Of a stretch of DNA of 64,000 nucleotides, positions 1-64,000 are shown piece after piece. The position numbers and the translations under genes are program-made. How positions within the stretch are numbered: the stretch's first letter is position 1; each line of letters starts with the position of its first letter. Source of the stretch: Candidatus Bathyarchaeota archaeon. GTDB taxonomy: Archaea; Thermoproteota; Bathyarchaeia; Bathyarchaeales; DTEX01. Below the pieces are notes generated by a model, which searched no databases, was not told the origin of the DNA, and saw only the letters and a program-made list of their open reading frames with translations. The DNA is taken from the NCBI GenBank assembly GCA_963714275.1, contig CAVQNT010000007.1, positions 96,001 to 160,000 of the forward strand. The letters are read 5' to 3'.

Positions 1-399
1 GAAGCCTACATAAAACTGTTCAAGATTGAAGCAGGTCGTCCCATGTCGGTCAAATCAGCGTCCAAGATGATGTCGAACCTCCTTTTCAACAACAGACTCT
101 TCCCCCTCATAACACAGACAGTTATCGGCGGAGTAGACGATGAAGGACCAGCAATGTACGTGCTTGACGTGCTGGGATCAAACATACCAGACAAATTTAC
201 CGCTGTGGGATCAGGCGCAGAGATAGCCATAGGAGTCCTTGAAGACCATTATAAAGAAGGCTTAACGGTCGAAGAAGGCAAAGAACTGGTCACGACAGCC
301 ATAAAATCAGCCATAAGCCGAGACGCATTGAGCGGAGACGGTATAGACTTCCTCATAATAACCAAAAACGGAACAAAAGAAGAATCCACAAAATTCTAA
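1..399 (+). CDS. psmB: Proteasome beta subunit (5' end outside window)
   Basis: Frame is open from base 1; motifs GGVD, AVGSG.EIA.GVLE and A.SRD.LSGDG are typical of archaeal proteasome beta. Confidence 0.93.
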   Translation, partial: EAYIKLFKIEAGRPMSVKSASKMMSNLLFNNRLFPLITQTVIGGVDDEGPAMYVLDVLGSNIPDKFTAVGSGAEIAIGVLEDHYKEGLTVEEGKELVTTAIKSAISRDALSGDGIDFLIITKNGTKEESTKF

Positions 400-435
400 A
401 ACCTACCAAAAAAAGAAAATAGGGATTCATCTCGA

Positions 436-1020
436 ATGTCTTTCACCTTAACACCAGATGAAGGAAATTTCTTAGTTAAACTCGCAAGGAAAGCCGTAGA
501 AGAGAACCTGAAAGACGGACGAATAATCACGCCTCCAAAAAATGTTTCTCCGAAACTCCAAGAACGAAGCGGCGTCTTCGTAACCATAAACTCAGTTAAA
601 GGCCAAAAAAGAGACCTCCGAGGCTGCATCGGATTTCCATACCCAACCCACCCGCTGATAAGAGCAGTAATCGAAGCAGCAGTTGAGTCAGCGACAGGAG
701 ACCCCCGTTTCCCGCCCATGAAACCACGTGAGCTGGACCATGTCGACTTTGAGGTCAGCGTGCTCACCCCTCCACAACTAGTCACGGCGGCTTCGCCAAA
801 GGAGTACCCATCCAAAATCGAGGTAGGAGTCGACGGGTTAATCGTAGAAAACGGACTGTACAAAGGACTTCTGCTTCCTCAGGTGCCAATGGAATGGGAA
901 TGGGACTCAGAAGAGTTTCTGTGCCAATGCTGCTTGAAAGCAGGTTTGCCCCCGGACTGCTGGGTGATTAAAGGAACAAAAATCTACAAGTTCACATCAA
1001 TCATCGCCCAAGAGACTTGA
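436..1020 (+). CDS. AMMECR1-domain protein (TIGR00296-like); 3' end may be cut short by a frameshift
   Basis: GVFVT, LRGCIG, DPRF, EVSVLT and GLLLPQV motifs. Confidence 0.9.
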   Translation: MSFTLTPDEGNFLVKLARKAVEENLKDGRIITPPKNVSPKLQERSGVFVTINSVKGQKRDLRGCIGFPYPTHPLIRAVIEAAVESATGDPRFPPMKPRELDHVDFEVSVLTPPQLVTAASPKEYPSKIEVGVDGLIVENGLYKGLLLPQVPMEWEWDSEEFLCQCCLKAGLPPDCWVIKGTKIYKFTSIIAQET

Positions 1021-1124
1021 ACCGAACGGACAGGTAGCCACAATTGACCTTCGCGAAAAGGGCGGCGGAGAAGAACTGAAGAAGCTCCACTAAGCATAAA
1101 AATAGAACTATCTTTTTTATGTGC

Positions 1125-2328
1125 CTAAATCTCGAGTATAACAGGCATGTCAGTTAGGTTGTTGCAGCCCTTTTTCGTAATTTCGACGATGTCTTCTATC
1201 CTAACTCCGCCAATTTCAGGATCGTAAAGTCCAGGTTCAACTGAAACCACAGAGTATTCATTCAGTGGTTCACTATTGTATTCGCTCATCGTCGGATTTT
1301 CGTGGATTTCTAAGCCAACACCGTGCCCGAGACTGTGAACAAACCCTTTGGTTGCCTTCTTGCCACCTCTCAAGGTGTCGTATCCAGCCTTCTCTAAAAC
1401 GTCACAACAAAGATCGTACATTTCATTTCCTAAAACTCCGGCATGCAAAGCCTCGACGCACATGTCCTTAGCCTCCGAGACAGCGTCAAACATACGCTTA
1501 ACAGCATCAGAGGCTTTCCCCTTAACAATAGTACGGGTCATGTCCGCCCAGTAACGGCGGTTTATGCTTCTGGGGAACAAATCAAGAACTATAGGTTGGT
1601 CAGCCTTAATTTTGTCTTCAGCGACTCCGTTGTAGTGCGGGTCTGACGAAGCGGGACCACAAGCAACAATAACCTCCTCCTCAACAGAACACCAGCTGTC
1701 CAGAAACCTGTGCCCTATGAGATTCTTCAGATCGCCCGCAGTCAAGGGCTTTTTCTTTCCATCTGTTTTTTGAACCAAAGTCTTGTTTGGTCCAACTTCG
1801 CAGCTTGCTACGAGGTCAATAGCTTCTAACATGACTTTTTCGTTAACCCTTTGAACCTTCGCAATTTCGTCGATTTCTTCAGTTTCTTTCGTTTCCCTCG
1901 CCCTTTCGACAACGTCAAACATGGGCTGTATCTTCAAACCTTCTCGCCTAAGCGCGTCAGCAAACATCAAAGGAAAGTTGAATGGCACACAAACAACCGT
2001 TTCCTTACCTCAGCTCACACTCCACAACTGATGCTAAAAATTTTAGAAAGCCAAGTCTCGGCTCTTTGGCTGCCTTCACAACTTCGGCATAGTTGTAGTC
2101 CACGTATGATCTCACGTCCTTAACGACAGATTCCTTCTGCGCCCTCAGAAACTCCATGGAATTAAGAACGACTAATGGTGGGCAGTTTACCTTTTTTAAG
2201 AAAATGAACGGATCCGGAGCCAAGAACTTTGTCAAGTAAAACATGTTAGGGTTCTTAAAGCTCTCAGAATAAAGCAGCAGTCCGCCTGCTCCTTTCTCAG
2301 CCATAATCACGTCAAGGTCTTTTCTCAT
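1125..2328 (-). CDS. Xaa-Pro aminopeptidase (M24 family), split by a frameshift near 2000
   Basis: ORFs 2005-2328 and 1125-1988; ADMTRT, HSLGHGVGLEIHE, EPGLY and GGVRIED motifs. Confidence 0.9.
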
Positions 2329-2472
2329 TCTTTCATCCTCCTAGATGCCAAGCTGATGTGTTAAACAGTTCAGTATGATTAGTTTTCTCATAACATAAAA
2401 GGATAGGTGAGCAATTGAGCTTTTTCATTGCCACCATAATACGGTTTAAAGATGTTAAAAAAGCTGCATAAA

Positions 2473-2596
2473 TCACCAGTGTTCAAACTTTATTATCTCA
2501 TTAAGCGGCTTCCGGTTAGTCACAGGACCTTTTTCCTCCGCAGGATAACCCAAAGGTGTCATCACAACAACGCGGACGTTTGGAGGAATACCAAGG
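2473..2596 (-). pseudogene. Nitroreductase C-terminal fragment, separated from its N-terminal part by an insertion
   Basis: Manual translation LGIPPNVRVVVMTPLGYPAEEKGPVTNRKPLNEIIKFEHW* continues the fragment at 7394-7790. Confidence 0.88.
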
Positions 2597-2856
2597 AAGT
2601 AATGTTACGACAAAAGGTTAAGGCATGAGTAGAAAGGCTTGATTTAATTCGCCTATTATCTTTTAATAGTAAGAAATACAGATTAAAAACTCCATGTGTG
2701 AAAAAATTTGGGGGCATTCATTTAATGTTACATTATTATTGAGTAATGGGACTAAATAACCTTAAAAAACGATTATTTTTTTTGTTAAGGAATCCCAGTA
2801 TACATTCCTCAACGCAAGGTTGTTAAATGTTAAATTATTTTACGATATTACGATAT

Positions 2857-2904
2857 AGAGATGAAAGAGAAACATGGACACCAAGAATCGCAGTTTTGCT
2901 GTAA
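2857..2904 (+). pseudogene. cas1 3'-end remnant
   Basis: Translates RDERETWTPRIAVLL* versus RGERETWAPRIAVT* at the end of cas1 (48190-49224); shares the 16-mer CACCAAGAATCGCAGT. Confidence 0.75.
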
Positions 2905-2927
2905 AGAGGAAACAATAAAATTACGTA

Positions 2928-3575
2928 TTATCTTGCTCTGTTTAAAGCAAAAACATAAAATCTAAGATACTCTAAATATTCACCTTCGTTAGTAGTGATT
3001 TCCATTTCTCTGAATTTGCCATCCAAGTAAGCTTTTAGTACTATTTTATTTTGTGCATAACGATTCTCAAACGAAATACTCTCTGAAGAGTCTTTCTTAC
3101 TTACTTCCACTTCATTCTAAACACATAAGAACTTTTGAGTATACGCTAAGAATAAGGCTGCTACGTCAAGTGCATCTTCCACTTCTTCCTTTGTAGGTTT
3201 CCTATATTCGTGTTCTAAGAAGTTTCTTTTTTGATTAATCTTGCCCAATATCCTAGGTGTAATTATTCCTAGATTATTCAAAACTTCAAGCTTTCTTGGG
3301 AAATTCCATTCTTCCTTTTTAGATTTTTTATATAAGCCAAATGCAAATAATAAAGTATCCATTTGGCAATCAATTGCCCTCTTAATATTTGAAAGAGAAT
3401 TTATTAGATTATGTTCATATTTGCTATTCAAATCATTTTCTGCAAATTTGAAAAACTGCATAGTTCTTATTTAAAAAGGAACTTCGATTTCTTCAGAAGA
3501 AATAGTTCCTAAAACGATTATATCTTTAAAGTCACTAAAGAACTCTCTTAATAAATCAATACAAACTTTGCCCAT
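2928..3575 (-). CDS. Putative HEPN-domain protein, fragmented (ATG at 3575; ORFs 3117-3461 and 2928-3110)
   Basis: Helical segment with an R-x4-H motif (RNFLEH) and an N-terminal AENDL...KRAID pattern. Confidence 0.55.
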
Positions 3576-3612
3576 ATCTGACTATATGCGATTTAGCATA
3601 GATAATATTTCC

Positions 3613-3639
3613 GTTTGGGTTTGGAGTTAAAATTTAAAC
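3613..3639 (+). repeat. Degenerate Cas1-element end motif (TTTGGG repeat plus palindrome)
   Basis: GTTTGGGTTTGGAGTTAAAATTTAAAC resembles 28503-28530 and 51605-51639. Confidence 0.65.
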
Positions 3640-3858
3640 GCTGTCAAAGACATTCTTTTTATAAGGTCTCAAAAGGGATCTACCTTTAATTATTTCTTTA
3701 AAATACAGATTCAAAATCAATACATAATCAACTATATAACTTAAAATTCGAAAAAATATATGGTTTATCACATTGAAGTATATTTGGTTGTGAAAACCAT
3801 CGTTACACATAAGTATAAATAACACTTTCTTTTAACTTCCTTACGGATGTTTTAAAAA

Positions 3859-4748
3859 ATGTCCATGACTATCTCGGTGGGGGATTATCCTTCTTCTGCT
3901 TTTCGTTATGCTCTTTTGGAAATAAAGCCTATTCGTTATGAGGAAAAGTTTAAAGTCGGTTCTCTTCGCTTTAAAAGAACAAAGATTGCCTACGAACAAA
4001 AGAACAAAATAGAAAGTTATGAAGATTATTCTAATTTGCGTTATTCGTACATCTTTTCAGATATGCCTATTCCTTCTATTTTTTCAGAGAAAAGAGTTTT
4101 CAATCATTTCCTTGATACATCCATAAAAAATTATCACGAAGATAAAGAATTTCAGAACGAGTTAGTACGATAGAAACAAGACATTATTAGGACTCGTGTC
4201 TTTCATTCAAAATAGATTTGAAGATGACTTAGAATCCTATTATTTATCAGAGGCTTTTCGTTTCTATCACTCAAATTTTCCTCTTTCCTTTTTCACGAAG
4301 ACCGCTATGAATATTGATACAACACAAAAGTTTCTGTACCTTATTAGAAGGATTGTTAGACGCTATGAACTTAATAGTCTCTAGGCCAGGAGTCAGGTTC
4401 CCATTTGAACACAGAAAGTACGAAATGCAAATCATGCAAGAATCATTATCACCACTCATTGACCGAATGGATTTACTTAGCAGAGCAGTCTCTCAATTAA
4501 AATTATATTCATCTATTTGGTCAGCCACAAATTTTGAAGAAATAGATTGCCCGAAATTTTTAGATATAAATAAATTAGATATTAAACAATTTGAGGAATT
4601 TAACAAAAATTATGAGTCAGAGCTTGAATGTATGAGAAGAATGATTTATGAGGCTTCAAGAGAATATGATAAGGAAATTTTCAGTGAAGCAAAGTCATCA
4701 GACGAACATACTTACTCAATGTTGAGTAATCTTCTTCTATCACATTAG
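3859..4748 (+). CDS. Hypothetical protein, probably one gene broken into three ORFs
   Basis: Abutting or overlapping ORFs 3859-4173, 4196-4384 and 4314-4748 directly upstream of the PIN-like gene. Confidence 0.5.
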
Positions 4749-4758
4749 GTTTTTAGGG

Positions 4759-5529
4759 ATGTCTTTTTATTTGACTAAGATTTCAGGATGTTTTTATGTT
4801 GATTCATGTGTAATTCTTTCAGAGATTCTTGGTCAAAATCAACAAAAAATGAAAAAACTTAGAAAGGATATTCTGACAAATGGAATCGATTGCTTCATTT
4901 CGAAAAGCGTGGCTGATGAAGTAACAGAGAAAATTCAAAGCACTTCAAATTTTCTGGGAAATATTTTAAAGGAAACTATAATTGTTTATCTCGAGGATTC
5001 AATTACAAACCCTCGAGATTTAACATCTATAAATCCCACAAATAATGATTTACACATATTAAAAGAAGCCTTCTTAACTGTAAATATAAACATAAAATAC
5101 CTAAATTTAATTACTGATCCTTTTCGAATGGTTGAAGAATGGCTTGTTGAAAAGTTTGATGATGAGATATCTAAAAATACAAAACAAACAATTGGAAACA
5201 TCATAATAAATCTTACCAAAATAATATTGCAAGAAGTTGTAAAAATTAATATGAATTATGAAAGGATTGTGCAATTAGAAGCCAATTATATTCACAATTC
5301 AAATCAAACTCCTGATAACAATACAAATAGAGAGTTACAAACATTAGGTATTCATAGACCAGATTCTGACCATATTTCCGTCATAAAATCACATTTCATA
5401 AATACTAAAGAAAATGCTATTTTTCTTACATTAGACTTCGGAATAATCAAAAAGTGGAATCTGATAAAAAATGTTTTCGATATAATAGTATGTGATCCTA
5501 TATATGGTCTCAGCCATCTTAGGAAGTAG
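4759..5529 (+). CDS. Putative PIN-domain nuclease
   Basis: N-terminal YVDSCVI, ISKSVADE, PDSDHI and FLTLD pattern of acidic residues typical of PIN folds. Confidence 0.6.
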   Translation: MSFYLTKISGCFYVDSCVILSEILGQNQQKMKKLRKDILTNGIDCFISKSVADEVTEKIQSTSNFLGNILKETIIVYLEDSITNPRDLTSINPTNNDLHILKEAFLTVNINIKYLNLITDPFRMVEEWLVEKFDDEISKNTKQTIGNIIINLTKIILQEVVKINMNYERIVQLEANYIHNSNQTPDNNTNRELQTLGIHRPDSDHISVIKSHFINTKENAIFLTLDFGIIKKWNLIKNVFDIIVCDPIYGLSHLRK

Positions 5530-5561
5530 CAAACAATTATTCTGAGAATAAGATTTTAAAT

Positions 5562-5729
5562 TTATTCTTTTATGTTATTTGCCATATAGCGTTTACATTT
5601 TGGGCAAATCCAGCCCGCTTTTTTTAGCTGTCTTCCACTCTGAGTGTATAACCTTCGCATATGTTGTTTTTTTCCGCTTTTTGTTCTACAACCATTAGGA
5701 CAGATAGGACTTTCAGATCTTCCACTCAT
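5562..5729 (-). CDS. Small basic Zn-finger protein (55 aa, not in ORF track)
   Basis: MSGRSESPICPNGCRTKSGKKQHMRRLYTQSGRQLKKAGWICPKCKRYMANNIKE; divergent from the integrase. Confidence 0.6.
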   Translation of the reverse strand: MSGRSESPICPNGCRTKSGKKQHMRRLYTQSGRQLKKAGWICPKCKRYMANNIKE

Positions 5730-5766
5730 ACACCAAGAATTGTTTTGTATGTTATTTAAGATTTCT

Positions 5767-5815
5767 TTTACTATAGTAAACGGTAAGGCTTATATTTCCC
5801 TTTTACTACAGTAAA
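5767..5815. promoter_or_regulatory. Paired palindromic operators flanking a TATA-like box
   Basis: TTTACTATAGTAAA (5767-5780, perfect palindrome) and TTTACTACAGTAAA (5802-5815) around CTTATATT. Confidence 0.65.
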
Positions 5816-5836
5816 CGGCAACAAAAGGGGTTTAAC

Positions 5837-7027
5837 ATGGTAGGAACGGATAAACAAGTTTTCAGCGAATCAATTGATCTTCGAGTTAAGACTAATGGAA
5901 GACCAAAAGTAAACCGTGAACTTGCGGTTCAGCTTATGAAATCTAATTATTCTACCCGATACATCAGAAAAGTTTTAAAATGTAGTCCCCGAACCCTGAG
6001 CTAGCATAAGAAAAGAAAATAATGTTTCTGATGTTAAGATAAATCCCGAAAGGCTTGAAAGGTTAAGCATAAATTTTGATGAAGAATGTAAAGAAGCTGT
6101 CGGGATCTCTTTTTATGAATGGCTTAAAAATAGAGCTGTGAATTATGTTGTTCTTTTTAATTTCTGTAAAAAAGTTTATGAAGATGTTTGGAATAAGCCA
6201 AGTATTCTTTTGTTAAGAGATCCGAAAGAAAAGTTTGGGGATCAAGTATGCTCTAAATTCCTTTCAGTTTTTCAGGAAGACGAAAAAAGGATCAGAAGAC
6301 GAAAGAAAATAATAAGGTATTTCTTCCGTTTCATAGGGCGACAGGATCTTAACGAAAGATACTTAACAGTAAAAAAAAGCCGAGATCTAATAGTGAAACG
6401 GGATCTTCCTGTAATAACGAATATGGATTTTCCCGAAAAGGTAGATCAGCTTATCGGGATGGTTCAAAAGAATTTAGGGGAAGAATACGCATTAGCCTTA
6501 CGCTTTAAACTTGTTACTATGATGCGAACAGGAAACAGGAAAGCAGAAAAAGAGCTTTTAGGATTAAAAAAGGATCTTGGTAAATCTTGGATCTCTTTCG
6601 AGAATAAAGACAGGTTCAAGGGAAAGATCTTAGGGAAGGGCATGGAAGAATGGGGAATAGATTGGCTACCTATAACAGTAAGACACGAAATTTTTAGACT
6701 ATATTCTTCCCGAAAGATTGGGGAATACCTGTTTAACATAAATGAAAAAACCTTACTGAAAGAATTAAGGAAAGATTGTTTAGCGTTAGGACTTCCCCCC
6801 TTAAGATTGCATGATTTAAGGAAAGTTACAATATCTTGGTTTTGGGTTTTTGGGATAGATCTTTCGATAGCTACAGAGTTAACGTGGGATGGAAGGATCT
6901 TAACACAGTTAAAGACCATTACCTAACGATTAATGAGCTGATCCGAAGAACGGACAGGAAATTATACAAATCAGCGATCCCCGAATGGTTCAAGGAAGGA
7001 TTAGAAGAATACCTACCAATATTTTAA
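5837..7027 (+). CDS. Tyrosine recombinase/integrase with an N-terminal HTH; two frameshifts
   Basis: GRPK-HTH N-terminus from ATG 5837; MMRTG (R) and LHDLRK (HxxR), then GWKD and DHYL (W, Y) in ORF 6836-7027. Confidence 0.82.
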
Positions 7028-7393
7028 GCCTTAAAACTATAGTCTGTTTAGTTATATTCTTAGTTAAGCTAATTATAGCTATTTAGATGTATCCTTAATT
7101 GAGTTAATTATAATTGATTTATTGCAAAAAAAGATGGGGAGACAGAAAGAAACCAATTAAGCTAGATGGTTTGAAACGCATGGTTATAAAGTAATTCATA
7201 AGGGTTTTAATAATCCTGATGGGGAAAGCAAAAGGTAGTCACCGAGGAGCTACCGATATTCTTAAAATGAACCCCTTTTCTTTTATGGGGGTTTAAACGG
7301 AAAAATATTTTTTAGGTAGCTACCGTTAAACGAACCCCCCCTTATTGCATACCTTATTGCATGGATTCCATGCAGAAACTACGTTAATTAAGA

Positions 7394-7790
7394 ACCAAGG
7401 GCTTTTTTAACCTCGTCTTCAATGAAGGCTCCAATCCAGCATGTTCCCAACCCCTCTTCCCATGCAGTCAAAACAAGAGTCTGCATAGCAATAGCGATGT
7501 CAACTTTCCAGTATTCTTCTCCGTCAAACTTTTTCCAAGCTTTTATCCAAGTGTGCACATGCCACAATGATTACGGGTGCAGAAATGAGCCATTCACCGC
7601 CATAAGCTGGTTTGAGCTTTTGTTTTATTTCAGGGTCTGTTACGATGATGAAGGTCCATGGTTGAAAATTGACCGCTGAAGGCGAAAGCCTAACCGATTC
7701 AAGAACCCTCATGAGCTTCTTTTTTGTTACAGGTTTACTCTTGTATTTCCTGATGCTTCTTCGAGTTCTGATTGCCTCAGATACGTCCAA
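7394..7790 (-). pseudogene. Nitroreductase N-terminal fragment (also frameshifted near 7530)
   Basis: RRSIRKY, SPSAVNFQPW and AWEEGLGTCWIGAF motifs; ends EVKKALG at the repeat. Confidence 0.9.
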
Positions 7791-7878
7791 CTTTAATCAC
7801 ACAACTCATATTTTACGTGGACACAAAAAAAGTTTTTTCGATATTCAAGCCTGTTTTTAATAAACTAGGTGGGAGAGG

Positions 7879-8370
7879 GTGAACACCACCCTTAATTACA
7901 GCCCTTTTCACAATTGTAAACGGAAAAGTATGCGCGACATTGAAATGGCAAAAGAAATCCTAGGCAATAAAGGAGTTTCATTAGTAATAGTCAAGGAAGG
8001 ACAAATCCTTTTCGAGTCGGATTCGTCAGGAATCCGTGGACTGCTTCAATCTATTGAAAAGCTGAAGATAGAAATGTATGGCTCCTCAGTTGCAGACAGG
8101 ATTGTTGGAAGAGCAGCCGCCCTTTTATTAGCATATTCCCGTGTAAACGAGATTTATACATCTGTCCTCAGCAGAGGAGGATTGGAGGTGCTTGAAGAGA
8201 ACCGCATAAAAGTTGAATGCCAAAACTTAGTGCAAATAATTCTTGACCAAACGGGAAAAAACATCTGCCCCTTCGAAAAGTTCTCGTCCGAAATCAAGTC
8301 TTTGGACAAAGCCTTCGAACAGCTGAAAGACTTCGCTGAAAAATTTTGGAAATCAAAACAATGTTCTTGA
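7879..8370 (+). CDS. DUF1893-like protein (true start probably ATG ~7930)
   Basis: VADRIVGRAAA and CPFE motifs. Confidence 0.75.
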   Translation: MNTTLNYSPFHNCKRKSMRDIEMAKEILGNKGVSLVIVKEGQILFESDSSGIRGLLQSIEKLKIEMYGSSVADRIVGRAAALLLAYSRVNEIYTSVLSRGGLEVLEENRIKVECQNLVQIILDQTGKNICPFEKFSSEIKSLDKAFEQLKDFAEKFWKSKQCS

Positions 8371-8406
8371 ATTAGCTTTTCTTCAAACAGCTTTCGTTAG
8401 GGTCTT

Positions 8407-8706
8407 TCAACTAATCAGGCTTTTTTTCTCCATAAGCTTGGATAGTTCTTCCATTAGTCGTTCCATGTACGTTATGCCCTTAAACTCAAGACCGTAATTC
8501 CTCAAAACAAAGGCGATGGACATGAAACTCCTTGTTCGCCAGTGTTCTTTCACTGCATCATAATCTTCGGAGGATATGGCGTCCACTAAGCGTTTGGCGT
8601 CCTTTTGAACCTCAGCCTCGTTGACATATCCCTCAAGTCTAAATGGATTTTTCTTAGCTTCTGACCTAAGGAACTTTTTGAATGCTTCATCAGACATTTT
8701 ACTCAA
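8407..8706 (-). CDS. Hypothetical protein
   Basis: 99-aa ORF co-oriented with and downstream of the AAA+ gene. Confidence 0.55.
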   Translation of the reverse strand: MSKMSDEAFKKFLRSEAKKNPFRLEGYVNEAEVQKDAKRLVDAISSEDYDAVKEHWRTRSFMSIAFVLRNYGLEFKGITYMERLMEELSKLMEKKSLIS

Positions 8707-8758
8707 TCTCTTTTTGACAAAGATTCACAATATAAATGAAGTGATACTCCACGTCATC

Positions 8759-10555
8759 TCACGGATTGTCCTTGAAGACTTCTTCCAGAACTTCCTTTGG
8801 TTCAAACGTTTCCTCAGACCTCACTGAAGCTTCCTCGACATAAAGTCGAGTCGCATACCTCAAAGCCTCTTTACTTACCGGCACGAAATCTGTGTCTGCG
8901 CGGAAATACTCCATTAAAGAAGCCGCGGAGGCAAACCTGAGCGCCTTGTCTTCCAGCCTTGCTGAAAACTTGACAACTTTTTGGGGAATCCTTTCAAGGA
9001 TTGCTACCCTAGCCTTTCCGATAATGTCGAAAACCTGCGGAGTGATCATGACAGGTTTGAACCTGAAACGGTTCTTTATTAAGGGATGCCCAGTTTCTAT
9101 GGCGTAGACCAGAGTTAAATGGTCTCGGATTTTCTGTGCGTCCTTTTCTATATCTATGGCTCCAAGCGCTAACTTCATTTGGCTCTTCGTTAACTCAATG
9201 AATCGCTCCTTTGTTAATCGGTGCAGACGACAAAGCATCCTGTCCTCTATTGCGTTAAAATTTGGGTCCTGAATGGTTACTTCGTAGCCTCTGTCATGAA
9301 TTGCCGCGTTATAGTTCACAGAAAAGAACGAGGTGAACCTGTACGGTCCAACGACTTCAGCGTGGGTCTCATACATTATCTCGCCCTGCTCCATCGCAAT
9401 CTTCAGTGGCTCCACCATGCCCTTGTACCTAAAAAAGTCGTTAAACTCGGGCACAATAAAATTATAAACTTTGCCGCTGTAGGCTTGACCGATCCTTATG
9501 AAACGCGCTGGAGTAATTCCTCCACAATACCTGTTTCTGCCCGGAATACCGTGCGCACCTATCTTGGCTCTGGGGCTTCCAAGAATCATGTCTCTCGTCG
9601 AAAAGCTTTTTCCAGTGCCTGGATCACCGAACAAAGCCAGAGACCAGCCTGTTCTTTTTCCTGTTCCGCCGTGTTCGTGGGTGATCTCGATGTTCGCAAG
9701 CCCGTATTGCTGGGTAATGCTCAATAAACTGTCAAAGTAGAGGACTTGCCCGAAAAGATTCTGTAGGTAACTTGACAGGTACTCGAGGTTGAACTCTTTC
9801 CCAAACTTTAATGTGCGGTCAAGCCTGTGCTTCAAGACATCTTCCAAGTACTCATCGAACCCTTGGTCCATTTCCTCGACCTTTTTCTTTTCATCAAAAA
9901 GGTGGTCAACAACTCTGGATTTTTCTTTAGAAGCAACTTGAGGGAAACGGTCTGTAAGTTTTACGACTGGTCTAATTGGTTTAGGCGGCTTTTTTCTTAT
10001 TCCAAGTTCAAACTCTATGATGGGAACTGTCTCGTCGAGAATTTGCCATTCTTGGTATTTGTCGCCCTTGTATGATGTGACTATTAGTTTTGACCTTTCA
10101 AGCTCATCCAAAACCTCTCGGAGTTCATCCGTCTTAACTTGCCTCTTCATTTCTTCGAAGCTCACGGGACCATGACTTTTCATCAAAGCCTTAAGGATGG
10201 AGATTGTAAACGGACCATATCGGGCTTTGGCTCTGCGAATACCATTCTCAACTGTTTTAGAGGCTGTTTCTTTCAACAAAATTCCATCCTCAAACGTGTA
10301 AAATCTTCCTCTAAAGATTGCCCAGTCTCGCGGTTTAAATTTATTTAGAACCTGTTGAAGCCCATCATCATCCAATTCCTGAGCAATTATGAACGATGTC
10401 TCTTCTTCATTCCCGATTTTCCATTTATTTGCCAAGTCCTTAAAGCAAGATATTTTTATCCATTTGCCGATGCTGAAAAGGTCAGCTCTTGAAAAAACTC
10501 TTTTCAGAAGCATGGCTCTTTCAATTAACTTTTCGTTTTCTTCGAGATCAGACAA
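8759..10555 (-). CDS. MCM-related AAA+ ATPase with an atypical N-terminus
   Basis: Walker A GDPGTGKS, FIVPEFND, LKIAMEQGEI, IEDR (Arg finger) and SARL..ALR (sensor-2-like). Confidence 0.7.
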   Translation of the reverse strand: MSDLEENEKLIERAMLLKRVFSRADLFSIGKWIKISCFKDLANKWKIGNEEETSFIIAQELDDDGLQQVLNKFKPRDWAIFRGRFYTFEDGILLKETASKTVENGIRRAKARYGPFTISILKALMKSHGPVSFEEMKRQVKTDELREVLDELERSKLIVTSYKGDKYQEWQILDETVPIIEFELGIRKKPPKPIRPVVKLTDRFPQVASKEKSRVVDHLFDEKKKVEEMDQGFDEYLEDVLKHRLDRTLKFGKEFNLEYLSSYLQNLFGQVLYFDSLLSITQQYGLANIEITHEHGGTGKRTGWSLALFGDPGTGKSFSTRDMILGSPRAKIGAHGIPGRNRYCGGITPARFIRIGQAYSGKVYNFIVPEFNDFFRYKGMVEPLKIAMEQGEIMYETHAEVVGPYRFTSFFSVNYNAAIHDRGYEVTIQDPNFNAIEDRMLCRLHRLTKERFIELTKSQMKLALGAIDIEKDAQKIRDHLTLVYAIETGHPLIKNRFRFKPVMITPQVFDIIGKARVAILERIPQKVVKFSARLEDKALRFASAASLMEYFRADTDFVPVSKEALRYATRLYVEEASVRSEETFEPKEVLEEVFKDNP

Positions 10556-10725
10556 TCCGCAGATTCCTCAAGCCTATACAATTGTCATGTAAGAAACATT
10601 CTTCCTATTATTTATGGAAAAGAAACGCTTTAAACTTAACGGGGTTTCGAATTCAAAAAATGTTTCTATGCTATGTAAAGATTGGGCAAGCTGGGATTAC
10701 ACTCGGTATTTTCATACAGTATAAC

Positions 10726-12364
10726 CTATTCAGTCATAACATTACTTAGAATGTTTTCCTTCTCTTTTAGACTCAACCAGCCTTCACTTTCAAGCTCAGC
10801 CAATCCTTTAACGATATGCCCTTTTAATTCTGGTTTTGTAAGAATATTTGCTGAGTATGCAGCTCTGGTGATTTGTTCTTTCAAGTCCACGTTTTTGGAG
10901 AGGCATTTCTGAAGATTGCTGAAAAATGCTTCGTTCAGGGCTGTTGATCTTGGGGTCAGAAGAAGTGCATTTTAGATTCTAAACTAAACGTTAAGACAGC
11001 TTTCTGAATTTTCCTCATTATGCCTTCATAGTCTGCCGCTGTCATCGGAGGATAAAGATCTATTCTGGTTGTTTCTCGCAGTCGATATTGTATGAAATAG
11101 AAAGGAATGCTTATGAGCAAAGGCTCGTTAGTCTTTGAGCGTAAGCGTCATGTTCTCAAGAGTCTCTGCGTCTTTGACCTTTTGAGTGATGAGATTACAA
11201 ATTTGGACTTCAATTTTTAATGAAAGATCCTCTGTGCCTTTTATTTCATTCGTTTTCTTCGACATCTCAATGTTCCTAGAATGTTCCAGAATCTCAAGTT
11301 TCTCCGTCTCTTTAGCAGCAAGATTCTGGAATTTTCCCTCAATCTGTCCAAGTTGCTGTCGACCATTTATTCGTGCTTTTTCTTGCAGGTCTAAAATTCG
11401 ATGAATTTCGGAATTCAATCGTTCAATTTTTTCTTGTGACAAAGAGATTCTATTGTCAATTCGTGTTGTGCTTCTTTTTGGATAATTATGTTTCTGAATC
11501 CTTTTTTGGGCAAGGATCATTTCAAGAGAATGGTGTAGTCCATTAGTCTTTTACGCACCTTCTTCTCTTCGATGACAAGTTTTTCTATTTCTTTTTCAAT
11601 AAGTCTCTCTGCCCTCGCAGTCTCTTTCATCCCTTTTTTTTCAAATAACTTGACCTTTTTTTCTACAACTTTCCTGATTTCGGAGATTCTTCTCTCATAG
11701 CTTCCCCAAATCAGGTCAAGTCTCTATTGAGGCTTTTTCTTTATGATGACCGATTTCTTCCTCTAAGATTTTAAGAGCAAACCGTAATCCGTCAATGTCT
11801 GTCTGTATCCTCTGCCATTCATGGAGCAAATTTCCTGTAACATTCTCTGACTTTGCCCTGTCATAAGTTTCTGGAACAACAGCAACATCGGTTTCTAGCA
11901 ACTCATTTTTCGGTTCACATCTATCAATAAAATGGGAAAGAGCATCGAGGATAGAACTGTCTGAAACCAAAGCTTTCAGTTCCACTTTCTCAGGCTAAGG
12001 AGAATCTCTCAAACATGTGTTCATGCTTCTCAAGAGTCTTCTTAAAAAGGCTGAATGAAGTGTTGCTTCTTTCCAAATCCTCAGCGAAATCTTGGACCCT
12101 TGGAATCTGATCATAAGATAAGGTTGTTGATGTTAAGCCAAACCCGTCGACAACGACGCATCTTTCATTCCAAGGCACCGCCCACAAAGGATAACCCAAC
12201 TTTGCGATGCATTCTATTTCCTCAGCAGAACCTCTTAGGAGGTATGGTTTTTTCCTTTTTATTTCAGAAAGGCATATGATAGCTGCCTTTTCCATTTCTT
12301 GAGTGAAGGCTTTTTCCCTGCTGGGTTCTTCGATAACGAAGGGTGTGACGATCATAAGCAGCAC
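10726..12364 (-). CDS. Hypothetical coiled-coil protein with multiple frameshifts
   Basis: Consecutive minus-strand fragments 11990-12364, 11716-11985 and 11128-11520, plus a tail ending EGWLSLKEKENILSNVMTE*. Confidence 0.5.
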
Positions 12365-12436
12365 GTTTTATAATTTGTTGTGCAAGGTCATAAATTTTTT
12401 CAAGGTTCGTATTGACAGGTCATTGATCAAACTTTT

Positions 12437-13190
12437 TTAGGCTATTTTTTTCGAAAAGTGTTTGTCAGCTTCATGGTAGCTTTCGAGCCTGCCGATGTCG
12501 AACCACACGCCTTCAAACACGTAGCCGTATACTTTGTCGTTTTTGTATAGCCATTCGATAAAGTGCCCCATCTTGTCAGGCTCGTTTCCTTCGTCCAAAT
12601 ACCGATGCAAGTTTCTGACACCGTCCCTCGAAAACGCGTAACAGGCGGTTGACACAAGTGTAGTTTTTGGTTCAGCGGGTTTTTCCTGAAAATCAACAAT
12701 CCGACAGTTAGAATCGATTTTTACAACGCCATAAAATCGCGCCCTGCTAATTGACTTTAAATCAAACAATGCGACAGTGTTTGCTTTTTTGAGCCCAAAG
12801 AAATTTACAAAATTTTCAATGTTGAAGCTGAAAAATGTTGTCGCCACCAAACACGAGTATCTCATCGTTTACACTGCATTTCTTGATTAGATGGCCTAGT
12901 GCACCTACGCTGCCCAGCTTTTCCTCTTCTTTGCGACTGTCCTCGATAAACAACGAGACATTCTTCTTGGTCTCGACAGTGTCCAAATATTCTCTGAAAT
13001 GACGCTCAAAAGCAGCATTCGTCGAAATAAAAACTTGATCCACCATGCTTAGAGGTTCAAGCTTCGCTAAAATATAATCCAACATTGGCTTGCCAGCTAC
13101 CTGCAGCAGATGTTTTGGCTTGTCCCTTGTTAGAGGCCACATTCGTTTTGCGAAACCTCCTGCAAGAATCACCGCAATCACAGCAAACAC
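12437..13190 (-). CDS. NDP-sugar nucleotidyltransferase (NTP_transferase family), frameshifted
   Basis: ILAGGFAKRMWPLT..KPKHLL, GDN, FQEKP and WFDIG motifs. Confidence 0.9.
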
Positions 13191-13345
13191 CTAGTGATAG
13201 TATGGTGTTTTTTACCACATAAAAATTGTGTTTAAAAATTACAAATGAAAGGTGAATTTTCGAAAATGATTCTTAAAAAATGCTATTTACAGTCTGTTGC
13301 CTAGAAGAATAAAAAATTTTTGGAAAAAGGGACTATAGGTTGATG

Positions 13346-13661
13346 TTACTCTTTTTTGGGAGGCTCTTTTTCTGTGGGTTCCGGCTTCTCTTCCTTTTCT
13401 TTTTCTGCTGTTTCTGTGGATTCTTCTGTTTCTATCTCTTTTTCGAGTTCTTCTATCGGTTTAGGCGGTGGCGTTGTAGCCATTGTCCAGCCAATCCAGG
13501 CTCCTATTCCTAGTATGCCGAGTATGGCAATGAAGCCAGTTAGTCTTTAATACTAGTAAGCTCCAGCCAGGCAAGATGTCGAAGACAAGACAACCGTAAA
13601 CCAATATTCCTGCTACGCAGGCAACGAGGACGACAGCGCCTATAGATTGATCTTTGCTCAT
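13346..13661 (-). CDS. Small archaeal membrane protein with an acidic tail, frameshifted
   Basis: MSKDQSIGAVVL... two hydrophobic segments, then WIGWTMATTPPPKPIEELEKEIE in the shifted frame. Confidence 0.65.
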
Positions 13662-14070
13662 GTATTCTCTCTCCGTAATGATGCAAGATTAACATTTGAA
13701 CGTTTATAAGTTTTTTGTTTAATTAAATTGTGCAATGACAGAGACATGTTGATCGAAAAAACGTTTTGACAGTTAAATAGTCATTTTTCCGTGTTTATTT
13801 CGGATTTGTGTCCATCTTAGGCTTAAGGTCAGGTTTTTGAATGATACTATATTAATGGAGGTTATTGGTTCCATTATGTTTCTGGCTGGTCTGTTTTATG
13901 TGACAAACCAAAATTGTGAAAAAATTTACTATTTCAAAACATATTTATCTTGCAGTTTTTGAACAAACAAACCGAATTGTGAATTGGTCTCCTCGTTAAA
14001 CAACATTCTCTTTTATGGTAAAATACCTTTAGAGTAAAGGATTTTTTTGCACAGTTTTTATTTCACGATC

Positions 14071-14790
<720 letters not shown>

Positions 14791-14851
14791 TTAAATCCTA
14801 TAAGCGTGTTGGTGCCTTTTTGCTTTTCTGAGTGACGCATCGCTGTTTCTT

Positions 14852-16609
14852 TCATCCAATGTAATAGTATTGGTTTGTTTCTTTCTGTATCCTGTCCAAT
14901 TGGGAGTCTTCTTTGTTGACCCTTGGTCTCTTCGTGGCTTGGTCTCTTCTGAAAGTGATACTCATCTCTTTGAGGAACATGTTCATCCCATTCATCAGGT
15001 CAGTCGGCGCTTTGGCTGAGCCCTTTGTTCCGGGTTCGCCGCTAAAAACCATAAGCCTGTCAGCGATGAAATCTTGTGCGACAACGTCGTGTTCAACAAC
15101 GAAGGCTGTGACGTTTCTACCCTCAATGATCCGCCTGACCGTTCGGGCAACAATCAGCCTTTCCTCAACATCCAGATAGGCGCTCGGTTCATCTAACAGA
15201 TACAGGTCAGCTTTCCTTGAGAGACAGGTTGCGATGGCAACCCTCTGGAGTTCGCCACCACTAAGTTCCTTGATTTGGCGTTCCAAAAGCGGGTCCATGT
15301 TAAGCGGAGCCATGATTTCGCTTTGGTGCCACCCCGATGAATAGTCCTGTTTCGCGATGGTTCTAAGCAAGTCCTCCACGGTTCCATCATAATCCGAAGC
15401 GATGTATTGCGGCTTGTAGTGAACTTCCAGTAAGCCCGTCGTAAGCGACTCTCCAGAATCAGGCTTCTCAATTCCTGCCAGAAGCTTCATAAAGGTTGTT
15501 TTCCCGATTCCGTTTGGTCCAAGTATTCCGATGACTTCGCCTTGTTTGGCATCTCCTAGTTCAACTTCCAACGAGAACCCTTTATAAGCCTTCGTCATTT
15601 CGCCCCAACTTAACAACGGCGCTGCGGAAGACTTTCCTGTTGGCGGTGGCTTAACGTGGAACCGTATTGGCTCTTTCCTGAACCGCATGTTTTCGTCGGA
15701 GATGAAGCCTTCAAGGTAAATGTTGATTCCTGTTCTGACGCCGTGAACATGGGAGACGATTCCGTAGACGCCGGGTTCGCCGTAAAAAACGCAGACGTAA
15801 TCCGAAAGGTAGTCGAGAACCGCGAGGTCGTGTTCCGCCACAACGATAAATTTGTTTTCATGCCTGAGGCTTCTAATCGCTTTTGCCACCTCAATCCTCT
15901 GCTTAACGTCGAGATAGCTCGAAGGCTCGTCGAAAAGGTACACGTCAGCCTCCTGGCACATTGTCGCTGCAATGGCGACTCGCTGCAACTCGCCTCCGCT
16001 GAGAACGTTAATATCCCGGTCCCAGACTACGTGGAGCTGAAGCCCCTTCAAAATTTCCGCAAGTTTTCCTCTCTCGTCCACCTTTTCCAGCAAATCTTTT
16101 ACTATGCCACTTGCGACCTTCGGAATCTTGTCAACGTACTGCGGTTTGTGAACGACCTTGAGTTCTCCCTGGCTCATTTTCTGATAGTAAGTCTGGAGGG
16201 TTGAACCTCTTAAGTACCTTATGATTTCGAGCCAGTCTGGCGGATTAGAAAATTCTCCTAGGTTCGGCTTTATGTCGCCGGAAAGAATCTTAAGCGCGGT
16301 TGATTTTCCGATTCCGTTCTTTCCAACCAACCCAAGCACACTGCTAGAAGAAGGAACTGGGATGCGGAAAAGCTTGAAAGTGTTCGGTCCGAACCTGTGG
16401 CTGCAGTCTTTTTGTAGCTCGTCGGGAACGTTGACGATTGATATTGCCTTGTATGGACATTTTTTTATGCATATTCCGCATCCGACGCAGAGAACTTCAG
16501 AAATTACGGGTTTACCTGCTTCGAACCTTACGGCTTCAACGTTACTTCTCACCTGAGGACAAAACCGATGGCACTCTCTACTGCAACGTTTTGGCTTGCA
16601 CCTTGCCAA
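14852..16609 (-). CDS. rli: ABCE1/RLI ribosome-recycling ATPase
   Basis: N-terminal Fe-S cysteines; two ABC domains (GKNGIGKS, GPNGIGKT, LSGGELQ); ITFRRD. Confidence 0.96.
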   Translation of the reverse strand: MARCKPKRCSRECHRFCPQVRSNVEAVRFEAGKPVISEVLCVGCGICIKKCPYKAISIVNVPDELQKDCSHRFGPNTFKLFRIPVPSSSSVLGLVGKNGIGKSTALKILSGDIKPNLGEFSNPPDWLEIIRYLRGSTLQTYYQKMSQGELKVVHKPQYVDKIPKVASGIVKDLLEKVDERGKLAEILKGLQLHVVWDRDINVLSGGELQRVAIAATMCQEADVYLFDEPSSYLDVKQRIEVAKAIRSLRHENKFIVVAEHDLAVLDYLSDYVCVFYGEPGVYGIVSHVHGVRTGINIYLEGFISDENMRFRKEPIRFHVKPPPTGKSSAAPLLSWGEMTKAYKGFSLEVELGDAKQGEVIGILGPNGIGKTTFMKLLAGIEKPDSGESLTTGLLEVHYKPQYIASDYDGTVEDLLRTIAKQDYSSGWHQSEIMAPLNMDPLLERQIKELSGGELQRVAIATCLSRKADLYLLDEPSAYLDVEERLIVARTVRRIIEGRNVTAFVVEHDVVAQDFIADRLMVFSGEPGTKGSAKAPTDLMNGMNMFLKEMSITFRRDQATKRPRVNKEDSQLDRIQKETNQYYYIG

Positions 16610-16744
16610 GTCGATGACAGCGATTCTGATCTCTGTTCGCCTCTGGGACTCACGTAAAAAGATGGACGCACACTAATAAATTTGTTCAGTTTCCTGCTTC
16701 GATTGGGAGAACAAATAAATAATGGTGAAATGTTAGGGTTTCTC

Positions 16745-16805
16745 GGGATGATGTGTGGCGACGGCGTGGAGCTTCAGCTGTGACACGTAGTTTCTTCACT
16801 GACCA
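16745..16805 (+). ncRNA. Candidate box C/D sRNA
   Basis: Box C ATGATGT at 16748-16754; D'-like TGGA; hairpin AGC-TTCA-GCT; C'-like TGTGACA; box D CTGA at 16799-16802; guide TGGCGACGGC is complementary to GCCGUCGCCA, a 16S helix-34 segment as recalled for TACK archaea. Confidence 0.55.
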
Positions 16806-16962
16806 CCAATCTTCTCTTATTATGGCTAAAAAGCTTATAGATTCATGAAGAACCCTGATCTTCAGAAACATCAGTCAGAATTTCAGGAATTAGTTGGCTA
16901 AGCGTGAATAAATTAAACATTATGACCCGAAAATGTTTTTACAAACCATATGGTCAATGTGA

Positions 16963-17514
16963 GTGGTGTTTATGGTCATCTGCGATTTTAACCTACTTGT
17001 TTCAACTCCGAGAATGCTGGAGAACGATGCGTGTTCAGAAGTCTGGTTTCTGCTGAACGAGGTTGGTGACCATGAACCAGTTTCGGAAAAAATAGGTGTC
17101 GCTGGATTGATTGTCGCCAAGACCATGCTTGACCCATTAACGGTTATTAAAGAGCTCAGAAAGATGCTGAAGAATCAACCAGAAGAATTTCGGTATACAC
17201 TTCGGGTCGTCCCAATCGAAGCTGTCGTTTCAACGAAACTCAAAAACATCAAAAAAGCAAGCCTTGAGCTTTCCGCACGCATAAAAGAAGACGAAACATT
17301 CAGAGTCACCGTCGAGAAAAGGCACACAACCCTTTCCTCAAAAGAAATCATTGAAGCGGTTGCAGAAGAAATAGACAAGAAAGTGGACTTACTTAAGCCA
17401 AACAAGATTGTTTTGATTGAAGTTTTAGGCGGGGTAACTGGTGTCTCCGTCATCGAACCTGAAGACATACTTTCGGTTGTGAAACAGAAAAATCAACTAA
17501 ACTTGCGTGGTTAA
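16963..17514 (+). CDS. THUMP-domain RNA-binding protein
   Basis: TFRVTVEKRHT and VDLLKPNKIVLIEVLG motifs. Confidence 0.88.
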   Translation: MVFMVICDFNLLVSTPRMLENDACSEVWFLLNEVGDHEPVSEKIGVAGLIVAKTMLDPLTVIKELRKMLKNQPEEFRYTLRVVPIEAVVSTKLKNIKKASLELSARIKEDETFRVTVEKRHTTLSSKEIIEAVAEEIDKKVDLLKPNKIVLIEVLGGVTGVSVIEPEDILSVVKQKNQLNLRG

Positions 17515-18054
17515 GAGGGCAGCACGTTCAATCAAAAGACTCAGAATTGCTTGTTCTTTCGATTCTCTCATTATTGCCTTAATTTCGTTTTCTTTTATGC
17601 CAAATGTAGATATTATTTTGGGAATTTTCTTTTCCGTTAGTTCGATTATTTCGTCGCATTGTTCGCCTTTCAGCAGCCTTGAAACTTTCTTCATAGATTC
17701 CATTGCCTTCTCGTGTGTTTCAGCAAGGACCAGAACAGCCACTTCTTGAGAGTCGGGTTTGATGCCTAACAGTTGAATGGCTCTGCTAATTTGATGTTGA
17801 CCCGAAGCGTAAAGTAAAAATTCAACCGCAAGGTCCTTCGAAATGTTCCTCTTAGAATCAAAGGCTTTCAAAGCGTTCAACGTTGCGAAGAAGAGATGAT
17901 CGAAACCAGCGACAAGGCTTGGGTCGAACAGTTGGACGCAGCAATCGTTTATTTGCGCCTTAACCTTCTCAATGAGTTTCTGTGTGTCCGCGAGTTTTAC
18001 GTTTTTGAAGCCTTCGAGAACTATATGTCTTCCGTTAATCTCTGCTTTTCTCAT
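17497..18054 (-). CDS. cgi121: KEOPS complex subunit Cgi121
   Basis: HL..A..NA, EFLLYASGQHQISRAI..LG and LLIERAA motifs. Confidence 0.9.
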   Translation of the reverse strand: MRKAEINGRHIVLEGFKNVKLADTQKLIEKVKAQINDCCVQLFDPSLVAGFDHLFFATLNALKAFDSKRNISKDLAVEFLLYASGQHQISRAIQLLGIKPDSQEVAVLVLAETHEKAMESMKKVSRLLKGEQCDEIIELTEKKIPKIISTFGIKENEIKAIMRESKEQAILSLLIERAALLTTQV

Positions 18055-18653
18055 CCCTTTTCTTCCTTTGAGACTTCGCTGATGAAGCGGTCGATTATAC
18101 GTCTGTCCATTCCGCCGTCTGCAAGTCTGTTCTTCACTTTTTCTATCGGGATTCCTTCTTTTCTGCAGTCTTTTAATAAACTTCTAATAGTTTCTTTGCG
18201 TTCCCACGGGAAGACAACCCAGCTTCTGGTCTTTGTGTCATAGTAGTCTGGTTCAATGATGCTCCGCAGCTTAAAGAAAATCACTGCGGTCTTCACGCTT
18301 TTCGCTCCGTTTATGATAAGGTGGTCTTTCACTAGACGGAGGCTTTTCCCAGTGTCAGCCACGTCGTCAAACAACATGACGTCTTTGCCTTCAACCGACA
18401 TTGAAACAGGTTGGGTGATGAACGGTTCATCCGAAGGTTTGGCTATTCCCACGTAGAACTCAACAGCCACGTTCGCAAGCTTCGTGTTGCCAAGCAGGTC
18501 TGACATCACTCTAGCAGGTGGCCATCCTCCGCGCGAGATACCCACGATGACATCTGGGTGGAAACTGTCTTTCCGTATCTTCTCAGCAAGATTCAACAGC
18601 ATTTCGTAAATTTCGTCCCACGAGGGAACCTCAAAAGCGATGTCTAGGCCCAA
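18051..18653 (-). CDS. Type I phosphoribosyltransferase (purine PRT-like)
   Basis: GISRGG, LFDDVADTGKSL and WVVFPWE motifs. Confidence 0.9.
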   Translation of the reverse strand: MGLDIAFEVPSWDEIYEMLLNLAEKIRKDSFHPDVIVGISRGGWPPARVMSDLLGNTKLANVAVEFYVGIAKPSDEPFITQPVSMSVEGKDVMLFDDVADTGKSLRLVKDHLIINGAKSVKTAVIFFKLRSIIEPDYYDTKTRSWVVFPWERKETIRSLLKDCRKEGIPIEKVKNRLADGGMDRRIIDRFISEVSKEEKG

Positions 18654-18752
18654 TCCTCATTCCTCAAGGTCACCAATAAAAACAACCTTTTCAGTCTTAA
18701 ACTTTATCGTAGATTTGTCAGAAAAAATTGAAAAGGATTTTTCATTGTGCAA

Positions 18753-19721
18753 CTATGGCAGCTGCTGTAGTGCCCTGAGCCTTTTTACCATATTCGGATG
18801 CGTCGAGAAAAGCTCAGCAAACGTGTCCGTTGAGGTCACTCTTCGATTCATGTATCTTGCCACTAGGTCTTGGTCGCTTCTCCAAATGTTCGTCTGATTA
18901 ATCTCCTTGAGGTCCCTTGCCGCGTTGTCAGGGTCAGAAATGAAAAGCGTCTTGAGGGAACTCATATTATATGTGTTGCGGTTTTGCCTTCGAGTCCTTT
19001 CAGTCCACTCCACTATCTTGACGAGTCCTTCAGAAAGTTTTCTCGACCCGTCGTCGACCACGGTTGTGCTGTGCCTGTCAGCGTAATACTCTCTTAGGCG
19101 GCTGAGGTAAAGCGTGAAAAAGGTCAGTACCCAGTAGAGTAGAATGCTCAATAATCCGATTAGTACCAGAGAGTTGCCTCCGTCTCTTTCACTTCTTCGG
19201 CTGTACGCTGATGACCACATCATCGAGAATCCGAGGTAGTAGAAGAGGGCTGGAAGAATCGACACGAACATCATCACCTGAACGTCATGATGCCTCAGAT
19301 GCCCAAGTTCATGACCTATGACAGCCTCAATCTCCTCATTTTCTAGGGTGTTCAGCAACCCGCTTGTTATAGCAACACGGGTTCCAGACAGCGGAGAACC
19401 ATATGCGAATGCGTTTGGGATTGGAATTTTGGCGATTACGAGTGTTGGAGGTTTAATATTACTTTTTTGGCTCAGCCTATCAACCATGTTGTAGAGCTCA
19501 GGTTCCTCTACCCTTGACACCTTCCTAACCCTGTACATGGCATCGATCAAATATGGCGCAATCAGCCATTGAAGAACATTGATGAAAACTATTGTTAATG
19601 CAAGCGTGTAAAGATTCAACGCGTCGAATAACGATAGAATGATGGTGAGGAATAACGTTGAAAGCCCAATAATGGCAGCAACCGTTCCAACCATCGAAGC
19701 CCGTAATTTTACGGCGCTCAT
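18753..19721 (-). CDS. htpX: Zinc metalloprotease HtpX (M48)
   Basis: PNAFAYG, HELGH, SRLREYYAD and FSTHP motifs. Confidence 0.93.
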   Translation of the reverse strand: MSAVKLRASMVGTVAAIIGLSTLFLTIILSLFDALNLYTLALTIVFINVLQWLIAPYLIDAMYRVRKVSRVEEPELYNMVDRLSQKSNIKPPTLVIAKIPIPNAFAYGSPLSGTRVAITSGLLNTLENEEIEAVIGHELGHLRHHDVQVMMFVSILPALFYYLGFSMMWSSAYSRRSERDGGNSLVLIGLLSILLYWVLTFFTLYLSRLREYYADRHSTTVVDDGSRKLSEGLVKIVEWTERTRRQNRNTYNMSSLKTLFISDPDNAARDLKEINQTNIWRSDQDLVARYMNRRVTSTDTFAELFSTHPNMVKRLRALQQLP

Positions 19722-19867
19722 CTTATCACCAGAAACTACTAAGAAACAAAACCTTAGATATAATTGTTACTCTGAAACCATTTTCGAGAAACAACTTTGA
19801 CAGAGATAATGAATGAATCACGCAGATTCGAAAAACTGTTCGCCAAACAAACAATCCTTGGTCACTA

Positions 19868-20912
19868 CTATTTCTTCGTTACTCGGAAAAGTCCACCTTT
19901 TTTCTCAACCCTAAATTCAACACCTAGGATGGTTGATGCGAGCCATAGATTTGATTCAACGTGTTCCGTAATCATGCGTATAAGATACTCTGATTCCCCC
20001 TTCGCCAAAGATGTGAACGGGATAAGCATGTCAGCAAGATGAACATCGACGGTTGCCTTTGCCCCGATTTCTTCAACCAAGTTCCCGACAGCCTCTTGCG
20101 CCACAGCCTCGCTTGTTTTACGCAGTTCACCGATCGCATCGCTGCCTAGCAGTACCCCTGTGTCAGTCTTGCACCACAGAACCAAGGAGCTTCCTTTCTG
20201 CAGAGGATTCGAAAAGTCGTTGACCACCTCAATTCTGGGCTTGAGGTTTTTCACTGACAAAAGCTTTTCCGCCTCTTTCGCCTGACGTTCCGCAACTTTT
20301 CTGTCAGCTAGGAAAGTGCATACCGATACGCCTTCTACTGTAGTGATTTTACCAAATTCAACACGTTTAATTGGCGATACATCTTTGCACGGTTGAACCT
20401 TTAACCTGATTTCGCCCATGCCTTTTGGGTAGTAGCCATACTTATTGACCTCGATTGACGCTTTCGCTCCCATCTTCTCCAACAAGGGCAGCAGTATGAA
20501 CCGAAGATAGTTTATCGTAGGCGAATGGCTGACATCAGTTCCCCCTTTTGTTATCAATAGGTCCACAGGCTGCGATGCAAACATGCACAACGGCAAAACT
20601 GTTAAAATTAGCATCGGAATGCTGCCAGCCGTCCCAATCTCAGCTGTCACTTGTCCACCCCGAATTTTCTTAGGCTCAAACCACAGTTCTTGGGAACCCA
20701 AAGAAGCGCCTTTCACAGTTGCGTCGCAAATCTTTGCTGCGGTAAGCACAGACTTCCAAGTGTTGGGGTCTCAGCCCAGGTTCACTTCGTCTCTTACGAA
20801 CGTTAAAAAGGTGCAGCGGCTCACCCGTTATTCCTGCAAGGGCGACAGAAAGCCGAAGGATGGTTCCGCTACCGCTTTTTTGGCTTCCATCAATTTCCAG
20901 CATGGCAATCAT
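19868..20912 (-). CDS. rtcA: RNA 3'-terminal phosphate cyclase, frameshifted near 20755
   Basis: IDGS..SGSGTILR, PGLRPQHL, GTAGS, GGTDV, GYYPKG and VDVHLAD motifs. Confidence 0.92.
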
Positions 20913-21046
20913 CCTTAGAATGTTAATGGAGTCTAGTTTTTATTATAGTCGAGAAACTGGCTATTACAATGCAGTGTTACCCTTATCGTTTTTGTACATG
21001 AAGCGAGGAAAAAGTTGAGACTAACTCTATGAATGCAGACAGGTGC

Positions 21047-21592
21047 CTATTTTGTATTAAGCAGTTCATTGCATCTGGATTTGACTGTTTCATAAATTTT
21101 TTTGTGGAGAGCTTCGCCAATTAGTTTTGTTTCACGGATAACTTTTAGTTTCTTTGCCAGTTCAATGTCACCAAGAGAAGCAATCCACGTTTCAAAGTCT
21201 CCTCTTTTAGTATGAAACTCAACTATTATGGCATCCACTGTCATAAGTTTCTCACAAAAATCTGTGAGGCTGTCTGACGTTACTCCTGTGGGTTGGTCGA
21301 TTCCCTTATAGAAGTGGAAAGCCTTTTCTCGTGAGGTTTTACCTAACACTTTTTTGGCAAATTTCTCATCGGTCTTAGGAAATCCAATTGCTTCTCTGCC
21401 TAAAGACGTCAGGGTATATTCGTGAAATTGCACCTTTGTAATATATCCATCTTTAAGAAGCCACCTTATATGCATGTTTGTTGCACGTGGTTTTAGCCCC
21501 AATTTTTCAATAATCTGTTTGTAATGAACCGGATTCTCATTAACCTGCATTAACTCTAGAATCTTTACTTTTGTTTCAGTCATTTTTACCAT
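21047..21592 (-). CDS. Winged-helix plus DUF5752-like protein
   Basis: N-terminal wHTH; AFHFY...SL.DF...EFH..RGDFETWI. Confidence 0.7.
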   Translation of the reverse strand: MVKMTETKVKILELMQVNENPVHYKQIIEKLGLKPRATNMHIRWLLKDGYITKVQFHEYTLTSLGREAIGFPKTDEKFAKKVLGKTSREKAFHFYKGIDQPTGVTSDSLTDFCEKLMTVDAIIVEFHTKRGDFETWIASLGDIELAKKLKVIRETKLIGEALHKKIYETVKSRCNELLNTK

Positions 21593-21778
21593 TTTGGTTT
21601 TCCCCCACTTTCCTAATTTAAGTTTTATTAATTATGAAGTATTAATGCAGCTATTAAAGTCAGCTTAGTTAGCTTCTGTGACTCGAAAAAAAGTTGATGA
21701 GGATTAGTTAAAATACCTCATTGTGAATGACTGACGAAAGTGAACAAAAAACAATTTATCTATTTTTCAACGTAGAAC

Positions 21779-22036
21779 TTAGCTGTACATGCTTAGTACT
21801 TTTCTGATTCCGTTGATGGTAACGTGGAACCTTTCTAATCCTTCTCTGAAAGTTTTTTGTACATAATTGGTGTTGACTAGCTTATCAAGTTGTGTTATCA
21901 CTCTTTGAGGTTCCATGACTGTCCAACGAGCTATTTCATCCAATGTCAACGATCTCTCAGAGCTTATGGCGCCAACATTGTGGAGTAAACACAGAAAGTA
22001 AACCTCATCCGGCATCGAGTAGCCCCTTAAACCCAT
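21779..22036 (-). CDS. Small winged-helix protein
   Basis: LTLDEIA...LDKLV..NYV...FHVT..G pattern. Confidence 0.6.
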   Translation of the reverse strand: MGLRGYSMPDEVYFLCLLHNVGAISSERSLTLDEIARWTVMEPQRVITQLDKLVNTNYVQKTFREGLERFHVTINGIRKVLSMYS

Positions 22037-22042
22037 ACAGCG

Positions 22043-23209
22043 TCACCATTCACAGGCTCGTTCATACACTTTAGTTACTTTTTTGGCAACGGATTCCCAG
22101 CTATACACTTCATCAACCTTCTTTTTAGCGTTTTGGGTCAACCAGCCAGAATATCCGTCATCCGACAGGACCTTACTTACGCACCAAGCTATAGATTCAG
22201 GATTCTCTTTGTAGGCAAGTATTCCAGTTCGGTCGTGCTCAATGATTTCAGACAACCCGCCTACGTTTGAAGCGACAATCGGTATGCCAGCTGCCATGCC
22301 TTCCAAGGCTACTATCCCGAAGGGTTCATAAATTGACGGAATCACCAATGCGTCCCCGCTTTTTAACAGTTCTACACGTTCATAATCTGATATGAAGCCG
22401 AGGAAACGTATCTTGTCACCATGTCCCGTTGATGCTGCCATGTCTTCTAGGTGGCTTCGGGACCAACCGTCTCCAGATATGAGAAATTTGGCTTCGCCAT
22501 GTTGCCTAACGATGAGAGGAACCGCTCTTATCAGGTGTTCAACGCCTTTTTGTGGAACCAGTCTCCCAATGTACACGACAAGTTTATCGTTTGGTCCAAT
22601 TCCGTAGTGTCGTCTCACAGCCCCTTTGTCCACGTTTCTGCTGTATTCAGATGCGTCAATCGCGTTCGGTATGACGTTCACTTTTTCAGAGGGCAAATGG
22701 AAATGGTCGCTGATTTCTATCTTCATGGAGTTGCTGCACAACATCACCAATTTTGCTTCGAACATCATCCACCATTCTAAGCTGTCAATCATGTACGAGT
22801 CGGGGCTGCGGAGCTCCTGCACGCGCCCAAGTTCAGTGCTGTGAACGGTGCAGATAAAAGGCTTGTTCAGGAAGTTTTTTGTAGCTATGCCAGCTGAGGT
22901 TGTTAACCAATCGTGAGTGTGAATGACGTCAAAATTTACTTGGCGACTTAACGATGCGACTTTTTTTTCCATAAAATGGTTGAAAATAAAAGTCCAAGTG
23001 ATGAAGTTGGGGTGCCCAAGTTCAATTTTTATGCGGTGGACCTTTACGCCTTCTCCGTCCTCAAATTCGGGGGCTCCCGGAAACTCCAAAGTTACCACGT
23101 GGACTTCGTGACCCAGTTTAGCCAGAGCCTTCGTTAAGCCGTAACAGTGCCGAGCTATGCCACCTACGATTCTTGGAGGAAACTCCCATGTTAACATGCA
23201 TACCTTCAT
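22043..23209 (-). CDS. GT4 glycosyltransferase (glycogen-synthase-like)
   Basis: WEFPP..VGG, HTHDW, GRLVPQKG and YEPFGIVALE motifs. Confidence 0.92.
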   Translation of the reverse strand: MKVCMLTWEFPPRIVGGIARHCYGLTKALAKLGHEVHVVTLEFPGAPEFEDGEGVKVHRIKIELGHPNFITWTFIFNHFMEKKVASLSRQVNFDVIHTHDWLTTSAGIATKNFLNKPFICTVHSTELGRVQELRSPDSYMIDSLEWWMMFEAKLVMLCSNSMKIEISDHFHLPSEKVNVIPNAIDASEYSRNVDKGAVRRHYGIGPNDKLVVYIGRLVPQKGVEHLIRAVPLIVRQHGEAKFLISGDGWSRSHLEDMAASTGHGDKIRFLGFISDYERVELLKSGDALVIPSIYEPFGIVALEGMAAGIPIVASNVGGLSEIIEHDRTGILAYKENPESIAWCVSKVLSDDGYSGWLTQNAKKKVDEVYSWESVAKKVTKVYERACEW

Positions 23210-23280
23210 TCTGGTTTAGCCACATCTTATGTTGTGGGCATTAATGTAAATAGTTTATTGCCATTATATTTTTCTGGGAA

Positions 23281-24702
23281 TCATTGTGTCTCTGACATCT
23301 TCGGTAATAAAAGAGCACCTAAGTCTTTCGAGATTTCTTTAACGCGACCGTCCGTAAGGTACGTGTATACTTCTTTGTGTGCATCGGCTCTTTTCTCCCA
23401 GTCCCATATTTTCTCCGCAGTTTCTCTGCAGTTTCGGGCAATTTCCTCTGGTCTTCTGTTTTTGTAGGCGCCTTTTTGGTACTGAATTATCTTGTCAGCA
23501 GTTTCCTGTACGTTGTTGGGATTTATCCACAAGCCGTTAAATCCGTCAACGACCTTTTCTCGGAGTCCACCTAAGCCGACCGCTGGAACCACTCCACACG
23601 ACATGGCTTCGAGGTCAACTTGCCCCTGAGGCTCGTATCTTGAAGGAACAAGAGTTAGGCTCCACGAATTGATTACCTTAATCTTTTCTTCCCCAGTATA
23701 GAAGGTGTTGTCAACAAGCACAACATCGTTGAGACCAGCCTCCCGTATTCTGTCCATGAGGCTCAGATAGTAGGGGTTCTGCGGTTCAGTTTTGGTTACA
23801 ACGTGGAATCTGACTTCAGGGATTTTCTTTACAAGCATGGTGGCTAGGTCCGGTATTATGTCTATTCCCTTTACTGGGGTGCATCTTCCGATGAAGCCTA
23901 TTGTGAATCCTTTCTTCTCAACGTTCAGCATGGGTCTGAACTCGTTTGTGTCCACCCCGTGGTATATTGCGAAAACTCTATCCTTGACCTCTCCGAGCCT
24001 CATTCCGTGAGCTCTTAAGCCGAGAAGATACTCTTTCCTGTGTATCTTGCTGACTGTAAACAGGGCTGAATTGGGCAGCCTTTGGAGAATCTTGAACGTC
24101 AGTGGGAACTCGAGGTCACGAATCAAACGGAGCCCTTGATAGAATGAACCGCCATATTCTCCTTTCACCATCAGTTCAAAATCTGAAAGGTCCAGCTTGT
24201 CCGTGGTCCCGTTTATGTTGTTGTGTTGGATTCCGCCGATTCTTCCAGGTTCAGTCGAGTGGATGAAAATTGCTTGAACGAGGTTCGGGTGCAGCATTGC
24301 GTTCAGTGCGCTTCTAACAATTGACATCCAGTCGTTAGGAGCGAAAAGGTCCGCTTCCGTCATCCTGAATGGGGACGGAACGACCCCGAAATTCGTGAAG
24401 TACCTGGAAACCACGAATATTTCCGTAGGCGTCAGGTAATCAACGTTGATGCCATATTGACGGAGTATGTCGTATGTCCAAGCATAGGCTACGTCAAGGT
24501 CTACATCTGTTGATGGTCGCCTTATGATTACACCCTTAAAATCTTCTCTGATCGGAAGTTCAGGATTAAAGCGCATCGAAAAAGTCTTTACGTCGAAGCC
24601 TCTTTTTACGAGTCTGGGGTAAAGGTAATTGTGAAATGTAGATAAACCGCCTACAGCTCCAACCCCAGCCTCGTAGGAGTCAACTCTTAACCTGATTGTC
24701 AT
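23281..24702 (-). CDS. GT4 glycosyltransferase (glycogen/starch synthase-like)
   Basis: VGGL, HSTEPGR, GRCTPVKG and PSRYEPQGQVDLEAM motifs. Confidence 0.85.
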   Translation of the reverse strand: MTIRLRVDSYEAGVGAVGGLSTFHNYLYPRLVKRGFDVKTFSMRFNPELPIREDFKGVIIRRPSTDVDLDVAYAWTYDILRQYGINVDYLTPTEIFVVSRYFTNFGVVPSPFRMTEADLFAPNDWMSIVRSALNAMLHPNLVQAIFIHSTEPGRIGGIQHNNINGTTDKLDLSDFELMVKGEYGGSFYQGLRLIRDLEFPLTFKILQRLPNSALFTVSKIHRKEYLLGLRAHGMRLGEVKDRVFAIYHGVDTNEFRPMLNVEKKGFTIGFIGRCTPVKGIDIIPDLATMLVKKIPEVRFHVVTKTEPQNPYYLSLMDRIREAGLNDVVLVDNTFYTGEEKIKVINSWSLTLVPSRYEPQGQVDLEAMSCGVVPAVGLGGLREKVVDGFNGLWINPNNVQETADKIIQYQKGAYKNRRPEEIARNCRETAEKIWDWEKRADAHKEVYTYLTDGRVKEISKDLGALLLPKMSETQ

Positions 24703-25496
24703 ACAGATTTCAACTCATTTCATAGCGATTCGTGAAAGAACATAAGACAACTAACTTATAAAATTAATAATAACATAATAGTTAGACATCTAAGTATTTT
24801 TAATTCATATATAATGATTTTCCTCACCATTTTCTGTCCCAAACTTACTGAATTTAATAGGTTTTCTACATAAATAATGATTGGTTTGTTTGTTTTTGAA
24901 AAATATCCAAGTACCAATCTATTTCATCACTAGGACTTTGTTTTTTAAAAGAACACCAATATAAAAGCATTAACTTTCATTTTTTTTAATGTTTAGTTAT
25001 ATTACTACCCCCCTGCCCTTACTCTCACAGATTGCTTATATTCAATTTTGATAGAGGGTTTTTTTGGAGGTTGCTAAGGTTGGCGGTTCAGGTCTTTGAT
25101 TTGTCTGAGGTATTAGTTTTTGATAAACCATTCAGAATCCACATCCAGTTCGGTGCCGACGTTAAAAGAGACCAGCGTGAAGAAACATTTGTAACACTGA
25201 GAAATATTGGGTATAAACAAGTCGGCAACACGTCCATATGGATTCTGAGTCGAAAGCCGTTGGAGACAGACTAATGCAGAAGACAGATTGCTGTAACTGC
25301 TTCCACTTTTATGGATACCACTGCAACCTCCAATTAGGTAAGGACCACATTTGGGAATATTGTAAGAAGTTTAAGCCAAAAAATAAAACATATACTTTAA
25401 AAGAAATAGAAAATGAAACTCAATTATAGCAAAGGTGACTTTAATCAATTTAAATAAAGGTTTGTATTTAGCTAGGAGTGTAAATGGTAATCTTCG

Positions 25497-26006
25497 ATGT
25501 TATCCGAAACCGCTCTTTTAACTATGGTGCAAGTAGGAGTTACTGGAGCAGGGCTCGTATTAGCAATTTATACTTTAATTATTCCTATATCCAGAAGAAT
25601 GTTCAATTATCGAGCAAAATTACTTTATAAACAAATTACGGAATTTAAAAAGCAGAATTATACTCTTACGCCTGAAGCTACAAATAAAGAGTTTAAACGC
25701 CTTCGTCAACTTTCAAAGAATATAAGGGAAACTAGAATTTTTCCAAGATATCTGGGTGTTGGTGTGCTTTTTACTTTCTTTTCTTATATTCTTCTAGCTT
25801 TATTGGGATTTGTGGCGTTAAATCCAATTAATCGCACAAATGAAATCGAATTTTTTATTGCATTAATTTTTTTTGTTGCAATTTTTTCATTTCTTTCGCT
25901 CGGAATTTTTACAATCTATGATATTTCTAATACAATGAAAAATGAATATGAAAGAATAAAGAAAAAGATTGAAGAAGATGAAAAAAACATTCTGCTAATT
26001 AAGTAA
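25497..26006 (+). CDS. Hypothetical membrane protein
   Basis: 169-aa ORF with three hydrophobic segments. Confidence 0.6.
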   Translation: MLSETALLTMVQVGVTGAGLVLAIYTLIIPISRRMFNYRAKLLYKQITEFKKQNYTLTPEATNKEFKRLRQLSKNIRETRIFPRYLGVGVLFTFFSYILLALLGFVALNPINRTNEIEFFIALIFFVAIFSFLSLGIFTIYDISNTMKNEYERIKKKIEEDEKNILLIK

Positions 26007-26176
26007 CTGAATTTGGAAAGGCGAAACAGCATCTTGGTTTGATATAGATACTAGTCAGCAAAAATAAGCCCAAAAACAGCATGTAATACTACTAAATTAT
26101 CGTTTATCTAAAACATTTATACAAACCATTAAACTAAACGGTATTCATTCTTTAATCTTGGCTTTGAAGGTCTTTA

Positions 26177-26377
26177 TTAGTTAGCTGGCTTTTTATCATG
26201 TGGAAGAACAAGACCAAGAACAAAAGCAAAGAAACCTAGACCTCCTAGAAATAAAATATACATCTGATATTGCAAGGCGAGGTTTGATGTTGCGAGGAAT
26301 CCGAAAAGTAATATAGCCGCAACCATCATAAAAAACCCTAAAACAAAGAGAAAACTTTTGGTCAGACTACTAGCCAT
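26177..26377 (-). CDS. Small membrane protein with two transmembrane segments
   Basis: Likely start MASSLTKS at 26377; two hydrophobic helices. Confidence 0.45.
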   Translation of the reverse strand: MASSLTKSFLFVLGFFMMVAAILLFGFLATSNLALQYQMYILFLGGLGFFAFVLGLVLPHDKKPAN

Positions 26378-26511
26378 GTAGTTCCCCAATGAAATATATA
26401 GGCCAACATCCTTATATTCATTGTAACAAAAGGTATTGGCTGAAAAGAGGCTCAGGCACCGCGAAGTAAGGGCTGTCATAACAACTTTAAGGGACATAAC
26501 ATCACTTTTTC

Positions 26512-27404
26512 TTATTTCCACCAATCAAGAATCAACAACTGGTCAATCATTTCATGCAATTTCTGTTCTCTATTTAATGAATCAGTCACTAGACTCCTAA
26601 CCTGAGGAGCATTATTTCTAAATCCTTTTTCTATTTCCATCCTTTGAGTGTCGCATTTCTTGATGAAGTTGTAGACTTTCTTCACTCCCTTACTTCTTCT
26701 GGATGTAACAACGTTAATTGGCCACTGGATTTTGTTGAATCCCATACCTCTGTATTAAGCCTTTCATCCCATTCGACAAATGTTTTTAACTTAATGTCTT
26801 CTAACTCATCGTGCAACAATTTCATTAGGTCGTTCCTAGGTTGTTCTCTTTGGCCCTTTACGCTTAATATGTCGAATCCAGTCTTTTCAGCCTCTTTCAA
26901 TTCCCTGATTATAGTATCACGGCATTCATCGAGAGAATCCTTGAAAGGCACATAGACTATTCCTTCTATGTCTGAAGGTCTTTCAACATCCTCTTTCAAC
27001 AAACAACATACTCTTCTGCGTCTAAGAAGCCCCCAAAAATAGCCCATCTCAAAGATTACATTTTGACGAGCGCGAGGTTTCAGTTTATTCAGAAGAACTC
27101 TGAAGTCTCCTATTCTACTTATAGCAGCATGAAATTTCATTTTTTCGATTATAGTTTTTTCACAGCCAACATCGTCAGGAGTTAGAATCACAAAAGTGAA
27201 TCCTACATCTCCTGCGTATTTTTCGAGTTTCTCAGCAAGAGTCAAACCGCCACTCGCTTTTTCATGAAGAACTATAGGATTTAAACCAAAGTCCTTTAAC
27301 ATTGCCTTTAATTCATTAACAGGTTCGATATCGTGACCATGAACGATAAAGGCATTCTTGCTTGAAAAATCAGAGTCTAATGTCAAGATTCTCGGTTTCT
27401 CCAC
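26512..27404 (-). CDS. TIR-like nucleotide-binding domain protein (CAP12/Pycsar-type TIR) with a helical C-terminus, frameshifted near 26685
   Basis: FIVHGHD, LTPDD, RARQNVIFEMGYF and PSDIEG motifs. Confidence 0.85.
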
Positions 27405-27618
27405 CTATATTATAATAAAAAAAACAGTTATAAAAGAATATAATTGACTGAGTCTATTACATTATATTTTTGAGACGTTGATAGACGGTTCGACTTCGAC
27501 AATGCAATTGGAACTCCCTCGCACCATCTTCGGATAGCAACCACATACCAATGGTATCGTCCTCGCATTACTATCGCTTCCCTATCGTATTCCCTTCGTA
27601 TTTTATCGTAATTTGGGC

Positions 27619-27650
27619 TTTCTGAGAGTAAAACATAGATTCCCAGAATA
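27619..27650 (+). pseudogene. Degenerate cas1 3'-end remnant
   Basis: TTTCTGAGAG...AAACATAGATTCCCAGAA matches the remnant at 43330-43420 (TTTCTGAGAG...AAACATGGATTCCCAGAA) with a short deletion. Confidence 0.6.
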
Positions 27651-27727
27651 AAACATGCTAACTAGTTTATCAGGACGAGACCAAAAGACGTTTATCTAAC
27701 ATCTCTTAAGGATTTATAGGATGTGAA

Positions 27728-28481
27728 GTGAGGAAAAGCACAACGTTATTATTCTATACCTTTCTTGTTTTTCTTTTGCCTTTGTGCATCATTGGGTCCG
27801 TACAGTCTCTCGCCAGTTTTATCGAACCTATCGCTAAAATAAATAGGTCTGAGACAATAGTATATTCGAGAGGAGAAGAGAACTTGACAGAAACCCCAGC
27901 CTATCTCCTTCAACTATTCAGTGACAAGGCCCTATACGACAAAGGAGACAAGGTTCTGATCAGTGTATACATTACTGGTGCAGGAGGCATAAATGAGAGC
28001 GCAATATTGGGACATGTCCCACAGAACATAATGTCTGGCAATACGAACATTGTCTTGTTTAAATTCGCTAAAAGTTCTGAATGGGAGGGTTGGAAACCTG
28101 TGTTTCCTCAAGAAGAATTTAAAATGGAAAACCGCTTCGTTGGAATTCTATCGCCTGGATATTTCTCAATCAATCCTGCTGTCAGACCAATGCTTTGGTC
28201 AGAGAACGTATCTTGAGCCCCGACACCAACAAAAAGTATCCCCGATTGCCTTCAGCTTTGAAATCAATCAAGATGCTCCCTCAGGCGACCACAAAATCGA
28301 GTTTGCCTTCAAATACAAATCTGGGGATGGCGAATGGTCAATTTGCAAAAGAGGCCTTATTACCATTCATATAATCGGTTTTGTCGAAAAATACGCCTTG
28401 GGTCTCACAATAATTTGTTCAGCGATCATCACAGTGTGCATCTCAGTACGTATTTTGGATCTTGTCTCACACTTGATGTAA
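27728..28481 (+). CDS. Secreted or membrane-anchored hypothetical protein, frameshifted
   Basis: Signal-like N-terminus (27728-28216) and C-terminal transmembrane segment (28050-28481). Confidence 0.55.
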
Positions 28482-28502
28482 GCGAATCCCAGACATCTAA
28501 CC

Positions 28503-28530
28503 GTTTGGGTTTGGGGATTAAATTTTAATC
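28503..28530 (+). repeat. Cas1-element end motif
   Basis: GTTTGGGTTTGGG followed by GATTAAATTTTAATC. Confidence 0.85.
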
Positions 28531-28609
28531 TTTTTTTTTCTTCTGCTCAATGAATTATTTAAGCTTAAATATTCACGCGCACTCACTTATTCTTAGCGGG
28601 TGATTTGTC

Positions 28610-29041
28610 ATGTCAGCAAAAGAAAATAAGGCGCTCGTGCATCGTTTTTTGAGGAGTCGAACAAGGGGAAGGCAGCCGCCATGGCCGTAATGGACGAGTT
28701 ATGCGCCACTAACATCGTCTATCACGGTGGCGCGGCAGGAAATACGTGGCCTCAAGGACTACAAACAAATGAGCGAGTTGTACAGCGCGTTTCCCGACAT
28801 TCATTTAACCATTGATGACATGGTCGCCGAAGGAGACAAGGTAGCGGTGCGCATTACAATGACTGGCACACACAAAGGTGAATTTATGGGCATCCCTCCT
28901 ACCAATAAGAAGGTGACGATTTGGGCGATCAACATCTACCGCATTGCTGGCGGCAAGATCGTGGAAGAGCTGGGAAAGGCGGATACCTTGGGCTTGATGC
29001 AGCAACTCGGCGTTGTACCCACGCCGAAGAAGGAAAAATAA
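28610..29041 (+). CDS. SnoaL-like ester cyclase family protein, copy 1, frameshifted
   Basis: AFPD..TIDDMVAEGDKVA.R.T.TGTHKGEFMGIPPTNKKV and DTLGLMQQLG. Confidence 0.9.
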
Positions 29042-29643
29042 CCTCCACTAATCGTATTCCGATTTCAGCTTCCCCTCTTTTTCTGTTCGTATAAAGTTTT
29101 TGTTTTTGTGTATTTTTGTTACCCTATCACATAGCAGCTGATAGTTGTCCAGTATCTGCTCTAGCTCTGTTCAACACTGGGGGAATAATCCAGTATTTCA
29201 TGCCGTCTTCACAAAAGTAATACCTGTAGGTCCACTTCTTATGTTTTCCATAATTCCGTGTTTTTTGATTAACTCTTGCAGTTTATCATAGAGTTCAGGA
29301 TACTTGTTTCTAATGATGTATTCGTGACTGTTACCTTGTGTTGACCTGTGCCATTCTGCTTTAGAGAGTTCGTCAATAAGACTCTGCATTTCAGGAGAAA
29401 GTTTCCGTTTCACTGGCTTCAAAATTTAAGCCATCCTTTTATTACCATTTGGTATAATTTTATATCCATTTTTAAACATATATACTTAATGGTTATTCCG
29501 TAGAGTGTTCTAACTAAAAATCAGCAAAAATCTGAAGATGCATATAAATTAATAAAAAAACTAGCTGAGCTAAAAAACTAGATTAAACTTTAATAAAATC
29601 GGTAACTTTAATTCAATAACTAGTTACTGAGAGGTGAATAAGA

Positions 29644-29919
29644 ATGTCAGAAAAAGATTCTGTAGAGTTTAAATGGCTGGATGCTAAACCGATAGGTAAT
29701 CAAACAGTTGTATTTAATTTGGAAGATGGAACGCAAGTAAGGATTAGAGTAGATATAAACAGAGCAGGTGTCGCTATTAACTCCGTCAATCCTGATGGAA
29801 GCCCACAATACCATTTTGATATAGGTATAGCTCAGCAAATAGTTCCTGCACAAAGAAAGTTCAAGTTGCCCAAACAACAAATTGGTCTTCCTAAACCAGA
29901 AAAAAATATCATCGTTTGA
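29644..29919 (+). CDS. Hypothetical protein
   Basis: 91-aa ORF preceded by an RBS-like GAGGTG. Confidence 0.55.
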   Translation: MSEKDSVEFKWLDAKPIGNQTVVFNLEDGTQVRIRVDINRAGVAINSVNPDGSPQYHFDIGIAQQIVPAQRKFKLPKQQIGLPKPEKNIIV

Positions 29920-30765
29920 GCTAGAAACTGAGGGGGTACTATAGTTATCCGAGCTGCAAATCCTTAAAAACTCTTATTTCAATATTAAATCTGTGAACTG
30001 GCTGACGGATTGGTTTGTTATATACCTCCTTCTTGTTCCCTTATTGACTGTTGTGGTTCTATGCTTAAGCTTTTAAATTGTATATTAAGCAAAAAAAGAA
30101 GTGGTTAAGGGATGAAGAAGTAGAAAAGTAGCTAAGTTGAGTTGAGAAAGTGTCTGATCTTTTTTTCTAAGCTATTCCAAAAGCGAAAATAGAACACCTG
30201 CATTTTAAAGCGAAAAACTATATAATTTATATATGTCCAGATAGGTGAAGAGAATGATGACTTGGGATAACCCAATTTTACCTTTACTTTTCACTATCGT
30301 AATTATATCTGGTATTTTAATTCCTCTTCTTATTGTGTTAATATCTTACATACGAATGAATTTGAACAAGAAGAAAAAAGAAAAAATAAAGAAAAGAAAA
30401 TCTCTTAGTTCTAATTTTATTTCGTCATAAGTTTGAAGCGAAAAAGCTAGGGGTAAATGCTTAAAATCGATTCAAAATATTGAGTTATACTTCATAAGAG
30501 TAATTATAATAGTTTCATAAATATATTCTGCTAGTTAGGAGAGAATTTTATGGAAGTAGGTGAACACGAAATAAATAAAGATAAAAAACTTACAATAAAA
30601 GATAAATTATCAATAACAGCACAGGGCATGTTAATGATGGCATCTGCCTTTGAGGTTTTATGGATATACAAAATTTTTTTGGGATTCTAGTCACTAGTTT
30701 AAAAGTAGTCTGGTAATAGTTCCATATTTCTTTTAATGTTTTGGTTCCTTTATGTCCTTGTATTC

Positions 30766-31704
30766 TTATATTCCTTTATGTCCTTGTATTGTATGATTCT
30801 CCGAAAGTATCCATCTATCATGAATATCTCTTTTTATTTTTGCGTCTGTGATTACTCTCACTTCAAACAAGATTCCCTTATTTTTAAGTTCGTTCCTCAA
30901 ATCTTTAAACAATTTTCTGAAGGTCTCATCAGATTTGTCTACAAGCATAAGTATTTTAATTTCCTTTATTTTTCCAGGGTCTAAGGAGGATTCGGATATT
31001 AATTCTAACCCAGGTTTTGTGAAGTATTTGTCTACCCAATGTATGTGGCCTTGGCATGATTTAAGAGTATCCCAAAATACTTTTTTGTTTGTGAATGGTG
31101 TGTCAGGTGATATTAGGGGAGGTCCTTTTTTAATATTATTAAATCCCAAATGTTGTGCTATTTTTGAAATTATTGTTTCTTCTCTCTTAGCGAGGAAGGC
31201 TTCGAAATCGTCAGTTAGCATGTGTTTGAATGCTTCTTTGCTAATTAAGTGAGTTTCAAGAACTTCAATGAATTTTTCTTCGTTTCCTGCAAATTTCTCT
31301 GAGATTATTTGTTTAAGGTAAGTTGAAGGTTTACTGTAACCTTTGACTTGGTTTGTATCTCTCGAAAGCCATGTCATGTTTAGTACTGAATTTATATATT
31401 TTGTTGGCCATTGAATTTGATTTCCAGATTTAGGGAAGATGTGGTCTTGGTTGTGTTGTCTTGCGTTTTTAAGCATTTGCCAAGTTATAAAATCTTTAGC
31501 CCCTTCAAGTGCTATTAATGACATTACGCCCTTATATTTTGAATTGGATTTCGTTTCAGTTTCCTTGAGATGCAGATTTGGGAATTCCTCTTTCATTTTA
31601 AGTATTGTTTTTGGTATTTTACCCCCCCCCTCTTGGATAGCTATTTTTGCGTATCTTGGATTTAACGCCGTAAAAGTGCCTTTAAGAGGCGGTCCACGTG
31701 ACAT
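30766..31704 (-). pseudogene. 5'-truncated GmrSD/DUF1524-like HNH region followed by a PLD-like domain
   Basis: QDHIFPKS...LNMTWLSRDTN; WVDKYF...HDRWI; no DUF262 N-terminus; tandem duplication at the 3' end. Confidence 0.55.
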
Positions 31705-31919
31705 TAACAGTTCAACGTAGCAGTTTGGGTTTTGTTCTAGGATGCTTGATTATGTTAGCATACGTGTTCATACCTCTATAGTAGTTATGCCTAATACTGG
31801 TAGTACTTTAAGGGGTTCAAACAAATAAAAGAGAAAATTGAAATGAACATTGGCACATGATATTATAAGAGTAATAGGCAGCAAATGTCAATAGAATACA
31901 TGTAAGAGAAGGAATCATA

Positions 31920-32997
31920 ATGGTAGATTTACCAAAAACCATGAAAGGGTTGGTTGTCTATGCACCAGGGGATTATAGGCTTGAAGAAGTCCAAGTCCCA
32001 AGAGCGGCTGAAGGTGAAATAGTTATAGAAGTCGAGGCATGCGGTATATGTGCAAGCGATCTAAAGACATATCACGGGGCTCCAAGTATTTGGGGAGGAA
32101 GCGGAAACCCACGTTATATCAAGCCACCGGTGATTCCGGGTCACGAATTTCTAGGTAAGGTTGTCGAAGTCGGCTCACACGTTAAAGGAACCTTCAAGAC
32201 TGATGATAGAGTGATATCTGAGCAAATTGTTCCTTGTTGGGAATGCAAGTTCTGCACAACGGGAAGATACTGGATGTGTCAGAAACACGATTTGTATGGT
32301 TTCCAATCTAATGTAAATGGCGGAATGGCTGAGTATATGAAATTCACTAAGGAAGCGCTGAATCATGTTGTCCCGAAAAATATTCCAATAGAGAAAGCAA
32401 TTTTGATCGAACCGTACTCATGTTCTAAACATTGTGTCGACAGAGCTAACATAGGAAATGATGATGTCGTCGTCTTGTCTGGAGCTGGGCCTCTGGGCCT
32501 CGGCATGGTGGGAGCGATTAGATTGAGGAACCCAAAGACTCTAGTTGTTCTGGACATAAAAGAAAACAGATTGGATCTAGCTGAAAGATTCGGCGCTGAC
32601 ATAACTATGAATCCTGCAAAGCAAAATGTTGTTGAAGAAATAAGGAAAATGACGAATAGTTATGGATGCGATGTTTATATTGAAGCTGACAGGAAATCCG
32701 AAAAGCGTCCAGCAAGGACTTGAAATGATAAGAAAAATGGGTACATTCGTAGAATTCAGCGTATTTAAGGACTTGACAACTGTGGACTGGAGCATCATAA
32801 GCGACCGAAAAGAGCTGAACCTTTATGGGGCACATCTTAGTCCTTACTGCTATGAAACGGTCATAGAATGGATCGGAAACGGCAAAGTTCCAACCGAAGG
32901 AGTAGTAACGCATAAGTTTCCTCTTGAAAAATGGAAAGAAGCCTTTGACGTAGCTGAAAAAGGAGAGGAATCCATAAAAGTAATCTTGGTTCCTTAA
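31920..32997 (+). CDS. Zn-dependent polyol dehydrogenase (erythritol/L-threitol dehydrogenase-like), frameshifted near 32690
   Basis: CGICASD, GHE, C..C.FC.......C and GAGPLG motifs. Confidence 0.88.
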
Positions 32998-33185
32998 AAT
33001 AACTGAAAAGAGAAATCTGAGAAACAATCTTTCCCTACGATTTCCCGGGACGTGCAGCGCGCACACTAGTTCTATGGTTCAATAAATTCGAATTAAATCC
33101 CCATACCCAAACACACACAATTTTACCCCCCACACCAATAGCGGTTCAAATCTGTTAGGACGTTCCAATCTATATACACACTTAG

Positions 33186-34653
33186 TCAGCTCAGCTGGTG
33201 CTGTGAAGCAGTAAAAGTCAAATGGGACGGTTCATTGTGATGATAGACGTTCCAGTTCAAGTAATTTGTGAAGGCTTCGTATAAGACATCCGCAACTTGG
33301 CTTCTACTGATCGCGCAATGATGCTCGAACCCTTTTTTGCATATCTCAGCAAGCAAGGATTGTAGATTGGATATATGGGCCACTCCGTAACATCCAAAGG
33401 TGTTCAAAGGGTTTTCATCCTCATTTGTCAAGAGTCCTTCACCGATGTAGGCGGATATTTCCCCTTTTACGTCGTTCGTAGATAGTCTAACGTATGTGAA
33501 TTCACCAGGTTTTAGTCGGCCGTTCACTGTTCCACAAGAGTTTGACAGTTTTACTGTCTTCTCCAAGATGCTGTGAAATCCCATTGCAATTTCATTAAAA
33601 AAATTTTTGGGTAGGTTGCCGCAGTGAAATAACACCAGTCTGTCAGGATCCTTCCCATAGTTATTGTTCAAGTCAACTAAACCGGGGGGAACTCCCGACG
33701 CTAATTGTAATGCAAGCATACTTAAGGCCCCTGTCACATCCACTTCGCAAGCAGCAGGTAGTAAGTTCTGGCTCAGCATCGACATCACAGTGCAAGGAAC
33801 GACACCAAAGTTCTCCTCCATGGATGTCCAACATTGTATAGCCACGGCGTCTAAGTCTGTTTTCGTTGATCCATCCTTTTAAAACGATGTAAAGTTTCGC
33901 CATCCTCGTAAGTCTCTCGTCAGGGATTTCATTCGTGGAGGTATCAACGTATTTTTTAATCTCCGCTACAGTATCAATAACATCCGGGTTTCTATCCTTC
34001 AACAATTGAGCTTCTACAAGTATCTCAGATAAGTCGATGGTCTCCACGCTAATACCTTGCCGTTCTAGTAGCTTCTCACTATACCTAACGGTGTTAAAGT
34101 CTGCAGGGCGCGCCCCAATCGCGCCTATACGAGCGTTTGATAACCCCTTAACAACCCTGCAGACTGAGCTGAACCATTGAATGTCGTTTTTAAACTCCTC
34201 CGACTTCAAGCCGCAAGTATGAAGCCTAGTTAGTGAGAATTTGATTCCGTATTGCTTAAGGTTGTTACAAAGTGATATCTTGCCGCAAAACGAGTCTCTT
34301 CTTTGGCCCATCTCCATTTTCTCTGGGTCGTCAGGGCTAGCCTGTACAAGTACCGGCACCCTTAATCCCGATAGCCTAATGGCGTCAGCAGCGGATTTCT
34401 CATCACCGAAATTTGGGAGAACAACTATTATTCCATCTATCCCACTGGCGTGACTCCGGAATAGTTCAGCACATTTCTTAGCTTCTCCATATGTTCCGAC
34501 AGTTCCGTATGTGGTTTCTTTTTCATCAAGCACTATCACCTTGTGTCCAATACCTTCAATAACCTTTATTGTTTCCAACCGACCTTTCTGGGCGAGTTCA
34601 ACTGGAAAGAACCCTCTATTTCCAACTATCAATCCAAAAGTGCTACTACTCAT
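33186..34653 (-). CDS. L-fucose/L-arabinose isomerase family protein, frameshifted near 33860
   Basis: NFGDEK, RRDSFCGKIS, IQCW, ACEVD, FHCGN and GFEHH motifs. Confidence 0.85.
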
Positions 34654-34970
34654 AGAATTGTCACCAAACTTTTTTTAAACAAACTGATATAGTAAAGTAA
34701 AAATACTTGTATATTTAACTAGCTACCAAAAGAAGTCATTTTTTCACAAAATCTTTAGAATACATAGCTTATCTAGTAAGTGTTGAAAATGGTAGCAAAC
34801 AAATCTAACATTCTATATGTTTATTCCCATGACACAGATCGTTAGGGTAAACCATATGGATTTGATGTTTCTACGCCGAATATTCAGAAACTAGCAGATA
34901 CCTGTGAGTGAGCTGGGCTGGAACACCTAAAAGAGACGAATACTAATTTTATAGGTCAAATATGAGTCAT

Positions 34971-35612
34971 TTAACCTATTGTTTCATTGATAGAGTCCGC
35001 CATGGAGACTAGCAGTAAGCACATTGAAGTGGCACCTGGGTCTAGTACTCCTTTTGATCTTCCGCCCATTCTGCTTGCGCGGCCTACTTTTGCGACCATG
35101 TTTTTGGTCGAGTCTCTGCCTTCTATCGCTGCTTCTTTCATTGCGTCCAAGGCTTCTTTGAAACTCTTCTCTTCTGCCACTTGGCTTTTGACTGCCTCAA
35201 CTGCTGGTACAAGTGAATCCAGAAGTGTCTTGTCTCCAACCTTGGCTTTCCCTATTCTCTTAATACCGGCTTCGCCTGCTTTTAACATTCTTGCTAAAAC
35301 ATGAGAATCTATAGCATCTTTTCCTTCGCAGACTTTTGCCATTTCTCTGAAGAATGTGCCGTATAAGGGTCCCATTGCCCCACCTATATTGGTCATCAAT
35401 ATTCTGGAAAGGGTTTTCAAGCTGTGTGACAGGTTTCCAGGATTCTTTTTTAATTCTTCTTCGGCTATGGTGAAACCTTTGTTCATGTTTATGCCATGGT
35501 CACCGTCACCAATTGCGCCATCAATTTCGCTCAGATACTGTTTGTTTTTCTGTATGACTTTAATCATGTCATATACGATTTGGCTACCTTCCACATTGGT
35601 GAATGTTTCCAT
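34971..35612 (-). CDS. dhaL: Dihydroxyacetone/erythrulose kinase L subunit
   Basis: DGAIGDGDHG, GGAMGPLYG, GDKTLLD, GRAS and DPGA motifs. Confidence 0.92.
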   Translation of the reverse strand: METFTNVEGSQIVYDMIKVIQKNKQYLSEIDGAIGDGDHGINMNKGFTIAEEELKKNPGNLSHSLKTLSRILMTNIGGAMGPLYGTFFREMAKVCEGKDAIDSHVLARMLKAGEAGIKRIGKAKVGDKTLLDSLVPAVEAVKSQVAEEKSFKEALDAMKEAAIEGRDSTKNMVAKVGRASRMGGRSKGVLDPGATSMCLLLVSMADSINETIG

Positions 35613-35619
35613 AATGCTA

Positions 35620-36621
35620 TCACTTGAATTGTTTCAGTCCTACAGAGTATGCTTCGTAATCCACATACTCTTTCAGTTCTTTGTCAACTTTCATTATTGT
35701 TAAAGTAACCCCAGCCATATCCAAAGATGTGAAGTAATTGCCCACGTAGGGTCGGTATACTGCGATTTCTTTCTTTTCAAGTATGTTATATACTTCATTA
35801 TAAAGTATGTAAAGCTCCAGAATAGGAGTAGCTCCGAGACCTGAAAGCACCACAACGACTTCATCGTTTTTATTAAAAGGTAAGTCAGGTAATACAATAT
35901 TCGTTATTCTCTTAGCAATTCCTTTTGCAGTTTCCAGTTTTGTGGTTCCTAGTCCTGTTTCGCCATGGTGACCAATACCTATCTCCATCATTCCCTTCTC
36001 TATAGTGAAGTTAGGATGCCCTACTTCAGGTATTGTGCAGGGAATCAACCCAAGACTCATGCTTCTGGTATTATTAATCGCCTTTTGAGCAGCAGAAGTA
36101 ACTTCTTCCAAGCTTGCACCTATTGCTGCCTTCGCGCTTCCGATTTTCCACATAAGCACTTCACCTGTAGCCCCTCGCCTGTTTTTTCTATTTGACTTTG
36201 GGGCAGAAGGTACATCGTCATTAGCTATAACTGTTTTCACTTCTATTCCTTCATCGCTTGCCATCTCAATAGCCATGTTAACATTCATTACATCCCCTGC
36301 AAAATTTCCGATAAGACACGCCACACCTTTACCAGAATCCGCCACCTTGAAAGCATCATAGAACATTTGAGCAGGAGGAGACGAAAAAATCTCTCCTACA
36401 GCAACAGCATCAACCATGTTTTGACCAATGTAACCGATAAAGGCGGGTTTGTGACCTGAACCCCCACCAGTTACAATGCCTACTTTATCTTTTATAGGTG
36501 CTTTTCTGTATTTCAGGACTCGAGGATTAGTTGTCTTTGAGATAATCTCTGAGTGTACCTTCACATAACCCTTTATCATATCGTCGACTACATTTCCGGG
36601 ATCATTTATTATCTTCTGCAT
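35620..36621 (-). CDS. dhaK: Dihydroxyacetone/erythrulose kinase K subunit
   Basis: GGGSGHKP, GEIFSSP, NFAGD, GIGHHGE and TSLDMAG motifs. Confidence 0.92.
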   Translation of the reverse strand: MQKIINDPGNVVDDMIKGYVKVHSEIISKTTNPRVLKYRKAPIKDKVGIVTGGGSGHKPAFIGYIGQNMVDAVAVGEIFSSPPAQMFYDAFKVADSGKGVACLIGNFAGDVMNVNMAIEMASDEGIEVKTVIANDDVPSAPKSNRKNRRGATGEVLMWKIGSAKAAIGASLEEVTSAAQKAINNTRSMSLGLIPCTIPEVGHPNFTIEKGMMEIGIGHHGETGLGTTKLETAKGIAKRITNIVLPDLPFNKNDEVVVVLSGLGATPILELYILYNEVYNILEKKEIAVYRPYVGNYFTSLDMAGVTLTIMKVDKELKEYVDYEAYSVGLKQFK

Positions 36622-36624
36622 ACT

Positions 36625-38010
36625 TCACTTTCCCCCTCTATTACTAATCATTTGATCTTTGAAAGATTTTTTTTCAAGAAAATACATTCTTTCAACCTTT
36701 GGTTGAGATCCACCACCTTGAAATTCAGATTTCAACCAAGCATCTATGATTGTTTTTGCCAGTTCTGGACCTACAACTCTTGCTCCCATAGTAATTATCT
36801 GCGCGTTGTTGCTTTTCCTCAACCGTTCCGCGGAATAAACATCATGGCATGTACCAGCGTAGATGCCCTCAACCTTGTTGGCCACAATGGCCATTCCTAG
36901 CCCAGTACCACATATAAGAATCCCCCTATCAAATCTTCTCTTCCGAACCTCTGAAGCAAGGTTGTATCCTATATCGGGATAATAGATTTGTGTGTTACCT
37001 TTTGCATAATTAAGGTCCACAACGGGAATACCTTTACTTGTTAAATGTTCGAAGATGACTTTCTTGAGTATTAGCCCTTCATTATCCGAATCAATTGCTA
37101 TTTCCTTTTTAGCAATTGTTGAACTTGTAAATTCCTCTTGAGCATGTGAGACATCTTTAGCAATAGATTTCAAGTTTCTTAGTCCTTCCACTGCGAGCGC
37201 CTCACCTGATTCAGCGAATCTTCTCCATATTGCACATAGCCTATTTAGTTCCTCGAATCCCGGATCAAACGATTCGATAACTAGTGGTCCTGTATAACCT
37301 ATTGACTTTAATGCCGTGAAGAATTCTTTCCATGGTACTAATCCAGTTCCAGGTATTCCTCTGTTACTTTCACACATATGGACATATCCTAGGTATTCTT
37401 TTCCACAGGTTTTCACTGCGCCTGCGAAACTAGTCTCTTCTCTGATCATGTGGAAGGAATCCAGGTGTACCTTCACATTTCCAGTACCCACATCTTTGCA
37501 ATATCTTACAGCATCATCTGCTATATTCAAAAAGTGAGTTTCAAAACGGTTAACTGGTTCAACTGCGATGAAAAGATCATTCCTTTCTTTTGCATATTCT
37601 GCTACTTCTCTCATTGCTGCTATTGACCATTCCCATTCTTGCCCCGTTCTTGGTTTCCCCGTCAAGTATCCCCATGCTGCATAATTCACACCTCCCAATA
37701 TTCTTGACTCAAGTTCGATATTTATGTCTACTAATTTCTTCATGGAGTTCACTCCATTTGCTCTTATCTTTGAGTCCGGAGATATGAAATTGGTTTTTTT
37801 ATTGAGAGTGGTTGTGGTAATAATCTCTATGCCAGCTTCATTAGCTTTTGTTTTTACTTGCTTTATCGGGAAGGTTTCAGGATGGGCTATTGCTATATCA
37901 AGAACCTCAAATCCCAATTCTTTGGCTTTAGGTATTATCCAAAGGTCTCTTTCCGAAAAATCCTCTGACCATATGAACGAGTCAACACCAAACTTGGACA
38001 TTTTTCGCAC
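36625..38010 (-). CDS. Fusion of a ketose 3-epimerase-like TIM barrel and an RpiB/DerI-like isomerase
   Basis: EPVNRFE, HLDSFH, ESNRG.PG.G and IESF, then YPD, CGTGLG..I.ANK, SNNAQ and GARVVG in one frame. Confidence 0.85.
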   Translation of the reverse strand: MRKMSKFGVDSFIWSEDFSERDLWIIPKAKELGFEVLDIAIAHPETFPIKQVKTKANEAGIEIITTTTLNKKTNFISPDSKIRANGVNSMKKLVDINIELESRILGGVNYAAWGYLTGKPRTGQEWEWSIAAMREVAEYAKERNDLFIAVEPVNRFETHFLNIADDAVRYCKDVGTGNVKVHLDSFHMIREETSFAGAVKTCGKEYLGYVHMCESNRGIPGTGLVPWKEFFTALKSIGYTGPLVIESFDPGFEELNRLCAIWRRFAESGEALAVEGLRNLKSIAKDVSHAQEEFTSSTIAKKEIAIDSDNEGLILKKVIFEHLTSKGIPVVDLNYAKGNTQIYYPDIGYNLASEVRKRRFDRGILICGTGLGMAIVANKVEGIYAGTCHDVYSAERLRKSNNAQIITMGARVVGPELAKTIIDAWLKSEFQGGGSQPKVERMYFLEKKSFKDQMISNRGGK

Positions 38011-38235
38011 CCTTTTTCCAATTATCGGAGTTTTTTATTTATCCTTTTTGGTCAGCTATTTAATTTAGTGCCATACTTTAGAACATTCATATCTAGCTAG
38101 CGTTGAGTTTTGTATATCGATATAAGCTGGAATCGGGAGGTATTCAAATGAAACAGAGACTACTGACAGCTAAAGAAATGCCATCTATGTGACTAGCGAG
38201 CTAGAGATATGGAAAAACGAGTGTTTTAGTTTACA

Positions 38236-38264
38236 GATTAAATTTTAATCCCAACCCAACCCAA
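38236..38264 (+). repeat. Cas1-element end motif (left type)
   Basis: GATTAAATTTTAATC followed by CCAACCCAACCCAA. Confidence 0.8.
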
Positions 38265-38300
38265 GCTGACTAACTATGACTAGGAAATATATAGTCTCTG

Positions 38301-39975
38301 TTATCCTTCAGTCTGAGTCTTCGCTTTAGCTATGAGCTCAACCAAGTTCAGGATCAGTTTGTAGTTGTCCTCAACGTAGCAGAAAGGTTCATTAAGGAAT
38401 GTTAGGTCTCCGATTGCAACTACCTTGCCATTCCCCTTATTAACCAAGACAATGGTTGCGTAATTGTCCGCTTTCTCAGCAACAGAGGAACATGTGTCGT
38501 TGGAGGTCCAAGCCACTCCTTTCCCTGTTGAATGAATGCCTGCGGCTGTGAATAAGACAAGCGAATTCAGATTCCTTGTAAGAGAGTTATACTCGAAATT
38601 TTTTATGTATATATTTCTATAAATCCCGTAATGTTCAGCCTCGTTGTAGAGGTATCCTTTTGCGAAGGATATTCCGAATCTTGTTGCGAGCGAATTCACT
38701 GGGGCGATGATGCCTTGAATTAGTCCTTCCTGCCCAATGTACTCCCAAGCTGGGTCATAGAACATCAGAAGTAACCCTCCTCTATCAACAAACTCACTGA
38801 TGCTGGAACACTCTTCATCCATATAGACTTGTGTTGGACAAGCAACTATGAGGCATGAGGCGTATTCAGACTTGGCGCCCAACTCATCGGGTTGAGTGAC
38901 GAAGCTTACAGTCAAGTTTCTACTTGCGAGCTCCGCAATGAGAATATCGAGATCCCACCACGAAACCTGGTTACCGTGAGAAAGATCAACTATGACATCA
39001 CCATTACTAGATGCAGATGCTGCTGAAGAGATAGGAGAACTGGAGCTCTGAGAGGTTACTTGCGGAGGAAGATATATGTAATGTATTGCTGGAGGTGGGT
39101 GAAGACCGTCTAGAATCTTCAGTGTCAAGTTGCCTGAACTGATTGAGGTATAATTAGAGTATCCTTGCAGGGATGCATATGAGCTGCTGTTGTGTGATGT
39201 TAGCTCAATGACATTGTATGTTGATAAATTTGCTAGTCTTGCTGCCTTCCCGATTGCAGCTTGGAGAGATCCTGCCTCATCAACTAATCCCACATTCACA
39301 GACTTCGCTTCCAAGGTAAATCATCCCCTTTTCCAACTGAATTGATGATAGTTTCAGCTGACCTGTCCTGCTCTTATTTACTGCTGACACGAAATTGTCT
39401 AAGGCATGACTCATGTTGTAAGGAAAGAGAAGTGCAGAGAAGCCTGTGACCTTGTAAGGTCCAGTCTCTAATGTGGTTTCTGATGGAATAAGGGTGGATG
39501 GTCCTGTTCCAATCACACCGATGCTTCCAACAAACGATGTGGGAAGGGCGTAGACGTAATTGGCTGCCACTGCTATATAGTATCCTCCGGAAAGCGCTGT
39601 GACGATTGAAGCTACAACAGGCTTCGTTTCTTTAAGTACCATTAAGTCAAGGTAAACTTGCTCAACATAGTCCGCGTAGCCTCCTCCCGAATCAATCACG
39701 AGTACAACAGCCCTTACGGAATCATTGTGCACCGCCTGATTTACAAGATCAGTATACAAGCTGACATCTGAAGGCGTCTCCACATAACCTTCAATCCTTA
39801 TTATGCCAACGGTTCCCTTTTGTACAACTGGTATAACCGATGGGAACCTAAAAAAAACCTGCGGCAAGATTGCTGAAGCAGCCAAGATGCAGATAACGGT
39901 TATATATAGAATGTCACGTTTCCCCAACCTAAACCCTTTCCCTTCGTTGCCCACACTTGAAAAGATACTCATCAA
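38301..39975 (-). CDS. S49/SppA peptidase fused to a DUF4350/GATase-like domain, frameshifted near 39300
   Basis: IDSGGG, LSGGYYIA, VGSIGV and GLVDE; then DLSHGN, GGLLL and GKVVAIGD. Confidence 0.75.
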
Positions 39976-40052
39976 GAATCCTCCTTGCTCCTTTATGATG
40001 TAGGAATAGGTATAAATATTTCCGCGCGCGCTACAGCCATTGCTTTCAATTC

Positions 40053-40310
40053 TTATTTATTAAATGCGCCTTTGATGAACTTGTTGACAATGTTGATGAT
40101 AATGGATGTCGTCGTCTTCGTTCCGCTTGGAAATGCACCTCTAATGAAGGAATTAAGAATGTTAATTATGAAACCTATCATGCCAATGACGATGATACCG
40201 AGTGTGCAAACTTTTATGGTTATCCACACCTCGCTTCTGTCAGGCTTCTTAGCCAGCCGAATTAGCCTCGAACAGGACTTCAGGAAAGAGCCAAGTCCCA
40301 AATCAAACAA
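40053..40310 (-). CDS. secE: SecE/Sec61-gamma-like protein with a C-terminal extension
   Basis: RLIRLAKKPDRSE...KV..LGI..IG.IGFII. Confidence 0.75.
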   Translation of the reverse strand: MFDLGLGSFLKSCSRLIRLAKKPDRSEVWITIKVCTLGIIVIGMIGFIINILNSFIRGAFPSGTKTTTSIIINIVNKFIKGAFNK

Positions 40311-40431
40311 CTCTTCAAGTTTCTACACAAAGGGAGAAACGACTTCTATATAAGAATATCATTTGATGGCTATTACATTTAAGCTAACTAATACCCTTGT
40401 CACTTTCTCATAAGGCATTCCGCACTCCTCA

Positions 40432-40737
40432 TTAATAATATATTTCATAAGTTCCGGGGCTATCGACGGTTAGGGTCGCTCCGTTAAAATTGTTGTAGGA
40501 CACATCATTTTTAGTTGCAGAGCGAATGCTCGCACCAACTTGGAAAACTATATCACCGGTGCCATTCTCTACTGTTACCTTAACATATCTTTCGCGGATG
40601 TTTATACGAAACTTGTTTATGTCCACGAGTGGCATGTCGCCACCTAATCTGTACGGAGTGTTAAATCCGTGTCCAAAATCAAGTTTTATGTTACCCTTAA
40701 TGTTAAGAACTAATGGCGCTGCAGACCAGTTAATCAT
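40432..40737 (-). CDS. Hypothetical protein fragment
   Basis: 101-aa ORF that looks beta-rich. Confidence 0.35.
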   Translation of the reverse strand: MINWSAAPLVLNIKGNIKLDFGHGFNTPYRLGGDMPLVDINKFRINIRERYVKVTVENGTGDIVFQVGASIRSATKNDVSYNNFNGATLTVDSPGTYEIYY

Positions 40738-41363
40738 TATGCCAGTTCCTAATGAAAATAAATCGTCACTCCATTTGTGGTAGAAACTGCCGGTTAAGGC
40801 ATTATCTTGGGTATCGTTTTCACATTATCGGTGAAAGACGGTTTACATTAACTGAGTGGCATATCTTGGTGGCTTTTACTGATAATCTAAACAAAGGAAA
40901 CATCGAAGAGTTTAAAAATTTTTTTATGGATCTCAATAAGAAATTAAAAAGTTGGATTTGGGGAGATTGCTTCTTATTTTGCGTCATTGCAGAATGTATT
41001 TCTATGAATGTCAATGTAATTCAGTAAAAATATATTTTTATGACTATGTATACTATTTTGTGCGCGAATACGTGGGCTTCAACGAGCTTTATATATTTGA
41101 TTTCAGAGCAGAAATCTACCTTTACATAATCACTAACACAATTATCATTATATCAGGGATTATATTGGCTTTTTACATTGCATGGAAAATTATGCTGTTT
41201 CCAGGAAAAACAAGTAAGTAAGGAAGATGGTTTAGCGTCTTAACCTTATTGGAAGACAAGCTTAATTTTGTAGAGTCCAAGTAAGTGTTTGTGTTTTTAA
41301 AGGTAACATTCAATGCCAAACAATATTCCCATGCTCTTATAGAATTTGCTTGTCATTTCATCC

Positions 41364-41894
41364 TTATGTTTCACTAATATTGATCCACGCTTCACCGTTT
41401 ATCGTCAAGAGGTCTTTTTTATTCTTGAAATCTTGATCCCACATGGTCACTTTTACGTTCTTCAGGTAGAGTATGTCACCATTTTTATCGAGAACATCAA
41501 TGTAGATGACAATGTATGTTTTGCTAATAGCAGGTAATGTAATGTTCACGGGCGTTGAAATCGGAGGTGAAGAAGAAGGATTCAACGGATACACCACTTG
41601 AGTCTCATAGACCAGAGTCTCATTGAATCCTTCCAGATGAAGCTTGTACACATTCTTCAGAGAACTGATCCAACTGTCAAACGAAAACGTGTAGGTCTGA
41701 TATGGATAATAGGAAAAAGTAGAACTCGAATTGATCGGCATATTTGGTACTTGACTCACGGATGAAACAATCGAATTTCTAATCACGTTTGAACCATAAT
41801 ATGTTGCCTGAACGAAAATATATGGAGCAGAGGCACCGATAACTATGCCCATCAGTATGGCACTAACAAGTAAGACCTTTTTGTTCACATCCAT
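41364..41894 (-). CDS. Secreted hypothetical protein
   Basis: Signal peptide or N-terminal transmembrane segment; RBS GGAGG. Confidence 0.6.
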   Translation of the reverse strand: MDVNKKVLLVSAILMGIVIGASAPYIFVQATYYGSNVIRNSIVSSVSQVPNMPINSSSTFSYYPYQTYTFSFDSWISSLKNVYKLHLEGFNETLVYETQVVYPLNPSSSPPISTPVNITLPAISKTYIVIYIDVLDKNGDILYLKNVKVTMWDQDFKNKKDLLTINGEAWINISET

Positions 41895-42062
41895 TCCTCC
41901 TACGTATATCTAGTTAGATAGTAATAATACTAAACATTAGAACAATTGTTCTAATCCTTCGAACGCCTCTATCCCTTGGTGCGGGCGGGGCATTTGTGTG
42001 TTCTAAAACGTAGACATAATAGATTTTTTGTATTTAACTAAAGTTGCCAAAGGTAAAATCAC

Positions 42063-42596
42063 ATGAGAATGCTAGTGGTTCTCGTCTCACTGTTAATGCT
42101 TTTCGCTGTCTCGGGCTACCTTACTTTTTTGGCGGACTCACCTATTCAGACTGCATTAAGTCTGCAACAAATGCAATCAGCAAAAAACGATTTTACGTCA
42201 TACTTCAACGTGTCCAACCCTCCTCGGCTTGAAAATTTCAGTTACTCATTTTCTCCTCCGGTCTCCATGAACCGTGCTGTTCAGATCGCGTTTGAAAGCG
42301 GAGGCTGGAACGAAACCTCGCTTAAAAATAGAACAATACTCGTTTTCCTAGCGTACTGCGCCTTCGTGAACAGCTCTTCGGTCAGCGGCTTCGAATTAAT
42401 AAGAGTAGTAACAGAACCGACCCAAGATTACTCGCCTGTCCAAATTGGCGACACAACCTACCGATATCTCTGGACTATCATCATCAGTCAACCTGGTCCT
42501 ATCCAAAGTATCCCGCCACCAGGCTACTATTATGTTGACGCAGCAACAGTGAACTATTGTCTCCAGGCATCATATGCTAGCCAGATTAAAATTTAA
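42063..42596 (+). CDS. Secreted hypothetical protein (PepSY-like tail)
   Basis: Signal peptide; A.QIA...W...YYVDAAT motif. Confidence 0.55.
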   Translation: MRMLVVLVSLLMLFAVSGYLTFLADSPIQTALSLQQMQSAKNDFTSYFNVSNPPRLENFSYSFSPPVSMNRAVQIAFESGGWNETSLKNRTILVFLAYCAFVNSSSVSGFELIRVVTEPTQDYSPVQIGDTTYRYLWTIIISQPGPIQSIPPPGYYYVDAATVNYCLQASYASQIKI

Positions 42597-42598
42597 TC
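42584..42598. repeat. Exact copy of the 15-bp palindrome
   Basis: GATTAAAATTTAATC followed by a C/T-rich then A/C-rich low-complexity tract. Confidence 0.8.
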
Positions 42599-42800
42599 TT
42601 TTTCTTCTTTCACCCGTTCGTTACCGTTCTCTCGTATTCGTTCACTCTCTGATTAGCCCATTCCCTCTCTCACTCTCTCTCAACACAAAAAAACAAACAA
42701 ATAAAAAAAACACACACAAAAACACACAAAAACAAAAACTTTATACGAACAGAAAAAGAGGGGGAAGTTGAAATCAGAATGATAGCAGTAGATGCTATGT

Positions 42801-43231
42801 TCACTTCTTTGGCGTGGGTACAACGCCGAGTTGCTGCATCAAGCCAAGAGTATCAAACCTTGCCCAGCCTTCAACGAACTTGCCGCCAGCAATGCGGTCG
42901 ATCTGATCCCCCACACCGTCACCTTCTTATTGGTAGGGGGGATGCCCATCAATTCACCTTTATGTGTGCCAGTAAATGTCCAGCGTGCGGCTACCTTGTC
43001 TCCTTCGACGACCATGTCATCCAAGGTCCAATAAATGTCGGAAAACGCGTCATAGTACGCGCTCATAAATTGTTTGAAGTCTTTGAGACCGCGTATATCG
43101 CTGCCTATGCCACTATGAAAGACGTAGTTAGTGGCGTATGTCTCGTCTATTCCGGCCATGGTGGTCGCCTTCCCCTTGTTCCACTCCTCATAAATCCGAC
43201 GCGTGAGTGCCTTAAGATCTTTTGCTGACAT
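42801..43231 (-). CDS. SnoaL-like ester cyclase family protein, copy 2, frameshifted near 42900
   Basis: DDMVVEGDKVAARWTFTGTHKGELMGIPPTNKKV; inverted paralog of 28610-29041. Confidence 0.9.
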
Positions 43232-43329
43232 GACAAATCACCCGCTAAGAATAAGTGAGTGCGCGTGAATATTTAAGCTTAAATAATTCATTGAGCAGAA
43301 GAAAAAAGAAAAGAAATTCTCGATAGAAG

Positions 43330-43420
43330 TTAGAAATCAAAATTAGGCGTTCTGGGAATCCATGTTTCTCTTTCGCCTCTCAGAAACTTGAATAACAAGG
43401 CTTCTTCATTAATCAGCGTT
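43330..43420 (-). pseudogene. cas1 3'-end remnant
   Basis: Translates TLINEEALLFKFLRGERETWIPRTPNFDF* versus cas1 TLINEEALIFAKYLRGERETWAPRIAVT*. Confidence 0.88.
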
Positions 43421-43628
43421 TTTCTTCCGTTTACCCTATACTGCCTGACTCAGTATTAATCAGCGTCCTATCCTAGCTAGTATAGTGCACACACAGTTAG
43501 TATCAGCGTCCATCTCTATGCCTTAACCAACCACTACCTTTTCTTGCAGTGCTCTGCCTTATTTCCAGAATCATAGCAGAGCAGTCCATCTAATGCTTTG
43601 ATTCCATTGATTTTTTTGTGTGTGTGTG

Positions 43629-43661
43629 CATTAAAATTTAATCCCAAAACCCAAAACCCAA
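43629..43661 (+). repeat. Cas1-element end motif (left type)
   Basis: CATTAAAATTTAATC followed by CCAAAACCCAAAACCCAA. Confidence 0.8.
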
Positions 43662-43723
43662 TTACCATACCGTTTCGGGCTTCCAGTACACACGAGAGTG
43701 GGAAAATGATAAAAAATTTAATA

Positions 43724-44026
43724 TTACCAATGACTTCGCAGTCTCTTCCCGCTTACCCTTAGTAATGTTCTGATCATCTTGCCATTTCTAAGAAGTCTGT
43801 GAAGAAGCTCTCCATTTTCTGTTTTTCTATAATAATAATGTTCAGTTTCACGTATTTCCTCAATTAATTTGTCTTTAATTAGAAAATTATCCATCCATTG
43901 TCGGAATTGGGCTTCGTTTCCAAGTATTTTTATCAGATCCCACTTTGAAGACTTTCCCTTTTTTTGATCAATGCAATCAAGAAGCTCTAATGCGATAATG
44001 TCTGGCGCTCTCCTAGGAATAGACAT
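43724..44026 (-). CDS. Winged-helix (HTH_45-like) protein
   Basis: RR...I..ELL...YYYRKTENGE.L pattern. Confidence 0.6.
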   Translation of the reverse strand: MSIPRRAPDIIALELLDCIDQKKGKSSKWDLIKILGNEAQFRQWMDNFLIKDKLIEEIRETEHYYYRKTENGELLHRLLRNGKMIRTLLRVSGKRLRSHW

Positions 44027-44036
44027 AGCAGCTCTC

Positions 44037-44378
44037 CTAGGATTCTTTCAATTCATCCTGAATTTTGAATAACTTAGAGTACTTGCCACTAAGTCTAAAG
44101 TAGTTGAAAATCTGGGCTAATCCACAGAATATCAATACTCCTCCAACGAATAATGGTATGTAAAGGCGACTTTGAAGGACATCCATGTTGGATAGGATTG
44201 TCTCCACGCCAAACAGTAGTGAGATAAGCCCGAAAAACAGATAGGTCTTAACGCCCCAATAAAGGTCTTTTACAAGATCCTTCGCATCAACAATTAGATT
44301 CTCAAATATCGCATTCAGAGTCGATATCTTTTCGACCTGTTTTTTCTCTGTTAGTCCTTCATCCTCCATTTCTATCAC
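44037..44378 (-). CDS. Hypothetical membrane protein
   Basis: Two hydrophobic segments. Confidence 0.55.
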   Translation of the reverse strand: MIEMEDEGLTEKKQVEKISTLNAIFENLIVDAKDLVKDLYWGVKTYLFFGLISLLFGVETILSNMDVLQSRLYIPLFVGGVLIFCGLAQIFNYFRLSGKYSKLFKIQDELKES

Positions 44379-44691
44379 CTACACTCCCAATTCCTGAGAG
44401 TGCATAAAACATTTGTTCTGAAAATAGTCACATAACTACTTCTAGCTGGAATTTCTTGCTTAGGTTTGTGTGATATACGTTAAACACGATACAGGGGATG
44501 CAGAGTAATGAAGCGGATAAGAAAGAGAATTTTAAAGGTGTAATTAAATAGTTTTACATTGTTAGCGATCAGGACCCTGAAGAAAGATACAACGTCTGTC
44601 CCTTTGGTTCATAATCTTAATGTTAATTGTGACTAACATGTGTTTCTCGGTTAAAACTCAATAAGAAAAAACTAGCTAATAGGTGTTTAAT

Positions 44692-44952
44692 GTGAGTACT
44701 AAACGTTCACGGATTGAAATTTACCTCGACATTTTACAGACAATAAAAAAAGGCGTCAACAAGCCCACCCGCATCATGTACAGTACTAACCTTTCCTGGA
44801 AGCCTCTTACGCGGGTTCTCGACACAATGATGGAGCAAAAGTGAATTACTTATGAAGAGATAGGTAACCACATAACTTACAAGATTACAGAGAAAGGCAC
44901 GAATGTGATCAACTACTTCCATGAAGCCATGCAACTCATAGAAATCAAATAA
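44692..44952 (+). pseudogene. Winged-helix HTH_45-like regulator with an internal stop
   Basis: KRSRIEIYLDILQTIKKGVNKPTRIMYSTNLSW...*...ITEKG. Confidence 0.7.
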
Positions 44953-44975
44953 ATTTTAGTCCCACACACAAGATC

Positions 44976-46168
44976 TCATTCAGTCTTATGAAGCATCTTT
45001 TTGTAGTAGTTCTTTGCTGCGTATATCCTTTTGTTTCCTTCAGCTGCACAGATTGATAAGCATCTTGCGCAGGACCATTCTGGAAATAATGATATCATCT
45101 GTCCCCTTTCGTCACAACACTGACCAAAATCAAACTGGAGTTTTCCTTCCCAGAACCTGTGTTTTTGTTTTGCAGTTTGTTCTAGAAACCTTCCATTGGG
45201 GGTTGGAGCAGAATTTGACTGGGCTCCAGAAGGACAGCAACCAATACATTTTCCGCAACCTTCATCATCATAAGGAATGTAAGTGCAGAATCGATACTTG
45301 TTAATTTCTAACTCGGTGTTTGTAAAATCAAATAATTTGAATAGAAACTCACGCCAGTCTTTAGAAGGATAAATAACACCATTACTACCATCATTAACCA
45401 AGTCTTCCTTGTCAAACATGATGATGGACCTGATTGGACCAACAAATCTCTTGACCTCTCCGTCAATAAATTGATCCCTAAAGACGATCCTCGATATTCC
45501 GAACTGCCCAAGACCCATGAGCACAGCGATGCTCTTTTGTGGATAGTTGCCGCCTTTGGATGGTCCATGGGAAACGCCTTGATGCGTTAGAGGTACAGCC
45601 TCTGTGGAAACATTCTTAACGTTCTCATTGTCCATTGCTACTACCACTCTATCATCCGCGACGAGATCAATAGCAACCCTACTGGTAGCTTTATCTATCA
45701 TTAGATTCACATCTTCATACATTCGAGAGAACAGGTGAGAAGAGCCCCTCTTCTTTTCATGGATAAGCGAGTATAATCCTCAATGACTTTTAGAGAAAAA
45801 GGCAGCATTACAGAAATTATCACTACTCGACTATAATTTTTAAGCGCGAAATTGAAGGAACGGGGAACTTGAAAGATTGTTTGTCTGCCATACTCGTCAA
45901 CATTTTCTTTTCTCCTATTTGCATAGAACTCCCAGATCTCCTGTAAACCGACTGGAAAGAAGCCAACAACTGCTGGATTTCTTAACCCTTCCCACAAATC
46001 ATAGTTTAAAGGAACATTCCCAACAGCTAATTTTACAGCAGGCTCCCCATTTTCATCCAAGGCATACTTTATATTATCTCTACCCCACTGGAATTCTGGC
46101 TCTTCTTGCAGTTCAGTTATCTTCTCCTTGAATATGTTTGTAAGTTCGCTTATAACATCTATCACCAT
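44976..46168 (-). CDS. QueG/reductive-dehalogenase-like Fe-S protein, frameshifted near 45740
   Basis: PQKSIAVLMGLGQFGISR, CGKCIGCCPSGA and CARCLSIC motifs. Confidence 0.7.
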
Positions 46169-46443
46169 ATAAAAAACATCTCTTTGGGATTATAATTCAA
46201 AATTTCTATGCTAAACGATTAAAGACTTTTGGTGCATGTGTTTTTTGTATGATTTGTATGATTAATTGGTAGATTAGTTAATTGATTGATATAGTGAGAG
46301 AGAGATTGAGATTGGGTGATCGTTAAGTTGGAATAAAATTTCAATTCCTTCCTTAAAATTTAACCTTTTTCTTCTGTTCTGTGTGCTCTCTACTTTCATA
46401 CAACAAATATATCAAGGGAATGGCTAGCTAGCCAAGTATACGA

Positions 46444-47114
46444 TTGAAGGATGTGCTAATGAAAAAAAGAGTGTTACTGAACCTTGTAAGTGTGGCAGCT
46501 ATCTCAGTTATCTCTGCTATAATTTTGTGGGATATCCTGTTCTTACAGAGAAGCCTGGGACAAATTGGACTATTCAGCATCTTTTTTGTCTCAATGATTA
46601 GCCACATGACAATCGTGGCTAGAGATATGTTTTTGCCTTTGTTTCTATCACTCAAGCTGGAGTACAATCCTATTCTTCTCGGAATACTTGCTGGTTGGGG
46701 AGGAGCATTAGGTGATGTTTCTTCCTATTTTCTGGGCTGGGGAATTGGTGAGTCCATACGAAATGAGCAAGGAGGAGGCAAAATCATCTGACTCGATGGA
46801 TAAAACAACATGGTCTGTGGGCGGTCTTATTGTTCGCTGTAACTCCATTGCCTGACACGCCGATTCTTATTCTCGCGGGATCAAGCCAACTTCCATTCAA
46901 GAAGCTACTACTCGTCGAGGGCATAGGTAAAACCGCATTATACAGCCTAGGGGGATTTGTGGGCAGTTTTATAATGGAGGATTTCAGTGGCACAATTGGA
47001 AGTTTGTATTCCTCCATTGCCATAGTTGTTTTATCAATAATATTCTGCATCCTAATCACATGGAACAGAAGTAGGAAGGCTCTTTTCGGCTGGCTCGAGA
47101 AGTTTATACACTAA
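46444..47114 (+). CDS. VTT/DedA (SNARE-associated) membrane protein, frameshifted
   Basis: GGALGD..SYFLG, FAVTPLPD and GIGK motifs. Confidence 0.8.
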
Positions 47115-47191
47115 CTGCAGCAAGTAGCAACTATTCTAGGAATCCACATTTCTCGTCCGACTCTTAGATACTTTGCAAATAGTAAGACTTC
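47111..47191 (-). pseudogene. cas1 3'-end remnant
   Basis: Translates EVLLFAKYLRVGREMWIPRIVATCCS*; lies 17 bp outside the intact element. Confidence 0.82.
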
Positions 47192-47208
47192 AGAGGGCTC
47201 GCGAGAAA

Positions 47209-47280
47209 GATTAAAATTTAATCCCCAAACCCAAACCCAAACCCAAACCCAAACTACCTCACTCTACCTCACTCTCTCTC
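47209..47280 (+). repeat. Left end: 15-bp palindrome, (CCCAAA)5 and CTCACTCTACCTCA
   Basis: Read directly; inverted match to 51562-51639. Confidence 0.9.
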
Positions 47281-47359
47281 TAGTAATACCTAAAGAAACC
47301 AAGAAACCAACAAACAATCAAACAAACGAACAAACAAACAGAACAAAAACAAATAAAAA

Positions 47360-48183
47360 TTACTCTGAGCAGTCGGTAAGTGAAGGTAGATTGGGCAATT
47401 TACTACTAACCCAATCATGGAGAGTTTGGCATGCCTTCGGTCTATCTATGGATCCTTTCGAGTCCATCCATTCTTTCCAAACATCATAGAACTCTTTCAT
47501 CTCCTTCAATAGGGGGTCAACCTTTTTATCAACTAATATATCCTTCTTAAGATCTGAAAAGCTGTTGTAGTTTCTCTCTCTAACCCAATGACTTAGGTAG
47601 ACGAGTCTACTAGTTATGTACATCATCATGTCTTGGCAAAGCCCTGCTGTACCTTCAAGGCTTTTCTTCCAGTCAGGATCTCCAAGCCATTGTTGGGCTC
47701 GTGCGTAGTCAGTAACGTCCTGAGCAAATAGACTCCATGTGTAGAATATGTTAACAACGCTATTGTAGAGTCTTAGCTCCTTGTCAAAGAACATAAGACT
47801 TATGAAGATATGGCGTAGCCAAGCTGTAGTCATATCCCACAAGAATCTCTGACCAATTTGTTCTTGCTTACGCTATCAATGAATTCTTTAATATTACTCC
47901 TGTGCAGTTCCAGATTCCTCAAAATATAGCCGATTGTGGTAGTACATGTCAGACCATATCTCGAGATATCGCTATTTATTGCGTCTATTCCTTGATCGAG
48001 ATATACCATCTCAATATTCCTATTGATCTCTGACCTTCGTTGCAGTCTGAATTGGTACCAAGTGATTATTATACTTCCTATTATGCCGCTTCCAAAGAGA
48101 AGTGTGAGAATGATATTCCAATCCAAATCCATGAATAAAAGATAACCGACAATGTATTTAATCTTTAACAAGGCTGATTTCAT
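47360..48183 (-). CDS. Cargo protein with an N-terminal transmembrane segment; ORFs 47830-48183 and 47360-47842 are probably one frameshifted gene
   Basis: Overlapping co-oriented ORFs immediately downstream of cas1. Confidence 0.5.
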
Positions 48184-48189
48184 AATAGT

Positions 48190-49224
48190 TCAAGTGACTG
48201 CGATTCTTGGTGCCCAAGTTTCCCGTTCTCCTCTAAGGTATTTAGCGAAAATTAAGGCTTCTTCGTTAATCAATGTTTCAAGGGTTTGTCTTTGACCGTG
48301 TTTGATTCTGGGAATTTCAACCTTAGACTCAAAAAAGAGGTTAAGCTTCCTCATCAAGTCTGAAGTCTTGGAATCGTTCAAGTATTCTCTTTTGCCCTTC
48401 TTAATCCTTGAAAGCCTTTCAGTCTTAACCGTGAAGTCTTTAACCTTGAGATTTTGGCAATATTGAACCAAAAAATCATCGATTAGATAACGATAGAGTT
48501 CTTGAAAATCGCATACTAAACTGGGCTTTCCGAACTGAATTGAATGCAAAAAGCCTAAGTAAGGTTCAAGCTTCGCCTTTATTATGGCTCTGTGAATCTT
48601 CCACTTTAAGACTTCATAGGCAAGATTGAAAGTGTTGTTCATGCCATCATAGGCTAAAAATGTCTCCCTAGAATGAGGTCTAACCTTTTCTGGAAACAGC
48701 ATGAAAATTCTACGAAAGTAAGCCCTAGAGTATTTGGCTTCAAAAGCTGACAGTCTCATCCTAATATGGTCTAGACTTTCTGACTCAATTCCTTCAATCT
48801 CATGTTTAAAACCCAAATTATGCGGTTCTAAACCATACTTTTCTAAGACTTTGTTCTGTCCCTCAATCTTGCATTGAACGAACTGTTTAGCGATACCGAT
48901 TCCCTTCCCGTTCTGCAAAGCTTCATACTGACATACTCTGGTTTTGACGTGGGAATCGTCTTCTAGGCTTCTCAACATCGCAACAGGTCTTCCTCTCTGA
49001 GTCAAGATTAAGACATCTATGTCCCAGAATCCTAGAGACGCTAAAGCTCCTGTGGAAACAGAGTTACCGCTTTTTAGAATGACTTCTCCTATTTCTTGTT
49101 CAAACAATGGATACCTGTCAACATTGTCATTTTTGTCCTTAACTACGAAACAGCCTTTCTCCATGCCTAAATACGAGCCTTGACCGTCAAGAACAAGTTT
49201 TAAGACTTTAGAACCTTGAACCAT
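48190..49224 (-). CDS. cas1: Solo Cas1 integrase (casposase-like)
   Basis: FEAKYSRAYF (E), NNTFNLAYEVL, LEPYLGFLH (H) and SLVCDFQELYR (D/E); the catalytic set appears intact. Confidence 0.93.
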   Translation of the reverse strand: MVQGSKVLKLVLDGQGSYLGMEKGCFVVKDKNDNVDRYPLFEQEIGEVILKSGNSVSTGALASLGFWDIDVLILTQRGRPVAMLRSLEDDSHVKTRVCQYEALQNGKGIGIAKQFVQCKIEGQNKVLEKYGLEPHNLGFKHEIEGIESESLDHIRMRLSAFEAKYSRAYFRRIFMLFPEKVRPHSRETFLAYDGMNNTFNLAYEVLKWKIHRAIIKAKLEPYLGFLHSIQFGKPSLVCDFQELYRYLIDDFLVQYCQNLKVKDFTVKTERLSRIKKGKREYLNDSKTSDLMRKLNLFFESKVEIPRIKHGQRQTLETLINEEALIFAKYLRGERETWAPRIAVT

Positions 49225-49308
49225 TATTTCACTCTCTTTTCATCACATTATCATTACGCAAGATAGATATATAAGAATTGTGATGATAAAGTAATGAGGA
49301 TGTAGTGA

Positions 49309-49470
49309 ATGATACGAAGTCTTAAATTAAAAAGAACACTTTCAGAATCAGGTAGAACTTTAGTTCTCAGAATACCTAAAGACATTGAAAGGTCTCTTTT
49401 GCTTAAGCTTGGAAACGAAGTCTACATATGGGTTGAAAATGGAAAAATTATCGTAGAACCTATAAGTTAA
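49309..49470 (+). CDS. AbrB/MazE/SpoVT-family regulator (53 aa, not in ORF track)
   Basis: SGRTLVLRIPKDIERSLLLKLGNEVYIWVENGKIIVEP; divergent from cas1. Confidence 0.8.
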   Translation: MIRSLKLKRTLSESGRTLVLRIPKDIERSLLLKLGNEVYIWVENGKIIVEPIS

Positions 49471-49907
49471 GTCTTTCACTTAGCAAATTTAAGACTTCAG
49501 CTCGTCAACCCCATAGAAGTGAACTCCTCACTCCTCAGCCTTCTTCCTTCCATACTCAATGGCTTCGTTGATAGTTTCACATTCATACAGTTCAGAGCTG
49601 AAAAACGAGAAACGGTAAATACCTTCTTGTTTCTTCTCTGTAACTTCATATTTAACCTTAAATTTCCTCACTTTTTCACCTCACTTTGTGGCGGTTCAAA
49701 GACCAAAGTGTAAGCCTTTTTCCCTTCAAGCACCTCTTTGACTTCGTCAATTTTCACGAAATATCGAACGTGTTTTATGACTACAGAGAGCTTCAAACTG
49801 TTCTTGGTTAAACTGACATAGCCACAGTCTTTCCAAACCATAACCCTTTCACCTCTCGAATACTGTCTTTTTTATCCTTCAAGTAAGCATTGATACGTTT
49901 CAAATTG

Positions 49908-50351
49908 TCAAACTCGAGACTTTTGAGTTTCAAGGTACTCTTTGACTTGTCCATCTTGCTTTCCATACCCGAAAACAACTCGTGGAGGAGGCTTCTTTCC
50001 TTTGCTTAGACACCTTACGGTTGAAGTTGTCTTAAGTCCCTGCATCAAGACATAGTTTTTTAAAGGTTCAATGTTTGACAGTCTCGCAACCCAGTCCATG
50101 ATTTTAACGTTTGTTTCCCATCTTACTCTGCGGTTGAAAATTACCGAAAAATTTCTCGAAATGTATCCATGTACCAGTTTGTGCCGAATTCTAATTAGAT
50201 GTTCTCGACTGCTTGACTCCAAAATTACGAATCCGTTCTGGTGATGGTACTTGCACACCATAAAAGCCCAAAATTTCACGATTGACAATGAAGTATTATC
50301 TATGTCTAGGCGAACTGTGTCGTTGCTCCAGTCTCCCCAATAAGGACTCAT
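49908..50351 (-). CDS. Hypothetical protein, possibly a minimal AEP primase-polymerase-like fold
   Basis: VRLDID (DxD), FVILESS..H and STVR...KPPPRVV; weak motif-level resemblance only. Confidence 0.35.
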   Translation of the reverse strand: MSPYWGDWSNDTVRLDIDNTSLSIVKFWAFMVCKYHHQNGFVILESSSREHLIRIRHKLVHGYISRNFSVIFNRRVRWETNVKIMDWVARLSNIEPLKNYVLMQGLKTTSTVRCLSKGKKPPPRVVFGYGKQDGQVKEYLETQKSRV

Positions 50352-50828
50352 TTAGGATTCGACCTCTTTCTGATCCCATGTTTTTTCCATATCGAGATAT
50401 TTGTCTGGGTTTCCCGTGATGTTCGTGGCTTTGATTGTTAGGAATTGCTTCTTAGGTGGATGTTGGCTAGCAAGCATCATGGCTTTGTATAGTTCACGTC
50501 CAGAACCATGCATCTGGATTCTTTTTGATTCTCCGTCCACTTTGCCATAAACTGCAACATGTTTGCCTCTGGGAGCTCTTCTTCTTACAACTTTAGTGGG
50601 TTTTCTGGGTTTTTTCCTATACTTGGTCGGAGTGTATTTTGATGGCTCAGATTTGGGTTTCCGTCCCTTAAATTCCCGCACATAGCCTAAGAGCTTCTGC
50701 CTCTTCATGCCCATGTGATGAGCTTGAAGGTCTCGTTGAATAGCGTTTGCACTCATGCCTTTCGCTGAGTCAGCCTTGATTCGGTCAACCTGCTCTTTAG
50801 ATGCTCCCCCTTTCTTAGGCATAGTCAA
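50352..50828 (-). CDS. Highly basic hypothetical protein with an HTH-like N-terminus
   Basis: KGMSANAIQRDL; K/R-rich linker. Confidence 0.55.
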   Translation of the reverse strand: MTMPKKGGASKEQVDRIKADSAKGMSANAIQRDLQAHHMGMKRQKLLGYVREFKGRKPKSEPSKYTPTKYRKKPRKPTKVVRRRAPRGKHVAVYGKVDGESKRIQMHGSGRELYKAMMLASQHPPKKQFLTIKATNITGNPDKYLDMEKTWDQKEVES

Positions 50829-51155
50829 AAGCCCTTCTCAAGTTCTATCAGCTCATGCGCTACTCGGAGATAATCCTCAATCGTAGAACGCTTAAAATAC
50901 AGTCCTAGAGATGTTGCTATTTGGTTCTCGGGAATTCCACTCTGCAAAAGTTGTTTGACTTTGTCGATATTGTATTTTCGTCTTGATGAGCCTTCGCCTT
51001 TGCTCCATTGGTCTAAAAATTGATTATTAAGGAGCTTTGCTGATTCTGGAAGAGTCTTTTTTGAATTCTGTATCTAAGTCTTTTTTAGGCTTCTTTTTTT
51101 CTTTTAGACTTTTTTCTATGTCCTTCAGTTCTTCTACGGTTGATTTTTCAGTCAC
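50825..51155 (-). CDS. HTH protein, frameshifted
   Basis: GTG start overlaps the upstream stop; KVKQLLQSGIPENQIATSLGLYFKRSTIEDYL. Confidence 0.5.
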
Positions 51156-51367
51156 TGTTTAGTCTCCTTTTCAATTTCGATTTGATGTTTTAGGTGCTGA
51201 AGCAGAATTTCCAGAGAACGCTTGACTTGTGTTGTCGTTAATTTTGGATTGTAGAGGACGACGGCGAAAGCATTAGGAAGAGCCTTTGGGCTTTCGCCTA
51301 GAATGTTAATGAAGTCTTGAGGGATGTACATACTGTTTTCTTTGTTTATGCTCATTTGTCTGTCCAT
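51152..51367 (-). CDS. AbrB-like small regulator
   Basis: INKENSMYIPQDF..ILG pattern; first gene of the operon. Confidence 0.5.
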   Translation of the reverse strand: MDRQMSINKENSMYIPQDFINILGESPKALPNAFAVVLYNPKLTTTQVKRSLEILLQHLKHQIEIEKETKQ

Positions 51368-51420
51368 ATCATTTCACTATGAAAATCTGAGGATTTGGAT
51401 AAGTATATAAAACTTATGCT

Positions 51421-51470
51421 TCAATTTATATCAAATTGATATAGATTTGTTTCAATTTACTATAAATTGA
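51421..51470. promoter_or_regulatory. Two tandem palindromic operators upstream of the element operon
   Basis: TCAATTTATATCAAATTGA (51421-51439) and TCAATTTACTATAAATTGA (51452-51470), each followed by TATAG. Confidence 0.65.
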
Positions 51471-51561
51471 TATAGGTTTATTTCTCTGTTCTGACTGTGT
51501 GTGGTGCGTATCTTTCTCTGTTTGTCTGTCTGACTGACTGTTCGTCTGACTGACTATCCTC

Positions 51562-51639
51562 TGAGAGAGAGGGAGAGAGAGGTTGAGGTAGAGTGAGTTA
51601 GAGAGTTTGGGTTTGGGTTTGGGGGATTAAAATTTAATC
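51562..51639 (+). repeat. Right end: TGAGGTAGAGTGAG, (TTTGGG)3 and the 15-bp palindrome
   Basis: Read directly; inverted match to the left end. Confidence 0.9.
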
Positions 51640-51941
51640 TTCTTCTCAGGTCTATTTGTTGCTTCGAGAACTAGGCGTCCTCGCCACCCACATTTTCTGC
51701 ATTCAAACTTGGGAGAAGTTAGAAACCTGTGAGCCAGCATGTCTCCATTCATGGTTCCAACTCTCTTAACCTGAGGACTTTTGCATCTAGGACAGATTTG
51801 GATATCAACATACTTTCCCTGTTTCCTCAATTTCTCCAATGTTTCTAACAATTTAGAAATATTTTGGCTTTCACTATCCTCTGTACAAGCAACAGGCTGT
51901 CGCTTCCCCTTCTTTTCCTCTTTCATTTCTTTATCGCTCAT
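51627..51941 (-). CDS. Zn-ribbon protein whose stop codon lies inside the palindrome
   Basis: CPRCKS...ECRKCGW. Confidence 0.65.
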   Translation of the reverse strand: MSDKEMKEEKKGKRQPVACTEDSESQNISKLLETLEKLRKQGKYVDIQICPRCKSPQVKRVGTMNGDMLAHRFLTSPKFECRKCGWRGRLVLEATNRPEKKIKF

Positions 51942-52066
51942 ATACTAAAACCTCTCTAGCATCATAAAATCCTTTTTAAGTTCATTCTTAACAATCTAAG
52001 CTAAGAACTTGACCTTATCCTGATCTCCACGCATTTCAATAATTTTGTGAGATTTTTAAAGCGATG

Positions 52067-53333
52067 TTATGATTTTTGCTTCACAAATCGAACTTTCTCT
52101 GGTTCCTCACGCATCAATGAGTTTATGGCATTCTCTAAATCTTTCTTCAATGTTGTAAAATCTTTAGTGAGTTTTTCATTGCGTTTTTCTTGAGTTTCCA
52201 GTTTGGTTTGTAATGCCGTTATGTTTTTGTACATCTGTGCCATTTGTTCGGTTACTTCGCTGGGGATTACTGTTTTCTCTACAATCTGCTTTTCTTCGGG
52301 AGTTAAATAGTGTTCTATACTTTGGTATATTTGACGCAATTCCTCTTTTCTTGATTGTCCCTGAAAATAACTTTCTTCCTGTCCCTCTAATTTATGCCCC
52401 ATCATCCAATAAACAACATTACTATTAACATTCTTTCCTTGAAGCACACTATCAAAAAACTTCCTGAAGCAATGTGAACGTATGCGTCCATGTTTACCAT
52501 TCAATTCTAATTGCGCTCGCTTTGCTAATTCCTTATGCATAGCTGTCCATTGAACAGACTGAAAGCGCTGTGTTGTCCCCACCTTGTCCTTGAAAGACAT
52601 ATTGATTTCTGACCGCTTCAATACCATCTCTTTCAATTCGATACCTCAAATCAATGCTCAGCAGTCTAATTCCAAAGGCACCTAAGAATGTGTAACGCTC
52701 TCCTATCTCCCGACCCATAGTTTTCTCTGGCATATATTCAATGCACATTGGAGTTTTCTTGGCTCCTAAATTCTCTAAGTCATATTCGGTTAGGTCGGAC
52801 ACCTTAAACCTCTGCGCATCTCCAACCCTCATGCCCGTTTGAGCAAGCCACACTGTCCTAAGTTTCTCTTTATAGTCTCCCGCATCTACTAAAGCCTTAA
52901 AATCGCTTTCGGATAACGCCACATCCTTGTATTTCCGCTCTTTGCTTTTCCGATATGTAGTGTCTGCTTTTGTCAGTCTCAGTCCAATGTATGAATAGAA
53001 CGACTTGATAATCATCCTTGCAGTGTTGATTGTGCCCGAAGCCAATTCTGACTCAAGGTCAATGAACGTTTTTTGAAATTCTCGCTCACCACTCTTCCGC
53101 CTCAATAGTGCCTCAGACGGTGTCTCTCCTTCCTTTGGTTTGTAGTCGTTAGTCCGTTCTTCTAAAAGCTGTTTTGGAGATTTACCGACTCGCTCACAAT
53201 ATTGAGCCAAATAGATTAGGTAGAGGTCCTTGGTTTTAGTTGATTTTCCTGATAACCATTGCTCCACTAACCTTTTAGTTTCCTCATCATATTGTGCCAA
53301 TATGTCCTTTGTTTTTGTTTTCTTTCCCGTCAT
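52067..53333 (-). CDS. Tyrosine recombinase/integrase, frameshifted near 52570
   Basis: QTGMRVGD, SHCFRKFF, MMGH and SYF motifs. Confidence 0.9.
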
Positions 53334-53542
53334 TCCTTTCCTATCTCTTTCTGATTTGTTATCCTATCCTCCTCAATTTTATTATCTCGTTGGAGATATT
53401 TAAATATATTTATTACTTTTCTTATCTTTATAAATATAAATATTTCTGAAAATCGCAACGAAAACCGTGTTAAAATGGGTTTTTGCGTCAGTCTTGCGTA
53501 AGATTTAATATGGCTTTCTCGTATCCAATTTAGGAATCTGGG

Positions 53543-54205
53543 TTGCCTGACAAGAATCTGGAACTGAAAGACACTATGATCCTGTTTGACAGGGATTTAG
53601 GAGTGTCCATCTTCCAGAACTTTAAAGGCTACAACGACCTTGCGGATGACGCTGAATGGCTGCTGGAGAGAACCTCGCAGAAGTCCAGGGGATTCATCAT
53701 TCGCCCAGTACGAAAAGAAAATCACGATGGCCTATGGATAGGCGAATACGACTACAGGGGAAACCAAATTAACCGTCAAGAGTTCCTCTTTGATTCTGAA
53801 GCCTCAACCTTATGTTTGATGATAAAGAATTATGTTCTGCACAAGGTTTCAGAAAAGAGGCTTCTGGAAAAACTCAGCATCGAGGGTCTCAGAAAAACGC
53901 TGAAAAGCACGATTGTCCAGGACTTCAGGTTCTATGTCTGTCCCGCCAACCGCTTTTACCGCTCATGTGTTCAGGTCGACAAAATTTTTGATGAGCTCGT
54001 AAAGAAATACGGCAAAGGCAAAAAGGTTCACTACTCCGACGTGGCAAAAGAAATCGAGAAAGCAAAGCCTTGCGAAGATGTCGTTGTGTGTCCGCTTGTG
54101 GTCCCAAACCTTTTTGAAAGGGTCCTGAACCTCAACAACGCGCTTAGAATCAGAAAACTTGGAGAAATCAGGTTCACAAGCTCGGATAATGTGGAAATAT
54201 TGTAA
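53543..54205 (+). CDS. Hypothetical protein
   Basis: Uninterrupted 220-aa ORF with host-like composition. Confidence 0.65.
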   Translation: MPDKNLELKDTMILFDRDLGVSIFQNFKGYNDLADDAEWLLERTSQKSRGFIIRPVRKENHDGLWIGEYDYRGNQINRQEFLFDSEASTLCLMIKNYVLHKVSEKRLLEKLSIEGLRKTLKSTIVQDFRFYVCPANRFYRSCVQVDKIFDELVKKYGKGKKVHYSDVAKEIEKAKPCEDVVVCPLVVPNLFERVLNLNNALRIRKLGEIRFTSSDNVEIL

Positions 54206-54223
54206 GAAGGCAGAATTATATAA

Positions 54224-54709
54224 TCATTTTTGGGTTTCAGGTTTCACTAAAGCCTTCGCATCCAACAGTTTTCGGTTAATTTTTAGCCAGTGGCTGCCAT
54301 GCCAGTAGATTTTCCCACAATCGATGCATTTCCAGAAGTCGTTGTGGAGACGCGACGTAGCCTGCGGAACCTTGTCATTGATCTCGTCCTTCGGAACTGG
54401 TTCTAGCCCAGCGTTGCATTTTGGGCATCTTGAATTGGTAGCGTCTATTTCGAGTTTTATGCAAAACTGTTGCGTAACTTCAGCGAGCTTTTCAGTTTCC
54501 GTTCGACTTCTAACGAGATACGCTTGAATACCGTTTATTATTGCCCGCCTGTAAAGTTGAACATCACGCGTCAAAAGGATACGGTTTTCTTCTGCTGCAA
54601 TTTTGATTAGTTCATCATCATTCAAGTCATTCTGGTATTTCACGTCGCAGCCCAGCATTCTCAGCCAACGGGTCAGCTTTCCGAGCATACCGTCCGCCAA
54701 AAAATTCAA
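54224..54709 (-). CDS. Mut7-C RNase domain protein (DUF82)
   Basis: FLADGMLGKLTRWLRMLG, ILLTRD, RCPKCN and C..CGKIYW.GSH motifs. Confidence 0.92.
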   Translation of the reverse strand: MNFLADGMLGKLTRWLRMLGCDVKYQNDLNDDELIKIAAEENRILLTRDVQLYRRAIINGIQAYLVRSRTETEKLAEVTQQFCIKLEIDATNSRCPKCNAGLEPVPKDEINDKVPQATSRLHNDFWKCIDCGKIYWHGSHWLKINRKLLDAKALVKPETQK

Positions 54710-54723
54710 TGTGACGCCGTCCT

Positions 54724-56058
54724 TTATCGGAGTATTTGTCCTTGTCCTGGGCTTGCTGTGATTTCGCCGTTGTCCATGACTAAGTGTCCATTAACAAAGG
54801 TCTTGACTGGTTTTCCCTTCACTTTCCATCCGTCGAACGGAGAGAATTTGGCTTTAGAGAAAAATCGTGAGGAGTCAATCTTCCATTCGTTCTTCAAGTC
54901 GACCACCACAAAATCAGCTGAACATCCCTCTTTCAGTTCACCCTTGTCTTTTATGCCAAAAATCTTCGCGGGTCTTTCAGAGGTCATCTGAACCAGTTTT
55001 TGTAGAGACAACAAGCCTTTGTTGACTTGGGTCAGCATAAGCGGAAGCAACGTTTCTAAGCCTGCGATGCCTGGAGCAACTTGCCAGATTTCGGCTTTTT
55101 GCTTATCATTTATTCCATGTGGAGCATGGTCCGATGCTATAATGTCGATTACGCCATCCTTAAGATTGGATTGAAGCGAATGGATGTCACTGTTGGACCT
55201 TAATGGAGGATTAGTCAGACCGATCGGACCGAGTTTTTTCATGTCGCTGGACGACAATAGAAGATGGTGGGGAGTAACCTCGCATGTTACTGGTAAACCT
55301 GTTTGCTTAGCTATTTTTATTGATTTAAGGCTTTTTGCTGTGCTAACGTGACAGAAATGAATCCTAGCCCCACTTTTTCGGGTTATTTCTACTGCTCGGT
55401 TTGTTGCTTTCAACTCAATGTCTGGCGAGTGAACCTTAAGGTAGGCTTCGACGCTGTTGTCTTTTTTTTCCTTCATCTCTGAATAAGCCGATTCAATAAG
55501 CTGTCTTTCTTCAGCGTGAATGCACACAGGAACATTCATTTTCTGGATTTCAAAGAATGCCTTTGTTAAGGCTTCATTGTCGTCTGCATCTATTCCGCCA
55601 ATCATTTGTGACATGTACAGCTTGAACGCCTTGGCTCCTTCACGAACAATGTTTTTAATTTCCTCAACGTTATTTGGGAACGCGGATAAAAAGCCGACAT
55701 TGACAATTGCCTTCTTTTCCGCGATGCTCATGCGTTCGCGAAGCGTAGACACATCCATCGTTACTGGCTTGTTGTTTGGCATATCTAAGACGCAAGTTAC
55801 GCCGCCATTTGCTGCTGCAGTTGTTCCTGTGAGGAAATCCTCTTTGTATGCTTGCTCTTGGTCTCTCAGGTGAACATGAGCGTCGATAATTCCGGGTAGG
55901 ACGATTAAACCTTTCACATCAATCTCTTGGGAAGCATTAGGCAGATTGGTTTCCTTTGAAATTTTTATTATGTTGCCTGATTCTACCGCAATGCCTGCCT
56001 TAACGATTTTCCCGTTTTGAAGCAGCTTTGCGTTTTTTATGTTCAAGTCGACTGGCAA
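54724..56058 (-). CDS. pyrC: Dihydroorotase
   Basis: DAHVHLRD, DMPN, HAE, EVTPHH, NPPLR, SDHAPH and SPFDG motifs. Confidence 0.9.
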   Translation of the reverse strand: MPVDLNIKNAKLLQNGKIVKAGIAVESGNIIKISKETNLPNASQEIDVKGLIVLPGIIDAHVHLRDQEQAYKEDFLTGTTAAANGGVTCVLDMPNNKPVTMDVSTLRERMSIAEKKAIVNVGFLSAFPNNVEEIKNIVREGAKAFKLYMSQMIGGIDADDNEALTKAFFEIQKMNVPVCIHAEERQLIESAYSEMKEKKDNSVEAYLKVHSPDIELKATNRAVEITRKSGARIHFCHVSTAKSLKSIKIAKQTGLPVTCEVTPHHLLLSSSDMKKLGPIGLTNPPLRSNSDIHSLQSNLKDGVIDIIASDHAPHGINDKQKAEIWQVAPGIAGLETLLPLMLTQVNKGLLSLQKLVQMTSERPAKIFGIKDKGELKEGCSADFVVVDLKNEWKIDSSRFFSKAKFSPFDGWKVKGKPVKTFVNGHLVMDNGEITASPGQGQILR

Positions 56059-56165
56059 CAGGCTTTACGCTCAAAATAGAATATTGTGTTTTAACTAAAT
56101 AAATCAAACCCGAAAATATGGTCTGGCTTAAAAGAAACTGAATGAAATGATGAAATTGATTTTTC

Positions 56166-56747
56166 TTAGTATTCAGAGTGAGCTGCTTCTGTTCGGCATT
56201 CTTCGCAGAGGAAGCTGCCTTCGAACTCTTTCAGGTTGTCAGACCATACTTCGCAGTTGTCGCAGTATCCTGTTGTGGGCGGAGTTTCCTCCGCTTCGGT
56301 CATGTTCTGGTTTTCTATACGTGCCTGTTCTTGAATTATTTCGATCAGTTCAGGCGTCACTGCGAGGATGTCTTTGCTAGAGATTATGCCTGCTAGGTTG
56401 CCCTTATGCATGACTGCCAGTCTTCGGACGTTGTTTCGGTTCATCCTTCGAGCTGCTTCGCTTATCGTCTGGTCGGAGTCTATTGTAATGACTGGAGCGC
56501 TCATGATTTCCTTTGCAGCTATTTTACTTGGTTGTTTGTCTTTTGCCACGACCCTTTTGACTATGTCAGTTTCGGTTATGATGCCGATGGGTTTCTCGTC
56601 CGCTGTGCTCACAATGATGCAGCCAATCTCGTGTTTATCCATCAATTGGGCAACATTGCTAACGGGTTTTTCCCAAGTGACGGAAACAACTTGACTAGTC
56701 ATAACGTCCTTAACGAGCATTCGAGACCTAATCTCTAAAGCAGCCAA
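56166..56747 (-). CDS. CBS-pair protein with a C-terminal Zn-ribbon
   Basis: Two CBS repeats; GYCDNC...LCEEC. Confidence 0.88.
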   Translation of the reverse strand: MAALEIRSRMLVKDVMTSQVVSVTWEKPVSNVAQLMDKHEIGCIIVSTADEKPIGIITETDIVKRVVAKDKQPSKIAAKEIMSAPVITIDSDQTISEAARRMNRNNVRRLAVMHKGNLAGIISSKDILAVTPELIEIIQEQARIENQNMTEAEETPPTTGYCDNCEVWSDNLKEFEGSFLCEECRTEAAHSEY

Positions 56748-56928
56748 GGTTGTTTTACTCCTTTTTAGACATAATTGTTGAGTTTTCTTTTTAAGCCGTT
56801 ATTTTCCGTCAGGCTCATTTACAAAGAAGGCCCGTATATAACCATTATGGAATCAATGAATCTTCCTGTATATGGCTAGCTAGTGGTCAGAAAGCTAGCT
56901 AACAACAGGCAACCAAGTTTTCATTGCG

Positions 56929-57726
56929 TTATGGGCTTTTTATTATGTTTTTTAGTTGTTTTGCGCTTTTAGCGACTTCTTTGTCCAGTTTTTCGCATGA
57001 AATCTGTCTACTTATGGCTTCGTTTACGAGGTAACCGTCAAACCCTAGCCCCTTAACAGCTTTTATTACATCCGCGACGTTGATGTTCATTTTCTGGTGC
57101 ATCTCCTCATTGGACGGGTCAACGAGGTGCACGAGCTTAATCTTGCCTTCAACCCTCTTCATGTGGTCCATAAGCAGCTCAGTTTTGGGTCTCGCGTTAA
57201 CGTTTTCAACCTCTAAGCATACGCCAACATTCTTTGACCCGACTTCTTCCAAAAATTTTAGAATGCTGTCTGTGTCTGGATATCCGATGTTCATGAACTC
57301 CATCGCGATTTGAATGTCACAGTCCTCTGCGCACGAACCGACTTCTCTATAGAGGTCCACGGTCTTTTTCCATTCTTCCTCACCTTTCGGAGCAGATCCG
57401 CACATGACGACCTTCGCACCAAAGTAAGAAGCAACCTCAACCGACATCTCAAGCTGGTCAAGAAAACTTATTCCCGGCGGCAACGGCCAAGCGGTCGGAG
57501 TCGTAAAACTGGACACCTCGAGACCTAGGGACTCCACCAAGTTCTTAATGTTTTTCTTATCTTCTTTAGTCAAGCCTAAGGGCCAGAATTCTCTGACTTT
57601 TTCGCAGAAATCAACAGCGTCGTATCCGCTTGCCGCCACCCTTTTGATTATAGGATATAAGGAGTCGCTTAGCGTTTTTGTGGGATAACAACTCCAGTAA
57701 ACACGGGTCATAATCGTGGACTTCAA
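56929..57726 (-). CDS. Sugar phosphate isomerase/epimerase (TIM-barrel) family protein
   Basis: GYDAVD, IAME, VGVCLE..N, VHL.D and GFDGYLVNE motifs. Confidence 0.75.
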   Translation of the reverse strand: MKSTIMTRVYWSCYPTKTLSDSLYPIIKRVAASGYDAVDFCEKVREFWPLGLTKEDKKNIKNLVESLGLEVSSFTTPTAWPLPPGISFLDQLEMSVEVASYFGAKVVMCGSAPKGEEEWKKTVDLYREVGSCAEDCDIQIAMEFMNIGYPDTDSILKFLEEVGSKNVGVCLEVENVNARPKTELLMDHMKRVEGKIKLVHLVDPSNEEMHQKMNINVADVIKAVKGLGFDGYLVNEAISRQISCEKLDKEVAKSAKQLKNIIKSP

Positions 57727-57881
57727 CTTTCAGTCACATCCTCTTCATTTTTTATGTAATGTTTTATTAACCTTAAAAGATTGCCATGTTATACTTGATA
57801 ATTCCTCAGTTTTTTCAACCCTGCAATACAGCGTCATTTTCAGCCTTCAGCAAACAAAACGGGTTTCAACTGGAACAGCGT

Positions 57882-60140
57882 CTAACCATCCACAAGAAAA
57901 GGGGAAAGAATGTTATTCAGGGCGTCGTTCATAAGCGTGAGGTACCTTTCCGTGTCATAGCGGACGCTTTCGCCCATCAGCTGCGCCGCGACGACTCGTC
58001 TTTCTGGGCGTTTGTTGTCAGCGTCCAAGATAACGTATTTCACGATTTGGCCTGCGGCAACGTCTAAACCGCGCCTCTGAAGCTGCCTCGCAGCCACGGC
58101 TTGCTGCACGTTTCCAGCGTACTCATCAGGATTTTTGGATATCCGCTTGCTTAAGGCAAGGTCCTCTAAACCGACTTCTTTGTTCAGGATTTTGTTGGCG
58201 TATTTTCTGTAAACACGTAAAGCCTCGGAGATTCTCTGCATGAATTCTTCAGAGTTCTTTGCTTTCGCTAACTCTTGGATAATCTCGTCTTGGCAGCGGC
58301 TGACGACGCTCGGGGTGTCTCCTCGGCGTAGTTCTATGCCTCGGGCTTTAATTTTTCCGTCGTTAAAGACGCCGTAGAACCTGTTCAGCACGGGAACTCC
58401 GAAGTGGGTTTTCGAGGGCAAAAAGACTATCCACCGGTACCGCCCCTCGTAAGATATTGATAAACCTGTTTTTTCGGTGATTTCCCGGCACAGTTCCGTG
58501 AAGTCCGCGTCAGATGCGTTTTCCTTTTTTAGGTAAAGCGAGTCAACGATGCTGTGCACGATTTCGAAGCCCCTCTGCTCCGCTAACTGCGCAGTGTCCA
58601 GCAAGGTTTTACGGGCGAAGGCGCAGGCGGCGTTGAACGCGTCCACCTTGCCGAATCGTGCGTTCCTGTATCCCATGTAGCCGAAGCATGTGCACAGAAT
58701 GATTTTGTAGGCTGCCTGCCGTTGGTCGTGCTTCTTTTTTTCTTCGGGGCTGCTTGTTTTGTCCCTCATCATCTTGTAGTACGCCCGTTTCTTAAGCATC
58801 AATTCCAGAACCTTCGGGATGATTCCTACCCGTTTCTCGCATATGTTGTATCCGAGCTCAGGCACGCGGTTCCTCGAGTCTGGGCAGCACTCGCAGCCTA
58901 TGGTTTCGGGGCTGATGTTCTTCTTCAGCATAAGCGTGGGGTACATGCTTGAAAAGTCGATTTCGCCCACGTTGTCGTGGATGCCGAGTTTGGGTTCAAA
59001 GTAGAATCCGCCTCGGTCAGCCGTCAGCAGGTCCCGGGCGTTCTTGAAGTTTTCAGGTTCGCTTTTCTTCCAGGGAACCAGAACGTCGTCTTTGTGGGCT
59101 TGGTAGAGCTGAACTGACTTCATGCTGGTTCCGATGGTCACTCTGGAGGCGCTGTGAAGCGGTATTCGGCACGTTCTGGCAATTTCGACGAGTCCTTCCA
59201 GACCGTAACGTGCGTAGAAGCCTGAGTTTTCGAGGTCGATGTGCAGCCTTCCGAGAAGCCTCTGCGGCGCAGCGCGGTAGTAGACGCGCCCGTACGAAAA
59301 ATACGTTGTTCCCTTCTTCTGTACGAATTCAAGGCCTGCCTTTTCGCGCCCCAGCTCCGACTCCCGTAACACGCCGTTTTTGAGCGCCCTCCTCGCCAAG
59401 TACGTGAACAGAAAAGTGTCTCCGCCTTCCGAAAGGACGATGTCAGGGTCATGCTCCCGAATCGTTTTCACGAGCGCCAAGATTTTTTCTCCTTCATCAG
59501 AAGAATTGATGGTTGCCTGTTCGCCGTCGGTTTCCACCAGAAGCTCAGCAATTGGGTCCTCGAAGGTTGGGAGGGCGCCTTCGCTGGCAATCTTGGCTGA
59601 GAGCTTAACGGTTTTCAGACGCGGAATCCTGTAATCCACGCTTTCCGTGGAGTCCATCAGCTTCCAGGAGACGTTGCCTTTTTCCGCTTTAGCTTCCACA
59701 AGGGCGAAGGGGAAGAGGTCTTTTTCGTACAGGTACATTTGTGGAAGAGGAGTGTCCACGTTCCAAAGCCTGTATTTCTTGTAGTCGCCCAGCCTCCACA
59801 CAATGCCCGTTAGGAACCTTAGGCTGGCTGCGTCTGGAACCGTTATCCTAAGCACTTTTGTCCGTTCGCTGTCTTGGAGTCCAACGAACTTTTCCACGAA
59901 CTCGCATTCAGCCGCAACCTCGTTCTTGGGCAGATACCAAGTTAACTTTAGCAGGTCTTCTTCGGTTGGCGCAGAAACGTAAAAGTACGGTTTCCACTTG
60001 TCCACGATTTTTAGGCATTGGCCTTTTTCGGTTTTGATCCAGACTGCCATCTCTCCCGTTTTTTCTGGGTAAAGGTCCAGTATCCAGCCTTTGACTGATC
60101 CGTCATTGCTGGGGCTGAAGGGTTGACTTGAATCTTTCAA
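57882..60140 (-). CDS. polB2: Family B DNA polymerase, PolB2 type
   Basis: IDFSSMYP, K....T.FGY and the altered motif C HSIVDS; operon with a small helical gene and a RadA-like gene. Confidence 0.9.
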   Translation of the reverse strand: MKDSSQPFSPSNDGSVKGWILDLYPEKTGEMAVWIKTEKGQCLKIVDKWKPYFYVSAPTEEDLLKLTWYLPKNEVAAECEFVEKFVGLQDSERTKVLRITVPDAASLRFLTGIVWRLGDYKKYRLWNVDTPLPQMYLYEKDLFPFALVEAKAEKGNVSWKLMDSTESVDYRIPRLKTVKLSAKIASEGALPTFEDPIAELLVETDGEQATINSSDEGEKILALVKTIREHDPDIVLSEGGDTFLFTYLARRALKNGVLRESELGREKAGLEFVQKKGTTYFSYGRVYYRAAPQRLLGRLHIDLENSGFYARYGLEGLVEIARTCRIPLHSASRVTIGTSMKSVQLYQAHKDDVLVPWKKSEPENFKNARDLLTADRGGFYFEPKLGIHDNVGEIDFSSMYPTLMLKKNISPETIGCECCPDSRNRVPELGYNICEKRVGIIPKVLELMLKKRAYYKMMRDKTSSPEEKKKHDQRQAAYKIILCTCFGYMGYRNARFGKVDAFNAACAFARKTLLDTAQLAEQRGFEIVHSIVDSLYLKKENASDADFTELCREITEKTGLSISYEGRYRWIVFLPSKTHFGVPVLNRFYGVFNDGKIKARGIELRRGDTPSVVSRCQDEIIQELAKAKNSEEFMQRISEALRVYRKYANKILNKEVGLEDLALSKRISKNPDEYAGNVQQAVAARQLQRRGLDVAAGQIVKYVILDADNKRPERRVVAAQLMGESVRYDTERYLTLMNDALNNILSPFLVDG

Positions 60141-60375
60141 GGGCGGCTTTGAACTCCTTCAGGTTTTTTTGGTGGCTGAGAAGGATGGACATGAACATGG
60201 CTTCGGTTATGACAGGTCTGGTGGCGGCTCCAGCGGCTGAGGCGTAGCTTCTGCAGGCGTTCATCAGTTCCTCAAACGCGTCCCTGTCTTCTTTGCGGAG
60301 CGCCTTCAGGAAGGCTTCCCACTTCTGGATTTCTCTTTCTAGGATCATGCGGTAAGAAGGGATGGTTCTGCCCAA
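60103..60375 (-). CDS. Small PolB2-associated protein (arCOG07300-like)
   Basis: MGRTIPSYR...W..F.KALRKEDR.AF. Confidence 0.85.
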   Translation of the reverse strand: MGRTIPSYRMILEREIQKWEAFLKALRKEDRDAFEELMNACRSYASAAGAATRPVITEAMFMSILLSHQKNLKEFKAALERFKSTLQPQQ

Positions 60376-60378
60376 CGC

Positions 60379-61125
60379 TTAAACCTCCATGAACTCTTCC
60401 AGCAGAAACTGGTTCTTCGGCTCGTCGAAAAGCAGTTCAACGGACACGGCGGGTTTAGACGGATGTTTCTCCAGCGTTAACTTTACGTGCGGGTTTCCTT
60501 CCTCAATCTTGGCTGCGACGTCGGACCGTCCGAGAAGGTACTGTTCAAGCAGCCGCTTCCGCCAGTTCGCGGAGGAAAAAGAGGTGACCACCAGAAGAAG
60601 GTTCCTTTCTCTTGCCAGGTTCCAGAGGAAACAGACGACGCGGTTAAACGTTCTCTTCGCCTCGAACAATCCAATGTCAGAGTCGCAGTACAGGGCGGCG
60701 ACGTCCGAAACCACGACGAGTTTCGGCTTCATCCGGTTGAGGATTTCGGGAAGTTTCTCAGCTATCAGGGCGGTGAGCTGGTAGCTCGTGAACGCTCTGG
60801 AAACCCAGATGTTTTTCAGGGTTTCCTCGGGGTCCAGCCCCAGCAGACGCGCGTTTTCAGAGATTAGATACGGGTCGAAGCGGTTGCAGCCGTCGATGAA
60901 GACCGCGGACGAGCCTAACCCGCCTTCAACGTTGGGAAGCTGGCTTCGGACGCACAGCAGCTCCGAGAGGACGTGGCACATTTGTGAGCCGTGTAAGACG
61001 GCGAGTTCTCCCATTTTCAGTCGCCCGAAAAGTTTGTCTATGATTTCGACGCCGAAGGTTAAGGACTCCGCGCCATGGACGGCTGTTTGGTGAACGCCCG
61101 TGAATGGTATGTTGAGCTTCAGCAT
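60379..61125 (-). CDS. Inactivated RadA-like protein of the PolB2 operon
   Basis: FIDGCNRFDPY and SRAFTSYQL; degenerate Walker A. Confidence 0.85.
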   Translation of the reverse strand: MLKLNIPFTGVHQTAVHGAESLTFGVEIIDKLFGRLKMGELAVLHGSQMCHVLSELLCVRSQLPNVEGGLGSSAVFIDGCNRFDPYLISENARLLGLDPEETLKNIWVSRAFTSYQLTALIAEKLPEILNRMKPKLVVVSDVAALYCDSDIGLFEAKRTFNRVVCFLWNLARERNLLLVVTSFSSANWRKRLLEQYLLGRSDVAAKIEEGNPHVKLTLEKHPSKPAVSVELLFDEPKNQFLLEEFMEV

Positions 61126-61229
61126 ATCTTCTTCCTTCTGGGGGATGGGGAAATCTAGCGTGCACCTAGCTCGGCAAAAAACGTATTTAAAAGGTCTGTG
61201 CGCACAAGGGGAGAGGGGGATGCAGACGG

Positions 61230-62189
61230 TTAGAGCCTGTCTTCCTCTAGGTTAACTAAGACTTCCTCTATGTTTCTGAACATTTGGTTTGGCAGTTTTT
61301 CTAGCAATGTTGAGGCGTGAACCCGCTTTTTCTGTGTCAGGTCTATGATTTTCCAGCCTTGCTTGTTTACGAGCTCCTCTTTTGTTGCTGGAAACTCTGC
61401 GTCTTCCAGCAAGACTTTTCTAAGAGACTGTTGTCCCGTTGCTCCGGTTGCTGTTGTGAATTGTCCCGTTTCTTTGAAGACTCTGAATCGGGATGCGTCT
61501 TTATACATTTTGACGTTGTGGAACGACACGACGACCGTTGAGGAGATGCTCTTAGCGATTTTCTGGTCGATCTCGCCCAGTTCCTCGTCAGTAAACTGGT
61601 AGACGTTGTGTTGTCCTTTACCGAAAACCCGCGTATATAGAATGTCAGACTCAAAAGCTGGGTTCTCCCTCGAAAGGTCAACGCTGTGAACTATGCCTTG
61701 GTCGCTCATCAATTCGATCAGGTCTCGCGGAATGTTTTCACCTTCATTTTGCCTGACTTCCCAAACAAGCTTGGTTCCTTGATGATTTACGCTGTTCAGA
61801 AAGTTTTTTACAGCATCTATCTTTTTGGTGCTGAAACGGGTTCTGGCTGGAGTCTCCAACACTAAAAACTTTGCCTTTAATACTTCGCAGACTTCGGTCA
61901 TGACGTTGAAGGTTTTTATGGCTTCTTCGGTTGGCTCCATCTCGTAAGTATGTGTTACGTCCTTGTGGCAACGGATAGCAAACTCGAAATCGCGCGGAAC
62001 CCTTTCTCTCCAAGATTCAACTAGTTCAGCGCTTGGAACCTTGTAGAATGTTGAGTTTACCTCGACGAAGTTGAAGGCTCTCGCGTACGCCTCTAACGAT
62101 TTTAAGCCGGGAATCTGGAAGTAAGCCCATCCGCCGGTGCCTATGAGGAGTTCCGCAATCTTCTCGTCACTGTTAATTACGTGCAACAA
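61230..62189 (-). CDS. DUF72 family protein
   Basis: IGTGGW, VEVNSTFY, WEVR and YTRVFG motifs. Confidence 0.88.
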   Translation of the reverse strand: MLHVINSDEKIAELLIGTGGWAYFQIPGLKSLEAYARAFNFVEVNSTFYKVPSAELVESWRERVPRDFEFAIRCHKDVTHTYEMEPTEEAIKTFNVMTEVCEVLKAKFLVLETPARTRFSTKKIDAVKNFLNSVNHQGTKLVWEVRQNEGENIPRDLIELMSDQGIVHSVDLSRENPAFESDILYTRVFGKGQHNVYQFTDEELGEIDQKIAKSISSTVVVSFHNVKMYKDASRFRVFKETGQFTTATGATGQQSLRKVLLEDAEFPATKEELVNKQGWKIIDLTQKKRVHASTLLEKLPNQMFRNIEEVLVNLEEDRL

Positions 62190-62259
62190 ATATTTTTCCC
62201 TAAAATATTAAAGCAATGTTTCATTTAAATCATATAAGTATATTCAGGAGTGAAAGGGC

Positions 62260-63771
62260 GTGCATCACGAAATGATCTTAAAGCTTCGAAAACTTCAATC
62301 AATCTTCGTTGTATTATTGATTTGCCTAACTTTCCCAACGTTTACATCAGTCCGCTTAACGGAAGGACAAATAGAACAAAATTACACTTACTATGGCGTT
62401 GTGCCCTCAAAAATTTACGTATATACACTTAATGACGTGAACAACCTAACCTCAGGATGGATACTGGGAAACGAAACTGCACTTAACACGGGGTCTCCAT
62501 TTCATAATGGCTTCACAGTTGCCTTGAAATCAATGCTTGCGATCGTTGCCTCTGAGGATGACACCAATATAGAAATTTTTGATCTATCGACAAGCAATCG
62601 GATTTCCTAAGATCATTTGAATGGCATGGGGAAGCTCCTTGTTTTACTCGATAATGGCACGCAATTTAAAGTAGTCTCAGACAAGATGATTTCTGTTATG
62701 CTTTTGAATTATCAACAGAATCCTCCCGACAATGTTCAGGAGGGACCGCTGCCCCACACCTTTTATCCGTCTATTAATGGCTTATATGTTGACAAAGAAT
62801 TCGTGTTGATGGCTTCTGAACAAACAGCCACTATTCCAAACACGCTTTACACGATACTGACAATAGAAAGGTCCACAGTCACTGTTACTGATGACGAAGG
62901 CAACCAAAATTCGTATGTTCTTGATGCCAACTTTTACAAGTATTTGATGTTTGAACCCTTCAGAGTTTACATAATTGAATCGACAGGCAACATCATGGTG
63001 CAGTCAGGCATAATATTGTCTGCTTTGGGAGGAGCCAACTACAGAAATTCTTATCCTGCGCCTTCAGCTGAAGGAGGATTCGTCGGAAAGTTCTTCTTTG
63101 CAAGGTCAGAAACTGACTGGTACGCTGGAATGGATTATGGATACCTAGCATTGGCTTCTGAGGACACACAGGTGAAAGTGTTTGATCTTGACTCAAAACA
63201 AGTGATAAATGACTTTTCGGTACAAGGAGGAAGCGGAGTCTGGTTCAAACCTTTAGCAAACACCATAGCCGTGCAGAGCGACAAACCAATCACGCTGACG
63301 TTCATCAACAACGGCACCATCCAACAAAATCCAATAAAGTACGGCGTAGGAGTAATGTTCGTCGGCATTCAACCAACCGAAGACACTATGATTTATTTGC
63401 CCACAGCAGCGTACATCGAGGCATACTTCTTCGCAAACGAGGTAACCCAACTGACAATTGACGGTTACACCCAAACAATTCAAGCGGATTCCAGCATTCT
63501 ATACACATTGCCGGGAATTCACATGGTCAGTTCCGACGCCAACGTCGTTCTGCAAATTAACTTCTGGTCGAACGAACCTGAATACCAAGGTCTCTGGTTC
63601 ACTGGCGCAGCAATATCGTGCATCGAAACAGTGGACGCTGTCCCAACTGTAACGTTGACGCCTATTGAGGGCTTTCCGATCATATATGTAGTAATTGGAG
63701 CAGTTGTTGCTGGAGTCGCTGCAATTGTCGGCATTGTAGTAATGAGAAGACGCGGCGGCAAACCCAACTAG
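62260..63771 (+). CDS. Surface protein with a signal peptide and C-terminal transmembrane anchor; in-frame TAA at 62608-62610
   Basis: ORFs 62260-62610 and 62617-63771 share a frame; repeated ASEDT and SDKPI motifs (IgGFc-binding-like). Confidence 0.65.
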
Positions 63772-64000
63772 AGCACTCAAAGGTCTCAACTCATAAAATT
63801 CATGAAGAGATTAAAGACGATTCGAAATATTATTCAATATTGGAACTATGATTTTTTTAAAGAAGGGAAGAATTTGTCAGGACTGCTCTTTGGCACAAGT
63901 GACTGGTCACATAAATATAAACTCTAATGTCATACAAAACAGACTAGACAATTTCATAGGCACTAATGATGAGATGATGGATTCATTTTGATAAATAAGA

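Follow-up and report, generated by a model that had tools for sequence, protein, structure and literature searches.

CRISPR arrays consist of repeats of about 23–55 bp and similarly short spacers, and are accompanied by Cas2 and a leader. Integrons use the tyrosine recombinase IntI and an attI site, and their cassettes end in imperfect palindromes of 57–141 bp. Among Cas1-encoding transposons, family 1 casposons (Thaumarchaeota; Ca. Nitrosopumilus koreensis AR1) have an integrase of about 345 amino acids without a recognizable C-terminal helix-turn-helix, terminal inverted repeats and a 13-bp target-site duplication. The family 1 casposase from Ca. Nitrosopumilus koreensis is reported to generate a 13-bp duplication and to need a specific target, while tolerating varied donor ends (PMC8464041). 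Family 2 casposons (Aciduliprofundum boonei and Methanosarcina mazei) have a Cas1 integrase, inverted ends and a target that is palindromic in part and is duplicated over about 14 bp; in M. mazei they form tandem arrays, and they show signs of having moved recently (PMC6563490, PMC9939771, PMC6452270). Tandem insertion of casposons at a reused site has also been described (PMC6563490).

Here we analyse a 64-kb window, the whole stretch of Candidatus Bathyarchaeota DNA considered in this work, through which a near-palindromic 15-mer recurs. We put at roughly 80% the probability that Cas1-encoded (casposase-like) DNA transposons of Bathyarchaeia integrate preferentially at this motif and have multiplied it by inserting there. 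The segment 47209–51639 is an intact copy of this transposon family. It resembles family 1 casposons in its integrase (344 amino acids, with the Cas1 domain alone found), in its terminal inverted repeats and 13-bp target-site duplication, and apparently in being strict about the target while accepting varied donor ends. It differs from them in that their target is the 3′ end of ef-2 or another single gene, whereas here it would be a self-multiplied AT-rich palindrome, with tens of sites per genome, microsatellite ends, a small gene resembling archaeo-eukaryotic primases (AEPs) and a Bathyarchaeia host. A Cas1 integrase, inverted ends, a short duplication, a partly palindromic target and arrays are shared with family 2, whose members differ in carrying PolB and an HNH nuclease, in targeting tRNA genes and in the C-terminal helix-turn-helix of their casposase.

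Like CRISPR arrays, the strings described here involve a Cas1-family integrase, alternate repeats with inserts and leave the choice of donor largely free, and their repeat, itself partly palindromic, would be duplicated at each integration; here, however, the repeat measures 13 bp, and mobile elements of 1–8 kb with their own ends take the place of spacers. We rejected a CRISPR array in view of the repeat length (13 bp, or 15 with the end bases), the window intervals of 1.0–9.7 kb and the failure to find Cas2 in the genome, which is 91% complete; neither leader polarity nor effector genes were seen. An integron or attC array was rejected because the 108 window ORFs gave Pfam matches to neither tyrosine nor serine recombinases and because the 13-bp palindrome is duplicated by insertion.

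Copies of the palindrome and their flanks

The exact 15-mer GATTAAAWTTTAATC occurs five times in the window (Table 1), where 0 are expected and 100 dinucleotide-preserving shuffles gave zero matches, and 18 times in the 2.64-Mb genome, so the recurrence described in the initial annotation is borne out. With up to two mismatches, the window holds seven matches against 0.56 expected (shuffle maximum 3) and the genome holds 91. The two extra window copies are CATTAAAATTTAATC at 43629, where the non-consensus outer base accompanies a CA-type arm, and a match at 29581 that has no arms and is probably fortuitous. Degenerate copies that had been placed at ~3625, ~33091 and ~46350 are real insofar as each has a typical arm.

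Pyrimidine- or C-rich microsatellite arms adjoin at least one side of 80 of the 91 genomic copies and both sides of 45, compared with 5.5% and 0.09%, respectively, of 20,000 random positions; the CCCAAA/TTTGGG-type and T/C-tract flanks first noticed in the window therefore hold genome-wide. The most frequent pair is CCCAAA-type with TTTCTC-type (20 of the 45 two-arm sites). Arm-bearing sites are strongly clustered (71 of 80 in 19 clusters that make up 9.4% of the genome), and the motif is no feature of the core genome. A site is present within 5 kb of 18 of the 26 Cas1 loci (random mean 5.0, maximum 13), and in other DNA near Cas1 relatives the 15-mer was found 55 times in 780 kb (17 exact) and, in another set of loci, 46 times in 587 kb (17 exact).

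A palindrome that is AT-rich, TATA-like and intergenic, and that gives stop codons to ORFs 42063–42596 and 51627–51941, might be a host feature of intergenic regions generally that acts as a bidirectional promoter or TATA-like box, ends transcription or binds a regulator. We consider this extremely improbable, because element arms accompany every exact copy (18 of 18 in the genome), arm-bearing sites are concentrated in so small a part of the genome, the exact 15-mer is present in only 3 of 31 related genomes and absent from 28, and copy number follows Cas1 elements. The palindrome could still have a transcriptional side effect.

Table 1. Coordinates of repeat copies, the intact element and neighbouring modules in the 64-kb window.
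Feature	Position	Strand	Size or sequence	Description
Degenerate copy	3626		GTTAAAATTTAAA	TTTGGGTTTGG on left
Site copy	28516..28530		exact	TTTGGG arm on left; T-tract adjoining on right
SnoaL module paralogue	28531..29119	+		SnoaL 28727–29041 (Pfam)
Sugar-catabolism block	31920..38010	-		ADH, fucose isomerase, Dak2, Dak1, RpiB/AP-endonuclease; two genes split (Pfam)
Degenerate half-site	about 33086–33105			followed by C-rich arm CCCCATACCCAAACACACA; downstream end of sugar-catabolism block
Site copy	38236..38250		exact	CCAACCC arm on right
S49/SppA-like gene, split	38301..39975	-		inside interval 38251–42583; strain-specific; no matching inverted ends
Site copy	42584..42598		exact	T/C-tract arm on right; ORF 42063–42596 terminates within
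Decayed module	42599..43628	-	1 kb	SnoaL 42839–43231 and Cas1 C-terminal remnant 43351–43419; unlike arms
Site copy	43629..43643		CATTAAAATTTAATC	flanked by (GT)n arm and CCAAAA-type arm
Degenerate site	46351..46365 (46352: CTTAAAATTTAAC)		13-mer with 2 mismatches	followed by T/C arm CTTTTTCTTCTG, a recurrent end family
Left target-site copy of intact Cas1 element	47209..47223		exact	13-bp core 47210–47222; 47223 (C) is first base of left inverted end
Intact polymerase-less Cas1 transposon	47224..51624	-	4.4 kb	CCCAAA-type imperfect terminal inverted repeats
Cas1-family integrase	48190..49224	-	344 aa	PF01867 7.8e-46, TIGR00287 4.6e-47
Accessory gene	49908..50351	-	147 aa	40 homologous ORFs beside Cas1 in loci
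Accessory gene	50352..50828	-	158 aa	30 homologous ORFs
Right target-site copy of intact Cas1 element	51625..51639		exact	identical to 47209–47223 in direct orientation, 100% (repeat search)

Direct duplication of a 13-bp core

The motif resolves into a 13-bp duplication of the target site, ATTAAAWTTTAAT, to which each flanking terminal inverted repeat adds its first base. Across 172 sites the base adjoining the 13-mer tracks the type of arm, being C at 65 of 72 CCCAAA arms and 67 of 68 TTTCTC arms, G at 12 of 18 CACACA arms and T at 14 of 14 CCTTCC arms, and at L021 and L022 the outermost bases are unlike between the two site copies. The outer G and C are where the adjoining element ends begin, so we correct the duplicated unit from the 15 bp first assumed to 13 bp.

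This genome has three full-length Cas1 elements, and the two sites that flank each of them are identical when compared directly and unlike when one is inverted; for an asymmetric variant (ACTAAATTTTAAT, C2 931102/937507), there are 0 mismatches in direct and 3 in inverted comparison. The inverted ends begin right inside the sites, and those of the C4 element are perfect over at least 110 bp. A direct relation fits better in 15 pairs, three from this genome (C7, C4 and C2) and 12 from other Bathyarchaeia DNA (L021, L022, L029, L031, L037, L045, L078, L093/L094 counted once, L099, L133, L163 and L080), including all six pairs with asymmetric variants. In two comparisons of filled with empty sites, both from other genomes of Bathyarchaeia, a single copy of the site precedes insertion and two copies follow it. 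The element of G031 (L021, repeat ATTTAATTTTTAT) has as its counterpart in G044 contiguous flanks with a single ATTTGATTTTTAT, and that of G024 (L163, repeat ATTAAACTTTGGT) corresponds to one copy in G064 and G062, where the left flank is contiguous with the start of the right flank.

The palindrome might instead be part of the terminal inverted repeat, every module carrying its own copies, an alternative already raised in the initial annotation. The 15-mer is nearly palindromic and resembles an extension of the inverted ends, to which its outermost bases do belong, and the centre base is inverted in four inverted-repeat-bounded pairs (L017 158/4878, L017 4878/12587, L048 7226/10784 and, in this genome, C6 469853/475237, where a site-like 13-mer is embedded in an inverted repeat that is perfect over a greater length). 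In a fifth pair (C2 344087/350623 of this genome) the sites are degenerate and the comparison is ambiguous, with 3 mismatches direct and 2 inverted, and the centre base alone, direct in nine pairs against four inverted, is not decisive. However, the empty sites of relatives hold the 13-mer once while the element is absent, the asymmetric variants are duplicated directly in six of six cases, perfect ends of at least 100 bp stop exactly at the 13-mer and the centre base is asymmetric in nine pairs. This alternative is thus very unlikely, and refuted for the 13-bp core; the outermost bases alone belong to the ends. The original proposal of Cas1-mediated insertion at a self-regenerating palindrome is supported by the 15 direct pairs and the two empty sites, although the four pairs with an inverted centre base do not conform to it.

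In a model of insertion at the palindrome, the integrase would attach the element ends to the two strands at points 13 bp apart within the site, and ATTAAAWTTTAAT would then be duplicated on either side of the insert by repair, the 15-mer being completed by the G and C that terminate the abutting ends. One site would become two, and a near-perfect palindrome may be usable from both sides, so that later elements could land next to earlier ones. The expected outcome is a set of kilobase modules strung between copies of one short repeat and restricted to a few islands.

Arrays, Cas1-less modules and decay

Strings of the form site–element–site–element–site are found in four loci from other genomes (L017, L031, L037 and L080). 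The element ends comprise little beyond pyrimidine- or C-rich microsatellites of the CCCAAA, TTTCTC, CACACA and CCTTCC types, and Cas1-less copies, some with ordinary cellular genes, retain these ends and the sites; such copies were presumably mobilized in trans. Two modules outside the window lend support to this suggestion, which had been made for non-autonomous modules from the start: L017 158–4878 lacks Cas1 but has genes for an ABC-2 transporter and a PKD surface protein, and in L048 7226–10784 Cas1 is reduced to its tail.

Within the window, one of the five intervals between sites is an intact element, with inverted arms of 46 nt (47236–47281 and 51578–51623) that are 76% complementary, and matching inverted ends are missing from the other four. 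The idea of an array of kilobase cargo built by insertion is supported by the strings in other genomes. The flank to the right of the 51625 copy, CTTCTTCTCAGGTCTATT and a zinc-ribbon ORF, also adjoins a site in the metagenome locus L080.

The remainder, from 28.5 to 47.2 kb, consists of strain-specific genes intermingled with an array that has decayed and been rearranged. Pfam confirms the SnoaL, sugar-catabolism and SppA blocks that had been named. The sugar-catabolism block, flanked by a half-site and the 38236 site, has no matching inverted ends, nor has the SppA block, so both are at most putative cargo; both are strain-specific, neither giving a DNA match in six congeners. Homologues of Dak1/Dak2 lie 3–5 kb from Cas1 in L082, where clear sites are absent. 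The interval 42599–43628 is a decayed module with SnoaL and a Cas1 tail, identified by Pfam, tblastn and alignment with paralogues on C10 and C3, and all six SnoaL loci of the genome lie within 5 kb of a site. The T-tract to the right of 28516 is internal to the element in three paralogues, between the Cas1 stop codon and SnoaL, which implies rearrangement or off-target joining at this copy and not a clean insertion. Gain exactly at the motif, which the initial annotation proposed to look for, is seen in the two filled-versus-empty comparisons in other genomes. The window loses its synteny with relatives near 24.75 kb and 53.43 kb, away from the outermost motif copies, and the island edges drawn by synteny thus do not fall on sites.

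Unlike arms at most window intervals, the joining of the 28516 site to internal element sequence and the occurrence of flanks with mismatched centre bases are what one would expect of an array built mainly by recombination, either by homologous exchange between the many microsatellite ends and sites or by an unrecognized site-specific recombinase, with Cas1 elements as mere tenants. In the same direction, TTTCTC arms on both sides are found at 0 of 45 two-arm sites, against about 5 expected, which suggests selection or rearrangement after insertion. We nevertheless regard such an origin as very unlikely, given that Cas1 is the sole integrase or recombinase family that Pfam found in the 108 window ORFs, that clean insertions with duplications are documented and that the sites must already have multiplied beforehand.

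Gene content of the elements

Residues E162, H227, D239 and E242 of the window integrase are each conserved in 98% or more of the 121 members of its family and map, by motif and by the residue list in PMC9939771, to E. coli E141/H208/D218/D221. With these catalytic positions conserved, the integrase looks active. Compared with PDB entries (phmmer), it matches the CRISPR Cas1 4n06 at 4.4e-24 and the family 2 M. mazei casposase 6opm at only 3.8e-11.

PolB (PF00136, PF03175; Pfam/NCBIfam) was detected in 0 of 9 inverted-repeat-bounded Cas1 elements, in a search that took in 25 of 63 listed ORFs from the three elements of this genome and 51 of 82 from the others, the remaining ORFs being mostly shorter and many overlapping longer ones. 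The largest ORF in the checked elements, which measure 4.2–7.7 kb, encodes 531 amino acids and has no family. Family 1 casposons, in contrast, carry a protein-primed PolB, and reviews describe the polymerase as invariable in casposons (PMC6452270). The elements have three hallmarks of casposons, a Cas1 integrase inside the element, terminal inverted repeats and a target-site duplication, but, among the ORFs searched, not the family B polymerase of 'self-synthesizing' transposons.

Besides Cas1, the elements encode two further proteins, one small and AEP-primase-like and the other helix-turn-helix-like, whose functions are predicted from fold. The 147-residue protein probably adopts a minimal AEP fold. 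In its family, 17 of 30 members match the AEP-like PF24387, all under the cut-off (best 22.5 bits against 27), and D16, D18 and H69 are invariant or nearly so. The best Foldseek match of its model (pLDDT 93.5) is AsfvPrimPol (E 0.012), and VIA-align gives middling values for the LigD polymerase domain (Z 7.5) and AsfvPrimPol (Z 6.7), followed down to Z 5.5 by RepB′, archaeal primase, PrimPol and CAPP.

It is possible, although we offer it only tentatively, that these elements belong to a large and so far undescribed branch of Cas1 transposons in Bathyarchaeia, in which the polymerase was swapped for a minimal primase-polymerase, the integrase recognizes a short palindrome and accepts nearly any microsatellite-ended donor, and the arrays also capture Cas1-less cellular or defence cassettes. 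If true, these elements would provide a living analogue or relative of the hypothesized step from casposon duplication to CRISPR repeat, and a cassette-capture system that is integron-like in effect. CRISPR-associated primase-polymerases (CAPPs) place an AEP-fold protein next to Cas1, as the elements probably do, and the CAPP Prim-Pol domain 7nqd is matched at a middling Z of 5.5, whereas here the domain is a minimal one of 147 residues within a transposon; the AEP-like gene beside Cas1 may form a link to CAPP biology. In the model of the 158-residue protein (pLDDT 86), three helices at the N terminus form a domain similar to the helix-turn-helix domains with which transposases bind DNA, with middling matches to those of Tc3 (Z 6.0) and SETMAR (Z 5.6).

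A palindromic site marks most of the variable islands

We found exact copies of the 15-mer palindrome GATTAAAWTTTAATC (the site) at positions 28516, 38236, 42584, 47209 and 51625 of the window, and no exact match in 100 dinucleotide-preserving shuffles of it, in agreement with the initial annotation, which had the palindrome recurring through the island. Allowing up to two mismatches gave 7 matches against 0.56 expected; these include an additional copy at 43629 and one at 29581 that has no arm (the pyrimidine- or C-rich microsatellite beside a site, of CCCAAA, TTTCTC, CACACA or CCTTCC type) and is probably fortuitous. A typical arm also adjoins each of the degenerate copies proposed near 3625, 33091 and 46350.

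The archaeal genome that contains the window (2.64 Mb, 10 contigs; the window is C7:96001-160000) has 18 exact sites, all of them armed, and 91 sites with up to two mismatches. A microsatellite reading outward adjoins at least one side of 80 of these 91 and both sides of 45, whereas 20,000 random positions gave 5.5% with one arm and 0.09% with two. Arm-bearing sites are strongly clustered: 65 of the 80 have a neighbour within 10 kb (random mean 35, maximum 53 in 1,000 trials), and 71 fall in 19 clusters that make up 9.4% of the genome. Among 31 related genomes, the exact 15-mer occurs in only three (18 copies here, three in G002 and one in G004). Given this clustering and restriction, the site is not a general intergenic signal. 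It marks most of the variable islands of a genome that is the largest of the 31 (2.64 Mb versus 1.1–2.2 Mb).

TTTCTC-type arms on both sides were seen at none of the 45 two-armed sites, where arm frequencies predict around 5, and a CCCAAA-type pair was seen at only one. We speculate that the missing TTTCTC/TTTCTC class may reflect the instability of long perfect palindromes. In the three intact elements described below, both outer flanks of the sites are of the opposite class to the element's own ends. Two window ORFs end inside a site (Table), which offers TAA in two frames per strand. In G010, a genome of the same family (loci L159–L161), there are 16 Cas1-fragment matches and no exact 15-mer; its sites read GTTAAAWTTTAAC with the usual arms, and these sequences raise the possibility that site preference drifts between lineages.

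Sites bound Cas1 transposons

Searches with tblastn revealed three full-length Cas1 copies in the genome, alongside some two dozen fragments that mostly comprise the last 30–45 codons. Eighteen of 26 Cas1 loci lie less than 5 kb from a site (random mean 5.0, maximum 13), and every full-length copy sits in a 4.4–6.4-kb unit whose terminal inverted repeats start right after the site (Table). The association extends beyond this genome: 57 genome-contig loci around Cas1 relatives (780 kb), 55 of them labelled Bathyarchaeia or Bathyarchaeota, contain 55 sites (17 exact), and 80 metagenome loci (587 kb) contain 46 (17 exact). The palindrome-cored repeat and the polymerase-less Cas1 transposon thus belong together.

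Features of the window and its genome (window coordinates unless a contig, C2 or C4, is named)
Feature	Position	Strand	Content or evidence
Split nucleotidyl transferase gene	12437-13190
CAP12/Pycsar-effector TIR gene	26682-27404	-	PF10137, 7.9e-33; in island, just left of first site
Interval	28531-38235		SnoaL paralogue; fragments duplicated from C2 259.6-264.4 kb; split-gene sugar block
Split zinc ADH gene	31920-32997
Split fucose isomerase gene	33186-34653
Interval	38251-42583		SppA-like gene and unknowns
Split S49/SppA peptidase gene	38301-39975
ORF ending in a site	42063-42596	+	Last codons and stop from site; C terminus IKI*
Interval	42599-43628		SnoaL and Cas1 tail; arms unlike
Interval	43644-47208		Small genes, including one of 9-member winged-helix family, 3' end adjoining element arm
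Winged-helix small gene	44673-44954	+	~90 codons; 9-copy family in genome, in all six congeners
Intact Cas1 element	47224-51624		Sites at C7 143209/147625; CCCAAA-type ends; 46-nt inverted arms, 76% complementary
Cas1 gene	48190-49224		Between sites 47209 and 51625; PF01867, 7.8e-46
ORF ending in a site	51627-51941	-	Last codons and stop from site; C terminus KIKF*
Family B polymerase gene	57882-60140	-	752 aa; near island, in a stretch of 50-52% G+C; 72-88% identity in relatives
Intact Cas1 element	C4 99114/105159		TTTCTC-type ends; inverted repeat at least 110 bp, perfect
Intact Cas1 element	C2 931101/937506		TTTTTCTTC-type ends; inverted repeat near-perfect

Insertion duplicates 13 bp of target

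Evidence for insertion comes from filled and empty sites in other genomes. In G031, the off-consensus target ATTTAATTTTTAT flanks a 5.3-kb Cas1 element whose ends are (CCCAAA)5-6, and the relative G044 has both flanks contiguous around one ATTTGATTTTTAT. Similarly, a 6.2-kb Cas1 element in G024 is flanked by ATTAAACTTTGGT, and the same-genus genomes G064 and G062 have a single copy, with the initial bases of the right flank and all of the left flank in place (around 390 bp further right is missing from G024 relative to them). Both comparisons show that insertion duplicates a 13-bp target (consensus ATTAAAWTTTAAT) and that element ends start exactly with the microsatellite. We also considered whether insertion needs a T-tract beside the site as a 'leader', comparable to the TTT in N. 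koreensis, and dropped the idea because neither the G044 nor the G064 empty site has such a tract.

The orientation of paired sites gives a similar picture. In the three elements of the window's own genome, the paired sites are identical in direct orientation and differ in inverted orientation; both ends of the C2 element carry the asymmetric variant ACTAAATTTTAAT (0 mismatches direct versus 3 inverted). Overall, the direct orientation was better in 15 pairs bounded by inverted repeats (C7, C4 and C2 in this genome; L021, L022, L029, L031, L037 and L045 on genome contigs; and L078, L093/L094, which are one element counted once, L099, L133, L163 and L080), and all six pairs with asymmetric site variants were direct. 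The inverted orientation was better in four pairs, by the centre base alone (L017 twice, L048 and C6 469853/475237 in this genome), for which assembly collapse of near-identical end-plus-site sequences and exchange between copies are both possibilities; a degenerate pair, C2 344087/350623, was ambiguous (3 mismatches direct versus 2 inverted). The initial annotation had offered, as an alternative, that the palindrome is part of the element end. For the 13-bp core this fails, as the 13-mer is directly repeated and a single copy is already present in empty sites.

The outermost bases of the 15-mer behave differently from its core. Across 172 sites, the base adjoining the 13-mer was C beside 65 of 72 CCCAAA arms and 67 of 68 TTTCTC arms, G beside 12 of 18 CACACA arms and T beside 14 of 14 CCTTCC arms. 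In L021 and L022, the inner 13 bases are the same in both copies and the outermost bases are unlike. The 15-mer therefore consists of the 13-bp duplication plus one element-end base on each side.

One segment does not fit a simple insertion model. At C6 469852-475250 (L009), the two ends of a 5.4-kb stretch form a perfect inverted repeat of over 110 bp, which takes in the site-like GGTTAAAATTTAACA plus the outside TTTGGG arm. Genes for an SSB-like OB-fold protein and a TFIIE-alpha-like protein lie in this stretch, together with a Cas1 fragment.

Modules without Cas1 and the window island

The suggestion that non-autonomous modules are mobilized was upheld in part, by two units that have matched ends and no full Cas1. 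One (L017 158-4878) lacks Cas1 altogether and encodes, between matched CACACA-type ends and sites, a surface protein with a PKD domain and an ABC-2 transporter; the other (L048 7226-10784), whose 60-bp ends are perfect, retains just the tail of Cas1 beside HEPN/AbiV, DUF6680 and methyltransferase genes. Strings of at least three sites, separated by elements, were seen in L017, L031, L037 and L080.

In the window, synteny with six congeners ends at around 24.75 kb and restarts at around 53.43 kb. Between 27300 and 47208, no DNA is shared with these congeners except the SnoaL module, the stretch 40128-40359 and a multi-copy small gene. That 230-bp stretch has 73–81% identity in all six and 88% identity to a second copy at C2 143360-143591, and could have been captured as a duplicate of a core gene. 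Only one window interval, 47224-51624, has matched ends. Cas1-mediated insertion at a self-regenerating palindrome, the core of what was first proposed for this island, is supported by the two filled/empty comparisons elsewhere, and in the window itself only for that interval. The site at 28516 adjoins a T-tract that is element-internal in three paralogues, which points to rearrangement after insertion, and the other boundary of the sugar block is a half-site at around 33.09 kb. To the right of 51639, a zinc-ribbon ORF and its flank are found again beside a site in L080, so the array probably continues toward 53.4 kb.

The 3' end of the winged-helix gene, ATCAAATAAAT, resembles half of a site, and the window copy adjoins an CCCACACAC element arm (44948), for which no mate was found. 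The TIR-domain gene has homologues in the neighbourhood of Cas1 elements in L014, L110 and L017; the L017 homologue (13322-13738) is immediately to the right of a site. The four split genes, one of them in conserved core sequence, are either pseudogenes or assembly indel errors. No Rfam family and no tRNA was found in the window.

The expectation that strain differences break precisely at the motif held in the two cases from other genomes; no clean case emerged for the window's own genome. None of the relatives compared yielded an empty site, and in every one the two flanks of the island sit on different contigs. There was no clean junction between site-bearing G002 loci and this genome, and three of its other site clusters are either wholly accessory or have edges away from a site. 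Metagenome contigs contained no match to the exact 38-nt pattern of site plus right flank. In one sequencing run (0.10 share of words), short contigs cover bits of the element, with no joint across it.

Gene content and relation to casposons

Family B polymerase was absent from all nine bounded Cas1 elements in the part of the ORF lists searched. The genome has three PolB loci, all outside elements; the window locus is chromosomal and conserved across the relatives. A PolB gene split into two ORFs (C2 470903-472097) has a site (C2 481638) and two Cas1 tails at a distance of around 9 kb, and may be either a cellular PolB paralogue or what is left of a polymerase-bearing element. A search of the genome found no Cas2.

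Two ORFs upstream of the window Cas1 have homologues beside Cas1 in other loci (40 and 30 ORFs). In the 147-aa ORF, D16 and D18 are invariant and H69 nearly so, and 17 of 30 family members match Pfam AEP-like entries, all below threshold. Its structural model (pLDDT 93.5) gave middling best matches to AEP primase-polymerases (Foldseek E 0.012; VIA-align Z 7.5–5.5), and TTTCTC-type elements carry a related ORF (hhalign probability 78%). The N-terminal three-helix domain of the 158-aa ORF weakly resembles transposase DNA-binding domains (Z 6.0–5.1). By fold, the two would be AEP-like and helix-turn-helix-like proteins, respectively. Look-ups of both ORFs in the ESM Atlas did no better than chance (score 0.81); searching PDB sequences with the A1 profile yielded only a spurious myosin match, and Pfam gave no consistent match for the 158-aa (B158) family.

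By analogy, the Bathyarchaeia elements appear to work like casposons, and most like those of family 1, with which they share a 13-bp duplication and a strict target combined with lax donor ends, as described for the family 1 casposase (PMC8464041). Tandem casposons at a reused site are also on record (PMC6563490). However, the Bathyarchaeia elements lack the defining polymerase, which one review calls invariable (PMC6452270), and have an AEP-like gene in its place. We found no description of polymerase-less Cas1 elements in Bathyarchaeia in the open-access literature, supplementary tables aside. Casposons have been proposed as the ancestors of CRISPR adaptation, and their duplicated target site has been put forward as a possible origin of the CRISPR repeat (PMC6452270). 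This Cas1 family does naturally what such a model requires, copying a short near-palindromic site at each integration, accepting loose donor ends and building arrays. In Bathyarchaeia assemblies, the 13-mer offers a practical way of locating islands and module edges. The family is abundant, with 2,239 homologues at E ≤ 0.001 and 449 relatives in the metagenome scan, and its four catalytic residues (E, H, D and E) are kept in at least 98% of 121 homologues.

Follow-up and report, generated by a model that had tools for sequence, protein, structure and literature searches.

By the accepted model, the CRISPR adaptation machinery originated from casposons, of which those known are rare, large, polymerase-carrying elements that target gene ends. 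According to the available text of PMC9939771, casposases act at specific sites, producing duplications of about 15 bp there, and cases of tandem insertion are documented. More recently, "family 5 casposases" were proposed from six hot-spring metagenome sequences (PMC9755687, 2022) as solo Cas1s lying outside families 1–4 and near archaeal subtype I-A Cas1. In the available text of that paper (PMC9755687), the catalytic residues are kept, PolB is mostly lacking, some contigs carry inverted repeats, and the authors suggest that these are non-self-replicating transposons.

The unit described here occupies positions 47223–51625 of the window, which is the whole stretch of 64,000 nucleotides analysed from a Candidatus Bathyarchaeota archaeon. 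Judged from its sequence, it likely belongs, as a complete and probably autonomous element, to a large family of Cas1-encoding DNA transposons found in Bathyarchaeia and a few other archaea, which would work in a casposon-like manner without a family B polymerase. Like the casposons of families 1–4, as presented in the available text of Krupovic et al. 2014 (PMC4046053) and PMC9939771, the elements of this family have no recombinase other than a Cas1-family integrase, and they share terminal inverted repeats and a sequence-specific target; the duplication, 14–15 bp there, would be of similar size here, a direct one of 13 bp being deduced from 17 of 20 elements. In both groups the target is reusable, leading to tandem insertions, and insertion can occur at a gene 3′ end. 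In contrast to casposons, the present family shows no family B polymerase among the Pfam families listed for 15 complete elements, its Cas1 forms a clade separate from the sampled family-1 casposases, its ends are microsatellites, and its arrays hold many heterogeneous elements together with many deletion derivatives. Its target is a short free-standing palindrome, whereas the same text gives the end of a tRNA or EF-2 gene as the casposon target. Family 5 casposases, compared by text description only, are compatible with the present family in having a solo Cas1, catalytic residues and mostly no PolB; target, duplication, array and accessory genes, which go unreported in the text of PMC9755687 that is available, are described below. 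The family also resembles CRISPR adaptation, in that Cas1 chemistry would act at the two edges of a short and often palindromic repeat, each insertion duplicating this repeat, so that inserts are separated by identical repeats. Unlike CRISPR adaptation, it has no Cas2, leader or crRNA machinery, its repeat measures 13 bp, and its inserts are kilobase-sized elements with inverted ends of their own.

Anatomy of the element and its Cas1

The features of the unit and its flanks are listed in Table 1. Elements of the family range from 3.5 to 7.7 kb, and the window unit measures 4.4 kb.

Table 1. Features of the Cas1 element and adjoining DNA (window positions)
Feature	Position	Strand	Basis or remarks
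Left flank, older decayed element	46352–47209	none	Degenerate core CTTAAAATTTAAC at 46352, then TTCTTC-type end; ...CGCGAGAAA terminus adjoins the left duplication
Left 13-bp palindromic copy of the probable target-site duplication, ATTAAAATTTAAT	47210–47222	none	Core of the 15-mer at 47209–47223; length from flank pairs of relatives
Left terminal inverted repeat, C + (CCCAAA)5 + CTACCTCACTCTACCTCACTCTCTCTCT	47223–47281	+	Inward-reading strand G-free
Degenerate A/C-rich subterminal repeats, AAAGAAACCAAGAAACCAAC family	47292–47339	+	Repeat search
160-aa ORF	47360–47842	-	No family match
117-aa ORF with hydrophobic stretch	47830–48183	-	No family match
Cas1-family integrase, 344 aa; predicted transposase	48190–49224	-	Pfam, TIGR, PDB, tree, alignment; E162, H227, D239, E242
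AbrB/MazE-type small DNA-binding protein, 53 aa; likely regulator	49309–49470	+	PF04014, E 1.3e-7
Conserved 147-aa protein with invariant DxD; weak candidate minimal AEP fold	49908–50351	-	Family alignment and profile search
Conserved basic protein, 158 aa	50352–50828	-	In 7 of 17 complete elements; no family or PDB match
71-aa ORF, first in the leftward gene string	51152–51367	-	No family match
Pair of 31-bp direct repeats upstream of the leftward genes, a TCAATTTATATCAAATTGA-like palindrome in each; candidate operator/origin	51417–51478	none	Repeat search
Right terminal inverted repeat, terminating in (TTTGGG)3 GG	51563–51625	+	Inverted-repeat search
Right 13-bp copy of the probable duplication	51626–51638	none	Includes the last three codons and stop of the flanking Zn-ribbon ORF
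Flanking Zn-ribbon ORF, 104 aa, outside the element	51627–51941	-	Distant homologues only (28–40% identity), in 12 of 46 family genomes

The reverse-complementary inverted ends with (CCCAAA)5 and (TTTGGG)3 noted in the preliminary description are real, but their pairing is imperfect: it amounts to 76% over 46 nt (47236–47281 with 51578–51623) and to 89% over 28 nt (47254–47281 with 51574–51601). The hexamer runs of the two ends pair perfectly across 19 nt, and CTCACTCTACCTCA and its reverse complement are both found, at an offset of a few bases relative to these runs. Terminal arms of related elements are perfect or near-perfect and consist instead of CA, CT, CTT, CCTT, CAAC or CCA repeats, so the term "telomere-like" used at first for the window ends describes a resemblance only. 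In 13 of 13 elements the Cas1 lineage tracks the end type and the accessory genes.

The Cas1 ORF matches PF01867 (E 7.8e-46) and TIGR00287 (160.7 bits), and the full catalytic tetrad is kept in 31 of 31 rows of the family alignment, which bears out the earlier description of the gene as catalytically intact-looking. The protein also passes the general NCBIfam cas1 model. Its best PDB relative is the Archaeoglobus fulgidus CRISPR Cas1 (4n06, E 4.4e-24), and the M. mazei casposase 6opm, by which alone casposase families 2–4 were compared, matches with E 3.8e-11. In the tree, the Cas1 family forms a separate clade with 100% support, apart from four family-1 casposases (recognised by their position beside EF-2 and a pPolB-like ORF) and from the sampled CRISPR Cas1s, among which it is not nested. 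The phmmer scores are at most 62 bits to family-1 casposases and at most 80 bits to Cas1s of the phylum, and at least 345 bits inside the family. The window Cas1 is no nearer to casposases than to CRISPR Cas1s. The proposal of a compact casposon-like family holds for a PolB-less solo-Cas1 element with inverted ends, but the Cas1 falls outside the sampled casposase clade, and the element is no isolated compact oddity, being one of a large family.

Cas1 is the only gene that was found in as many as 16 of the 17 complete elements, and the Pfam scan matched it in 14 of 15. The 25 Pfam families listed for the 119 ORFs of these 15 complete elements include no integrase, transposase, PolB, Cas2 or Cas4; 22 further families of the scan have a single member each and apparently rank below E 2e-7. 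Profile searches of the other ORFs of the window unit gave no match to Cas2, Cas4 or polymerase families, which upholds the original observation of a cas1 without cas2, cas4 or DNA polymerase. The genome, which is 91% complete, has no match to Cas2 (PF09827), and a crude 12-mer periodicity finder returned no CRISPR array region in it. Three of 12 members of the 147-aa protein family match the AEP profile PF24387 below the cut-off (best E 0.0011, 19.3 bits; cut-off 27), and a PDB search gave no match. Of the AEP catalytic motifs DxD, sxH and hD, the first is invariant in the family, and the His is missing from the window protein; the small conserved protein is weakly AEP-like. Its gene copy is probably frameshifted, because the C-terminal tail lies in another frame (49808–49978). 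With this probable frameshift and its imperfect ends, the window copy may be inactive. The genome contains no second near-identical copy of the element and so gives no sign of its recent movement.

The flanking palindrome and the spread of the family

An identical palindromic 15-mer had been noted in direct orientation just outside each end, and we verified this AT-rich sequence, GATTAAAATTTAATC, at 47209–47223 and 51625–51639. Allowing up to two mismatches, it occurs at 91 sites in the genome versus 8 in a shuffled sequence, and its exact 13-mer core, ATTAAAWTTTAAT, has 39 copies versus 0, which greatly exceeds chance expectation. Nearly all of these adjoin G-free microsatellite ends of elements, with 55 of the 78 arms beside the exact cores being G-free over 12 nt (background 6.5%), and at 19 of the 39 sites two element ends share one 13-mer between them.

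Of 20 non-redundant complete elements, 17 have flanking cores in direct orientation (one-sided binomial ~0.0013), including all four with asymmetric variant cores, which are identical on both sides: ACTAAATTTTAAT in G000 C2:931102 and L022, ATTAAAATTTAGC in L083 and ATTTAATTTTTAT in L021. Therefore, the core is probably a target-site duplication. In the other three (L017, L048 and G000 C6:469853) the centre base differs between flanks in the inverted sense, with arms 100% identical in each, and later recombination or mutation is the sole explanation available. The palindrome had been taken for a 15-bp target duplication; its behaviour fits a duplication rather than a portion of the inverted repeat, but the duplicated unit would be 13 bp, since in 6 of 12 non-redundant pairs positions 1 and/or 15 of the 15-mer are unequal between sides while the inner 13 bases agree.

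The target is conserved between genomes, as the same core flanks Cas1 elements of differing end types in other Bathyarchaeia genomes and in metagenomes. Our searches found other copies with such ends at homologous loci, and returned no empty site, no excision product and no presence/absence polymorphism. The family comprises more than 2200 Cas1 homologues and is spread patchily, with members in 28 of 301 Bathyarchaeia genomes, or 19 of 107 genera. There are 26 Cas1 matches in the present genome, mostly C-terminal fragments 0.6–1.1 kb from a 13-mer. A survey by Makarova et al. in 2020, in CRISPR J, which PMC9939771 cites, is said to have linked Asgard Cas1 homologues that are solo or diverged to unknown mobile elements, and it may have met the present family, because one close Cas1 homologue (P0109, 66% identity) is labelled Hodarchaeales.

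Proposed mechanism and alternatives

We propose that the Cas1 of the element would bind its two inverted ends, whose 3′ strands consist of purine-rich microsatellite sequence, (TTTGGG)n in this case and G-terminal as a rule, and would join the 3′-OH groups of these ends to both strands of the palindrome, 13 bp apart, after which gap filling would double the 13-mer. Since each insertion would regenerate two target copies, later elements would settle beside earlier ones and produce tandem arrays separated by single 13-mers; the window element sits in such an array. Internal deletions would then give rise to many non-autonomous remnants that retain both termini together with the 3′ portion of cas1. 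We infer the identity of Cas1 as the enzyme, the chemistry and any role of the small AEP-like protein from sequence.

The direct repeats could also be attL and attR, with the 13-mer as the core of an attachment site used by conservative site-specific recombination, through a circle with one core between the ends and by a recombinase encoded by the host or a helper, or by an unconventional Cas1. Such integration likewise leaves direct repeats of a conserved specific sequence, a tyrosine-integrase-like gene lies next to the element (see below), and no empty site was found that would show a true duplication. We nevertheless consider this unlikely: integrases are absent from the families listed for the 15 elements, the variant cores are equal on both sides, whereas crossover within a core usually leaves a one-sided variant, and long inverted ends that track the Cas1 lineage are a transposon feature. 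It is very improbable that the palindrome is instead the outermost, enzyme-binding part of the element's own inverted repeat, with no duplication and an identical centre base in the window by chance. The 13-mer is indeed much better conserved between subfamilies than the remaining end sequence, and the three inverted-sense elements would fit, but the direct orientation of the other 17, among them every asymmetric variant, and the sharing by neighbours of one 13-mer rather than two abutting copies at about half of the exact sites argue against it.

The closer PDB match to a CRISPR Cas1 than to a casposase, together with the passing of the general cas1 model, would suit a gene left over from a decayed CRISPR adaptation module, or domesticated by the host, with unrelated repeats around it. 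This we regard as hardly credible, given that the gene accompanies inverted ends and the 13-mer across many genomes, is multicopy, fragmentary and patchily distributed, and resides here in a genome in which neither Cas2 nor an array was detected.

If the transposon reading is true, Cas1 alone can sustain an abundant lineage, reaching roughly one in ten of the Bathyarchaeia species sampled, and a short palindromic target that every insertion restores leads naturally to arrays of inserts with identical repeats, the supposed precursor architecture of CRISPR arrays. The family would account for many short, unassemblable Cas1 contigs from soil and sediment metagenomes whose present annotation is CRISPR-associated. 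It offers a simple testable system, consisting of one protein, its 13-bp target and ends obtainable as oligonucleotides, and its Cas1 may be a site-specific integrase of practical interest. More speculatively, and with considerable doubt, the family might be a living analogue of the casposon-to-CRISPR step, in which a solo Cas1 would recognise a palindrome by its symmetry, insert and regenerate it, giving repeat-insert-repeat arrays without Cas2, leader or polymerase. The small protein would then be a minimal primase-polymerase with a part in replicating or repairing the element after excision, and its slippage would produce the telomere-like, G-rich 3′ ends of variable length, amounting to self-synthesis without PolB.

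Neighbouring DNA

Arrays are spread over about 25 places in the genome. At the window locus, the left flank consists of the end of an older element with an internal deletion, and it includes a C-terminal Cas1 remnant (about 47130–47191, minus strand) that matches the 3′ ends of the Cas1 genes at C2:935120, C2:354571 and C1:90122. The right flank shows likeness to another end type. The 29-bp palindrome of CRISPR-repeat size, which the preliminary description reconstructed as an empty site, does not represent a virgin target, being made of neighbouring element ends in a tandem array. A split tyrosine-integrase-like gene with weak Pfam matches (E 0.0022–0.0034) adjoins the window element at 52067–53333.

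The palindromic core and its probable duplication

The preliminary description had placed the same 15-mer, GATTAAAATTTAATC, in direct orientation on both sides of the solo-cas1 element, and it is indeed found at 47209-47223 and 51625-51639. The source genome (G000; 2.64 Mb in 10 contigs, about 43% G+C, with the window at C7:96001-160000) holds 91 occurrences when two mismatches are allowed, compared with 8 in a shuffled sequence, and 39 exact occurrences of its 13-bp palindromic core, ATTAAAWTTTAAT, against none in a shuffle. Nearly every core copy has microsatellite-like sequence on one or both sides, and these repeats, read outward from the cores, include CCCAAA, CACACA, TTTCTCTC, TTCTTC, CCTT, CAAC and CCA. 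Among the arms adjoining exact cores, 55 of 78 contain no G over 12 nt (background rate 6.5%), and the first base is C in 79 of 116 such arms when cores with at most one mismatch are taken. The genomic core sites are grouped in about 25 places.

We called complete elements by pairing two cores wherever their inner arms form an inverted repeat, which gave 20 elements of 1.2-7.7 kb after duplicates were dropped (L082 = L081 and L099 = L098, where L numbers denote loci with a related Cas1). The flanking cores are direct copies in 17 of them, namely the window element, C2:931102, C3:76611 and C4:99115 of the source genome, and L021, L022, L029, L031, L037, L045, L080, L081, L083, L098, L102, L104 and L138; under indifference, at least 17 direct cases in 20 have a one-sided binomial probability of about 0.0013 by our own arithmetic. 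The centre base differs in the inverted sense in the other three (L017, L048 and C6:469853 of G000). Cores with further asymmetric changes occur in four elements, and in each of them the left and right cores agree as direct copies (ACTAAATTTTAAT in C2:931102 and L022, ATTAAAATTTAGC in L083, ATTTAATTTTTAT in L021). In addition, one core is shared between adjacent elements, and element-type arms lie on both sides at 19 of the 39 exact sites. The direct flanks and the single shared cores fit a duplicated target, and not a core that belongs to each element end.

The length of 15 bp first proposed for this duplication has to be revised. Position 1, position 15 or both differ between the two sides in 6 of 12 non-redundant pairs (L080, L081, L083, L102, L138 and L021), while the 13 inner bases agree, and position 1 can be G, T, A or C where the core adjoins unique DNA. 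The unit that is probably duplicated would therefore measure 13 bp; the elements themselves usually start with C and finish with G.

Three further arrangements of cores were observed. The window region from the first to the last exact core is a mosaic of core-bounded segments with arms of differing end types, which looks like a landing pad or a graveyard of related elements. On contig C2 of the source genome, C2:85231-87318 and C2:964692-966781 carry the same junction sequences in reverse complement, about 880 kb apart. Either a large inverted duplication or a misassembly around these elements would account for this. Finally, C6:469853-475237 is a 5.4-kb segment with perfect inverted arms without microsatellite (ACTTACTATGG...), flanked by GTTAAAWTTTAAC in the inverted sense, and may represent another kind of element that makes use of a similar palindrome.

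The window element and its neighbours

The left end of the window element consists of (CCCAAA)5 followed by CTACCTCACTCTACCTCACTCTCTCTCT, and its right end terminates in (TTTGGG)3. The inverted ends described earlier are thus present, the right one being only an imperfect reverse complement of the left. The cas1 gene matches PF01867 (E 7.8e-46) and TIGR00287 (160.7 bits), and its catalytic site is intact, as had been noted, with Glu, His, Asp and Glu all in place. The only other family match among the ORFs of the unit is an AbrB/MazE-type protein; the remaining ORFs have none in Pfam, NCBIfam or PHROGs. Inside the right end, upstream of the leftward genes, are two direct repeats, each with an internal palindrome, which may serve as an operator for AbrB-type or other small regulators, or as an origin. 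The promoter and terminator scan, bacterial in design, remained at chance level. There is no tRNA gene within the window, so the target here is not a tRNA-gene target.

Features of the window related to the element, its cores and its flanks
Feature	Position	Strand	Length	Remarks
Core mosaic	28517-51638			
Exact cores	28517, 38237, 42585, 43630, 47210, 51626			
Degenerate cores	33086, 44948, 46333/46352			
Insertion relative to a paralogous stretch	29948-30464		516 bp	C7:125948-126464
Segment between two cores	42585-43642		1 kb	TTCTTC-type left end, CACA-type right end
Cas1 C-terminal remnant within that segment	43348-43425	minus		
Pair of degenerate cores	46333-46364			ATAAAATTTCAAT and CTTAAAATTTAAC, 6 nt of CCTT-type sequence between
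Similarity to Cas1 gene ends	47130-47191			77-81% identity to the 60-nt 3′ ends of other Cas1 genes of the source genome
Copies of the probable duplication	47210-47222 and 51626-51638		13 bp	
Window element	47223-51625		4.4 kb	
Inverted arms	47236-47281 / 51578-51623		46 nt	76% complementarity
Inverted arms	47254-47281 / 51574-51601		28 nt	89% complementarity
Inverted arms, hexamer runs			19 nt	100% complementarity
cas1	48190-49224	minus	344 aa	
AbrB/MazE-type protein	49309-49470			
Type A shared protein	49908-50351		146-222 aa	9/9 type A elements
Type A shared protein	50352-50828		102-165 aa	7/9 type A elements
Direct repeats	51417-51478		31 bp each	
Tyrosine-integrase-like gene	52067-53333	minus	266 + 189 aa	split into two overlapping ORFs

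A 29-bp palindromic empty site of CRISPR-repeat size had been reconstructed from the flanks, which turn out to be the ends of other elements, and the extended palindrome mirrors these neighbouring ends, not a target as long as a CRISPR repeat. On the left, the Cas1 gene similarity gives way to ...CGCGAGAAA, a sequence similar to the (GA)nAAA right ends at C2:389361 and C4:105159, and a TTCTTC-type left end accompanies a degenerate core about 770 bp further leftward, at 46352. The Cas1 remnant, the (GA)nAAA-like end and the degenerate core thus show the window element to be the tandem neighbour of an older element that has lost internal sequence. On the right, the flank (TTCTTCTC...) resembles the TTCTTC end type. 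This flank doubles as the 3′ terminus of a 104-aa Zn-ribbon ORF; the stop codon and the three codons before it fall within the right core. The closely spaced pair of degenerate cores at 46333-46364 may be the residue of an almost wholly deleted or excised element.

Empty sites in relatives, a search for which had been suggested earlier, did not emerge; at the DNA level, neither flank led to an orthologous locus in any of 40 relatives. For the Zn-ribbon protein beside the element, all homologues are distant (28-40% identity, in 12 of 46 genomes of the family). An all-against-all megablast of the source genome and 137 loci gave no presence/absence polymorphism bounded by 13-mers; its sole indel, the 516-bp insertion, is relative to the 96-99% identical paralogous stretch C2:263718-264354 and is not 13-mer-bounded. 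Only one public run covers part of the stretch (9% of the sampled words, as contigs); it yielded short low-depth pieces with no joint across the element, which counts neither for nor against an empty site.

The genome has no other full copy from the subfamily of the window element; apart from fragments of Cas1, blastn detected just a left end of 92 nt at C6:195846 (90% identity). The Cas1 search of the source genome gave 26 matches, mostly C-terminal fragments, and a second full copy at C4:100210-101235, with 57% identity to the window Cas1. Most fragments retain residues ~300-342 and lie 0.6-1.1 kb from the downstream-side core, which matches the spacing of the full copies (970 and 1082 bp), and several have another core 175-1400 bp upstream. 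The fragments are internally deleted copies with their ends retained. The 1-kb segment at 42585-43642 is probably a chimera of two truncated elements. The split integrase-like gene, which adjoins the Zn-ribbon gene and has weak Pfam matches (Phage_int_SAM_4, archaeal phage integrase), probably belongs to another integrated element.

The element family, its Cas1 and its accessory genes

The window Cas1 has more than 2200 homologues in a collection of 5.8 billion proteins, the best 120 at 65-82% identity. Most are located on contigs just a few kb long, and those few with a name are labelled Bathyarchaeia, Bathyarchaeota or, once, Hodarchaeales. Asgard Cas1 homologues were reportedly treated by Makarova et al. 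in 2020 (CRISPR J). When 1.8 billion representatives were scanned, 120 proteins passed E <= 1e-30; they include many fragments as well as full-length relatives whose identity falls as low as 32%, and ten distant ones among them had names that were uninformative on context. The genome collection contributed 57 loci, nearly all from Bathyarchaeia metagenome-assembled genomes, and the metagenomes 449, of which 80 were retained. Many of these loci carry the same core beside the same kinds of ends, so other copies with such ends do exist. A Cas1 match at E <= 1e-40 is found in 28 of 301 Bathyarchaeia species genomes and 19 of 107 genera, and several genomes have multiple Cas1 copies and fragments; this patchy, partly multicopy distribution is the pattern of a mobile element.

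Among proteins of solved structure, the nearest by sequence is a CRISPR Cas1, that of Archaeoglobus fulgidus (4n06, E 4.4e-24), and the Methanosarcina mazei casposase (6opm) scores E 3.8e-11. For comparison we took 30 Cas1 ORFs from the 30 loci with the highest scores in a Pfam search of 301 same-phylum genomes, several of these ORFs adjoining Cas4-like ones, and four Cas1-like proteins beside an EF-2 gene, in two cases with a 593-594-aa ORF nearby that reads like a protein-primed PolB, a combination that we take to be the signature of family-1 casposons. With phmmer, the window Cas1 scores at least 345 bits within its family, at most 80 bits against the phylum Cas1s and at most 62 bits against the family-1 casposases. 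In a 65-row maximum-likelihood tree, from which families 2-4 and non-Thermoproteota Cas1s are absent, the window family (31 rows, SH-aLRT 100), the phylum Cas1s (30 rows, 89) and the family-1 casposases (4 rows, 100) each form one side of a branch, and the program warned that long branches meet. The window family does not fall inside the sampled CRISPR Cas1s, in line with the earlier proposal; it is a deep clade of its own and not a family-1 casposase. The catalytic Glu, His, Asp and Glu are kept in all 65 rows, bar one Glu-to-Asp change in the phylum set.

Cas1 is present in 16 of 17 complete elements, and no other gene is so widespread. Type A comprises nine elements including that of the window (ends CCCAAA, CCAAACCC, CCCAA or CCTT), and type B seven elements with TTTCTCTC or TTCTTC ends, which share two other small proteins. 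End type tracks Cas1 lineage, since all nine type A Cas1s are nearer to the window copy and four of four type B Cas1s nearer to the C4 copy. The 146-222-aa protein of type A has an invariant DxD motif and is related to the larger type B protein by hhalign (69.8% probability, E 4.1e-5). It matches PF24387, an archaeo-eukaryotic primase (AEP)-like family, below threshold only (3 of 12 members, best E 0.0011), so that an AEP-like function is a lead and not a finding. The window copy of this putative AEP-like gene has its C-terminal tail in another frame, compared with the relative P0272, and the window element may be either active or inactive. Profiles of the 147-aa and 158-aa accessory proteins found nothing credible among PDB sequences, and neither protein had a match in PHROGs or NCBIfam; a word-based search with the former returned only four homologues.

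A Pfam scan of 119 non-overlapping ORFs from 15 elements gave 25 listed families, to which the following refers, and 22 further single-member ones. Cas1 is found in 14 of the 15 elements, followed by regulators, Zn ribbons and cargo. PolB, Cas2 and Cas4, already noted as missing from the window element, are not among these families, nor are integrases and transposases. The cargo includes a ThaI-like restriction endonuclease, N6/N4 and N6 DNA methylases, an MmeI-like methylase, type I restriction-modification fragments and an AbiV HEPN protein; these defence-type genes were counted over L017, L021, L022, L029, L098, L102 and L138 taken as one set. The source genome has no Cas2 match, and a crude finder detected no CRISPR array in it.

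Earlier descriptions and a possible mode of insertion

The idea of a Cas1 transposon without PolB is anticipated by the "family 5 casposases" proposed in 2022. These are six solo Cas1s from hot springs, placed close to subtype I-A, of which most lack PolB and some have inverted repeats; they were regarded as non-self-replicating transposons (PMC9755687). In the text of that paper a target, its duplication and arrays are not reported. In the parts of the literature covered (including PMC4046053, PMC9939771, PMC9755687, PMC13343696 and PMC10848311), we found no description of the palindromic target, the arrays or an element combining Cas1 with an AEP-like protein, though an earlier one may exist.

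In the mechanism that we propose, Cas1 would join the 3′ ends of the element to both strands of the palindrome at points separated by 13 bp, and gap repair would then complete the insertion. The symmetric target would suit a symmetric Cas1 oligomer, and arrays of elements would form because the target is regenerated. Such a mechanism would mirror the established behaviour of casposases, for which 15-bp duplications, a preference for specific sites and tandem insertion have been described (PMC9939771), and which recapitulate CRISPR integration (PMC6977970), as far as these accounts go.

A telomere function of the ends was rejected, as the end repeats vary between subfamilies. The repeat number is also unequal at the two ends of one element, with five against three in the window element and similar inequality in L081, L083, L098 and L102, which points to slippage at the element ends.
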